From assembly GCF_022045235.1 (NCBI RefSeq), contig NW_027266269.1, positions 21,948,001-22,012,000 of the forward strand: a stretch of DNA of 64,000 nt. The letters are read 5' to 3'. The DNA is from Haliotis cracherodii. Its lineage: Eukaryota. The first letter of the stretch is position 1. Each line of letters opens with the position of its first letter. Made by a program: the position numbers and the translations under genes. Positions 1 through 64,000 of the stretch are shown here, in pieces. The notes under the pieces are model-generated. The model had not been told where the DNA came from, made no database searches, and saw only the letters and a list, made by a program, of their open reading frames with translations.

Positions 1-2489
1 TCCGTTTGCTCTTACACGTGTGACCTTGATGAATTCCAACAAGATCGCAACAAACAAATTCATGTTCCTCTGAATGTGGACAACATCGTGACGGATTGCA
101 CACAAAGGGACATTGCACCGCTGATGACACATAATCCAAATATATGGTATTTTGAGGATGAAGGTGAACAACTAACAGATTAGTATACATTCTAATATTT
201 TGCATAGTATTGAACCAGTATGCATTGAACATTGTCTGTTTGAACAAACTTCTTAAATACTCACATAAAGTATCGGGTATAACTATAACTTTCTTATATT
301 TCTTCTTAACTTATTTTTCTCCTGACATTTTTTGACACCTTAAAGAATACTTCATCTATTATTCTAATACGTCTAGAGGTTGTGATGTTGTAATAGGTAC
401 TGAGTAATCTGAGCTTGCGACAAAATGGATTAGGCTAGGTGATCTGGGTGATTGTATGCCATCGTGCCTATTATTTATAATGTAAGAGCTCTACTTGAGT
501 ATACCCTACATTTATCCTGTAATGGTAACACTATTTAAGGGAAGACCTATCATTTGTAGGTCACTGTTGATATGACCAATAATCCATATGTAACCTTCCT
601 GGTATAACCGTCTCTGTATCGCCATCGTGTTAGCGGTGAAACAGTAGCCTCAACACACAATAACTCCGCATGACATTACGTTAATATGACAAAATAGCAC
701 GAAACAAATCTGGTAAATCGAAAAGTGTAATTTTGCGAAAAGGGGGTCGTTACTATTAAACTGATGACGTCCCTTTGACCCCTGACACATTGAGAACTTA
801 GCACTCACACATCGTTTTCAGCTGCAGAACTGAAGAATGATGTCAGAATAAGACTTTCAACGTCTGTCAAAAACCCTGATGTTATTACAGGCGATATTGA
901 CGTAATACATTGTTTCCTAGTTAATTGAGATTCTGCTTGCAATTCATGTATAGCAGGTAATGTGTTTCGCATAGACGTAGTGATACCTACAATGACAACA
1001 CTACCCAGGAATTGCGAGCATATTTGGAGCAACGTTATGCTTTACAAGAGGAATAGGGTGGCACTCACAGGGAGATAATTCAATGTTTAATCTCCAGCAT
1101 GCCCCGTGGGTGGCGTGCTTAAAGTGCTCTTCACATGAGAGCGTATAGTGAAAGTTAAATTATATAAACAGAATTGAACCAGTTAACTAAACTACTTAAC
1201 TTGAACAACATATTCTAATGAACCTATGGTTAACCTCATATTAAATAAAGGCGATTCCACTCTAATGGCAACGTGTGTATGTGTGTGTGTTTGAGTGTGA
1301 GGGTGTTATTATTATCTGTCGACATTCGTCATCACACTCAATAAGTGTTTTGTACAATAGCAACACTGTCTATATACTCTTTCAACATGCAGTTTTAGTG
1401 TTTTTGCTCACATGCAATAAAGTGGTTTAATTGTTTGCAGAAACGGACAGCCTGAAACAAGAGGAGCTGGACGTACATAAAATGCGTATCCTCACAAACG
1501 GCGTTTTATATGTTGTGGCCATTATTGGTGGGCTAATATTGGATACAGTTACTGAAAAAGCGTCTCTCACTTACGCTCTGGTTCGTGGAGTTGTCAGTAA
1601 ATTTTTAGGTGTGAAAGATACAGTAAAAGATACAGATCTCAACGGTAAGAAACAGAAAGTTGAGCAGGAAGCAGTAAGAACGATCAACGCCTCATATTCC
1701 TCATGTACAAAGAAGACTAGTCTTGATGGGAAATCGGACGGGTTCTCTGCTGCCGCTAATGGCGTAACGAAAAAGTAGGATCTGCTTGCGCCTGTCCTCA
1801 CTTACCTTAGCATTACAGAAAGTGTATACTACAGCATTAGGATTGACAAGAAACCCTCTTGACAAGTTGCTGCACAGATGAGGGCAGTGAGACCAAAAGT
1901 ACGCAGTCAAAAAAAAAGTTTTAGTTATGGTTTTGACCCCAAAAGGCTTTCGTACAAAAGGGATTTGTCAGTTTAAAAGTGAGAGAAATAAATGTGGGTA
2001 AATGATATTTCACATTGCAGCATGCTGATTAGCGCGTTTGCCAAATTGTTCCATTGCTTGCCTTGTTTGCGAAGCGGACCATAGCTACGGAACGTCATGT
2101 AAAAGCATTCTCGCATATAATTCAATTATTCATGTGAATTAATGTTAAAAGTGCCTCGCCATTGCACAGAACATCCAAATTTAATTCACTCGGGCAGATG
2201 AACCGTAATTCGTCATAGCTCGCAGGTTGTTCTGTAACAATGTAATATTTGTTCTGATACAAAGTTCATGCACAGAGAGAAAGTGGTCGTCAAGAATGTA
2301 TAACCATTGCGGTAAACTTTCTCTTGTCCAAAAAAATTTGGCCTCTCGTTTTACTTGTTAAATTCCATAGATTTGTGACATTATGTCATGACAGGTTTAG
2401 ACCTACCAACATGTATGCAGCTATGACATGTCCATTTTTACTATAAAGGTAGATTTACTGCTGTTTATTCCTTCAGTAAATATTTAATG

Positions 2490-4462
2490 TTGATGCTATA
2501 AATGATATGAAAATGGTAAATCCCCTGGTTATAGTGGAATACCGATAGAATAATTTTAAAATGCCCCTTCCATATGTATTGAAATGTTACTTTCACTTTT
2601 TAATCTCATTTTAAATACTGGTGTTTATCCTAAAGCCTGGTCATTAGGTGTAATTATGCCTATATTCAAAAAGGCAGTAGAAACAACCCTTCTGATTATA
2701 GACCCATCTTTTTACTTGAGTGTTCAGGAAAAATATTTGCTAAGATAATGTGTAAACTTTTAAACGATTAGGCAGATCAAGATTGTTTTTTAGTACCTGA
2801 GCAGGCTGGGTTTAGAAAAGGATTTAGTAAATCTGATAATGTGACTGTTATCAATGCTTTGATTGAAAAATATCTATTGTTACATAAAAGTAGATTCTAT
2901 TGTGCGTTCATAGATCTTAAGTCAGCGTTCGATTCAGTGTGTAGCACAAGTTTATTTTACAAACTCTGGAAAGGTAATGTTAATAGTAAAATATTTAGAA
3001 TACTTAAACATATGTATGAAAACGTTAAGTCTTGTATATTTGTTAATGGTGGCTACACAGACTTTTTCCATTGCCAGTCAGGTGTACGAAAGGGGTGTGA
3101 GTTATCTCCCTTTCTGGTTTAAGTTTTTGTTAATGATATTGTTGATTTTCTTAATTCAGACGGGCAACGTAATATTCAATTTGAAATGATTGAACTTTTT
3201 ATTCTAATGTTTGCAGATGATATGGACTTATTCGATAGTAGTGGGGTGGCAAAGACGCCTCGACAAAATGAAGATTTATTGTCATAAATGGAAACTGTCT
3301 ATCAATATAAGCAAAAGTAAAATTATTGTATTTAGACGTAGTGGTCGTCTTAGAAGATATGAAAAGTTTTGTTTTGGCACTGACATTATAGAAATTTCCT
3401 ACTTATAAATATTTAAGTGTTCATCTTTCATCATCTGGTCGTTGGTACTTTACACAGAAGACACTAGCTCTACAAGCGACGAAATATCTTCTCGCTTTAA
3501 AATCAGGCTCAAGGGATTTTATGAAACTTCCTCATAACGTACTTTTACAGATATTTGATGTAAAAATACTACCTGTTCTTCTCTACTGCTCAGAGATACG
3601 GGGCTTTCATCCGTCTCAGGATGTCATCAATGTACATGATAGATTCTGTGAGAATATTTTACAATATGGGAGATTTGTCCCCAATATAGTTGCTCGTGGT
3701 GAGCTTGGACGTTATTCACTTAAAGTCAATCAACATGTTCGTATTGTCAAATATTGGCTCCGACTTGTTTCTCAAAAAACTAATATAATCCTTAGCCATG
3801 CTTATTCATATCAGTACAAAGGAATACATTGCTGGGCACTAAAAGTAAAACAACTTCTTTATTCATATGGTTTTGGCCATGTTGAGAAAAGTCAAGGAGT
3901 AAATCATATTGGTTTTATTGATAACTTTAAAACAAGATGTATTGATATAGATAACCAACAATAGTCTAGGAATTTAAGAACTTACTCAAAACTTTCTTTT
4001 TATTCTTGTATTAAGCAATATAATGTATTTGAAAATTATTTAGATTGCATTCCAGTAAGTGCCTATCGTATTGCTTTGAGTAAATTTAGATATTCTGGTC
4101 ATACTTTGCTAACTGAAAATGGACGGAAGTACAATATGCCTAGAGCTGAGAGACTATGTCCATTTTGCGTAACATCTGAAGTGGAATCTGAATATATCAT
4201 TTTTGTTTACAATGTCCATACTATGACAGTTTGAGACGTAAGATTCTACCTTATTATTTTTACACAAATAGAACTTTTGATAAATTTGTAACACTCTGTA
4301 CAGCAAAAACCCCATGCATAGTTAATGCTTTAGCTAAATTTATATTTCTTGCTTTTAAAAAGCGTAATAACTTTCTCATTGGCGCTGAAATTGTCTAACT
4401 CTGATATCATGTATTGTATAATGGGCCGGTGGCCCCTTTACTGAAATAAATCTCTCTCTCTC
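2490..4462 (+). mobile_element. 5'-truncated, decayed non-LTR retrotransposon (RTE-X-like LINE): RT plus C-terminal Cys/His region
   Basis: RT motifs across broken frames: KSPG, PIFKK/G..NNPSDYRPI, QAGFRKG, FIDLKSAFDSV, GVRKGCELSPFL, LMFADD. Downstream RLCPFC..E.E.. motif; 3' end with GGCC hairpin, AATAAA and (TC)n tail. Many stops and frameshifts. Clade call is from memory of the C-terminal motif. Confidence 0.85.
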
Positions 4463-4710
4463 ACTCCACCTCTTCTATTGGTATAGAAAATGTTCCCTAA
4501 AGAATCCATGCAGTAGTTTTCAGACACAAGGTCGCACAAAAAAAGGAAGGACAGAATTCCTTCCTACAACTACATACACCAGTGCCTTTAGGTCGGGGGT
4601 ATAATAACAGTCTGAACCAGATTATCCAGTGATTGATATCAGGAGCATCGATCCACGCAATTGGGATTCAAATTTAGTGTTATAATTCAAAGACAACTGT
4701 CAATATTATT

Positions 4711-5216
4711 CAGAGCTCCAGATAAGCTGCGTATCTGCGTGAAATACGCATCAGAAATGCAGAAATACGCAGTAAAATATAATCCAAGCGTATCAAATAC
4801 GCAACAAACATTACAGATACGCTACAAAAATAAAACTTGTGCGTATCATCAAAATATTGCGAAGTAACCCTGCGTATTCGATTAACAAATGAGCAACTTA
4901 TTTTGAAATTATAAGTTGGCATTCCGTCAACCTTGCCAAACTCCACGATGACAGTCAGATCATGATCATTTGCCATCACACTTTCTTGTGGAAGTATCGT
5001 GGTATTTTTGAGTCCTATAAAGCTCTCGAACCCACACGACACCAATTTGCAGGGACAAGATGAATAGTGATTTTAAATATTTAACTTAAATACCCACATG
5101 TGTAAAAACTAGTGGGTAACAGAAATTTGAATACGCAGATAGAATTACTGATACCCAATGATTTTAAAATGCATGGGTAAAATACCCACAACACCAAAAG
5201 TTTATCTGGAGCTCTG
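4711..5216. mobile_element. Non-autonomous DNA transposon (MITE) with 15-bp TIR CAGAGCTCCAGATAA
   Basis: cagagctccagataa at 4711 and ttatctggagctctg ending at 5216; an extra terminal fragment at 5269-5291. Confidence 0.7.
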
Positions 5217-5880
5217 ATATTATATTGTGTTTATATTCATATTTCATTATCTAAACCCATAATATAGCCAGAGCTCCAGATAAACTTTTGGAGTATTTTA
5301 TTATAAAGACAATACTGCATAGGTTTCATTCATTCGTTTCATATAAACATACGTCTGTATTCTGTACATGAACATGAACTTACTAATCAATGATATACAA
5401 AATCATTATATTAACCCTATAATGAACAAACAATTCATCAAGGGCGATAACTCGATCCCGACATCACTCATAAGATACAATATAAACCTGGTCCATGTTG
5501 TAAAACACACTTAACATTATAAATACAATTACCATTTTCTTGAAACTGCTGTATTTATTCAGTAACTCACATATATTTGGCACGATACACTATTTACAAT
5601 TCATATTTTGAGACACGACAAACATGTAAATTACCCATACCCAGTGGGTGACACTGGGATGTTTATCGTCTTCATGCAACCGCCTTTTCAACGAATATGA
5701 GTTTCTGTATAGAGCCAGCTGACGGTCACTTCCCTCTCACAATTAACGTCATCAAACTCTCTGCGGTATTAAATTACATGATCACAATCAAATCATCAGA
5801 AATGAGGTCATGATTAATCGTATAATACACCCCGCTTCGTTCTTCAATGAGTTTAGCGATTAAACGTGTAGTCATCTATA

Positions 5881-6118
5881 GAGTAAGTGAGAGAGTTGGA
5901 TTTAACACCGCTTTAAACAGTATTCCAGTTACATCACAACGTGTCAGCTTAATATGAGAGGAAAGCCCGAAGTGATGCAGGTCTCAGACGTTTACCTCTT
6001 CGAAGAAGCCCACGAGAACGGCGAACCGGGATTCGAACCCACAATCATAGGTTCCGGGCGTGCCCAACTGACGCAACTCTGCACAGAGAATCGCGGCGCC
6101 TCAGACGACTGGGCCACC
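5881..6118 (-). mobile_element. tRNA-derived SINE, family B
   Basis: A-box GGTGGCCCAGTCG, B-box GGTTCGAATCC, shared SINE tail and (ACTC)n. Homologous copy at 39624-39880. Confidence 0.75.
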
Positions 6119-6637
6119 CTAACGAGTGTTGATATATTTGATGTCAGACCGCCGTAATATAGCTGGAATATTGCTGAGTGCGGCGTTAACAACAAACAAA
6201 CAAACAAAATCTTTCTGACAAATACCTTTAGGCATCCATGTTGGTTATTTGACTGTTAGTTGTTAGACAATATTTGTCAAATTCAGTCAGTTCACAGGCA
6301 AGAAACGGAGAGTGTTCTTGACTTTATTATGTTACCATAAAATTTCTACATAAAATTTCTGTATAATCAAAAGAACATTTGCATTCTGACATTGTCAAAA
6401 GTCACGTGATTTTGAGCAGCCATTTTGAAATAAACTTCATTAATTTGCAAAGCAGAAATTTGTATGAACGTTGTTGTTCATCCCGTCGTTTTGATGTTAA
6501 AAGACACGAGCGTGAGATTTTATTCATCATCCAACATCATTCTTCCAAGTTTTTCAGTTTGCAGACAGTGATAAGATGTTGGATACAATGGTTCGTGCGC
6601 ACCTCAGTTCACGCCGCTGCACGCGAGTTTACCGTGA

Positions 6638-6799
6638 GTCAGTGAGTTTGGTTTTACGCCGCTTTTAGCAATATTCCACCAATATCACGGTGGGGGACAC
6701 TAGAAATGGGCTTCAAACATTGTTCCCATGTAGGGAATCGAAACCGGGTCTTCGGCGTGACGTGCGAATGCTTTAACCACTCGGCTACCCGACTGCCCC
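6638..6799 (-). mobile_element. tRNA-derived SINE, family A, with 13-bp TSD
   Basis: A/B boxes and (ACTC)n tail; TSD gagtttaccgtga at 6625-6637 and 6800-6812. Confidence 0.9.
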
Positions 6800-6839
6800 G
6801 AGTTTACCGTGACGAATTACCTTACCAAATAGTTACATT

Positions 6840-7525
6840 TAACTGTATAGACAATTAGCACAAAAACACGAGAACGCGAGATTGCGACACTTGACCAATG
6901 TCGCAATCTCGCGTTCTCGCGTTCTCGTGTTTTTGTGCTAATTGCCTATACAGTTATATGTAACTATTTTCAAAAACACGAGAACGCGAGATCGCGACAC
7001 TTGACCAATGTCGCAATCTCGCGTTCTCGCGTTCTCGTGTTTTTGTGCTAAATGCCTATACAGTTATATGTAACTATTTTCAAAAACACAAGAACGCGAG
7101 AACGCGAGATCGCGACACTTGACCAATGTCGCAATCTCGCGTTCTCGCGTTCCCGCGTTCTCGTGTTTTTGTGCTAAATGCCTATACAGTTATATGTAAC
7201 TATTTTCAAAAACACGAGAACGCGAGAACGCGAGATCGCGACACTTGACCAATGTCGCAATCTCGCGTTCTCGCGTTCTTGTGTTTTTGTGCTAAATGCC
7301 TATACAGTTATATGTAACTATTTTCAAAAACGCGAGAACGCGAGATCGCGACACTTGACCAATGTCGCAATCTCGTGTTCTCGCGTTCTCGTGTTTTTGT
7401 GCTAATTGCCTATACAGTTATATGTAACTATTTTCAAAAACACGAGAACGCGAGAACCCGAGATTGCGACATTGGTCAAGTGTCGCGATCTCGCGTTCTC
7501 GTGTTTTTGTTCCTGTTTGCCTGTA
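6840..7525. repeat. Palindromic tandem array (about 115-130-bp units, about 5.5 copies) built on the GAGAACGC 8-mer
   Basis: Each unit is aaaaacacgagaacgcgaga-ttgcgaca-cttgaccaa-tgtcgcaa-tctcgcgttctcgtgttttt plus a constant linker. Related sequence at 13365-13700. Confidence 0.85.
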
Positions 7526-7615
7526 CAGACATCTTGTGGCTCAGTCGTCTGAGTTGTCGCAATTCGTTGTGTAGGTTTGCGTCCCTTGGATGTGCCAGAA
7601 ACCTACAATGGTAGG

Positions 7616-8772
7616 GGCATTGCCTAAAAGTCGGGCCGGGCCGGGCCAAGGCGGGCCAAAGTGTTACTGGCTAATTACTTCATTATAGGCGATCATACCT
7701 ACATATAATTGATGAAACATACAGACATGACATTAATGAACAATCACCAAACAAAAAAGTGCACCATAAATAAGTAATTCGGAGTAAATCACTTGAAAAC
7801 CAGAAAGTGGAGCTGTGTGTAAGCGTCGCTGATCTTGGTAACATGTAAAAGAGCAATCGTTAAACGAAATAAGATTTGAAACGTATCAAATACTTCTAGC
7901 TATCGTGATACAAATTTCCATCTGTGAGCATAGCGTTTATATTTATAGGAACGTACTATATATAAGTAAATACCACTTTATGATGTCACTGATCGTCGTA
8001 TTTAAAGCAGACACGTTGGTTCTCCCTATACTCTCAACAGCCACACAAGTGTTCGGTCCGACTTGGCCCGGGCTGTCAAAATCAACTTTAAACTCACATA
8101 TGTATCATCAAATGGATTCACATCTATAAACTAGTATAATATCTACCTAAATACCACTTTATAGTGTCTCAGATCGCTGTACTTCGCTGAAGGGAAAAGG
8201 GCTTCACTTTTGAGCACCTTGTTTGCTAGTGCAATATGAGACACTAAAGTGTAATATAGGTAGATATAATATTAGTCTATAGATGTTAAGTATGTGTTGT
8301 AACTTTAGAAGCGCTTTGACAGTTATTAACACGTGTCGTGTCAGTCCTATGACATTCGCGAATATCCACTTGCAGAAAACATCCTGTGTTGGTTTTACAC
8401 GAATTAGTGCCAAACACGTTAATTAATGAAAGAAGAGTAGTCAAAACACTGTCATTTCGAATTCCTGCCCAGGACATCACACCCCTGCACGCTAAGGTCG
8501 GTGAGAAACCTTCTCATCAAAGTAAAGACACAGTCAAGACACTGACTTTTCGGTATGGACTCTCGGTATGTAGCTATAATTATCATTTTATTACATTGCT
8601 GAAGATCTATTTTGATACAAACTCAATTAAATGAGCAAAACTATACGTTTCTGGACATTTCAGATCTGCCTAGATGTGCACGTTTCGTTTTATTATTCTG
8701 CAATCCATTTTTAGTATTACCCGCTGGCCCGGCCCGCCCCGACTTTTCTTGGCCCGACTTTTAGGCAATCCC
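7616..8772. mobile_element. Non-autonomous DNA transposon with 9-bp (or 8-bp) TSD, Mutator- or hAT-like
   Basis: TIR ggcattgcctaaaagtcgggcc / ggcccgacttttaggcaatccc; subterminal GGGCC repeats; TSD aatggtagg at 7607-7615 and 8773-8781. Confidence 0.85.
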
Positions 8773-9193
8773 AATGGTAGGTTTCCTCCCATTTAAAAGG
8801 GGCACTGATCTACAGCAATGCCCCGAGACTGGTTGTTGTCTTTGTTATTGTTTTCCCCCGTGAGTATCCGGATGATATAGCAGATGTCAAGACTTGTCGC
8901 GACCTGTGCTGCGCCATTCGTAAGCGCATGTATCGCTTTTATTAATAGTATTTCATTGTGGGTATATTGTTTAGACAAAATGTATAAAGTTTCACGAATG
9001 CGATTTTTGCAACGAATAAATATTCAGTTATTTTACAAATTGACTGAAAATCGGTCAATTTATGTTATTGTTATTACGAATTCCAAACATTTTTATGTTT
9101 TAATTTCATCACCCAGTGACTGAAAATGATAGGATTAAATTAAAGAAAACGAAATTCAAAGTATGTTTCTATAGTTTTGGCTTCTAATACTAG

Positions 9194-9270
9194 CGGGGCG
9201 GTCGGGTAGCCTAGTGGTTATTGCTGAAATAGTGCTAAAAGCGGGGTAAAATCAAACACACTCACTCACT
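9194..9270 (+). mobile_element. Internally deleted family A SINE (about 77 bp) with TSD
   Basis: A-box head fused directly to the tail; TSD ctaatactag at 9184-9193 and 9271-9280. Confidence 0.8.
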
Positions 9271-10759
9271 CTAATACTAGGATAAATAGTCTATTTTTAA
9301 GCCCTTTTGAACCTCTTAAAAGTTGTTAGTCAATCTGGACTTGGATTCAGTCAATTTCTATATTACTGATATATTTAGACATTTTATAAATTGCCTGAGT
9401 GAATCACATTTTACACATTGAGTGTAACATACATGTATGCACGCCTACAGGTACAAGAGGAACAAAAATGATTTTGTCCAATGCAACAGCAAATGAATGA
9501 AAACAAAATGCAAATATCATAATAACGACCCACCGAAGTTTTATGTATACATTTGGGCAGCTTCCTTGTTCGAGGAATGTATCCGTGAACATTCACAAAT
9601 AGGAACAATATCCCATACGTCTGCAGCTGTACAAATAAATTTATTCGACTTCACATGGCTCTGTTACATTCAAATGTTTTAAAATATATACAAAGGTGTC
9701 TAGTCTCATCGGTCAGCTGAGATAGCACGTGTGACAATTATGTTCATGATGTCCATGGTGCTTTATAAATATCCATGGAGTTAGAAAGCAATGAACAATC
9801 AATAAACGTATTATCGGCTAATCCTTTGAACCAAGTATGTTGTTTTTACATCGGCACTTCACGTCATGATATGAGTGTATTCCGTCTGCTTTAGTAAACC
9901 TACACATGTAAACACTTACAAACCCACTGTGCAAGATAACAGTGATTAATCAATGAACGTATTTTCTGTGGAACTTTTGATGGCGAGGAATGATCCGTTT
10001 ACAAAAAAGTAAATGAACTGATCACTCCTCTTGCTGGGCTGCGACGTGAATATTACATAACATAAATTTCACCTCACTTCAAACCTGGATTCAGATGAAA
10101 TAATTTCCCCTGACACAAGACACAACAGCCAAATGGGAACCGTTGTCAGGTAATCTGAGTAGTGCTAACACTAACTATACCTGTAATAGGTTCATTAACT
10201 GAGCAAAGACACAGGTGTAGGGTTATGCCAGAAAACGTGGATAACAACAAGAGATAGCAATCGTATCATCCGCGCAATCCAAAATCCGAAAATGCTTTCA
10301 CTGCTGGGATACCATTTTTTAAACTATAAAAATAAACTGACGGCCAAAAGAAACGTTACCAACGATATTTCTATGATAAAATATGACCAACACAAATTGA
10401 AGCAGCAATAACAATTAACACGACCCATTTTAATTCTGGAATCCCTAAAGGCCAGAAACTCTACGGTCTTTTCCCAGTGTCGGTCAAAGGTATTTACAAA
10501 AATAAGCATGCTGTTTTCATGGGAACATACTAAGGGAGAAAAAATGAAAAAAAAGAGTTCAAAAACTCAATATTTACACCATCTCGCCCATGGGCCAATT
10601 ATTGCATTGTAGAAATTCATCATTCAGAACCGTAAAATTGCTAATTCAACAACAAAGTCCTTGACCTCCAACAGGGACATTTCTTGACAAGGGGTCATTC
10701 GTCCAGTATTCGATCAACAACATTGGTTACAACTTTAAGGTGACGACGGCCCAGACCGT

Positions 10760-11931
10760 TCAAAACGGGATATGACCTCCATGAGCGGCAATGCATCTTC
10801 GAATGCGGCGTCGAACTGAGTAGACAAGCGTCCTCACATCGACCGTAGGTATCCGATTCCATTCCTCATGGAGGGCAACGATCAACGGTTGTCTCGTGAA
10901 GGGAGGATGTTGACGTTTCCGAAGACGACGCCCCAGCTGGTCCGAGATGTTCTGTGGGTGACAGATCTGGTGATCGAGCTGGCCACGGCAGGACAGTCAC
11001 GCTGTTGGCGTTGAGGAAGTCTCTAGTAATACGGGCTGTATGGGGTGTGGCGTTATCTTGTTGGAACACCGTCCGTTGTTGACGCTGGATGAAAGGAAGA
11101 ACCACTGGCCGTACGATATTGTCAATGTAGCGTTGTGCTGTCAGATTGCCTTCGATGATGAGAAGTTCCGTCTTCTCGTCCCCGCTAACGCCGCCCCAGA
11201 CCATCACACTTCCGCCCCCGTAAGGTTCAACCTCCTGGACACAACAAGGAGCCGTACGTTCACCACGTCGTCGATAAACTCGCGTCCGCCCATCAGGTTT
11301 GAAGAGTTGGAACCTGCTCTCGTCACTTAACAGCACTCGCCGCCAATCCCTTTGTTGCCATCGCTGAGTTTGCCTGCACCACGTCAATCTGGCACGTCGA
11401 AGTTGACGGGTCAAGGTCATGCCCTTGAAAGGGCGATAAGCCCGGAGACCATAATGTCGTAGTCGTCTGGTCACTGTTTGTCTGCTGACCGGATGTCCTA
11501 AGCTGTTGGCAGCTGATGACGTCACAGTAAGAAATCTGTTCCTCGGATGAAGTACCCGTAAAAGGCGGTCATCCTGTGGGGTCGTGACCTTTGGTCTTCC
11601 ACTCCGTGGTCTGTCTGCGGTTCTGCCAGTCTGTCGGAGACGTGCGACCAGTCTGGAGCAGTTCATGTTAATGGCAACCGCTCTCTGTGTCGCTCCAGAA
11701 TACATATGGCTCTCTCCCTCTGGACAGGAGGTGGGGCGGTCAGGTAGCCTAGTGGTTGAAGCGTTCGCTCGTCACGCCGAAGACCCCGGTTCGATTCCCG
11801 ACATGGGTACAATGTGTGAAGCCCATTTCTGGTGTCCCCCGCCGTCATATTGCTGGAATATTGCAAAAAGCGGCGTAAAACCAAACACACTCACTCACTC
11901 ACTCACTCTGGACAGCGGTCAGTCTTGGCAT
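10760..11931 (-). pseudogene. Tc1/mariner (DD34E-type) transposase pseudogene
   Basis: HTH region, DRPRSGRP, VLLSDESRF, GGSVMVWGG, FQQDNATPH, WPARSPDLSPTEH and C-terminal AHGGHIPF*. Start MPRLTAVQRERAI at 11931. Broken by frameshifts and a SINE insertion. TIRs not resolved. Confidence 0.9.
11728..11905 (+). mobile_element. Family A SINE inserted into the Tc1 transposase
   Basis: Full tRNA head and (ACTC)n tail; TSD ctctggacag at 11718-11727 and 11906-11915. Confidence 0.9.
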
Positions 11932-13364
11932 GTTCGTTGGTGTTAATCATCGCAACCATTGATAGGGAACAGATCCGTGCGTAATTTATACCCGGGATTG
12001 CACGATAATTTGGGAAAGAATGTTTTATAAAAATGCTGAAAAACACCAATATTTCCCAAAATCCGTAAAGCACGTTTAAAGAACGACAGAGAACATGAAG
12101 GCTGTATTCGTGAAATAACCATCTGGGGTATTTCCAAATAATGACATCCGATGAGCTTCCATCGTTGTTTTTGTCCGTTTGTTTAGGCTGACGAAATTAA
12201 TTAACATGCGCCCTGTGTCTGAAATTCAGAGATTACAGGTAACCAATCAGTGTTCTTGAACACAGTAGTCCAGTCTCTTGTCACACTCAGTTGCGTCAGC
12301 GAGCAAATCGGCAGATAGTGAACCCCAGCTGGCAGTGTTAGACAGACGAGAAGAAGATTAGAGCCCCTTTAAACCTACAAGCCGGGATATAACTGAAATA
12401 TAAATACTGTTCAAAGCAGTGTTAAGCCAAACTCACTCACTTATTCAGAGCCATGCCGGTCCCCCAGGCTTGATATTGGGGGTACTTTTCCAGTATAAGC
12501 ATGCCTGTCATTTGGATGTTATGGCCGCAATAAATTAATAGTTACAGTTTGATTGATTTTTTTAAAAACATGGGAGACAGGAGACATTTAAATTCAACGT
12601 TTTATTTTGTTCTTATCGACCTACTTTAGGCATATGTGTACAATTGCTGTCGACGGATGCGATTCACATGCATCATGGGTGTTCAGTAGGGCTACGTGTT
12701 GCGGGGTATTTTAACAGGTAAAGAAAGTAGAAACACTCATATTAACGATACTTTTATTTCTAGGAATTTGAGGGCATTAAAATAATGTAAGGCAGGATGT
12801 TTTGTTGTCAGGCGGGCGCGGATGAACATCAATTTATTAAAGTAGCGAATATGGTATCGTATAAAAACAAAACAAAAAAACCATCGGACAATATCATTTT
12901 ATCCGAATGCTACAATTTGGTCTGTGAGAATTTTCTTTTAATGAATATTCTAGCCGTGTATAAAATTGCCTCATGGAGAAACTCACTGGCCTGTGATTAT
13001 TTCTGTAACTGTAGAACTGCTGATGCGACTTTAAGCAATATTACTCACTCACTGACGGTAATAGTTTTGTTTCCAGCTTTCAGACACATTAATATTTTCA
13101 CTATCATTGGACATTCATGCACACAATTTCTTTTGTAAAATATATTGAGCATGTTGAGGGTTTTATCATAAAGTACATAGAAAACTGTAACAACGGGAGA
13201 TGACTCAGACTTTGTGTATGTAAATTACATAGCATTTCCAAGCTCAAGTCATAAGTTTGCTAAATGCTACTTGGAGAATGAAGAGCATGAAAGACGCATG
13301 ACCAAAGGATTACTAACGTGCGCATGGGCCTTGACCTTATGATATTACGCATGCGCACGGACAG

Positions 13365-13700
13365 CGTCTAAAACGCGAGAACACGAGAACGCGAGATCGC
13401 GAGAAAATGAAATGTCGCATTCTCGCGTTCTCGCGATTTCGTGTTTTTGTGGCCTAATTTGACAAGTCGAGATTGCGAGATTGCGAGATTTTGCATCATG
13501 TTCAAATGTCGCATTCTCGCGTTGTCGACTTTTGACAAAAATGGCTATGTACCAAAAACACGAGAATGCGAGATCGCGAGAACGCGAGATTTTGGCCAAA
13601 TCCCGCGTTCTCACGATCTCGCATTCTCGTGTTTTTGGCATATTTACCTCGTTTCCAAAGGTCGAGATCGCGAGAATGCGAGAACGCGAGAATGTCCCTT
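13365..13700. repeat. Palindromic GAGAACGC-based repeat related to 6840-7525
   Basis: Same aaaacacgagaa(c/t)gcgaga ... tctcgcgttctcgtgttttt arms with different loops. Confidence 0.7.
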
Positions 13701-13919
13701 ACAGTATTCCATACAAAACAGTCAGTGTAAAGCCTCTATGGCTATGCACCTATAGTCACAGAAATTAAACAAGTTAAAGTCAAATAATATTCCAGACAAT
13801 TAGTACATATGGTGCAAAATCATGGTCCTACCAAGGTGGTCGACGTCGTGTTGAGGTTAAAGATGACTGTTGATTTTCATGTACTCTCTCAAACTGATCA
13901 GCTGCATTTGATAATATTA

Positions 13920-15702
13920 TTTTCAATCTCAGCTCCCTTGGGAGTATACAACTGTCAACAAGGTCTCTGTGATTCATATATTCTCCTTAATAACTCACAG
14001 AACATAACGGTTCTAACATTGTTTGGATGCCGAAGCAAGCTTATAATTGTATATGTATGGCATAAGAGTGCTAAGGGCGCTAATAAGTAACGTAACTCAA
14101 TTGTTACAAGATTATTAGGAGGTGGCTGTCCTCCCTTGTGTATCGCATACATATAAATGCCTTCTGATAGTTTCGTCAGTCTTGTTTGTTTGTGGTTAAA
14201 GGTTGAAAGGGAATGAACTATGTGGCATGCGGACAGAATCCGGAGGGTAGATTGAATTGGGAACTAAATTAAAAGAAGTGAGTAAGTTTGATTTAATGCC
14301 TTTTTGAACAGAATTCCAGTTGAAGCACAGCTCAGTGTGGGAGGAAAACCTTTAAGCTTTGTTCCACATCTGCCTCAATCTGACTGTTAGAAGGATCAGA
14401 ACAAGATACAAACCTTTCTTGAAATATAACCATAAATATATTATTCAGTTCAGAGACCAGTATTATTTAATCTATGATTTTTTAACCGTTTGACACAGTA
14501 ACATTGGTTATTCATGCATACAGGAGGGTCAGATTCCTCAGAAATATCTTTCTTAAACTCAATAGTACAGTAGAGGGGGAAATGGTTTGAAACGTCTATC
14601 TCATAAACACCAAAAGCACTGAAGTGTGGGAATATACCAGTGCTTGCGAAAACTAGTCCGACACGCTGCCACAATGATGAGTTCTAGAAGTGAATTCCCC
14701 ATCTTTACAATCCCATTGTGAGCAGGTAATCCATAGATACAAAATATTTTTGCGAGAGTCAATCCCTAATTGTTCTAATATATAATTGGTAATCATGATC
14801 CCTTATGGTGCTCTATTCCAAGATAGAATTGTAACCAATGTTTGTCGTAGAGGAGACGTAGTGGTTCGGTGTCAGGTTTGGTAGTTTGGAACGTTGCTCA
14901 TTATATCAACCACTGATTTGTCTGGTCCAGATTCGATTATTTACAGGCCACTGTCGTATGGCTGGACTATTGTTGAGTGGGGCGTTTAACAACAAACAAA
15001 CAACACACTTTTGACACTTCAGATCCGCTTTATCTTTTTTCTCAGGGGTCGCTATATGGCTGAAATAATGCCGATGCGACCTTAAATTTTAACTCACTCA
15101 CTCTTTCTCAGGGATAGGCACAGTCGCTGTGTAGAGTTGTGTCACTTGGGCACGCCAGAAACTTAAGATCGTGGGTTCGAATCCCTGTTTGCTCCGATTA
15201 TGTTTCTATATTTGTCAGCAACATACCCGTGCTCCGAGGTTTCACCTAAGTGGTTAGAATTGCACCACTTTGGGTATTCCTCCAACGTTGAGCTGTGCTT
15301 CAACTGGAATTCTGTTCAAAGAGGCATTAAACCAAACTTACTCACTTCTTTTAATTTAGTCCCCAATTCAAACTACCCTCCGGATTCTGTCCGCATGCCA
15401 CATAGTTCATTCCCTTTCAACCTTTAACCACAAACAAACAAGACTGACGAAACTATCAGGAGGCATTTATATGTATGCGATACACAAGGGAGGACAGCCA
15501 CCTCCTAATAATCTTGTAACAATTGAGTTACGTTACTTATTAGCGCCCTTAGCACTCTTATGCCATACATATACAATTATAAGCTTGCTTCGGCATCCAA
15601 ACAATGTTAGAACCGTTATGTTCTGTGAGTTATTAAGGAGAATATATGAATCACAGAGACCTTGTTGACAGTTGTATACTCCCAAGGGAGCTGAGATTGA
15701 AA
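13920..15702. repeat. Long inverted repeat: arms about 13920-14346 and 15276-15702 (about 425 bp), spacer about 930 bp
   Basis: The ORF track gives the identical 65-aa translation on opposite strands (13955-14152 minus; 15471-15668 plus). Arms differ at only a few positions. Confidence 0.9.
14450..14700 (-). mobile_element. Decayed LINE endonuclease fragment
   Basis: Translation ...FGVYEIDVSNHFPLYCTI resembles the terminal SDH motif of APE-type LINE endonucleases. Confidence 0.45.
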
Positions 15703-16260
15703 ATTGAGCGCACACTGAGCCATTAACCGGGGTAATAATAGTGCACGCTAAGAGGAAACACGGGAATTGGGTAAAGGGCTTTTTGAGACTCCTCATTATT
15801 AAAAATAATATCATTATTATATTTAAATTTATTATTTATTGTAAGATTGAGACCGGCAAGACAATGTTACTCAACATGGTTCAGAATGCCACAGCACTCT
15901 TCTGGTTTCCTATCCAACTTTTGTACTCTCACCTACACACTACCTTTCTGGTATATACACTGAACGAAAAGGTATGTTTGCCATTATCGAAACAGAATTG
16001 GAAACGTAGTGAGAGTTTGTAGTTTAAAATGGATGATGCCCACATGTGTTAATCTTGGCCTTGAGTGAAGAAGACCCATGCGTACTTTATAATGTAGGGT
16101 TGGCGCTGCAATTAATTTAAAGAAAATGAATTTTATTGCTCGCGTAGATCTAATTACGGCAATAAGTTACATTAAAGTAAAATCGAATTGATAACATGTC
16201 CACTACCTCGAATATCTTTGTCATAAAGAAACAAGTTTTACACACACGTTGTTATGTATA

Positions 16261-16378
16261 TTTATTGTACATATTTCAAAGTAAGGTTGATTTTAAAGTA
16301 TACAATACACAATGTACATAATCTCGACGTATATTGTAAAATATTCCCTTTGCAATTCATAAATATCGATGATTTATT
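16261..16378 (-). terminator. Candidate polyadenylation signals (AATAAA) of the giant gene
   Basis: tttatt on the + strand at 16373-16378 and 16261-16266, 500-620 nt downstream of the stop. The region is AT-rich, so chance matches are possible. Confidence 0.3.
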
Positions 16379-16879
16379 ATGGCACACCTTACATGTTTTA
16401 TGTCATAGAGATGACTATGCTTCTGTTGAATCCTGTTCCTATCGTATATATTTGGACTCTTAACATCACATATTTCGGCCCCAACATATTGGACATAACA
16501 TCTGTATGTATTTTGCAGGGAGGTAACGTAGCTTTGTTTTGCATACATCTGTAGTTTTGCATACATTAGTACTGTCTACACATAATCGAGTCATGGGCAC
16601 TTCGATTCATATCTACTTTGATTCAACAGAGCACATGTTCAATCAGTTCCATCGTTGATGTCATCAATGACAGGTGTTCCAAAGTTCATAAGCGTATGAC
16701 ATTCGTGTCATTACGAACAAACGCCTACAGTGTAACGATCTACCAGACACAATTCACGCCAATGTAATATCCTCCACGCTAGCGCATTAACCGCACACTA
16801 ATGTTCATGTTGTGCATATGATTCATGTCTGAATCATATGGTGATTCATGTCTGAGTGAAATGGTTACCCTCGATGCCA

Positions 16880-17188
16880 TCAAGCTGCTGCAGTTGCAGC
16901 TTTTGTGGTGGGCTGGGCAGCGTTGATGTGTTCAAGGATCTCAGTCGTGTCCAAAATCTCTCCAGGTTCCAGCACATTCTTTGTAGCGTCATCTATACAG
17001 TAGCAAGTGCACATAGTGAACTCGCACCTGTTGCCTGTACAGGAATGACCGCAGTATTGCTTTAGCTCCATGGCGTTTTGGAATTCCCATTTCTCCCCTG
17101 GGTAAATTGCCGGTGGGCTAGGGTCTCCAGAAGATGACTGGCACCATGTGTTCCTCCTTGTGGGAGGACAGTTGGGGATTAAAGGATT
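16880..17188 (-). CDS. Exon 7 (terminal): 8-Cys module and stop
   Basis: Acceptor tgtgtccttttttcag|AAT (phase 0). Encodes NCPP...WCQ...[20 protein letters not shown]; TGA at 16882-16880. Confidence 0.82.
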   Translation of the reverse strand, partial: NPLIPNCPPTRRNTWCQSSSGDPSPPAIYPGEKWEFQNAMELKQYCGHSCTGNRCEFTMCTCYCIDDATKNVLEPGEILDTTEILEHINAAQPTTKAATAAA

Positions 17189-20100
17189 CTGAAAAAAGGA
17201 CACACATTATTTTGAGAGCACAATCGGGAAGATATTTAATTTCTGTTGGCATTTTCGTATGTCATAAAGACACAACAAACAACTGTGGCACCTACATTGT
17301 TACATTAATTTTGATTCCCAATATATGAAGTTGACGGTAGCCTCGGGACAATTTGGATCAATCCAGTGGGTTCCACTGTCGCACCGTAGACACGTTCATC
17401 CCGCATGGTTGTGATAGAGAACTTCTTAAAACACCCTCGTAAACCATAATTCACTCTGTCAAAATCGGTCATTGGAGTTGTTTTGTGCCACAATCAGCGC
17501 TATTGCAGTATGTGATGCTGACATTGAACAATGAATAGATTCTGGACCAGAGAGATACGTGTTTCATGTCAAGAGCAACGATCTCATGGGGCACCAGAAA
17601 TTTGAAAAAAATGAAAAAGTAAAATATTACAATTTACACTATTGGGCCAATGGACTAGTCATGAACAATACAACGAATTGCACCTCCTTATATCACACTC
17701 CAAAAATATCAAACACACACGAGTCATAAATGAGTGAGTGAGTAAGGTTGTACGCCGCATTTAGCAATATTCCAGCAACATCACGGCGGGGGACACAACA
17801 AATGAGGCTCGAACATCGAGTCTCCAGGTGGAGAATGGAACCCGGAACTTCGGCATGACCTGAGAACGCTTTAAAGGGGAAGTGTACACGCAAAAATCAC
17901 TTTACAAAAGTAGGATACGAAACTTAATATACACTAATTGTTTTTCACAGTGAAAGTTGGAAGCTCACAATAGTGTGAAAGTGATATGCCCTTATGAGGC
18001 CTTCGTTTAACGAGCGAAATAGGCCTGAGTTATCCCCCTTAGATTATGACGTAATTGGTGCCAATTCAACTGGGTCCCTGTCTATTCTCAACGCAAAAGA
18101 TGTCAAGGACCAGTTTGCGGTAAAACAACATGGTCAACGACACACTCCGGCGCAGTGGTGACTCAGCATAACACAATTCTGGCTGGCATCTGAGATGCTA
18201 GAATCACAAAACTGTACCTACACCACGTGAAGCGGCTCTAACAAAGCATGATGACGTCATAATGTTTATCAATTGGCACCAATGACGTCATATTGCAAGG
18301 GGCATAAGCCATGGTGTTTTTGTTATGGAAATAGAACACTTGGTAAATGTGAAAAATATAAATCGTTTTAGTGCAAAAAATATGTTAATTAAATATGATG
18401 TTTTTATATTTTTGTCTATGACACTTCTATGTTAACACATTTGATGTGGAAAAAGTACAAGAAAAAATGGTTCATTTCCGTGTGAACTTGCCCTTTAACC
18501 ACTTAGCTACCCAACCGCCCTCAACAACTGAAACTGCCATCCATAAAGCTTACAAAAGAAGTGACACTTACGACTGTAGTAGTGGTCGGTGCTTGGGTAG
18601 TCGTGAAAGGCACCGGAATGTTCCTGCTGATGACGTCAGCCAGAGGTGACTGGAGCAGCTGCTGAGCCCGCGACCCCCCAAGGGAGACCACTTGACGATA
18701 CAGACTGATCAGCTTGTTGATGGTGGCCGCCAGAAGGTTGTCATGAGTCTGGTGAAGCTGCTGTGGCTGGTGGGCATGGACGTTGTACACAGGAAGCGGC
18801 TGGATTGCTGGAGACGGCGCTGAACCTGTGTAAGGACAGAATGGCATCACCGTTGTGCTGAAGATTTTCACCGTATTTTGATGGTTAACTATATCCTTCT
18901 ACAGAATATTCACTTTTTGTGTAAGTTAATTGAAACATTCTACTGAGTATTCACGTCATACAGTAGGTTATCTGTAACATTTTGTTGAGTATTACGGTAT
19001 TGCAATGGTAAACTGTAACATTCTACAAGGAATTCACCGTATTGTGAAGGTTAACTGTATCCTTCTACAGAATATTCACTTTTTGTGTAAGTTAATAGAA
19101 ACATTCTACAGAGTATTCACGTCATACAGTAGGTTCCCTGTGACATTTTGTTGAGTATTACGGTATTGCAATGGTAAACTGTAACATTCTACAAAGTATT
19201 CACCGTATTGTGAAGGTTAAATACCCTTCTACAGAATATTCACTTTTTGTGTAAGTTAATAGAAACATTCTACATAGTATTCACGTCATACAGTAGGTTA
19301 TCTGTAACATTTTGTAGAGTATTACGGTATTGCAATGGTAAACTGTAACATTCTACAAAGTATTCACCGTATTGTGAAGGTTAAATACCCTTCTACAGAA
19401 TATTCACTTTTTGTGTAAGTTAATAGAAACATTCTACATAGTATTCACGTCATAGAGTAGGTTATCTGTAACATTTTGTAGAGTATTTACAGTATTACAA
19501 TGGTAAACTGTAACATTCTACAACGTATTCACCGTATTGGGAAGGTTAACTATCCTTCTACAGAATATTCACTTTTTGTGTAAGTTAATAGAAACATTCT
19601 ATTTACGTCATACAGTAGGTTATCTGTAACGTTTTGTGGAGTATTACGGTATTGCAATGATAAACTGTAACATTCTACAAAGTATTCACAATATTGTGTA
19701 GGTTAACGATACTATCTGTAGGTATTCACAGTATCATGTGGTCTAACAGTAACACATTGCACATTGTTTGGTTGTACTTCAATGGAGTATTCATCAATAT
19801 TTGATTCTGTCACTTTGAATTTGGCTGCTGATTGGGCGACATTTCTATTTTATTATTTCATGGCGAGATTGTCTAGAAACAACTGCTCATATTCATAAGA
19901 AATGTATGTTGTTTTAATTTTTCAAGTTTAAGTGTGAGAATAAGAGGAGGTAGTAATGTCTAGGTTGCATTGTGGTTATGACTTTAATGTCGTGTCAATC
20001 TCATTGTGTTGATCCTGTAAATACTACTACAGCTTTTGTAAATAACTTTATGGACCTGTGGAGATCCGGGGTAGAATAGGTCTTCAGTTACCCATGCTTG

Positions 20101-23100
20101 CCGTAAAAGGCGACTATGCTTGTCGTAAAAGGCGACTAACGGGATCGGTAGTCAGGATCGCTGACTTGGTCGATGAATGTCATCGTATCCCAATTGCGTG
20201 GATCGATGCTGATGATGTAATTCACTAGATTGTCTGGTCAAGACTCGATCATTTACAGACCGCCGTCATATGGCTGGAATATTGCCGAGTGCGACGTTAA
20301 ACCACCAACAAACAAACAAAGAATTTTATGACATGTCATCGTCAAACCATTGACAGCCAGTGTTTGGTAAGAGACTTGCGCCCAAGATTGTTAAAAATAA
20401 CATTTGTACCAAAAAGATACGAGAAACAAATTTGCCTCCGGTTTTACTCAAAAGAATAGTTATTCGCTAGAAATGTCTGATGGTCTGAAAAAATATGCTG
20501 TTAAGTTTTTTTAAATAGAATTGAAGCAGTAACGAAAATCATTTTCTGACTCCCCCAGAATATGTAGTCCCATACTAATTGTTGAAGCTGTGTTTTGCTT
20601 TACGGTTGTACACTTTGTAACAATGACTACACAATTAATATGAATGAAGTAGCATTCCACTTTCGAACAGAGACACTCGCATTTAGTACTTACCACCCTG
20701 TTGGCTCACTGAAGGGCTGTCCTGCTGAATGGGGGCCATGTACTGGCCGACACTTGTAGAAAGACTGGATGGGTACTGACTTCTTGGATACTGGTGGTTG
20801 AACTGGGTAAAACGTGTACCGGTCACTCCAGACTGAGAGACACGTTGGGTAGGATTAGGATAGCTTGCTGTAAACTGTTGGGTAGATGCTCCAGTTTGTT
20901 GGACAGTGTTGGCGTAGCTTCCCGTGTTGGACGGGATAGACGCAGTTGCTCCAGTCTGTTGGGCAGTGTTGATGTAGCTTCCCCTGTTGGACGGCACAGA
21001 CGCAGCTGCTCCAGTCTGTTGGGCAGTGTTGATGTAGCTTCCCGCGTTGGACGGCACAGACGCAGTTGCTCCAGTCTGTTGGGCAGTGTTGATGTAGCTT
21101 CCCGTGTTGGACGGGATAGACGCAGTTGCTCCAGTCTGTTGGACATAGTTGGTGTAGCTTCCCGTGTTGGACGGCACAGATGCAGTTGCTCCAGTCTGTT
21201 GGGCAGTGTTGGTGTAGCTTCCCGTGTTGGACGGGACATACACAGTTGCTCCAGTCTGTTGGGCAGTGTTGGTGTAGCTTCCCGTGTTGGACGGGACAGA
21301 CGCAGTTGCTCCAGTCTGTTGGGCAGTGTTGGTGTAGCTTCCCGTGTTGGACGGCACAGACGCAGTTGCTCCAGTCTGTTGGGCAGTGTTGGTGTAGCTT
21401 CCCCTGTTGGACAGGACCGGCGCAGTTGCTCCAGTCTGTTGGGCACTGTTGGTGTAGCTTCCCGTGTTGGACGGGACAGACGAAGTTGCTCCAGTCTGTT
21501 GGTCAGTGTTGGCGTAGCTTCCCGTGTTGGACGGGACATACACAGTTGCTCCAGTCTGTTGGGCACTGTTGGTGTAGCTTCCCGTGTTGGACGGGACAGA
21601 CGCAGTTGCTCCAGTCTGTTGGGCAGTGTTGGTGTAGCTTCCCGTGTTGGACGGCACAGACGCCGTTGCCCCGGTCTGTTGGACCGTGTTGGTGTAACTT
21701 CCCGTGTTGGACGGGACAGACGAAGTTGCTCCAGTCTGTTGGGCACTGTTGGTGTAGCTTCCCGTGTTGGACAGGACAGGCGCAGTTGCTCCAGTCTGTT
21801 GGGCAGTGTTGGTGTAGCTTCCCGTGTTGGACGGGACAGACGAAGTTGCTCCAGTCTGTGGGTCAGTGTTGGCGTAGCTTCCCGTGTTGGACGGGACATA
21901 CACAGTTGCTCCAGTCTGTTGGGCACTGTTGGTGTAGCTTCCCGTGTTGGACGGGACAGACGCAGTTGCTCCAGTCTGTTGGACAGTGTTGGTGTAACTT
22001 CCCGTGTTGGACGGCACAGACGCAGTTGCTCCAGTCTGTTGGACAGTGTTGGTGTAGCTTCCCGTGTTGGACGGCACAGACGCAGTTGCCCCGGTCTTTT
22101 GGGCAGTGTTGGTGTAACTTCCCGTGTTGGACGGGACAGACGAAGTTGCTCCAGTCTGTTGGGCAGTGTTGGTGTAGCTTCCCGTGTTGGACGGGACAGA
22201 CGAAGTTGCTCCAGTCTGTTGGGCAGTGTTGGTGTAGCTTCCCGTGTTGGACGGGACAGACGCAGTTGCTCCAGTCTGTTGGGCAGTGTTGGTGTAGCTT
22301 CCCGTGTTGGACGGGACAGACGCAGTTGCTCCAGTCTGTTGGGCAGTGTTGGTGTAGCTTCCCGTGTTGGACGGGACAGATGCAGTTGCTCCAGTCTGTT
22401 GGGCAGTGTTAATGTAGCTTCCCGTGTTGGACGGCACAGATACAGTTGCCCCGGTCTGTTGGTCAGTGTTGGTGTAGCTTCCCGTGTTGGACGGGACAGA
22501 CGCAGTTGCTCCAGTCTGTTGGACAGTGTTGGTGTAACTTCCCGTGTTGGACGGCACAGACACAGTTGCTCCAGTCTGTTGGGCAGTGTTGGTGTAGCTT
22601 CCCGTGTTGGACGGCACAGACGCAGCTGCTCCAGTCTGTTGGGCAGTGTTGGTGTAGCTTCCCGTGTTGGACGGGACAGACGCAGTTGCTCCAGTCTGTT
22701 GGACAGTGTTGGTGTAACTTCCCGTGTTGGACGGCACAGACACAGCTGCTCCAGTCTGTTGGGCAGTGTTGGTGTAGCTTCCCGTGTTGGACGGGACGGA
22801 CGAAGTTGCTCCAGTCTGTTGGGCAGTGTTGATGTAGCTTCCCGTGTTGGACGGGACAGACGCAGTTGCCCCGGTCTGTTGGGCAGTGTTGATGTAGCTT
22901 CCCGTGTTGGACGGCACGGACGCAGTTGCTCCAGTCTGTTGGACAGTGTTGGTGTAGCTTTCCGTGTTGGACGGCACAGACGCAGCTGCTCCAGTCTGTT
23001 CGGCAGTGTTGATGTAGCTTCCCGTGTTTGACGGCACAGACACAGTTGCTCCAGTCTGTTGGGCAGTGTTGGTGTAGCTTCCCGTGTTTGACGGCACAGA

Positions 23101-26100
23101 TGCAGTAGCTCCAGTCTGTTGGACATAGTTGGTGTAGCTTCCCGTGTTGGATGCAGCAGTTTCAGGTGCGGAGGTTGGACCATTATTTCCAGGAGCAATT
23201 ACAGTGGCTGCCACATAAGGTGTAATATTTACACTTGCAGTAGAAGCAATTTCAGGTTCGGCAGTTGGCCCTGTACTTCCAGATCCGCCAACATTGGTTG
23301 CCGTAACTGTTACAGAAGGTGTAGACTCAGCAGTAGGAGTGGTTTCAGGTTCGGCAGTTGGCCCTGCACTTCCGGATCCACCAACATTGGTTGCCGTAAC
23401 AGCCTCAGAAGCTGTAGTCTTGGCACTTGCAGCAGAAGCAGTTTCAGGTTCGGCAGATGGCCCTGTATTTCCAGATCCGCCAACATTGGTTGCCGTAGCT
23501 GCTACAGAAGGTGTAGTCTCAGCAGTAGAAGCAATTTCAGGTTCGGCAGTTGGCCCTGCACTTCCGGATCCGCCAACATTGGTTGCCGTAACTACTACAG
23601 TAGGTGTAGTCTCAGCAGTAGGAGTGGTTTCAGGTTCGGTAATTGGTCCGCCAACATTACTTGCAGTACCTGTCAATGCAGATGTAGAAGCTGTTCCAGG
23701 TGCGGACGTTGGAGCTAAGCTTCCAGTGGCACCAACATTGGTTGCAAGGACTACAGCATCAGACGCAGTGTAACCAGAATTGTTATTTGTGGTTCCCGAA
23801 GATGATGTTCCAATAGTATTTGTTAGAGAACCCTCATGCCCAGTATAGCCTATCAGTGTGTTAGAATTGACTCCTGAGACTGAATTACCCATACTATTAG
23901 CTGAAGCACCTGCTTCGGGTGGAGAGGTGGTGTCCCTGGTAGCCGTCACGCCAATATTAAAGACAGAGTTTGAACCTGATGTTGCTTGCTGGCCAGTGAA
24001 GGGAATAGCATTAGCATCAAGAACAATCTTCATTGTGTTCGAAACTGGAACCTCCACGTTAGAACCAGGAGCCCCTGGGTAGTAAACAGATTCAGCGTTG
24101 TTGGGAACAGGTGCCGAACTAGAAATAGGGGCTTCTCCAGACACTTTCGAAGCGGACTCTATATTACCAGACTGTGTGTTAGTGCCTGTGGAAGTTGAAC
24201 TGGCTCCATTTGTTGTAGTAATAGCGTTTGCTGTTTGTGTGTTTGAGACCGTGCCTCCACTAATTGCAGCAATATTACTGGTGTCAGCATTAACATTATT
24301 TACACCATCGAAAGTTGTTGGCGTGTTTGACCCACTGTTAGCTGTTCCCTCTCGTGTTGACTGAATGTAGAGAGAGTAAGCGGTTGAGCCAGTTGGAGAT
24401 GCTGCACCCGTAATTGTATTCCCAAACAAGACAGAACTGGTGGGGCCTGTGGCGTCATTACTGTTTGTAGCTGCTGGTTGCGTGGCAGCATTGATCGTTG
24501 TCGCAGCTTGTTGCGTGGCAGCTTGTTGTGTCGCAGCTTGTTGCGTGGCAGCTTGTTGTGTGGCAGCTTGTTGCGTGGAAGCATTGTTGGTTATTGCAGC
24601 TTGTTGCGTGGCAGCTTGTTGCGTGGCAGCTTGTTGCGTGGCAGCATTATTGGTTGTTGCAGCTTGTTGAGTGGCGTCATAACTGCCTGTGGCAGCTTGT
24701 TGCGTGGCAACATAGTTGGTTGTTGTAGCTTGTTGCGTGGCGTCATAACTGCCTGTGGCAGCTGGTTTAGTAGCAGCATTGTTGGTTATGGCAGCTGGTT
24801 GTGAGGCAGCGAAGTTGGTTGTTGCGGCTTGTTGCGTGGCAGCTTGTTGCGTGGCAGCATTATTGGTTGTCGCAGCTTGTTGTGTGGGGTCATAACTGCC
24901 TGTGGCAGCTTGTTGCATAGCGTCATTACTACCTATGGCAGCTTGTTGCGTGGCAACATAGTTGGTTGCTGCAGCTTGTTGAGTGGCGTCATAACTGCCT
25001 GTGGCAGCTGGTTGTGTGGTAGCATTGTTGGTTGTGGCAGCTGGTTGTGAGACAGCGATGTTGGTTGTTGCGGCTGGTTGTGTGGCAGCATAGTTTGTTG
25101 TTGCGGCTTGTTGCGTGGCAGCTTGTTGCGTGGCAGCATTATTGATTGTCGCAGCTTGTTGTGTGGGGTCATAACTGCCTGTGGCAGCTTGTTGCATAGC
25201 GTCATTACTACCTATGGCAGCTTGCTGCGTGGCAACATAGTTGGTTGCAGCTTGTTGTGTGGCGTCATAACTGCCTGTGGCACCTGGTTGTGTGGCAGTT
25301 TGTTGCGTGGCAGCATAGTTGGTTGTTGCAGCTTGTTGCGAGGCGTCACTACCTGTGGCAGCTTGCTGCGTGGCAGCATAGTTGGTTGTGGCAGCTTTTT
25401 GCGTGGCGTCATTACTACCTATGGCAGCTTGTTGCGTGGAAACAAAGTTGGTTGTTGCAGCTTTTTGGGTGGCGTCATAACTGCCTGTGGCAGCTTGTTG
25501 CGTGGCGTCATTACTACCTGTGGCAGCTTGTTGCGCGGCAACATATTTGGTTGTTGCAGCTTGTTTCGTGGCGTCATAACTGCCTGTGGCAGCTGGTTGT
25601 GTGGCAGCATTGTTGGTTGTTGCAGCTGACTGGGTTGTGTCATAACTGCTAGTGACAGCCGATCCGGTGACGTCACTGACAGTGACAACCGGTTGTGTGG
25701 CAGTGTTGATTGTTTGCCCTGGCGCCACAGTAGATAAAGAAGGATGAACAGTTGAATCAGTCAGTGGCAGGGAAGCTGCACTTGAATGAAGTAAACTCGA
25801 AATATGACTTGGGGATGCATAAACTACCTCTGGACTACCTTGAGATTGTGAAGTGAAGGCACGTGTCGCTTCCGTGGCATGCGTTGTTACTAATATTTCG
25901 CCGGAAGGTAGAGGAGCATTTGCAGTGTTTCCTGCCATCGCTGTATGCGTTACTGTCACAGACCCTGAGCCCGATTCAAAGGTAGGTGTCTGGGTGATCT
26001 TAGATGCATCGGAGGCAGCAGCAGCTGTTGGTGGTTGGTTTGATGTGAAGAAACTACTGGATCCTGACTTGCTTAAATCGGTACGCGATGCTATTGTTTG

Positions 26101-29100
26101 GGAATTTGAACTTGACGTATCCACACCTGTGGATGTCGCCATTGAAGTTTTTTCATAGTGTCCTGGCTTAACGTCCTTGGAGACGATTCCTGGGAAGATT
26201 ACATTATCGGCATTGGCGCCGGAGACATCTTTGAGATAGGTGTTTTTGTCTGGTTTTGATGGCTGCACGTACACAAATTGTTCAGTGTTGGACAGGGATA
26301 ACTTCTGTGATGTTTCCTTCAAGCTACTTCCAACTGAAGATGAAGATGACGGTGTTAAACCACTCTGTGATGATGTACCGCTCTTTGATGACATTGAACC
26401 ACTCTGTGATGACGCTGTTCCACTTTGTGATGATGTTGAACCACTCTGTGGTGACGTCGAACCACTCTGTGATGACGCTGTTCCACTTTGTGATGATGTC
26501 ATACCACTCTGTGATGACGCTGTTCCACTTTTGGATGATGTTGAACCACTCTGTGATGACGCTGTCCCACTTTGTGATGACACTGTTCCACTTGGTGATG
26601 ATGCCATACCATTCTGTGATGATGCATCACTTTGTGATGATGTCTTACCACTCTGTGATGACGCTGTTCCATTTTGTGATGATGTCATACCACTCTGTGA
26701 TGACGCTGTTCCACTTTTGGATGATGTTGAACCACTCTGTGATGATGTTGAACCACTCTGTGATGATGTCATACCACTCTGTGATGACGCTGTTCCACTT
26801 TTGGATGATGTTGAACCACTCTGTGATGACGCTGTTCCACTTTGTGATGACACTGTTCCACTTTGTGATGATGCCATACCATTCTGTGATGATGCATCAC
26901 TTTGTGATGATGTCATACCACTCTGTGATGACGCTGTTCCACTTTGTGATGATGCCATACCACTCTGTGATGACGCTGTTCCACTTTGTGATGATGTCAT
27001 ACCACTCTGTGATGACGCTGTTCCACTTTGTGATGATGTCATACCACTCTGTGATGACGCTGTTCCACTTTGTGATGATGTCATACCACTCTGTGATGAC
27101 GCTGTTCCACTTTGTGATGACGCTGAACCGCTCTGTGATGTAGATGCACTTGCTGGTACAGATTCAGTCAGATGTGTTGATGACCCAGAGTTTTTATTTG
27201 TAGAACCACCCACATGTGCCGTTTGGAAAGAGGAAGTCATCTGACTTGCAGTTGAATGGATTGATGTCCGCTGATTTGATGCAGATGTTGCTGGAGACAA
27301 TGATTGCTGGTTATAAGCAGGGTCTTTATTGACGTTTGGCATCATGGATAACCTGTCTGCTGTTGGGACAACGGGTACATAAGGCATTCCGGATCCTGAC
27401 ACTGTAAGGTGTGTTGGGTTTGTCATACTATTCAGTTGGGCAAAACCTTGTTCTGATACTGTATTGGCCACTATTGTGTTGGCAGCACTCTGTGTGTCTG
27501 GAACGGGGACGTTGCTTATTTCGTTGGATAAGGCTAAGGCAACAGAGTTGTCGTGACGTCCTGCGATAATAGGCATGAACCCGAAAACGGAGTTTTGGTT
27601 ACTCCAAGGTGAGTTTACTGGAACGTTGCTTGCACTGGATCCAGTAGTTGTGGACCCTGAACCGCTAATGGTGCCTGAACCACCAGTAGAGCTTGTCCCG
27701 CTCAAACCTGAACCGCTTGTACTGCCTGAACTGCTTATTGAACCTAAACCGGTGGTGGAGCCTGACCCGGTTGTGGAGCTTGATCCGCTAGTGGAGCCTG
27801 AAAGACTGGAAGACCCTAATCCGCTGGTAGAGCTTGATCCGGTTGTGGAACTTGATCCACTGACAGAGCCTGAATTGCTGGTAGAGCCGGAACCTGCGAT
27901 GGAGCCTGAACCTATGGTGGAGCTTGATCCGGTCGTGGAGCCTGATCCGGTCGTGGAGCCTGATGTGGTTGTCGAGGCTGAACCGCTCGTAGAGCCTGAA
28001 CCTATGGTGGAGCCTGATCCGGTCGTGGAGCCTGATCCGGTTGTCGAGGCTGAACCGCTCGTAGAGCCTGAACCTATGGTAGAACCTGATCCGACTGTGG
28101 AACTTGATCCACTGACAGAGCCTGAACCGCTCGTAGAGCCTGAACCTATGGTGGAGCCTGATCCGGTCGTGGAGCCTGATCCGGTTGTCGAGGCTGAACC
28201 GCTCGTAGAGCCTGAACCTATGGTAGAGCCTGATCCGGTCGTGGAGCCTGATCCAGTTGTCGAGGCTGAACCGCTCGTAGAGCCTGAACCTATGGTGGAG
28301 CCTGATCCGGTCGTGGAGCCTGATCCGGTTGTCGAGGCTGAACCGCTCGTAGAGCCTGAACCTATGGTGGAGCCTGATCCGGTCGTGGAGCCTGATCCAG
28401 TTGTCGGGGCTGAACCGCTCGTAGAGCCTGAACCTATGGTGGAGCTTGATCCGGTCGTGGAGCCTGATCCGGTTGTCGAGGCTGAACCGCTCGTAGAGCC
28501 TGAACCTATGGTAGAACCTGATCCGACTGTGGAGCTTGATCCGACTGTGGAGCTTGATCCGACTGTGGAGCTTGATCCGATTGTGGGGCCTGATCCGGTT
28601 GTCGAGGCTGAACCGCTAGTAGAGCTTGATCCACTGACAGAGCCTGATGCGTTAGTAGAGCTAGTTCCGCTGGTAGCGCTTGTTCCGCTGGTAGAGCCTG
28701 TTCCGATGGTAGAGCCAGTTCCGATGGTAGAGCTTGAGCCGATTGTGAAGCCTGATCCGGTTGTCGAGGCTGAACCGCTGGTAGTGCTTGTTCCGATAGT
28801 AGAGCTGGATCCGGTTGTGGAACTTGACCCACTGACAGAGCCTGATCCGCTAGTAGAGCCTGTTCCGATAGTAGAGCTGGATCCGGTTGTGGAACTTGAC
28901 CCACTGACAGAGTCTGATCCGCTAGTAGAGCCTGTTCCGATAGTAGAGCTGGATCCGGTTGTGGAATTTGATCCACTGACAGAGCCTGATGCGATCAGAG
29001 AGCCTGAGCCGCTGGCCGAACTTGTTCCGATGGTAGAACTAGATCCGGTTCCGATTGTTGTGCCTGAACCGCCCGTATTGCTTGATCCACTGACAGAGCC

Positions 29101-32100
29101 TGATGCAATCGTAGAGCCTGAGCCGCTGGTCATGCTTGTTCCGCTGGTAGCGCTTGTTCCGCTGGCCGTACTTGTTCCAATGGCAGCGATTGTTCCGGTG
29201 GTAGAACTAGATCCGGTTGCGATTGTTGTGCCTGAACCGTTAGTAGAGCTTGATCCAGTTGTGGAACTTGATCCAGTTGTGGAACTTGATCCACTGACAG
29301 AATCTGATCCGCTAGTAGAACCTGTTCCGATGGTCGTGCTTGTTCCGCTGGTAGCGCTTGTTCCGCTGGTAGAGCCTGTTCCGCTCGTAGCGCTTGTTCC
29401 GATGGTCGTGCTTGTTCCGCTAGCAGAGTCTGTTCCGCTAGTGGAACCTGTTCCTATGGTCGTGCTTGAACCGGTTGTGGAACTTGATCCGCTGGCAGAG
29501 CCTGAACCGCTGCTGGTGCTTGAAGTCTTGGAAGTGGTTGAACTTGACCCAGTTGTAACAGAACCGACGGTTGAGCCTGACGCAGCTGTTGTGCCTGAAC
29601 CTGTAGGGAGGCTTGATGCGAGTGTTGTGCTTGAACCACCGATAGAGGTTGATGCTGAGGCAGATTTTGACCCAGTTGTTGAACCTGAACCGACAACAGT
29701 GACCGAACCGCCTGTGGGACTTGGTGCGGATGCTTGTCCACCAACAACATACTTGTCTGAAGAGACTTCATTGTGGGTTAAATGTGATGGCAAGGGGGCC
29801 TGTGCTACCTGGACAGGGATACTTGCAGATGTTGAAAATACATTGCCAGTATTGTGTGCCGTTTCCACAGAATTGGTCTGTGTGTGAGAGTGGATGAGGG
29901 TGTGGACATGTGAATCTCTAATGATACCGGTGGTGGATGCGTGCCAGTCATTCGGACTCCAGACAACATGGTTCTGGCCCGATAGATCAGTCACAACAGA
30001 TTCTACACCTGTCTTCGTGTTTCCAGGTTTGTACATGGTTCCAGCATCGATCGCATTGTCAGCATTGAAACCAGATACGTCCTTTACAATGCTTGTCTTA
30101 TCCGGCACTGCGTTTTTATTGGGGGACATTGCGTAAACTACGTTCGAGTCAGACGGTAATTCCGTTGCACCGTTGGTCGTTGCAGAGGATCCTGTTTGAA
30201 CAGTTGTCGAACTGGTATGACCTGTCGAAACCGCATTGTTTGTCGTTGTTCCAAGTGTGCCTGTCTGGATTGATCCGGTTCCCGATTGCTGTGTTGAACC
30301 GGTATGGTCTGTCGAAACCGCATGGCCTGTGGTTGAACCAATTTGGCCTGTCTGGATGGATCCGGTTCCCGATTGGTGTGTGGAACTGGCATGACCTGTC
30401 GAAACCGCATGGCCTGTTGTTGAACCAATCGGGCCTGTCTGGATTGAATCGGTTGTAGACTGTTCTGTGGAACTGGTATGAAGAGTTGAACCTGTCAGTA
30501 TAGTGGTAGGACCTGATGAGCCTAGGGTTACAGCATTTGAAGTGAGACCAGTTTGTGATGATCCGGTTGTGAACGTAGTACCAGTTACCTATAAGTAAAG
30601 AGAGAAATGTTTTATGGGCGGATTTATTTTTAAAAATGAACATCAAATGCAAAATGAGTGTTTAAGCACCGTACAATTAGTTTTAATCAATTTCAACATA
30701 TACCTCTATGATATATATCATGGTATTATCCCAATTTAACATTGCTACTAAATATTAGTCTTGATCCTCAATGCTTTCCAAAAATGAATAAAAACGAAAG
30801 TAAAAGATATAGGCAAACTCCATTTCATAAAATCACCAATGCATCACATATTTTCACAAAACAAAGTGACATTAATCAGTATCAGAATGAGGCGGTGATG
30901 ATAAACAAGCTATTATCTACTTTTCAATTGTAAACCGATTTGATCAGGTCTTGGGATGGAACCAACTGTGCCTGCCTGAAATTATATGTTCCCATAGTAG
31001 TGATTACTGTTATGGTAAACGGCTTATGTATCTACTAGTCAGTGTTAAATCCGCATCATTTGCCAGTATTGTGTAGTGTACATATAGTATTACACGAAGC
31101 TATCTATGACCATGAACGGTGCAGTACACTACAATGCAATAAACATGTAAGCCAAGTATTCACATCAAACAATCAAGCAATTTGATAGCAAATGTTCACT
31201 GTTCAAATGTGCCTAGGTGACAAAACATACATTGAACATATACACATGTTCCATACCTACCTTTGGTGATTCAAGTCTATGACATACACACAATGATATG
31301 TGACATATGGTAATTTAGCCATGCGTGCAGGTATATACTACTCAAAACAGGTTCAAGAACACCCACAGTTGAAAGGCTGTGTGTTGCAATAGTCACCAGC
31401 CACCAGAATGTTCTTTAACTTCTTTTGTTTAATATATACAACGCACAACATATAACCATACAACAGTCTAGCGATATGGGACATTGACAATTGAGTCATG
31501 CGTGCAGACATATACATGTATAACAGATATGACTATACCACAGTATAGCGACATATGGCATTGACAATTGACTCATACGTGTCTACATATATAACACATG
31601 TGACTATACTACAATATAAGCGTCTATATAGCAACATGTGACAGTTGATACAAGAGTCATACAGATGTATAACATTTGGCACTAAATAATGGTATACCAC
31701 AGGATAGGATGGTATATGCAAACTAAGAAGAAAACTAAAGCATACAAAGACATATTTATAACACTGGACGATAAGCATAAACAACATTATACAACATACA
31801 GATACAGGTAACTCTTCTGCTGAACACAATGACATGAAGACTAATACCAATAGGCGCAAGCCACTTGTTTCATACCATCTGTTAATCCAGCTTTCACTCA
31901 CAAATGCACATGAAGTCATTCTCGAAGACGCAATTTACCATTGCATGAGGGTCGCTTGACCATGGATCCTTATCTTAAAGAAGCATTACTATATTATCTG
32001 TCTTCCCAACAAACATTCCAAGCATATCCTGACTTTAGAATAGGGCACATTGACATAAAGCAAGCGTTTGTGAAGCAATAGCGTGTCAGAGCAACTATAA

Positions 32101-35100
32101 ACGACGTACAAGTCCAGATGCTTCAGTTGTTGTAATAATGTTGGCTGAAGTTGTCGCTGCGGGCGTTGATGTTGTGGTAGTCTCTGTGATAGTCCCCTCC
32201 TTCATGGCACTGCTGTTGGCACTACTTGGGGATTCCTTCTCAGTTGACGTTGCTATCGCGTTGGTTGTTTCAGTGCTGAAACTGCCGGAGGTTTGGGATG
32301 AATTTGTTGATCCTGATGCTGTGTTTATATTAGATGATATCCCGGGTACCTTGGTGGTTGCAGCCGTAGGAAGCTGTGTTGAGAGTCCACTGGTACTTGA
32401 CTGTTTCGCTGAAGTTGAGAATTGGCCTTCATGTGGAATTGTCGTGCCCGTTATTTCAACTTGCGGTATAGAAGGTGCGTCAGTTCTTTCGCCTTGGGAA
32501 GTGGTTGTTGTGGCTGACTGCGAAAATGCCTTCGAAGGAAAGGGGTGGGAAGGCGCAATGGTTGTGCCTGACACTTCGCCTTGAGCTGAAATGGTTGTGC
32601 TAGACGTTCCGCCTTGGGAAGCAGCGGTTGTGTCCGGTTGCGAAGATGTCATTGTCACTGATGTCTCAGATGGAAGGGGATGGGAGGCTGTAATGGTTGG
32701 TTTCGATGTCTCGCCTACATCAGCAGTGGTTGTGCCCGGTGGTGAAGCTGCCATTGTTACTGATGGCTCGGAAGAAATAGGATTGGAAGTTGCAATGGTT
32801 GTGCTCGATGTTTCTCCTTGAGAAGCAGTGGTTATGCCTGGTGCTGAAGAAGTCAATTGCATTGTTACAGGCGGAAGGGTATGGGATGTCGCATTGGTTG
32901 TGCCTGACGTTTCGCCTTGAGCTGCAACGGTTGCAGTTGTAGGAATATGTGTTGAGGGTCCACTTGTATTTGTCTGTCTCGATGAAGCTTTATATTCGTC
33001 CAGTTTCAAAACAGCAAGGACTAACTCGTATGGACAAGTTTTTACACTACCTGCCAATACAGCCCGAGCTCTTTCTACAGTCATGTTTTGAACCGTAGTT
33101 GCTTTGTTGACATTGGACGGGCTAACCATTGAGGCCGATGAAGCGGGTAGATTAGGGATGTGGACATGTGAGGCAGTAGTGACTGTGGTTTGGTTCTGGG
33201 TTGCAGATGTTGTGCCCGCTGTATGGCTTTCGGCTATATATGTTGTGCCTGTGGTTTCGCTTCCACTTACTGTTTTTGATGCGGCTGTTGTTTCTACTTC
33301 AGGTACAGTTGGTGCATAAGTTGTGACGCCTTGAGTTGAAGTTGGTGCTGCTGTTGTTTGACCTGGAGTTGCAGTGGGTGTGCCAGTGGTTTCTCCTTCA
33401 GGGCCAGTGATCTTGACTGTTGTTACTCTTTGTGCAGTGGGCCTGGTTGTTGTATCTCCTTGGATAGCTACGCCTGTGTCTGGCGTTGAAGATGGCATTG
33501 TTACTAATGTCCCAGACGGAAGTGGATGGGAAGCTATCTCCTGTCTCTGATCTTTTATTGCAGTGTTTGTTTCTCCTTGGAATACAACGGTGGCATTTGT
33601 TTGGTCTTGAGCTGTAATGGTTTTTCCTGATGTTTCGTTTTGAGCAGCAAGGGTTGTCCCTGACGTTTCGCCTTTAGCTGCAATGGTTGTGCCGGACGTT
33701 TCGCCTTGAGCTGCAATGGTTGTGCCGGACGTTTCGCCTTGAGCTGCAATGGTTGTGCCTGATGTTTTGCCTTGAACTGCAATGGTTGTGCCTGACTTTT
33801 CACCTCGAAATGCAACGGTTGTGACTGATGTTTTGCCTTGAGTTGCAGATAAAGTTGTTTCCGGGTACTCAGATGAAATTGGTTGGGAAGCGGCCTTGGG
33901 TGCAACGGTTGCTCGTGTTGTTCCAGTTATCACTAAGGCAGCTGTGCGTGCACCTGGGGCTATGGTACTAGCGAGACTCTTCACGGTGACTGGGGCCTTA
34001 GCTGAGCCCAGACCTGTCAGGTTGTATGATCCTTCTGATACTGCGTTAACGCTTTCTTGAGCAGCCCCAACAATGTTTTCATAAATAAACAAGTCACTAA
34101 TCAATTGCTTTTTACTGTTTTTCAGTGAATCAGTGTTGCTTGCATAGATGTGGTTTGATGTTAAATCAAGTGATGTTTTATCATGGAGAGTGTTTTTACT
34201 CAAATCCCGCGATGCTTGATCCTTCGGAGGGACAACTTTCTGCTGAATTGGTGTCGTTTGTCCCTGTGGTCCTACAGTCGATATAGGTGTGATTGTCATC
34301 TCAGTTGGAATTGGGTTGAGTGTCGACTGTTCCTGAGTAAAGGTTGACTCGGATGCCGCTGTCATCACATCTGTATTTAAAGCCTCTGGCATAAAAGAAA
34401 CTAATTGCTGATTTGTCAGAAACCTTGTTGTATCAGTGACATTGTTTGTCCTGTCTTGATTACTCGATACAGTTGTAGATGTATGTTCAACAGTTTCATT
34501 CCCTGGCCCCATGACGACAGGAAGTGTTGATGGACTTTGAGAAACATTCTGAGATGTCCCTGTTGATGACGTTGCTGAAGTTTCTGAATATGCTAACGTA
34601 GTAGCTGTCTGATTTGATGGAACTGGACTCGACGAAGTACCTGCATTAGTATTCTCGGGAACATGTTCTCCAGATTGCTGTGCCATCAAAGTTGTGTACT
34701 GCACTGTATGCTCACTTGGTGCCCTGTGTCCAGTACCGACTACAGAGGTTGCTTCTATTGCATGAGGCTCCTGTATTGTAGATGGTTCTGTTGCACGGGT
34801 CTCCTGTATTGTAGATGGTTCTGGGGTAGTTTCTTGGCATGGTTTCAATCCAGCTTCCAGTAACAAGCGCGCCAACTGCGGTGTTAAGTTGGGAAATCTT
34901 GGAAACCGAACTGTAGCTTGATTTAGATCCTACAGTGGCGATAAAATGGCGATAGTTACACTTGTATAAAATATGAATGAAGTCAGAGTTGACTTTTGGG
35001 TTTTCAGTTCTTAATTCTTTCATTGCGATGTCTCGGCACATATGCTGGTACCTTCATCAAGCTTACATTTTCAAAGCGATGTCTCGGCACATATGCTGGT

Positions 35101-38100
35101 ACCTTCATCAAGCTTACATTTTCAAAGCGATGTATCGGCACAAATGCTGATACCTTCATCAAGCTTACATTTTCAAAGCGATGTATCGGGACATATGCTG
35201 GTACCTTCATCAAGCTTACATTTTCAAAGCGATGTATCGGCACATATGCTGGTACCTTCATCAAGCTTACATTTTCAAAGCGATGTATCGGCACATATGC
35301 TGGTATCTTCATCAAGCTTACATTTTCAAAGCGATGTATCGGCACATATGCTGGTACCTTCATCAAGCTTACATTTTCAAAGTGATGTCTCGGCACATAT
35401 GCTGGTACCTTCATCAAGCTTACATTTTCAAAGCGACGTATCGGCACATATGCTGGTACCTTCATCAAGCTTACATTTTCAAAGCGATGTATCGGCACAT
35501 ATGCTGGTACCTTCATCAAGCTTACATTTTCAAAGCGACGTATCGGAACATATGCTGGTACCTTCATCAAGCTTACATTTTCAAAGCGATGTATCGGCAC
35601 AAATGCTGGTACCTTCATCAAGCTTACATTTTCAAAGCGATGTATCGGGACATATGCTGGTACCTTCATCAAGCTTACATTTTCAAAGCGACGTATCGGC
35701 ACATATGCTGGTACCTTCATCAAGCTTACATTTTCAAAGCGATGTATCGGCACATATGCTGGTACCTTCATCAAGCTTACATTTTCAAAGCGACGTATCG
35801 GAACATATGCTGGTACCTTCATCAAGCTTACATTTTCAAAGCGATGTATCGGCACAAATGCTGGTACCTTCATCAAGCTTACATTTTCAAAGCGATGTAT
35901 CGGGACATATGCTGGTACCTTCATCAAGCTTACATTTTCAAAGCGATGTCTCGGCACATATGCTGGTACCTTCATCAAGCTTACATTTTCAAAGCGATGT
36001 CTCGGCACATATGCTGGTACCTTCATCAAGCTTACATTTTCAAAGCGATGTATCGGCACAAATGCTGGTACCTTCATCAAGCTTACATTTTCAAAGCGAT
36101 GTATCGGGACATATGCTGGTACCTTCATCAAGCTTACATTTTCAAAGCGATGTATCGGCACATGTATCAAGCAAGTGATAAACGTCACATTGAGAGAGAA
36201 AAGAAGTTGACATCCATAACACATCTCTGTCTTAATTCATTCTACAGCTTCTACATGTCATAATGTATGTTACCTGAAATAAAATGTTTTCGTCTGTGCA
36301 CATTCGTTTGTACACATTATAATTAACGTTCCAACACACCGTACACATCAAACAAGGTTAAACACCGTGGTATGTTTTCACGCCATCAGTTTCAGTATTA
36401 AAATCAATACAAAGTTCGAGAAAAAAATCCCATTTCACTCAAATAGAAAATATGCAAACAAAACATACAGAAAACAATAAATCTTCACAAGCCTGAAATA
36501 GGAAGGTTTTACATCGTCATGTGGTGAACAAAAGGAATACAGCCATGCTAAATCAAGCATCTTTGTTAATGGCAATGTTATAGCTACCGCCATCTTTCTA
36601 TGGTAGGCAAAGGTAGTGAAGGAGGGGCAGGGGTAGGCAGAAGACATATATTTATATTTTAAGCATCTCGTGTAAGTTTATAGTTTTAAGCTACACTTAT
36701 ATGATACATTGTGGTAATACACGATGATAGTGGCCGAACGTGCATCACACATCGTGGTAACGTAAGTTCTTTGTTAGGTTCCTTTCTGGAAAATAAAACG
36801 TGACGCCAAGATATTTGTTAGAATATAAATTGGTCTGTGAATATACCTTGATTTTGAAGAGTCGGAGTTTCTTGTAAAGTTGAAAATAGGAAGTCTCGTT
36901 CTGACGTTTCCATTCCGTTTTAGAAGGTTAACTTCTGAGATATATTTCAAAATACATTAACATTGTACAACAAATGTTTAGTTATGCAATGTGGAAGCAT
37001 AAGTTTAAACTTTTCTTTAAAATACATTATGGTAAATTTATAGTTTGAAACTAAGCTTCTATAATACATTGTTGTAATGTCATTCTATAAGCAAATCTTA
37101 TATCTATATACAATGAGGTAATATAAGTTTACACTGCAAAGCTGAGGGTTCAATAATACAATTTGGTAACATAAGTTTATATTTTGCATTAATAATACTT
37201 GTGGTAATGTAAGATTATAGTTTGAAGCTAAGTTTTAATAATACTTTGTGGTAATTTAAGTTTATAGTTTGGAGCTAAGCATTTATAATACACTGCACCA
37301 ATACAATTTCTTGTTCCAAGCTAATGTAAGCGTTAGGCTTTCATACAGTGAAACAGTAGAAAGTCCCTATCAGACGTTTTCATTCCGTATTAAGACACAG
37401 GAAATTTAGGTATATGTATTTTCAAAGTGTTCTTGGGGCGGTGGGGCAGCCTCGCGATTAAAGAGTTTGCTCGTCCTGCCGAAGGCCCAGGTTCGATTCC
37501 GCACATGGATACCATGTTTGAAGCTCATTTTTGGTGTCCCCCGCCATGATATTGCTGGAATATTACCAAACGTGGCGTAACGCCGAACTCACTCACTCAC
37601 TCACACAAGACGTCTTACTATACTTCAAAGTTTATACATTATGTGCTTGTTTGTTCAGTTTAAACATATTTTCGTCACACGATCAGAATTGGGCAGGGGA
37701 TATCATAATTTAGATCGCCCTCCCATAGGTTTACAAGCATGCTTATGTACAATTAATATATTTAGTGACATAGAAGAAAGAAGAGAAATAGAGAGACGTA
37801 TATACATCAACATTGCTCGTTCAAACCTCAACTAGCGTGATTTCGATAGTAAAATAACAGGTATCTTTACCATTTAAGAATAATCAGTGTATTATTTCGT
37901 GTGTAACTAATTTGAAAAATAGACATTTAATGAAAATATAATATGGTTAAAAATGACAAGCAGGGGAAAATAGGGATCTCTTCTGACCCGGGAACACCAT
38001 CGCATGTACATAAGGCAGGGGTAAAAGCAACAAAGTAATGCAATACAAATTGTTACGACACAAGCGCAGGGGGGCTATATACCCAAAACCAGTTGCATGG

Positions 38101-41100
38101 AACCGCCATCTAGAAGTCTTTCACCAGGGGTCAAAGCATGTCCTCTACATTTCAAGATAGCCCAAGACATTCCTGAAAGCAACCATATTACAATTAATGT
38201 TAGATATCCTGTGCGGGGTATACATGTTAAATTGCGGCATGGTATGTCAGTGGGATAGCACTAAAACAATAGTCCGGACTAGTACAAGCAGCCATACACA
38301 CACACGCGCACGCATTCACGCACTCACGCATGCACGCACACACACACACACGTGCATGAACGTCGCTAATTAAATTATTGGACGCGACGTTAAACCCCAT
38401 TTCACCTCACCTCACCTCACCTCACCTCAACCGTAGTTGCTGGCTAAGTAAACGGTAGGCTTCCCATTGGCCAACTGAGAGCGTAACAATTTAACGACAA
38501 ATCTAGCAAATTGAGATGGACATCGACACGATTGATTGACCGACAGGCACGCTATTTCTCCGTCCCCAGTCAACAGCATGAACCATCCCCAGGACCGACC
38601 AGGGGTGGGGGTGGGGGTGGAAATAGATCATGCGTTCTGATAAACAGCGGAAATATATTTTGCATACTGTACTCACTATACTGTAAAACAATAGGTGCTT
38701 TACTAAAATAATTCAATGAAAGTTCGACCGCGATTTAATTGATACATCGTTCAAGGCGATACATCTTAAAGGTCCGGTCGAATCCTGATCAACGCTCAGG
38801 TCTAATGTCAGTAATCCAGTATTGATAACCCAAAGTTCTTTGGTCCCCGGGTTCCGCTTAAACAAAGCTAACTTCGCGCTAAGACTACTGTAAGTCTATA
38901 GTAAAGTATGGGGGTCTTAGTGCTGAGATCTTTTGATGCGCCCATGGCCCCTTTCCACAAAACGATCTTACGATTGTCGTAAGTCTATGTGAAAATATTT
39001 CAGCTAAGATCGTCTTAGCACTGATAACGCTTTGTGGAACGGGGACCGGGTCTTCGAGCTAATGAGGTTCCAACGTTCAAATTTCTGAATTACAGTAAAC
39101 TACGGTTGTAACGAACACGCTTATAACGAACTGACGGATATAACGAACTTACTTTTTAGTCCCGACTATTTACTGTAGTTATGCTGAATATATATATACT
39201 TATAAAGAACTACGGTTATAACGAACTAAACATAGTAGTCCCTTTGAGTTCGTTATAACCGTAGTTTACTGTAGTTGTATTCTTATGTTAAATACTACTC
39301 AGAAAGCCCCTTCAGTTAATCAGCAACAGCAGATTATGATCACTACATTCCTTTGTAAAACAACGTATTCTATTCTGGGATGAGGTCGAGGGATGCAAAC
39401 AGTACCAGCGTACGATAATAAATCCAGCGTCATTCTTCCTGAGATTCATAAATATAAGACAGGATAAAAACATATTTCGCGAGTGGGTTGGGTTTCATAC
39501 CGAAGTTCGCACTGTTGACGCCATATCACGGCCGTGTAGAACAAGAGTAGGCTTCTGGAACTAAACCCATTGTTTTAATTAAACCCGAATCTTTGGCGTG
39601 ACGAGCCACCGGTTTAACCACACGAGTGAGTGAGTGAGTGAGTTGGGTTCAACGCCGCTTTGAACAGTATTTCAGTTATATCCCCGTGTGTCAGCTTAAT
39701 GTTGGATAAAAACTCGAAGTGATGCAAAGTTTAGACGTTTACCCCTTTGGTGAAACTCACCAGTACATGTATAATGCATTATCAAGGCGAACAGGGATTC
39801 GAACCCACGATCATAGGTTTCTGGCACACCTAAGGGGCGCAACTCCAGCGAATTGCCACGACTTTGGCGGCTTTGCCACCTGTACAATCCCTCCTCCCAG
39901 CTAAATACACAAGCATCATTGTATAGTATATCGCTCAAGGACAGTCAGGACAGTTTACTACCATGTGTATAATATATAGAACTGAAAAACAGTTAAGTAA
40001 CACCCGTTTCTTATATAACAGTAGTTAATGGGTCATGCCTTGCCAGATTATATATTGTAGTATGAAAGACTCGTATGCTCCAGAACGTCTTTGGTAGCAT
40101 ATACAATATAGTCAAGATAATGTTTGTTCTAATGCAACCCGATGCCAATTCAAGATGTAATACTTACAGTCTGTGGTGCTTGTGATGCGGGTGAGGCAGC
40201 GTTGGTAGATTCATTTGGAGGTGCACCTGTGGACTGAACCGTAGCAGCAGCCGGTTGAGCCGTAGCAGCGTCAGATGGTCGACCCGTATTAGCTTCATTT
40301 GGCAAACGAACTGTGTCAGCAGGGACCGGAGCAGCAGCAGGAGCTGTTGGCTGGGTAAATGATGGGGACTTCCCATCTAGAGTCGATGCTGGATCTGTTG
40401 TCTCGGCGGGCAACGTTGTACCATCTGTAAATGTGGCTACAGTAGAAGCCGATTTCTGTGATGTGGTGGTACCTGCAGCCTGTGCTATGGTGGTACCAGC
40501 TGCCTGTAATGTGGTGGTACCAGCTGCCTGTGATATGATGGTACCTGCTGCCTTTGATGTGGTAGTACCCTCAGTTTGTGCTGTGGTGGTACCTGCTGCC
40601 TGTGCCGTGGTAGTACCTTCAGCCTGTAATGTGGTGGTACCTGCTGCCTGTGCCGTGGTAGTACCTGCATCCTGTGATGTGGTGGTACCTGCTGCCTGTG
40701 CCGTGGTAGTACCTGCATCCTGTGATGTGGTGGTACCTGCTGCCTGTGCCGTGGTAGTCCCTGCAGCCTGTGCCGTGGTGGTACCTGCAGCCTGTAATGT
40801 GGTGGTACCTGCAGCCTGTGATGTGGTGGTACCTGCAGCCTGTGATGTGGTGGTACCTGCAGCCTGTGATGTGGTGGTACCTGCAGCCTGTGATGTGGTG
40901 GTACCTGCTGCCTGTGATGTGGTGGTACCTGCATCCTGTGATGTGGTAGTACCTGCAGCCTGTGATGTGGTGGCACCTGCTGCCTGTGATGTGGTGGTAC
41001 CTGCAGCCTGTGCCGTGGTGGTACCTGCAGCCTGTGCAGTGGTGGTACCTGCCGCCTGTGCCGTGGTGGTACCTGCAGCCTGTGATGTGGTGGTACCTGC

Positions 41101-44100
41101 AGCCTGTGATGTGGTGGTACCTGCAGCCTCTGCCGTGGTGGTACCTGCATCCTGTGATGTGGTGGTACCTGCAGCCTGTGCCGTGGTGGTACCTGCTGCC
41201 TGTGATGTGGTAGTACCTGCAGCCTGTGATGTGGTGGTACCTGCTGCCTCTGCTGTGGTGGTACCTGCTGCCTGTGCCGTGGTGGTACCTGCTGCCTGTG
41301 CTGTGGTGGTACCTGCAGCCTGTGATGTGGTGGTACCTGCTGCCTGTGCCGTGGTGGTACCTGACGCCTGTGCTGTCCCTGCTGCGGTTGTGCCGGCTGC
41401 TTGAACAGTGGAAGTTCCCTCTTTGTCTGCACCAGGGGTATCAGAAGCATGTACAGTGGTGGTCTGACCTACTGTGGTTGTTTGTATTCCACTAGCTTGA
41501 ACATCAGTGGCTGGCAAAGGATGTGAAGCAGCTTGAACAGTGGAAGTACCCTCTATTTCTGCACCGTTGGCGCCAGAAGTCTGTGTGGTCCCTGCCGCGG
41601 TTGTGCCGGCTGCTTGAACAGTGGAAGTACCCTCTATTTCTGCACCGTTGGCGCCAGAAGTCTGTGTTGTCCCTGCTGTGGTTGTGCCGACAACTTGAAC
41701 AGTGGAAGTACCCTCTATTTCTGCACCGTTGGCGCCAGAAGTATGTGTGGTCCCTGCTGTGGTTGTGCCGGCAGCTTGAACAGTGGAAGTACCCTCTATT
41801 TCTGCACCGTTGGCACCAGAAGTATGTGTGGTCCCTGCTGTGGTTGTGCCGGCTGCTTGAACAGTGGAAGTACCCTCTATTTCTGCACCGTTGGCGCCAG
41901 AAGTCTGTGTGGTCCCTGCTGTGGTTGTGCCGGCTGCTTGAACAGTGGAAGTACCCTCTATTTCTGCACCGTTGGCACCAGAGGTATGTGTGGTCCCTGC
42001 TGCGGTTGTGCCGACAGCTTGAACAGTGGAAGTACCCTCTATTTCTGCACCGTTGGCACCAGAGGTATGTGTGGTCCCTGCTGCGGTTGTGCCGACAGTT
42101 TGAACAGTGGAAGTACCCTCTATTTCTGCACCGTTGGCACCAGAAGTCTGTGTTGTCCCTGCTGTGGTTGTGCCGACAACTTGAACAGTGGAAGTACCCT
42201 CTATTTCTGCACCGTTGGCGCCAGAAGTATGTGTGGTCCCTGCTGTGGTTGTGCCGGCAGCTTGAACAGTGGAAGTACCCTCTATTTCTGCACCGTTGGC
42301 GCCAGAAGTCTGTGCTGTCCCTGCTGCGGTTGTGCCGGCTGCTTGAACAGTGGAAGTACCCTCTATTTCTGCACCGTTGGCGCCAGAAGTCTGTGCTGTC
42401 CCTGCTGCGGTTGTGCCGGCTGCTTGAACAGTGGTAGTACCCTCTATTTCTGCACCGTTGGCGCCAGAAGTCTGTGTTGTCCCTGCTGTGGTTGTGCCGG
42501 GGGCTTGAACAGTGGAAGTACCCTCTATTTCTGCACCGTTGGCACCAGAGGTATGTGTGGTCCCTGCTGCTGTTTTGCCGACAGTTTGAACAGTGGAAGT
42601 ACCCTCTATTTCTGCACCGTTGGCACCAGAAGTCTGTGTTGTCCCTGCTGTGGTTGTGCCGACAACTTGAACAGTGGAAGTACCCTCTATTTCTGCACCG
42701 TTGGCGCCAGAAGTATGTGTGGTCCCTGCTGTGGTTGTGCCGGCAGCTTGAACAGTGGAAGTACCCTCTATTTCTGCACCGTTGGCGCCAGAAGTCTGTG
42801 CTGTCCCTGCTGCGGTTGTGCCGGCTGCTTGAACAGTGGAAGTACCCTCTATTTCTGCACCGTTGGCGCCAGAAGTCTGTGCTGTCCCTGATGCGGTTGT
42901 GCCGGCTGCTTGAACAGTGGTAGTACCCTCTATTTCTGCACCGTTGGCGCCAGAAGTCTGTGTTGTCCCTGCTGTGGTTGTGCCGGGGGCTTGAACAGTG
43001 GAAGTACCCTCTATTTCTGCACCGTTGGTACCAGAAGTCTGTGCTGTCCCTGCTGCGGATATGCCGGCTCCTTGAACAGTGGTAGTACCCTCTATTTCTG
43101 CACCGTTGGTACCAGAAGTCTGTGCTGTCCCTGCTGCGGATATGCCGGCTCCTTGAACAGTGGTGGTACCCTCTTTTTCTGCACCGGTGGCACCAGACGT
43201 ATGTGCTGTCCCTACTGCGGCTGTGCTGGCTCCTTGAACGGTTGTGCCGGCTGCTTGAACAGTGGAAGTACCCTTTGTGTCTGCACCGGTGGCACCAGAA
43301 GTCTGTACGATGGTCTGACCTTCTGCAGTTGTTTGTATTCCAACATCAGTAGCCGGCAAAGGGTGAGAGGATGCTGCATGCTTGACTGATGAGGATGATC
43401 CTGAGTTTGAGGATACCTGAGGAACAGAAACCTGTGGGACGTTAGCACCATGTAACTGGGAGTGTATGTTTGATTCACTGACGGTGTGTACACTCGACGT
43501 CATCTGCCCGGTTGCATCTGATGTGTGACTGGAAGCAGCTCCGGTGTGACCAAACATTTCAGGACAGGGTTGAAGACCGGCCGCCAGCAACAATCGAGCT
43601 AGCTCTGGTGTCAGTTTGGATACATGCGGAACCTCGGCACTCAGAGGCTTATCAGCTTCCTGGATGGGTAGAACGTGTGTTCCAGCACTTGCAAGACTGG
43701 TCGCCGATTGTTGAGATGTTACAGTATTTTGTGTTTTTACCTGAGCCCCTGTTAAATCAGCGGGTTTATCGATCATGTTAGCTGCAGAAGCATCAACTGC
43801 GCTTAGACCAACTGTTAATGCAGCAGCTGTTGTATCAGCGGCTACTGTTGGGGCAGTCGTAGTTTTATCAGCTGCTGTTGGTGCTGCTGTGGTATCGGCG
43901 GCTACTGTTGCTGCTGCTGTTACATCGGCGGCTACTGTCGGGGCAGTCGTAGTTTTATCAGCTGCTGTTGGTGCTGCTGTGGTATCGGCGGCTACTGTTG
44001 GTGCTGCTGTTGTATCGGCGGCTACTGTTGCTGCTGCTGTGTCGGCGGCTACTGTTGCTGCTGTTGTGTCGGCATCTGCCGTAGGTGCTGCGGTAACATC

Positions 44101-47100
44101 AACTACTGGGTCTGGAAGGGGAGCCGAATTTGGCCGTGGTGCCGTCGCTTCAACTGAAGCGTCAACAGTAGACGCAGCGACTACTGTAGTTTTAGCTGTG
44201 GTATCGGCTACTACTGCTGTTGTTGTTGTTGCTGCTGCTGTGGTATCGGCGGCTACAGTTGTTGTTGCTGCTACTGTGGTATCGGCGGCTACCGTTGCTG
44301 CTGTTGTTGTATCGGCGGCTACCGTTGCTGCTGCTGTTGTATCTGCGGCTACAGTTGGGGCTGCTGTTGTGTCGGCGGTTACAGTTGCTGCTGTGGTATC
44401 GGCGGCTACAGTTGCTGCTACTGTGGTATCGGCTTCTACTGGTGTTGTTGCTGCTGCTGTAGTATCGGCGGCTACCGTTGCTGCAACTGTGGTATCGGCG
44501 GCTACAGTTGCTGCTGTTGTTGTATCGGCGGCTACCGTTGCTGCTGCTGTGGTATCGGCGGCTACAGTTGCTGCTACTGTGGTATCGGCTTCTACTGGTG
44601 TTGTTGCTGCTGCTGTAGTATCGGCGGCTACCGTTGCTGCTACTGTGGTATCGGCGGCTACAGTTGCTGCTGTTGTTGTATCGGCGGCTACAGTTGCTGC
44701 TACTGTGGTATCGGCTTCTACTGGTGTTGTTGCTGCTGCTGTAGTATCGGCGGCTACCGTTGCTGCTACTGTGGTATCGGCGGCTACAGTTGCTGCTGTT
44801 GTTGTATCGGCGGCTACCGTTGCTGCTACTGTGGTATCGGCGGCTACAGTTGCTGCTGCTGTGGTATCGGCGGCTACAGTTGGGGCTGCTGTTGTGTCGG
44901 CGGCTACAGTTGCTGCTGCTGTGGTTTCAGCGGCGACAGTTGGTGCTGCTGTTGTATCGGCGGCTACCGTTGGTGCTGCTGTTGTAACGGCAGCTACTGT
45001 TGGTGCTGCTGTGGTTTTGGCGGTTACAGTTGCTGCTGTGGTATCGGCGGCGACAGTTGCTGCTGCTGTTGTATCGGCGGCTACTGTTGGTGCTGCCGTG
45101 GTATCGGCGGCTACTGTTGCTGCTGTTGTGTCGGCATCTGCCGTAGGTGCTGCGGTAATATCAACTACTTGGTCTGGAAGGGGAGCCGAATTTGGCCGTG
45201 GTGCCGACGCTTCAACTGAAACGTCAACTGTAGACGCAGCGACTACTGTGGTATCGGTTACTACTGTTGTTGTTGCTGCTGCTACTGTGGTATTGGCGGC
45301 TACAGTTGCTGCTACTGTGGTATCGGCGGCTACAGTTGGTGCTGCTGTTGAATCGGCGGCTACAGTTGGTGCTGCTGTTGTGTCGGTGGCTACAGTTGGT
45401 GCTGCTGTTGTATCGGCAGCTGCAGTTGCTGCTGCTGTTGTATCGGCAGCTACAGTTGCTGCTACTGTAGTATCGGCGGCTACAGTTGGTGCTGCTGTTG
45501 TATCGGCGGCTACAGTTGCTGCTGCTGTAGTATCGGCGGCTACTGTTGCTGCTGCTGTTGTATCGGCAGCTGCAGTTGGTGCTGCTGTGGTATCGGCGGC
45601 TACAGTTAGTGCTACTGTTGTATCGGCGGCTACTGTTGCTGCTGCTGTTGTATCGGCGGCTACAGTTGCTGCTGCTGTAGTATCGGCAGCTGCAGTTGGT
45701 GCTGCTGTGGTATCGGCGGCTACCGTTGGTGCTGCTGTTGTATCGGCGGCTACGGTTGTGTCAATAACTGGATCCGGAAGAGGAGCTGAATTTGTTCTGG
45801 GTAATGAGGCTTCAGCTGAAACCTGACTGAGGGTGTTGTCTGTGACGACACCAGTGCCAGCTGTGGCCAAGCTGACGCTGCCACCTTGACTGTCCACACT
45901 GATGGGCACTGACACGTCCGCTCCTGTGGCTGGGACTGATGTACCAGCTGTAGCAAGCATGCCTTGACCAGATGTAGCTTCCGTGTCATTGTTACCTGGG
46001 AAACAGAAGATTGATGGTGATGCAATTACTTCGGCGAATTACCCGACATTCATAATCACAATACTGTTCAAATGAAATAAGATACGATGCACACAAAAAT
46101 TATTTTTCCTTTTATGCACATTATACAACACTACATTTTTCACTTATCACCTCCCTTAGCGAGAACAACAACAAAGACTCATCCCATAATCACGGAAGTT
46201 ACGATTCCCACTGTAGCATGAGCATGTGTTCATTGGAATCACCATCAAATAATGACACAAGGTGATCGCGAACAACATCTTGTCAATATCGAATAGCAAT
46301 AACCCTAAATCGCCCTCACATACCAAAGATGTTTATTGTGATGACTAAGCAAAAATTTAAATAACTCGTTACGTGTTACTTTAATTATTATTTATTATTT
46401 TAAGAGCCTCGTGTGCAGTGTAAGATCTTATGCATAGTTTTTGACCAGTCCTTGTGTTTTCCCATTAATGTCAAGCGCCAGCAGGGTATAACACGACCGG
46501 GGATCGAACCAACGACCTTCCGCGCTCCGGGCAGACGCTCTATCCACTAGACCGCAAATATGACGAATCCAGCTTAGCAAATACAACATACATGTACATT
46601 GTAACAATAACAAGAGTGCTCTGAGAGCACAACATCCCCCGCATGAATTTTTTTAACGAGTTTATATTTTCTTTGTATTTTATGAAATAACAACAGTAGA
46701 TGGCACTGCATTTGAAACAAATTGTGCAGAACATTTTGTTGGGAGTAATCCAGTCTAAATGCTAATGCCATAAGGATGTAGCTCACCCACAAAAGCCTTA
46801 TACAAGGAAACTAACTATAGTTATAGTTATGGTTAGATATTGTGATATTCTCTGGAAACTGGAGGAGTAGATTTCATGAAGCTCCGTAAAACAGGGGCAG
46901 TAACTCTGTCAAAATGTGTCGAAATGAAACGGGACTACGATATGCGTATCATCAACATGTCGACATCTTGTGTGTAGAGTGTCAGGGATATTCTCTGGAA
47001 ACTGTAGGAGGAGTTGATTTCACAAGCTGATTACCCTCCGTGGGACGGACAGACAGACGGACAGACGGGCGGACTGCGCCACGACATAATCCCCTTCGGC

Positions 47101-50100
47101 CATTCTGGCCCGGACGGGGATAATAAGTAAAATCTGTTATCCATTTTTGGTATGGCGAGGCAAGGGGAATGAACCACCGACCTGTACGCTCTCAGGGCAG
47201 ACGCTCCAGCCACTACACTACGGAGGGGTCGGGCATGGACGTAAAGCCCTTGAAGACCCGGGGTAGAATAGGCCTTCAGCAACCCATGCTTGCCGTAAAA
47301 GGCGACTATGCTTGTCGTAAGAGGCTACTAACGGGATCGGGTGTTCATGCTCGCTGACTTGGCTGATGCAAGTCATCGTATCCCAATTGCGTGGATCGAT
47401 GCTCATGATGTCAATCACTGGATTGCCTTGACCAGACTCGATTATTTACAGACCGTCGTCATATAACTGGAATATTGCTGAGTGCGGCGTTAAACAACAA
47501 ACAAACAAACAAACGATGCCACTATTCGATTGTGTGCACCAATCGAGCACGAGCAAATAGTCTACAATTTTTCACAAAGTTAATTAATACCCGAATATGG
47601 ATGCGTCTGGGCCAGACAACCAAGTGATTGGACATCAGTAACACTGAATATTGCTGAGTGCGGCGTTAAACAAAAAAAAAATTAAAAAACATTTATCCAC
47701 GTCTCCTGGGACAGATGACACGAAATCAACCAAGTCAGCGAGACGGATCACATTAATACGTTATACATTAAGTCGCCTCTTACGACCAGCATTGGATGCT
47801 TAGGATAGCTTCTATGCTTCTATGCTTCTATGCTCACCTTTTCGCGAACGAGACCGCCTCCGTGGTCTAGTGGTAGAGCGTCCGCCCGGAGAGCGGAAGG
47901 TCCGGGGTTCGATCCCCGACCGCGTCATACCAAAATACTTTAAAAGATGGTACTTGTTGTAACCCTGTCTGGCGCTCAGCATTAAAGGGATAAAACAAGG
48001 ACTGGTCGGCTCGGAGCCAGTATACTGTGTCTGAGTGGAATATTCATTTTAAACTGCGGCATGGTATCTCAGTGAGCTAGCACTATAAATCGGCATTAGT
48101 CCGGACTAGTACAAGCAGCCACACACACACACACGTGCATGCACGTCGCTATAAAAGTGCAATAACCTTGGACGCGACGTTAAACCCCATTTCACCTCAC
48201 CTCACCTTTTCGCGAACGCCAGGTATCATCTGATTCACAACACCATGCTTATGATGTAGTCGGAATCGTACAATGGACTCTGCCTTTCGCAGAGATTTCT
48301 TATGATCATGGAAATGTTTAGCCGGTTATGTTTAACATACCTTGTGCAGCTGTTTGTGGCGTAGATGATCCACCCGTCGTCGTGGAAGCCGTTCCCGAAA
48401 CTCCACCGATGTTCTGTAGAAAACGATAACCTCAAAATACATCATGGATCAAACATTCAAATGGGTCATTATACAATCACATGGCATCAGTGTTATTATC
48501 ATTGCTTTAAATAGTTATGTAAAAAAGCCAAATGCTCTATTTTGAAATCGTTTTCAAACAATATACAAATTAATATATTTTTGATGCATGCATGTTTTAA
48601 ACAGATATATTTACCTTGAAGCCATTTGTTCTCACTATCAGGGTGTCCTTGTAAATATTTGTCAAATCTTCCAATAATATTCCGACTTAGAGCATTGTAA
48701 TACAAGCATGACTTTAACTAACACAAACGGTAGAGCACATACGCAAAGACGTGCGTCGATTATAAATGTAAGGGACCTTTAAGCGTATATCTTAATTATT
48801 TACTTTTTATTTATTAGAATTTAGAAATAATAAGAAAGTTAAAGAACAACAAGATATTATATGTCCAAATCGGTTGATATATGGGTGAAAATTACCCACG
48901 TGTCGAAAACACTTCCGAAAAGACGATGCGTCAAATATATGCCATGAATTGAACTCGTAATCATAATTGTCATAAAATGAAACTTGTAAATATCATAATT
49001 AGTCTTAGGTTGTTATGTAAAAGCATATGCATACTTTCCTTCATCCATGGCCTTTGTTGATACTGAGTGTATTATGCAATTCAATGATTGCGCTTTATAA
49101 GTAATCTTTTTGACAACATATTCATCTACGAATTTATCAATTATCAATGTATCATTTAATTCAATTTGAAGTAAAAGTGAAATATCTCAAAGTCGAAAAC
49201 ATTTGATTAACAAATCAAACGGTTAGTCATACGTTGCGCATCTCCTGAGAAGACACGAAGGTATTTCAAAAAAATTAAACCTTAGACTTGACAAGGGTAA
49301 ATCTATAAAACTCTTTCTCCGCATAAAAAGAATTCATTAATCACGTTATTACTTTCTGTTTCCGTTTGATAAATGATGCACCCGTGAAGAACGTAACACT
49401 GTATTCATTGTTCTGAGATGCAATGCATTAGTCACGGAAGTATATTTACAGAACTACAAGACAGGCGTCTTGACAGATGACGGATAAGCCGAGGCTGTGT
49501 AGATTCCAGTGTTCCGCTTTTAAATCGGTTCATCACGATCTAAGCGACTACGATTTTTACACAAAAAAAATATTTGTTATGCTTCTATAATACATAGAGT
49601 CATAAAGTCACATGGTTGGGTGAAACACCAGAAGTTAGCTTTAGGGTTATCTGCATTAGATATATTTGAATCTTGTTACTTATAACATTGTTTAAGAGGG
49701 CTTACATGGCTAGTATGACACACCAGATAAAAAAATATACCGGGCTAGGAGAAAAATAAGCAAAAGCAAGATGAATGTTTTCTGTTTTATTTAATCACAC
49801 ACGAAATGTACATATCCATAGATGTATACAATGTCACATGTTTTTTAACAAGTTCGGGCAGTAATGTATAAACAACAATACGATGAACACGTGTTTGATG
49901 TTGTTTATTTTTTAGAAATATGAGTAAACAAAATTATTTGACATGAATCAAATAAATCGATGCCCTTGAAGTCTGTTATTGGTGACGATTCGGTGACAAC
50001 AGTATCTTCAAACATCAATATAGAAACATATAAATAAATAAACAAACAAATACTGAGACAAAAGGCGATATAAATAATAGTGCTGGGTAAAAAACATTCG

Positions 50101-53100
50101 CACTGTTATTCCTGTTCCATAAGATCAGAACCGTTTATCCAGACGAAATGTTCGGATAAGCGAGTCCCGCTATTCACGCACATCCTTTTAAAAAGCAATA
50201 TGCTCGCCATTGTTACAAATACATTATAAGTTGGCAATAATTAGGTCACATGACGTACATCTTTTAACGAGACATACATAGAGGGTCTACATATATTTCT
50301 TGGTTGACTGAAACTGGATTAAAATACAAATACCAGACTAAAAGCCTAATGTCTATGGACAGACTTTTTAGAATCTATTCCTGTTATTAAATAATTGCCT
50401 AAAAGGAATATGTTTTTATTCGACGTGTAAAAGCAGTATTTGTTTTGATATTTACAACTGTTCAACATTTATGGTCAGTAAACCAAGAAATCAATAATGA
50501 CTGAAATCAATAATGACTGAAATCAAGAATGACTGAAAACAATAATGACTGAAATCAAGAATGACTGAAATCAATAATGACTGAAATCAATAATGAAGTT
50601 GAACAACATGATGGGTGCTGTGTTGAAATAAAGAGTTCTGTCTCCCACAACCGCGTGACATATTAACACAACCCGGACTCCTCACATAGATATTGACGTA
50701 CCTTGGCTGCCATCGAGCTTAGCACAGGTGACAAGGGGTGCCCTTCTCCACGTGGAGTATAGTTCCAGGAAGACTGTATAGCGTCTGAAGCTTGAGCCGT
50801 CCTTGAGTTGTGCCTGGTTGGCATTGTAGATACATCGCTATGCTGATACTGCATTGCAGATTGTGAGGCTCCTGTAGGTGTAGCTGAGGGTTGATCTACC
50901 TTCGAGTTGTTTACGGGTGGCATTGTGTACCCGTCTCTATATTGGTACTGCATTGCAGATTGTGATGCTCCTGAAGATTGAACAGGTGGTTGATGTGCCA
51001 TCGAGTTGTGCACGGGTGGCATTGTATACACGTCGCTATATTGATGATGCATTGCAGATCCCGTGGCTCCTGAAGGTTGAGGTGAATGTTGATCTGCCAT
51101 GGAGTTGTATGTGGCAGATTGGGAGGCTTCTGAAGGTTGTCCTGAAGGTTGATCTGCCATCGAGTTGTGCACGGGGGGCATTGTGTACAAGTCGCTGTTT
51201 TGGTGATGCATGGCAGCTTGTGAGGCTTCTGTTTGTTGGGCTGAGGGTTGATCTGCCATGGAGTTGTGCACAGGTGGCATTGTATACACGTCGCTATATT
51301 GGTGCTGCATTGCAGGTTTGGAGGCTTCTGAAAGTTGAGGTGAATGTGGATCTGCCATCGAGTTGTGCACGGGGGGCATTGTGTACACGTCGCTGTATTG
51401 GTGATGCATGGCAGCTTGTGAGGCTTCTGTTTGTTGGGCTGAGGGTTGATCTGCCATGGAGTTGTGCACAGGTGGCATTGTATACACGTCGCTATATTGG
51501 TGATGCATTGCAGATCCCGTGGCTCCTGAAGGTTGAGGTGAATGTTGATCTGCCATGGAGTTGTATGTGGCAGATTGGGAGGCTTCTGAAGGTTGAGGTG
51601 AATGTTGATCTGCCATCGAGTTGTGCACGGGGGGCATTGTATACACGTCGCTGTTTTGGGGATGCAGGGCAGGTTGTGATGCTTCTGAAAGTTGAGGTGA
51701 ATGTTGATCTGCCATCGAGTTGTGCACGGGGGGCACTGTGAACACGTCGCCGTTTTGGAGATGCATGGCAGCTTGTGAGGGTTCTGAAGGTTGAGGTGAA
51801 TGTTGATCTGCCATCGAGTTGTGCACGGGGGGCATTGTGTACACGTCGCTGTTTTGGGGATACATGGCAGCTTGTGAGGCTTCTGAAGATTGAGCTAAAG
51901 GTTGATCTGCCATGGAGTTGTGCACTGGTGGAATTGTATGCACATCGCTATATTGGTGGTGCCTGGCAGGTTGTGATGCTTCTGAAGATTGAGCAGGTGG
52001 TTGATCTGCAATCGAGTTGTGCACGGCGGGCACTGTATACACGTCGCTATAGTGATGATCCATTGCAGATTGTGAGGCTTCTGAAGGTTGAGCTGCCATG
52101 GATGGCATTTGAGATACATCTCTATATTGATAATAGTCTATTGCAGAGCGTGCAGCTTCTGTAGGCTGATTGGCATTAGAGTTCATTATGTGTGGCATTT
52201 GGGATCCTTCTCCATGTTGATAATGCATTGCCGAGCGTGTGGCTTCTCTAGGGTATTGTGCATTTGGATTCATCATGGGGGGCATTTCAGAAGCTTCTCT
52301 ATATTGATAATAGTCCATTGCAGAGCGTGTGGCTTCTGTAGGTTGTTCTGCATTTGAGTTTGTCACATGTGACATTGGATATCCTTCTCCATATTGAAAG
52401 TGCATTGCAGAGTGTGTTGCTTCTGTTGGGTATTCTGCATTTGAGTTTGTCACATGTGACATTGGATATCCTTCTCCATATTGAAAGTGCATTGCAGAGT
52501 GTGTTGCTTCTGTTGGGTATTCTGCATTTGAGTTTGTCACATGTGACATTGGATATCCTTCTCCATATTGATAGTGCATTGCAGAGTGTGTTGCTTCTGT
52601 TGGGTATTCTGCATTTGAGTTTGTCACATGTGACATTGGATATCCTTCTCCATATTGATAGTGCATTGCAGAGCGTGTTGCTTCTGTTGGGTATTCTGCA
52701 TTTGAGTTTGTCACATGTGACATTGGATATCCTTCTCCATATTGATCGTGCATTGCAGAGTGTGTTGCTTCTGTTGGGTATTCTGCATTTGAGTTTGTCA
52801 CATGTGACATTGGATATCCTTCTCCATATTGAAAGTGCATTGCAGAGTGTGTTGCTTCTGTTGGGTATTCTGCATTTGTGTCTATCGCACGTGGCATTTG
52901 AGAGCCTTCTCTATATTGATAATACTCCATTGCAGAGCGTGTGGCTTCTGTAGGACGATATGCCGCTGAGTTTAACACGGGTGACTTGGGATATGTGTCT
53001 CTTCGTGGCTCATAATTCCATGCAGATTGTGCAGCTCCTGAAGGTTGAGTGAGCTGGGCTGAAGGATACATGTGAGTGTTGGTGTAGTGTTGCTGCTGTT

Positions 53101-53239
53101 GAGGATAAAGAGCCGGAGAGAGTCTCTGTAACAAGTAGTACGCCAGCGGGAGGTCCATATCTAAAAGAAACTCAGGGGCTTCAGCCGCTTCAACAGCAGG
53201 GGGAGGCTCTGTTGGTGCTGGAGTTGTTGTTCCTGCTGT

Positions 53240-53271
<32 letters not shown>

Positions 53272-56200
53272 GAGTTGTTTTCCCTGTTCCCATTGCTGCG
53301 GCCGTTAATGTTGCTGATGTTGTTGGCTCTGCTGTTTGTGGTGTGGGAGTTGTTGTCCCTATTGTGGATGTTGCAGCTGTTGGTGACGCAACTGATATTG
53401 TTGTTGTTGCTGATGTTGTAGTTTTGGAGAGGGAGTTGGTTCCATTATCCAGGGGTGACCTCTGAGTGCCGATTACATACAGTGAGGTACCGGGCTCTAT
53501 GGACTGAGCAAGCTTAACGGATGCTCCAACGTGATCTCGTCGGCCTGTTTGATCGGCGACAGATTCCACTGTCACTATGCTGGATGCGTCTGGATATGCA
53601 TGATGAGATTCAGGCTGCCCAGAAAGCCCAAGGGTAGCCTGTTCATTTGAACGAGTGGTGACTTCAACAATTGATTCTGCACTCTGGTATCTAGCCATAG
53701 GAAGAGATGTGATCTGAACATGCATCTGAGGCACCTTACTACTTGCAACAAATTGATGTGTAGAAGAAGCTGGTGGAGCCTCGTGATTGGCGACTGGTAG
53801 GGGAGTGACTCCACCAGGAGCGTGTAGAACCTGGTTACTGCCGGCTTCAAAAGGTGCTTGCGCGGCCTCGTGACTGGTGACTTGAAGAGGCGTAACTTCA
53901 ACAGGTCTTTGCACACCTTCGAGACTGGCAGGTAGTGATGGCACATTAACATGAGACTGTACACCTTCGTGTCTGACAGGTAGTGATGATACTTCAGCAG
54001 GTGCGTGTCCAGCGTCCTGGAAAGTGACGGGTAGTGATGCCACATTAACATGAGACTGTACACCTTCGTTTCTGGTGACAGGTAGTGATGATACTTCAGC
54101 AGGTGCGTGTCCAGCCTCTTGACTGACAGTGACAGGTAGTGATGATACTTCAACATGAGACTGTACACCTTCGTGTCTGGTGACAGGTAGTGATGATACT
54201 TCAGCAGGTGCGTGTCCAGCCTCTTGACTGACAGTGACGAGTAGTGATGATACTTCAACATGAGACTGTACACCTTCGTGTCTGACAGGTAGTGATGGTA
54301 CTTCAGCAGGTGCGTGTCCAGCCTCCTGACTGACAGTGACAGGTAGTGATGATACTTCAACATGAGACTGTACACCTTCGTGTCTGACAGGTAGTGATGA
54401 TACTTCAACATGAGATTGTACACCTTCGTGTCTGGTGACAGGTAGTGATGATACTTCAACATAAGATTGTACAATTTCGTGTCTGGTGACAGGTAGTGAT
54501 GATACTTTAGCAGGTGCGTGTCCAGCCTCCTGACTGAAAGTGACGGGTAGTGATGCCACATTAACATGAGACTGTACACCTTCGTGTCTGGTGACAGGTA
54601 GTGATGATACTTCAGCAGGTGCGTGTCCAGCCTCCTGACTGAAAGTGACGGGTAGTGATGCCACATTAACATGAGACTGTACACCTTCGTGTCTGGTGAC
54701 AGGTAGTGATGATACTTCAGCAGGTGCGTGTCCAGCCTCCTGACCGACAGTGACAGGTAGTGATGGCACATTAACATGAGATTGTACACCTTCGTGTCTG
54801 ACAGTTAGTGGTGATATTTCAGCAGGTGCGTGTCCAGCCTCCTGACTGAAAGTGACAGGGAGTGATGATACTTCAACATGAGACTGTACACCTTCGTGTC
54901 TGATAGGTAGTGATGGTACTTCAGCAGGTGCGTGTCCATCCACCTGACTGACAGTGACAGGTAGTGGTGATATTTCAGCAGGTGCGTGTCCAGCCTCCTG
55001 ACTGAAAGTGACAGGGAGTGATGATACTTCAACATGAGACTGTACACCTTCGTGTCTGGTGGCAGGTAGTGATGATACTTCAGCAGGTGCGTGTCCAGCC
55101 TCCTGACTGAAAGTGACAGGTAGTGATGATACATCAACACCAGACTGTACATCTTCGTATCTGGTGACAGGTAGTGATGATACTTCGGCAGGTGCGTGTA
55201 CAGCCTCCTGACTGACAGTGACGGGAAATGATGGCACATTAACATGAGACTGTACACCTTCGTGTCTGGTGACACGTAGTGATGATACTTCAGCAGGTGC
55301 GTGTCCAGCCTCCTGACTGACAGTGACGAGTAGTGATGGTACTTCAACATGAGACTGTACACCTTCGTGTCTGGTGGCAGGTAGTGATAATACTTCAGCA
55401 GGTGCGTGTCCAGCCTCCTGACTGAAAGTGACAGGTAGTGATGGCACATTAACATGAGATTGTTCACCTTCGTGTCTGGCAGGTAGTGGGGGCACTTCGG
55501 CAGCCTCGTGACGGACTGTGGCGGGTAGTGTTGTTACTTCGACAGGTGCGTCTACGACGTAATGACTCTCCGCCGGTATTGATGGTATTTCAGCAGGTAC
55601 ATGTCCAACCTTCTGATTGGCGAAAGGTAGAGATGATGCTTCAACAGGAGCGTGTACAACGTAGTGACTCTGGACAGGTGTTGATGGTATTTCAGCAGGG
55701 GCGTGTACAACGTTCTGATTGGCGAAAGGTAGAGATGATGCTTCAACAGGAGCGTGTACAACGTAGTGACTCTGGACAGGTGTTGATGGTATTTCAGCAG
55801 GGGCGTGTACAACGTTCTGATTGGCGAAAGGTAGAGATGATGCTTCAACAGGAGCGTGTACAACGTAGTGATTCTGGACAGGTGTTGATGGTATTTCAGC
55901 CGGGACGTGTACAACGTTCTGATTGGCGAAAGGTAGAGATGATGCTTCAACAGGAGCGTGTACAACATAGTGACTGCTGGCATGTGTTGACGGTATTTCA
56001 GCCAGTGGGTGTACAACGTTCTGACTAGCGACATACACAGATGGTACTTCAACAGGTGCGTATACAATCTTTTGACTGGCAACAGGCGGTGACAATATTT
56101 CAGCAGGTGCGTGTACAATCTTTTGACTGGCGACAGATACAGATGGTACTTCAACAGGCGCTAGTATAAAGTTTTGACTAGCAACAGCTGGTGACGATAC

Positions 56201-59200
56201 TTCAGCAGGCGCATGTGCAATCGTTTGAATGGCAACAGGTGTTGATGATACTTCAACAGGCGCGTCTGCAACGTTCTGACTGACGACAGATACAGATGGT
56301 ACTTCAACAGTTCCGTGTACAATCTTTTGACTTGTGACAGGTGGTGACGACACTTCAACAGTTCCGTGTACAATCTTTTGACTTGCGACAGATGGTGACG
56401 CTATTTCAGCAGGTGTGTGTACAATCTTTTGACTTGCGACAGGTGGTGACGACACTTCAAAAGGTCCGTGTACAATCATTTGACTTGCGACAGGTGGTGA
56501 CGCTATTTCAGCAGGTGCGTGTACAGTCTTTTGACTAGCCATGGGTGGTGACGACACTTCAGCTGGTGTGTGTACAATCTTTTGACTTGCGACAGGTGGT
56601 GACGAGACTTCAGCAGGTACTTGTACAATGTTGTCATTGGCGAGAGTCGGAGACGATCCCTCAGCATGTTCGTGTCCAACGTTGTGACTGGCGACAGGTG
56701 GTGACGATACTTCAGCAGGTGCATGTACAATCTTTTGACTTGCGACAGGTAGTGACGATACTTCAGCAGGTTCGTGTCCAACGTAATGACTGGCGACAGG
56801 TGGTGACGATACTTCAGCAGGTTCGTGTCCAACGTTATGACTGGCGACAGGTGGTGACGATACTTCAGCAGGTTCGTGTCCAACGTTATGACTGGCGACA
56901 GGTGGTGACGATGCTTCAGCAGGTTCGTGTCCAACGTTATGACTGGCGACAGGTGGTGACGATACTTCAGCAGGTGCGTGTACAATCTTTTGACTTGCGA
57001 CAGGTAGTGACGATACTTCAGCAGGTTCGTGTCCATCGTAATGACTGGCGACAGGTGGTGACGATACTTCAGCAGGTGCATGTACAATCTTTTGACTAGC
57101 AACAGGCACAAATGGCACTTCCGCAGTTACCTGTACAATGTTGTCCTTGGCGACAGTAGGAGACGATACCTCAGCAGGTGTGTGTACAATCATTTGACTT
57201 GCGACAGGTGGTGACGGCACTTCAACAGGTGCGTGTACAATCTTTTGACTTGCGACAGGTGGATACGATACTTCAGCAGGTGCGTGAACAATCTTTTGAC
57301 CTTCGACAGGTGGCGACGATACTTCAGCAGGTGTGTGTACAATCGTTTGACTTGCGAAAGGTGGTGACGACACTTCAGCAGGTGCGTGTACAATCTTTTG
57401 ACTTGCGATTGGTGGATACGATACTTCAGCAGGTGCGTGTACAATCGTTTGACTTGCGACAGGTGGTGACGATACTTCTACAGGTGCGTGTACAATCTTT
57501 TGACTTGCGACAGGTGGTGACGATACTTCAGCAGGTGCGTGAACAATCTTTTGACTTGCGACAGGTAGTGACGATACTTCAGCAGGTTCTTGTCCAACGT
57601 TATGACTGGCGACAGGTGGTGACGATACTTCAGCAGGTGCATGTACAATCTTTTGACTAGCAACCGGCACAAATGGCACTTCAGCAGGTGCATGTACAAT
57701 GTTGTCCTTGGCGACCGTCGGAGAAGATACCTCAGTAGGTGTGTGTACAATCATTTGACTTGCGACAGTCGGTGACGGCACTTCAACAGGTGCATGTACA
57801 ATCTTTTCACTTGCGACAGGCGATGACGCTATTTCAACAGGTGCGTGTACAATCTTTTGATTTGCGACATGTGGTGACGATACTTCAGCAGGTGCGTGTA
57901 CAATCGTTTGACTTGCGAAAGGTGGTGACGACACTTCAACAGGTGCGTGTACAATCGTTTGACTTGCGAAAGGTGGTGACGATACTTCAGCAGGTGCATG
58001 TACAATCTTTTGACTAGCAACAGGCACAAATGGCACTTCAGCAGGTACCTGTACAATGTTGTCCTTGGCGACAGTCGGAGAAGATACCTCAGCAGGTGTG
58101 TGTATAATCATTTGACTTGCGACAGGTGGTGAAGACACTTCAACAGGTGCGTGTACAATCTTTTGACTTGCGATTGGTGGATACGATACTTCAGCAGGTG
58201 CGTGAACAATATTTTGACTTGCGACAGGTGGTGACGATACTTCTACAGGTGCGTGTACAATCTTTTGACTTGCGACAGGTGGATACGATACTTCAGCAGG
58301 TGCGTGAACAATCTTTTGACTTGCGACAGGTGGATACGATACTTCTACAGGTGCGTGAACAATCTTTTGACTTGCGACAGGTGGATACGATACTTCAGCA
58401 GGTGCGTGTACAATCTTTTGACTTGTGACAGGTGGTGACGATACTTCAGCAGGTGCGTGAACAATCTTTTGACTTGCGACAGGCGATGACGCTATTTCAG
58501 CAGGTGCGTGAACAATCTTTTGACTTGCGACAGGTAGCGACGATATTTCAGCAGGTGTGTGTACAATCTTTTGACTTGCGATAGGTGGATACGATACTTC
58601 AGCAGGTGCGTGTACAATCATTTGACTTGCGACAGGTGGTGAAGACACTTCAACAGGTGCGTGTACAATCTTTTGACTTGCGATTGGTGGATACGATACT
58701 TCAGCAGGTGCGTGTACAATCATTTGACTTGCGACAGGTGGTGAAGACACTTCAACAGGTGCGTGTACAATCTTTTGACTTGCGACAGGTGGATACGATA
58801 CTTCAGCAGGTGCGTGAACAATATTTTGACTTGCGACAGGTGGTGACGATACTTCTACAGGTGCGTGTACAATCTTTTGACTTGGGAAAGGTGGTGACGA
58901 TACTTCTACAGGTGCGTGTACAATCTTTTGACTTGCGACAGGTGGAGACGATACTTCAGCAGGTGCGTGTACAATCGTTTGACTTGCGAAAGGTGGTGAC
59001 GATACTTCAGCAGGTGCGTGAACAATATTTTGACTTGCAACAGGTAGTGACGATACTTCAGCAGGTGCGTGAACAATCGTTTGACTTGCGACAGGTGGTG
59101 ACGATACTTCTACCGGTGCGTGTACAATCGTTTGACTTGCGACAGGCGATGACGCTATTTCAGCAGGTGTGTGTACAATCGTTTGACTAGCGACAGGTAG

Positions 59201-62200
59201 CGACGATACTTCAGCAGGTCCGTGTACAATCTTTTGATTTGCGACAGGTAGTGACGATACTTCAGCAGGTTCGTGTCCAACGTTGTGACTGGCGACAGGT
59301 GGTGACGATACTTCAGCAGGTGCATGTACAATCGTTTGACTAACAACAGGCACAAATGGCACTTCAGTAGGTACTTGTACAATGTTGTCATTGGCGACAG
59401 GTGGAAACGATACTTCAGCAGGTGCGTGTACAATCGTTTGACTAGCGACAGGTAGAGACGATACTTCAGTAGGTGCGTTTACAATCGTTTGAATAGGGAC
59501 AGGTAGCGACGATACTTCAGAAGGTGCGTATACAATCGTTTGACCTGCGACGGGTGGTGACGATGCTTCAGCAGGTGTGTGAACAACGTTGTGGCTAGCG
59601 ACAGGTGGTGACGATGCTTCAGCAGGTGTGTGAACAACGTTGTGGCTAGCGACAGGTGGTGACGATGCTTCAGCAGGTGTGTGTACAACCTTGTGACTTG
59701 CGACAGGTGGTGTCGATACTTCAGCAGATGTGTGTACAACCTTGTGGCTAGCGACAGGTGGTGACGACACTTCAGCAGATATGTATACAACCTTGTGGCT
59801 AGCGACAGGTGGTGACGACACTTCAGCAGATATGTGTACAACCTTGTGGCTAGCGACAGGTGGTGACGATACTTCAGCAGGTGTGTGTACAACGTTGTGA
59901 CTAGCGACTGATGGTGACGATGCTTCAGCAGATGTGTGTACAACGTTGTGACTAGCGACTGATGGTGACGATGCTTCAGCAGATGTGTGTACAACCTTGT
60001 GGCTAGCGACAGGTGGTGACGATACTTCAGCAGGTGTGTGAACAACCTTGTAACTAGCGACAGGTGGTGTAGATACTTCAGCAGGTGTGTTTTCAACCTT
60101 GTGACTGGCGACAGGCGGTAGTGGTACTTCAATAGTTGCTTGTAGGTCTTGTTGACTGGTCGTAGGAAGAGGTTGTACGGCAGGCGAGTGTTTAACAGAT
60201 TGTTGAAGTCCCTGAATATTGTCGACAGGTAGAGATGTAACCCCAGCTCTGGTCTGGGATCCCATGTGGCTGACTGGGAGGTCTGTGACTCCCACCTGGG
60301 ATTGTATTGGTTGTAGACGTTGATGACCTTCCTGGTTTAATGTAGTCTCTGATTTGATGCTGGATGCAGGATGCACAGGAACAGTCTCAGGTATTGGTGT
60401 CGTGTTGGCACTTTGGGGCTCTGGTTGTATCTGTGTCGTCCCTGGAGGCACTTGAGGCGGCCTGGCGTTGTTGTCAGACATGGCGTGAGTATGAGGCAGA
60501 GATTGGAGGCCACTTGGCGGCTGGGAGTCAGTATATGGATCGCTGGGTCCTAGAGGTATGCTTGTTACTGCCTTACTTGGCATTGGTGTCGTGTTGGCAC
60601 TTTGGGGCTCTGGTTGTGTCCCTGGAGACACTGGTGGCGGCCTGGCGTTGTTGTCAGACTTGGCGTGTGTATGAGACAGAGATTGGAGGTCACTTGGCGG
60701 CTGGGAGTCAGTATATGGATCGCTGGGTCCTAGGGGTATGCTTGTTACTACCTTACTAGGCATTGGTGTCATGTTTGCACTTAGGGGCTCCGGTTGTGTC
60801 CCTGGAGGCACTGGTGGCGGCCTGGCGTTGTTGTCAGACTTGGCGTGAGTATGAGACAGAGATTGGAGGCCACGTAGCGGCTGGGAGTCAGTATATGGAT
60901 CGCTGGGTCCTAGAGGTATGCTTGTTACTACCTTACTTGGCATTGGTGTCGTGTTGGCACTTTGGGGCTCTGGTTGTGTCCCTGGAGGCACTGGTGGCGG
61001 CCTGGCGTTGTGGTCAGACTTGGCGTGAGTATGAGACAGAGATTGGAGGCCACTTAGCGGCTGGGAGTCAGTATATGGATCGCTGGGTCCTAGAGGTATG
61101 CTTGGTACTGCCTTACTAGGCATTGATGTCGTGTTGGCACTTTGGGGCTCTGGTTGTGTCTGTGTCGTCCCCGGGTGCACTTGAGGCGGTCTGGCGTTGT
61201 GGTCAGACTTGGCGTGAGTATGAGACAGAGATTGGAGGCCACTTGGCGGCTGGAAGTTAGTATAAGGATCGCTGGGTCCTAGAGGCACTGGCATGCTAGT
61301 TACTGCCTTACTAGGCATTGGTAGCACCGGTGATTGAGGAGGCACATGTGATTGTAACATAGGGGAAGGTGCTGCCGTTGTTCTAGAAGACTGACTAGAT
61401 AGGCTAGTGATTGGAGAAGCTGGAGGCGTAATTCGGTTTTCAGTACTTCCTAGTGTCACTCCAGAATCAGATGCAGCGTTCAATGACGGGGTGGCAGTAT
61501 CCACGGGCACAAATGCTGTTTCGGGAGTAGTACTAGGAATGATAGGTACCGCTGACGTAAAACCTGGGTTGAGATTTAAGGAAGCACCAATGTGTGTTTC
61601 GGCCTGATCTACAGGGGTAACTGCTGCACTGACACCGGGTATCGTGGTACCCTTTGGAGTGGGGTTCTCTCCAGGTATTTTAAGTCCAAGTCCTTTCGAG
61701 GATTTGCGAGCAGCAGCTTTAGTAGACAGATAATGCAAACTTCGTACAATGGATTTGATTGCAGCTGGCGAAGCATTTGGAAATTTAACAGACACTTGTT
61801 GAAATATGCGTTGAATTTGTCCAGAAAGAGGGGCAACTTTGGAGCTTGTGACAATCCTTCTAGTATTACCCCTATTCTCAGCAACAGCCAATTGTTTTGA
61901 TGGAGCTTGCACATAATTATCAACCCTTTTGGGTGTTGGTGGTTCTGATGGCGTTTGCACATTATTATACGTCCTTGTAAATGTCGATTGCTTCGATGGA
62001 GCTTGCACATACATGTCCGTCGTTTTAGGTGGCCCTGTCTCTGATGGAGCTTGCACATAAGGGTACGCCATTTTTGGTGTCAATGGCTCTGATGGCGTTT
62101 GCACATAACCATTCGTCCTTGTTGTTGTCGATAGCTTTGATGGAACTTGTACATAACTGTCCGTCATTTTTGGTGTCGATGGCTCTGTTTGAGCTTGCAC

Positions 62201-63553
62201 ATAAGTGTTCATCCTTTTAGGTGTCGATGGTTTTGATTGTGCTTGAGCGTAATTATTAATCGTGTTTGGTGTAATTGGGATTGACGGAGCTTTCACATAA
62301 TTATTAATCCTATTTCGTGTCGACATAGTCCTAGACATATCACCAGGTAGTTTTCTGCTTCTCTTTGTAGATAATGGGTTAACTGAATTCTCATTCGAGT
62401 TTGAAAACGCCTGTTCAGCAAACATGTTTCGTCCATTGCCATGGAAGTCGATATCTCCAAGTTGCGTTGCCAATGTTTCACTTTGTATCCCATTCCGTCG
62501 TCTTGTGGCTACCTTCTGTCTATTCAAGTTCATAGCTTTTGACTTTGCCTGTGGAGGGACCTGGGTTCCTAAACGCACTGGTCTGGTATTAGCACGTGAA
62601 TTGGGAGATGGTAGCCTTGTTGAAGCGGATGATAGTCCACGTTGTGATGGAATCTTGATAGATGAAGGGTTCCCAACCAGCGCAGGTCTCCGAGCTCTCC
62701 CAGCTGGTTGGGAAACATCAGATCTCCCCTTAAAACCATTTGCATTCTTACGTTGTTCAGGAGTGGCATTTGTCCTTGGTCTTATGAAACCCGAATTAGC
62801 ATTAGCCCTACTTGGGAACCGAAAACGCCGTGGAGACTTTATCTCAGTACCATTTGGAGACGGCTCTTTGTGTTCAGGTTCTGAAACTTGCGGACGCATT
62901 TTGTTGACTGACTGTCTGGTGTTAGTCCTTCTTGCTGAGGGCCTAACATTTCTGAGAGGAACTTGTGTCTTCTTACCTTGTTGCCTCCTCAGCTGACTAC
63001 TTCTCAACATGGCCCTCCTCCGCGTCTCCCGTACAGCCTGTCTACGCCTTGAGGCGACATCGTTAACAACACGTCCACGTACAACTGGTCTTGATGTCAA
63101 GCGACTGCTTGTTCTTTGGGCTGTTCTTGTGGCTGTTCTTGTGGCTGTTCTTGTGGCTGTTCTTGGGGATGTTCTTTGGGCTGTTCTTGGGGCTGTTCTT
63201 GGGGCTGTTCTTGGGCCTGTTCTAGTGTTGACTCCACTAACGAAATTTTCTCTTCGGCGTCGTTGATCAATTCGTTGCTGTGACGACCGCATATGTTGAC
63301 CAGCCCTTTGTTTCGAGGCGCTTCTGATTTCTGAATCAACATCTTCATTCCGAGTTTGGCCAGTCTCAGTTTTTCCCTTTTCTGCGGTGAATCTACTCGG
63401 TGTACCTTGGGGTGGATTAAATCTTGCGGTAACAGATCCGGGTCCAAATGCACTGTTTGACCTTTCTGTGCCTGGCCATCTTCGCCCAGGGTATTGGGCG
63501 TAGCACGCGCGTAGCACGAGCAGAACGCATGCGACAGCGCCCAGCACATGCAT
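16880..63553 (-). CDS. Giant secreted multi-block low-complexity (mucin-like/structural) protein, 7 coding exons, predicted 10,676 aa
   Basis: Six GT-AG introns read from the sequence with matching phases (0,1,0,0,1,0). Exon lengths 12852+73+5828+2820+9895+254+309 = 32031 nt, divisible by 3. Signal-peptide-like N-terminus; TGA at 16882-16880. Extra small symmetric exons cannot be excluded. Confidence 0.82.
17731..18521 (-). mobile_element. Family A SINE split by a TTAA-specific MITE
   Basis: Tail and body at 17731-17870; 5' A-box part at 18499-18521. Confidence 0.8.
17875..18494. mobile_element. Kolobok-like non-autonomous DNA transposon
   Basis: TTAA TSD at 17871-17874 and 18495-18498; imperfect TIR aggggaagtgtacacgcaaaaat / atttccgtgtgaacttgccct; internal inverted repeat near 18043 and 18271. 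Confidence 0.8.
18572..18825 (-). CDS. Exon 6 (254 nt): includes amphipathic segment [19 protein letters not shown]
   Basis: Acceptor ttctgtccttacacag|GT (phase 1); donor GTC|gtaagt (phase 0). A second in-frame donor TTT|gtaagc lies 18 nt further on. Confidence 0.8.
18865..19735. repeat. Intronic minisatellite, about 165-bp unit x5, composed of about 33-bp subrepeats
   Basis: ttcaccgtatt recurs at about 18867, 19033, 19199, 19363 and 19528. Confidence 0.9.
20053..20320 (+). mobile_element. SINE-like element, family C (no tRNA head; structured 5' end; (AAAC)n tail)
   Basis: Homologous copy at 47246-47514; 3' fragments at 6140-6208 and 14860-15005; tail shared with families A and B. Confidence 0.8.
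20694..30588 (-). CDS. Exon 5 (9,895 nt): Gly/Ser/Thr, SQSG, QQAAT and 20-aa [20 protein letters not shown] repeat blocks
   Basis: 3148-aa ORF plus 153 open codons upstream, checked by hand. Acceptor tttctctctttacttatag|GTA (phase 0); donor G|gtaagt (phase 1). Confidence 0.88.
20900..23150 (-). repeat. Coding 60-bp tandem repeat (20 aa), about 37 copies
   Basis: Rows align exactly at a 60-bp period; unit [20 protein letters not shown]. Confidence 0.95.
32110..34929 (-). CDS. Exon 4 (2,820 nt): Thr/Ser-rich, two Cys-containing helical motifs
   Basis: 926-aa ORF extended 18 codons upstream. Acceptor ttttatcgccactgtag|GAT (phase 0); donor CTT|gtacgt (phase 0). Confidence 0.83.
35025..36166. 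repeat. Intronic 51-bp minisatellite, about 22 highly similar copies
   Basis: Unit gcgatgtatcggcacatatgctggtaccttcatcaagcttacattttcaaa. Confidence 0.95.
37435..37605 (+). mobile_element. Family A SINE (diverged)
   Basis: ggggcggtgggg... head, ggttcgattcc B-box, (ACTC)n tail. Confidence 0.85.
38200..38429 (+). mobile_element. 3' part of a family D SINE
   Basis: Matches 48020-48200, including the (CA)n tract and (CACCT)n tail. Confidence 0.75.
39093..39271. mobile_element. Tc1/pogo-type MITE with TA TSD
   Basis: TA|cagtaaactacggttgtaacgaac ... gttcgttataaccgtagtttactg|TA. Confidence 0.88.
39624..39880 (-). mobile_element. tRNA-derived SINE, family B
   Basis: Colinear with 5881-6118; B-box GGTTCGAATCC; (ACTC)n tail. 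Confidence 0.75.
40168..45995 (-). CDS. Exon 3 (5,828 nt): Ala/Thr/Asp, 27-aa and 8-aa Thr/Ala/Gly repeat blocks
   Basis: 1936-aa ORF. Acceptor tcttctgtttcccag|GT (phase 1); donor ACT|gtaagt (phase 0). Confidence 0.88.
41530..43200 (-). repeat. Coding 81-bp tandem repeat (27 aa, [27 protein letters not shown]), about 20 copies
   Basis: cttgaacagtggaagtaccc recurs every 81 bp. Confidence 0.95.
46609..47124 (+). mobile_element. pearl/CvA-like (Helentron-associated) non-autonomous element
   Basis: Starts aacaagag followed by the palindrome gtgctctgagagcac; internal diverged repeats (atattctctggaaactg x2); (ACGG/ACAG)n microsatellite at 47044-47070; 3' hairpin atcccc...ggggat. Confidence 0.65.
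47246..47514 (+). mobile_element. SINE-like element, family C
   Basis: Colinear with 20053-20320; (AAAC)n tail. Confidence 0.8.
47851..48200 (+). mobile_element. Full-length tRNA-derived SINE, family D (Meta/RUDI-like core), with 18-bp TSD
   Basis: A-box tggtctagtgg; B-box ggttcgatccc; core gtcataccaaa...aaaagatggtacttg...tggcgctcagcattaaaggg; TSD ctcaccttttcgcgaacg at 47833-47850 and 48201-48218. Core name is from memory. Confidence 0.85.
48341..48413 (-). CDS. Exon 2, 73-nt micro-exon ([24 protein letters not shown]+G)
   Basis: Acceptor ttatcgttttctacag|AAC and donor CAAG|gtatgt. Phase 0 in, phase 1 out, exactly bridging the exon 1 donor and exon 3 acceptor. S/T/G/A-rich like the rest of the protein. 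Confidence 0.82.
50487..50595. repeat. 16-bp minisatellite (gaaatcaataatgact) about 7 copies
   Basis: Directly visible tandem repeat about 100 nt into intron 1. Confidence 0.9.
50702..63553 (-). CDS. Exon 1 (12,852 nt): signal peptide, Arg-rich head, Pro/Ser repeats, His-Val-Pro-Glu 17-aa repeats, His/Tyr/Met repeats
   Basis: Lies in the 4335-aa ORF. ATG at 63553 starts [19 protein letters not shown]|QYP (hydrophobic core, small residues at -3/-1). Donor AAG|GTACGT at 50702/50701, phase 0. Confidence 0.88.
55560..60110 (-). repeat. Coding 51-bp tandem repeat (17 aa, [17 protein letters not shown]), about 90 copies
   Basis: Visible in both DNA and translation of exon 1. Confidence 0.95.
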
Positions 63554-63669
63554 ATTTGCGCTGGTTCCCGAATCGGTGGTATATTTCAGTAGATATTTTG
63601 TGCTCGGGAAATACAGTGTGCACTTGACCACTAACTCAGGAGAAAACAAAGTGACCAATGTAAACAACA

Positions 63670-63805
63670 CTATAAATACTATACCTCACAAGACCATCAA
63701 TCATGCTCACGTTGCAAAGACGCAATCAATAATACATGTTAGGGGAAAGAAACAATGAAACGTAAGCCCCGAACATGAATGACGAATCTCACCATTGTGA
63801 CGTCA
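63670..63805 (-). promoter_or_regulatory. Candidate proximal promoter of the giant gene (TATTTATA element and CRE palindrome TGACGTCA)
   Basis: Minus-strand TATTTATA near 63678-63671, about 120 nt upstream of the ATG; perfect TGACGTCA at 63798-63805. Short motifs only. Confidence 0.3.
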
Positions 63806-64000
63806 TGTGATTGTGCAAGAGTTCATAATGGTTATAAACACGTACATTGCACCTTTTGGGCAGATTGGGGATGTCTTACTAGTGCTTATAATTTATAGTC
63901 GTTAGTAGCGAAATGTCAGTAATCTGACACCTTATTCATGACGGTAACATGAGTTTTGGAGGGCGTTTATGGGGAGGGGATGTGCTCACGTATTGTCACG

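What the first reader, a model, noticed from the sequence alone, without database searches (positions are those of the whole stretch)
16880..63553. One 47-kb gene encoding a ~10,700-aa secreted 'block-copolymer' protein
Seen: the four huge minus-strand ORFs and three small exons join through six canonical GT-AG introns whose phases all match, giving 32,031 nt / 10,676 aa from a signal peptide to a Cys-rich C-terminus. The chain is a series of more than a dozen distinct repeat blocks: RTA(P/T); 16-aa YVQAPS; 60-aa Pro/Ser; 17-aa His/Val/Pro; HEGVQSH; 29- and 30-aa His/Tyr/Met; AADTT; 27-aa; AAGTTTSQ; GSGSTT; SSQSGTA; QQAAT; and the 20-aa NTGSY repeat. Established: gel-forming mucins carry VWD/C8/TIL/CK domains and membrane mucins carry SEA/TM domains. 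I see none of these here. Inference: an uncharacterised, roughly 1-MDa extracellular material protein (pedal mucus or glue, periostracum/shell matrix, radula or egg coat). Automated annotation would probably fragment it or mask it as repeats.
Basis: partly seen in the sequence, partly recalled or inferred. Interest (0 to 1): 0.9.

Follow-up and report, generated by a model that had tools for sequence, protein, structure and literature searches.

The report
Giant orphan mucin-like secreted protein gene
A single-copy, seven-exon gene in a mollusc genome appears to encode a 10,676-residue (about 1.06 MDa) secreted protein made almost entirely of different tandem-repeat blocks. It has no recognisable domain and no detectable relative, so it is a new but not unexpected domain-less mucin-like protein, and its expression and splicing could not be tested here.

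Summary
On the minus strand, seven exons (63553-50702, 48413-48341, 45995-40168, 34929-32110, 30588-20694, 18825-18572, 17188-16880) join through six GT-AG introns. They give 32,031 nt and 10,676 codons with one stop, at the end.

- **Splice evidence:** every donor reads GTA[A/C/T]GT. Each sits 3-16 codons before the frame closes.
- **Micro-exon:** the 73-nt exon that restores phase is the only Ser/Thr/Ala/Gly-rich candidate in its intron.
- **Repeats:** arrays cover 67% of the protein. All periods are multiples of 3.
- **Topology:** the only hydrophobic segment is the N-terminal signal peptide.
- **Domains and relatives:** no Pfam domain at E<=1, no VWD anywhere on the contig, and no credible homologue in any protein search. 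Every non-repetitive part tested is single-copy.
- **Host:** a mollusc, shown by two hemocyanin genes of eight units each.

Best reading: an orphan, domain-less secreted mucin-like polymer. It has an Arg-rich head (pI 12), His/Val/Pro and Tyr/Met/His blocks, about 6,400 residues of Thr/Ser/Ala/Gly repeats and an 8-Cys tail. Domain-less mucins of this size are known in Drosophila, so this is a new member of a known kind. Interest is moderate. The scan had noted parts of this stretch before.

The parts
50702..63553 (-). Exon 1, 12,852 nt, aa 1-4284. ATG at 63553; donor AAG|GTACGT after 50702.
63494..63553 (-). Signal peptide ([20 protein letters not shown]), the only hydrophobic segment of the whole protein.
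62294..63493 (-). Arg-rich cationic head, aa 21-420, pI 12, net charge about +63. It includes the RTA(P/T) 4-aa repeats (63115-63214).
61898..62311 (-). 48-nt (16-aa) YVQAPS-type repeat, about 8 copies.
60389..61322 (-). 180-nt (60-aa) Pro/Ser repeat, 5.1 copies.
53929..60119 (-). His/Val/Pro block: 51-nt (17-aa) unit x 88.8 copies (55589-60119), then a compound 105-nt unit with RHEGVQSH (53929-55482). There are 91 H-x3-E motifs in aa 1141-3210.
50805..52951 (-). Tyr/Met/His blocks: 87-nt (29-aa) x 9.5 copies and 99-nt (33-aa, mixed with 159-nt) repeats.
48341..48413 (-). 73-nt micro-exon ([24 protein letters not shown]). Acceptor TTTTCTACAG|, donor AAG|GTATGT. It restores the reading phase between exon 1 and exon 3.
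40168..45995 (-). Exon 3, 5,828 nt. Holds the AADTT-type 15/30-nt array (43819-45758), the 81-nt (27-aa) x 21 array (41531-43239) and the 24-nt (8-aa AAGTTTSQ) x 38 array (40456-41376). It also has one copy of the LARLLL-AGL-PC motif.
35018..36163 (.). 51-nt minisatellite, 22.5 copies at 96% identity, inside intron 3. It lacks a good acceptor and has weak copies on two other contigs. Taken as intronic, not coding.
32110..34929 (-). Exon 4, 2,820 nt (phase 0-0), the least repetitive large exon. It starts with the second LARLLL-AGL-PC motif.
20694..30588 (-). Exon 5, 9,895 nt. Holds the GSGSTT 18-nt x 98 array (27749-29523), the SSQSGTA 21/42-nt array (26345-27140), the QQAAT-type 33-nt array (24449-25627), a 93-nt array (23211-23646) and the NTGSY 60-nt (20-aa) x 37.8 array (20887-23151).
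18572..18825 (-). Exon 6, 254 nt, a unique sequence with no repeats.
16880..17188 (-). Exon 7, 102 codons plus TGA. It carries 8 of the protein's 13 Cys (C-x8-C ... C-x3-C-x4-C-x4-C-x-C-x-C). AATAAA signals lie 501-1046 nt downstream.

Best explanation
This is one single-copy, seven-exon, 46.7-kb gene of a mollusc. It encodes a 10,676-residue secreted protein without a membrane anchor. The protein is an orphan, domain-less mucin-like polymer.

Shown:
- The exon model, its phases and the single terminal stop.
- The signal peptide and the absence of any other hydrophobic segment.
- The absence of known domains and of detectable relatives.
- The block composition.

Inferred:
- The Thr/Ser/Ala/Gly-rich repeats make up about 6,400 residues and reach 63% Ser+Thr. 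They are densely O-glycosylated and form an extended, hydrated chain.
- The 8-Cys C-terminal tail and the three internal Cys link chains by disulfides.
- The Arg-rich N-terminal head (net about +63) binds polyanions. These could include the net-anionic body of neighbouring chains (about -330), giving a self-associating extracellular gel or coating.
- The His/Val/Pro and Tyr/Met/His blocks may add metal-mediated or oxidative cross-links.
For: Gene model:
- The exons join to 32,031 nt with one terminal stop.
- All six donors are GTA[ACT]GT, a hexamer that occurs only 42 times on this strand of the 64-kb window. Each of the five donors that end a long open frame lies 3-16 codons before that frame closes, and the acceptors lie 0-24 codons after it opens.
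- The chance of such a hexamer in the last 50 nt of five frames is about 4e-8 (my arithmetic).
- The micro-exon is the only Ser/Thr/Ala/Gly-rich candidate among 1,196 AG..GT candidates in its intron.

Coding signal:
- Exons have 45-56% GC and strong strand skew; introns have 35-43% GC.
- All repeat periods are multiples of 3.
- Variation among repeat copies is higher at third codon positions in several arrays, and pN/pS is 0.22-0.69 in five of six arrays.

One transcript rather than several:
- Only exon 1 has an ATG followed by a signal peptide.

Mucin-like composition:
- Ser+Thr is 30.3% and Pro 7.8% overall, and repeats cover 67% of the length. This meets the compositional criteria of PMC2515642.

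Orphan status:
- No Pfam hit.
- No VWD on contig C6.
- No true homologue of the tail, the head or exon 4.
- Single copy in the genome.

Host:
- A mollusc.
Against:
- No transcript-derived protein carrying exon 7 exists among about 15 billion proteins.
- Glycosylation is only inferred from composition.
- Many C-terminal blocks have almost no proline (0-1%). By the Drosophila scheme these would be 'mucin-related' rather than classical PTS repeats (PMC2515642).
- The N-terminal 4,284 residues have only 18-25% Ser+Thr and look more like a structural protein than a mucin.
- The 8-Cys tail folds with low confidence (pLDDT 51).
- The copy-to-copy constraint test is weak. Other frames sometimes score as low, and one array scores above 1.
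Confidence: 0.6

Rival explanations
1. The gene is the same, but the product is a load-bearing or curing biomaterial protein rather than a hydrated mucus polymer. Examples are an adhesive or pedal glue, periostracum or shell organic matrix, an egg capsule or coat, or radular matrix. In this reading the His/Glu and Tyr/Met/His blocks drive metal-coordination or quinone-type cross-linking, and the cationic head binds a surface or mineral.
For: - There are about 2,070 residues with 91 H-x3-E motifs.
- A 780-residue block has up to 11% Tyr and about 7-8% each of Met and His.
- The N-terminal domain has pI 12.
- The architecture is block-wise.
- Two domain-less secreted repeat-protein genes lie just upstream. 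Rapidly evolving novel repetitive proteins are typical of mollusc mantle secretomes (PMC1676022).
Against: - Sixty percent of the chain is Thr/Ser/Ala/Gly-rich and net acidic, which fits glycosylated spacer better than a hard material.
- There are no chitin-binding, tyrosinase-partner, collagen or other matrix domains.
- There is no tissue information.
Confidence: 0.22
2. The open frames do not all belong to one mRNA. They could be two or more transcription units, or the dominant isoforms could skip giant exons. Exon 4 is phase 0-0 and could be skipped. Retention of intron 5 would end the protein at ...QQGGKY.
For: - No junction was observed at the RNA level.
- The exon 1 to exon 3 link depends on a 73-nt exon found by search.
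- Exon 4 is symmetrical.
Against: - Exons 3, 4 and 5 open directly at acceptor sites. None has a Met followed by a signal peptide.
- All phases match.
- The donors sit just before each frame ends.
- The micro-exon has matching composition and the best splice signals in its intron.
Confidence: 0.12
3. The locus is a silent relic, or its arrays are mis-assembled, so the 10,676-residue product does not exist as written.
For: - There are no homologues and no database trace.
- Long, 92-96% identical arrays are hard to assemble.
Against: - The frame stays open for 10,676 codons across at least 17 different arrays and about 3,500 non-repeat codons.
- The splice signals are intact.
- The window has no N.
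- Third-position excess variation appears in several arrays.
Confidence: 0.05

Closest known systems
[quoted passage not shown] 2008, PMC2515642)
   Same: Secreted proteins defined only by long Ser/Thr(/Pro)-rich tandem repeats. Several have no conserved domain. Sizes range from 300 to 23,000 residues. The repeats are poorly conserved and lineage-specific.
   Different: No sequence relationship was found. This protein strings together at least 17 unrelated arrays. It also has a 4,284-residue N-terminal part with only 18-25% Ser+Thr: an Arg-rich head, a His/Val/Pro block and Tyr/Met/His blocks.
Vertebrate 'orphan' mucins (MUC7, MUC22 and lineage-specific ones; PMC9417175)
   Same: Mucin function is carried by exonic repeats, without orthology to the gel-forming or membrane-bound families. 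Their evolution is independent and lineage-specific.
   Different: The secreted orphans such as MUC7 are far smaller. MUC16 is also counted as an orphan in PMC9417175 and is of comparable size, but it is membrane-bound. The glycosylation of the present protein is only inferred.
Gel-forming mucins (MUC2/5AC/5B/6/19 type)
   Same: A giant central exon or exons of tandem repeats. A secreted protein with a Cys-containing C-terminus that could link chains.
   Different: No VWD, C8, TIL or CTCK domain was found. No VWD was found on the whole contig, while VWD genes do exist elsewhere in this genome. The 8-Cys tail is too compact for a cystine knot (my reading of its spacing).
Membrane mucins (MUC1/4/16 type)
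   Same: Size (MUC16 is of the same order) and repeat content.
   Different: No SEA domain and no transmembrane segment.
Modular mollusc matrix proteins (Lustrin A, mucoperlin; recalled from memory, mentioned in PMC1676022)
   Same: A mollusc-specific, secreted, block-wise design with Gly/Ser-rich and basic segments. Mucoperlin is mucin-like.
   Different: Lustrin A's repeated Cys-rich and Pro-rich modules and its inhibitor-like C-terminus are absent. This protein is 7-10 times larger. No similarity was detected.

Membership tests
Gel-forming mucins | N-terminal VWD-C8-TIL assemblies | tested here: not met
   Pfam at E<=1 on every exon found nothing. No VWD match anywhere on contig C6 in a six-frame search, while 36 matches lie on other contigs.
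Gel-forming mucins | C-terminal cystine-knot (CTCK) dimerisation domain | tested here: not met
   Exon 7 has 8 Cys but no Pfam hit at E<=1. It has no PDB relative and no homologue among 1.84 billion representatives.
Membrane-bound mucins | SEA domain plus a transmembrane segment | tested here: not met
   No SEA in Pfam. The only 19-residue window with Kyte-Doolittle mean above 1.6 is the signal peptide.
Mucins by composition (Syed et al. 2008 / Lang et al. thresholds, PMC2515642) | Ser+Thr at least 20% and Pro at least 5%, and at least 4 repeats | tested here: met
   Ser+Thr is 30.3% and Pro 7.8% overall, with hundreds of repeat units.
Mucins by composition (Syed et al. 2008, PMC2515642) | [quoted passage not shown] | tested here: inconclusive
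   Repeats cover 67% of the length. The richest Ser/Thr arrays have 0-1% Pro, which is 'mucin-related' in that scheme. The Pro-rich arrays have only 18-25% Ser+Thr.
Mucins (functional definition) | Dense O-glycosylation of the repeats | not testable with these tools
   This needs glycoproteomics or staining of the purified product.
Any expressed protein-coding gene | A spliced transcript covering the six junctions | not testable with these tools
No transcript-derived protein was found in the collections.
Secreted proteins | An N-terminal signal peptide right after the start codon | tested here: met
   [19 protein letters not shown]|Q has a hydrophobic core and small residues at -1 and -3. This is a manual reading; no SignalP was available.

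The most novel reading that the evidence does not exclude
This is a lineage-specific, domain-less 1-MDa 'block copolymer'. Its pI-12 Arg-rich head, net-anionic glycosylated body, 2,000-residue H-x3-E block and Tyr/Met/His blocks together program the self-assembly of a mollusc biomaterial such as a reversible glue or a tough coating. The assembly would combine charge-driven condensation with metal or oxidative curing. That would be a new class of material protein, not just another mucin.
Probability: 0.15. Interest if true: 0.7.

Novelty: new member of a known kind. Interest (0 to 1): 0.4.

Why it matters
If expressed as modelled, this would be among the largest known polypeptides, and it would be a mollusc protein with no relatives in current databases. 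Mucins and other repeat-rich secreted proteins are systematically missed by short-read transcriptomics and shotgun proteomics (PMC10475054). A complete gene model from a contiguous assembly therefore gives a concrete search target for mollusc mucus, glue or matrix proteomes. The ordered set of chemically distinct blocks is also a natural template for studying how sequence blocks set material properties. It does not open a long-standing question by itself.

Tried and rejected
- **Homologues.** All searches were blank:
  - exon 7 by word search;
  - exon 7 by phmmer against 1.84 billion representatives, where the only hits were WD40-repeat proteins and one repeat protein, judged spurious after Pfam and inspection;
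  - exon 7 in the ESM Atlas and in PDB sequences, where only Protein A constructs with no significant stretch appeared;
  - exon 1 residues 1-720;
  - exon 4 residues 1-420;
  - exact look-up of seven ORF variants.
- **Structure of exon 7.** The single-sequence model had pLDDT 51, too poor for a fold search, so none was run.
- **Homodimer test of exon 7.** The tool returned no answer, neither support nor evidence against. It is not used as evidence.
- **Array at 35018-36163 as a possible extra exon.** Rejected. It has no pyrimidine-rich acceptor, its copies are 96% identical with no third-position signal, and it has weak copies on contigs C7 and C15. A cassette exon cannot be fully excluded.
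- **Paralogues.** None were found for the head, exon 6, exon 7 or the LARLLL motif.
- **RNA genes.** Rfam and tRNA scans of the window found nothing.
- **Hexapep match in exon 5.** E 0.0011 and below the cut-off; a low-complexity artefact.
- **Copy-to-copy pN/pS.** It supports the frame only weakly, because shifted frames sometimes score as low.
Full report
**What is in the sequence**

The window has no N. On the minus strand there are four very long stop-free frames: 50666-63685, 40153-46038, 32098-34929 and 20686-30588. There are also two short ones, 18524-18898 and 16883-17206. These stretches have 45-56% GC and a strong strand skew. The DNA between them has 35-43% GC and no skew.

Tandem Repeats Finder reports at least 17 separate arrays inside the long frames. 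Their periods are 15/30, 18, 21/42, 24, 33, 48, 51, 60, 81, 87, 93, 99, 102, 105 and 180 nt, and every one is a multiple of three. A short 12-nt RTA(P/T) run in the Arg-rich head falls below the TRF score used but is plain in the translation. Arrays cover 67% of the deduced protein. The remaining third, about 3,500 codons, is non-repetitive and still open in the same frame. Chance or a stop-free satellite unit cannot explain that.

**The exon model**

Reading the frame ends gives consensus sites at each border.
- Six obvious exons sum to 31,958 nt. They leave a phase clash between the first and second giant exon.
- I searched the 4.7-kb interval for AG...GT segments that start in phase 0 and have a length of 1 modulo 3. 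This recovers a 73-nt exon at 48341-48413 with acceptor TTTTCTACAG| and donor AAG|GTATGT.
- Among 1,196 stop-free AG..GT candidates of any phase in that interval, the only ones rich in Ser/Thr/Ala/Gly/Pro/Gln are variants of this one locus.
- With it, the seven exons give 32,031 nt, 10,676 codons and a single stop at the very end.

Support for splicing:
- All six donors read GTA[A/C/T]GT.
- That hexamer occurs 42 times on this strand of the window, about once per 1.5 kb.
- Each of the five donors that end a long frame sits 3-16 codons before that frame closes. The acceptors sit 0-24 codons after it opens.
- By my arithmetic, the chance of such a hexamer in the last 50 nt of five frames is about 4e-8.
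- The four junctions that needed no search each match in phase.
- Only exon 1 begins with an ATG followed by a signal peptide. The other giant exons open directly at acceptors and have no such start.

I take the single-gene model as well supported in silico, at about 0.8.

It was assembled only inside my own scripts, to count length, stops, composition, hydropathy and mass. Every search was made exon by exon, by reference.

**Coding constraint**

- In the 51-, 24- and 72-nt arrays, variation among copies is clearly higher at third codon positions.
- pN/pS against the array consensus is 0.22-0.69 in five of six arrays in the model frame.
- Shifted frames sometimes score as low, and one array with indels scores above 1. 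This is supporting evidence, not decisive.

**The protein**

The mature chain has 10,656 residues, 1,063 kDa and pI 5.4. The only hydrophobic segment is the N-terminal signal peptide, so the protein is secreted and has no membrane anchor.

In order along the chain:

| Residues | Feature |
|---|---|
| 21-420 | Arg-rich head with RTA(P/T) repeats; pI 12, net about +63 |
| 415-552 | 16-aa YVQAPS repeats |
| 744-1055 | 60-aa Pro/Ser repeats |
| 1141-3210 | His/Val/Pro block: 17-aa units x 89, then a 35-aa compound unit; 91 H-x3-E motifs, against 1 elsewhere |
| 3535-4250 | Tyr/Met/His repeats of 29 and 33 aa |
| about 4285-10489 | Thr/Ser/Ala/Gly-rich arrays on the micro-exon and exons 3-5: AADTT, 27-aa, [14 protein letters not shown] (63% Ser+Thr), SSQSGTA, QQAAT-type and the 20-aa NTGSY unit x 38 |
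| 10490-10676 | Unique tail on exons 6 and 7, carrying 8 of the 13 Cys |

- Everything after about residue 1140 is net acidic.
- Two of the three internal Cys sit in a recurring motif, (P)xLARLLLxAGLxPCxE. The two copies share 62% identity over 26 residues, E 2e-6. The motif occurs nowhere else in the genome.

**What it is not**

- Pfam finds nothing at E<=1 in any exon, apart from a sub-threshold low-complexity Hexapep match.
- A six-frame search of the whole 1.18-Gb genome finds 36 VWD matches, and none is on this contig. Hidden gel-forming-mucin exons next to the locus are therefore excluded.
- The 16.9 kb downstream of the stop holds only transposon remnants.

**Relatives**

None were found.
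- The exon-7 tail has no word-sharing candidate.
- Against 1.84 billion representatives it has only spurious WD40-repeat hits.
- It has no Atlas neighbour and no PDB relative.
- The first 720 residues and the least repetitive 420 residues of exon 4 also give nothing. These two searches see only proteins of 0.55-1.75 times the query length.
- None of seven ORF variants is in the 15-billion-protein collection.
- Within the genome, the head, exon 6, exon 7 and the LARLLL motif are all single-copy.

**Host**

The genome carries two tandem genes, each with eight molluscan-hemocyanin beta-sandwich units (PF14830; 16 matches in two clusters on contig C78, and 0 in the control genomes). The organism is therefore a mollusc. 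The eight-unit, two-gene layout fits a gastropod, by my own knowledge. The species was not identified.

**Expression**

This is the gap. 

Exon references that overlap part of that stretch had to be used afterwards for Pfam and the homologue searches, and I state this for transparency.

**How it most likely works**

Shown: a secreted chain without a membrane anchor, disordered-type composition, blocks of distinct chemistry, and Cys confined to the tail and three internal sites.

Inferred: the Thr/Ser-rich 60% of the chain is O-glycosylated and extended, as in mucins. By the compositional criteria used for Drosophila the protein qualifies: Ser+Thr is 30.3% against a threshold of 20%, Pro is 7.8% against 5%, and repeats cover well over a third of the length (PMC2515642). 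However, the richest Ser/Thr arrays lack proline, which that scheme calls 'mucin-related'. The 8-Cys tail would link chains, and the cationic head would bind polyanions, including the anionic bodies of other chains. The tail's fold is uncertain (pLDDT 51).

The main functional rival, at about 0.22, is a curing or load-bearing material protein. It draws on the H-x3-E block, the Tyr/Met/His blocks and the basic head.

**Comparison and novelty**

- Domain-less secreted mucins and mucin-related proteins of 300-23,000 residues are known in Drosophila. [quoted passage not shown]
- 'Orphan' mucins that arise independently through exonic repeats are an accepted category (PMC9417175).
- Mollusc secretomes are rich in rapidly evolving novel repetitive proteins (PMC1676022).
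- Snail mucins are known to escape transcriptomics and proteomics because of their repeats and glycans (PMC10475054).

The locus is therefore a new member of a known kind: unusually large, unusually heterogeneous in its blocks, and without relatives. A specialist would not be startled by it. Interest is 0.4.

Parts of this same stretch were already noted by the scan's first readers: the micro-exon, the Cys tail, the His block and the internal-Cys motif. I re-tested those notes here.

Noticed in passing
L009:2754-7589 (G000:C6:22018754-22023589, minus strand) and L010:3507-4172 (G000:C6:22028507-22029172, minus strand): There are two more secreted, domain-less proteins 7 and 17 kb upstream on the same strand. 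One is a 1,612-aa single ORF with signal peptide MWTIVILACFLYSVDG, a Pro/His-rich start and then 20-aa GTMTAGSGTVNSAYPMGTQT repeats. The other is an open frame of at least 222 aa, of which about 200 aa follow the signal peptide MWNFVIIACLIDGSLG. Their N-terminal parts are weak paralogues (28% identity, E 3e-9) and neither has a Pfam hit. The region may be a small cluster of secreted repeat-protein genes.
   Followed up: partly
window 35018-36163: A 51-nt minisatellite, 22.5 copies at 96% identity, lies inside intron 3. It is open in several frames on both strands. Copies at 64-69% identity lie on contigs C7 (about 35.60 Mb) and C15 (about 4.55 Mb).
   Followed up: partly
window 18867-19707: A 164-nt tandem repeat, 5.1 copies at 93% identity, lies in intron 5 just upstream of exon 6.
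   Followed up: no
window 10866-11705 (minus) and 2841-3964 (plus): Downstream of the gene there is a Tc1/mariner-type transposase ORF (279 aa) and fragments that look like a reverse transcriptase. This is my reading of the translations. The 93-aa ORFs at 13809-14090 (+) and 15533-15814 (-) share their last 53 residues exactly, which suggests an inverted duplication.
   Followed up: no
G000:C78:7546637-7561658 and 7602322-7622521: Two tandem molluscan hemocyanin genes, each with eight Haemocyan_bet_s units. They identify the genome as a mollusc.
   Followed up: partly
G000:C9:16015741-16082865: A cluster of VWD matches in two similar groups about 60 kb apart. It is a candidate tandem pair of canonical gel-forming-mucin or FCGBP-like genes in the same genome.
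   Followed up: no
window 34810-34929 and 43555-43638 (minus): A recurring 26-aa motif, (P)xLARLLLxAGLxPCxE, carries two of the three internal cysteines. It is found only in this gene. A looser third Cys-bearing amphipathic segment lies near aa 6870-6895.
   Followed up: partly
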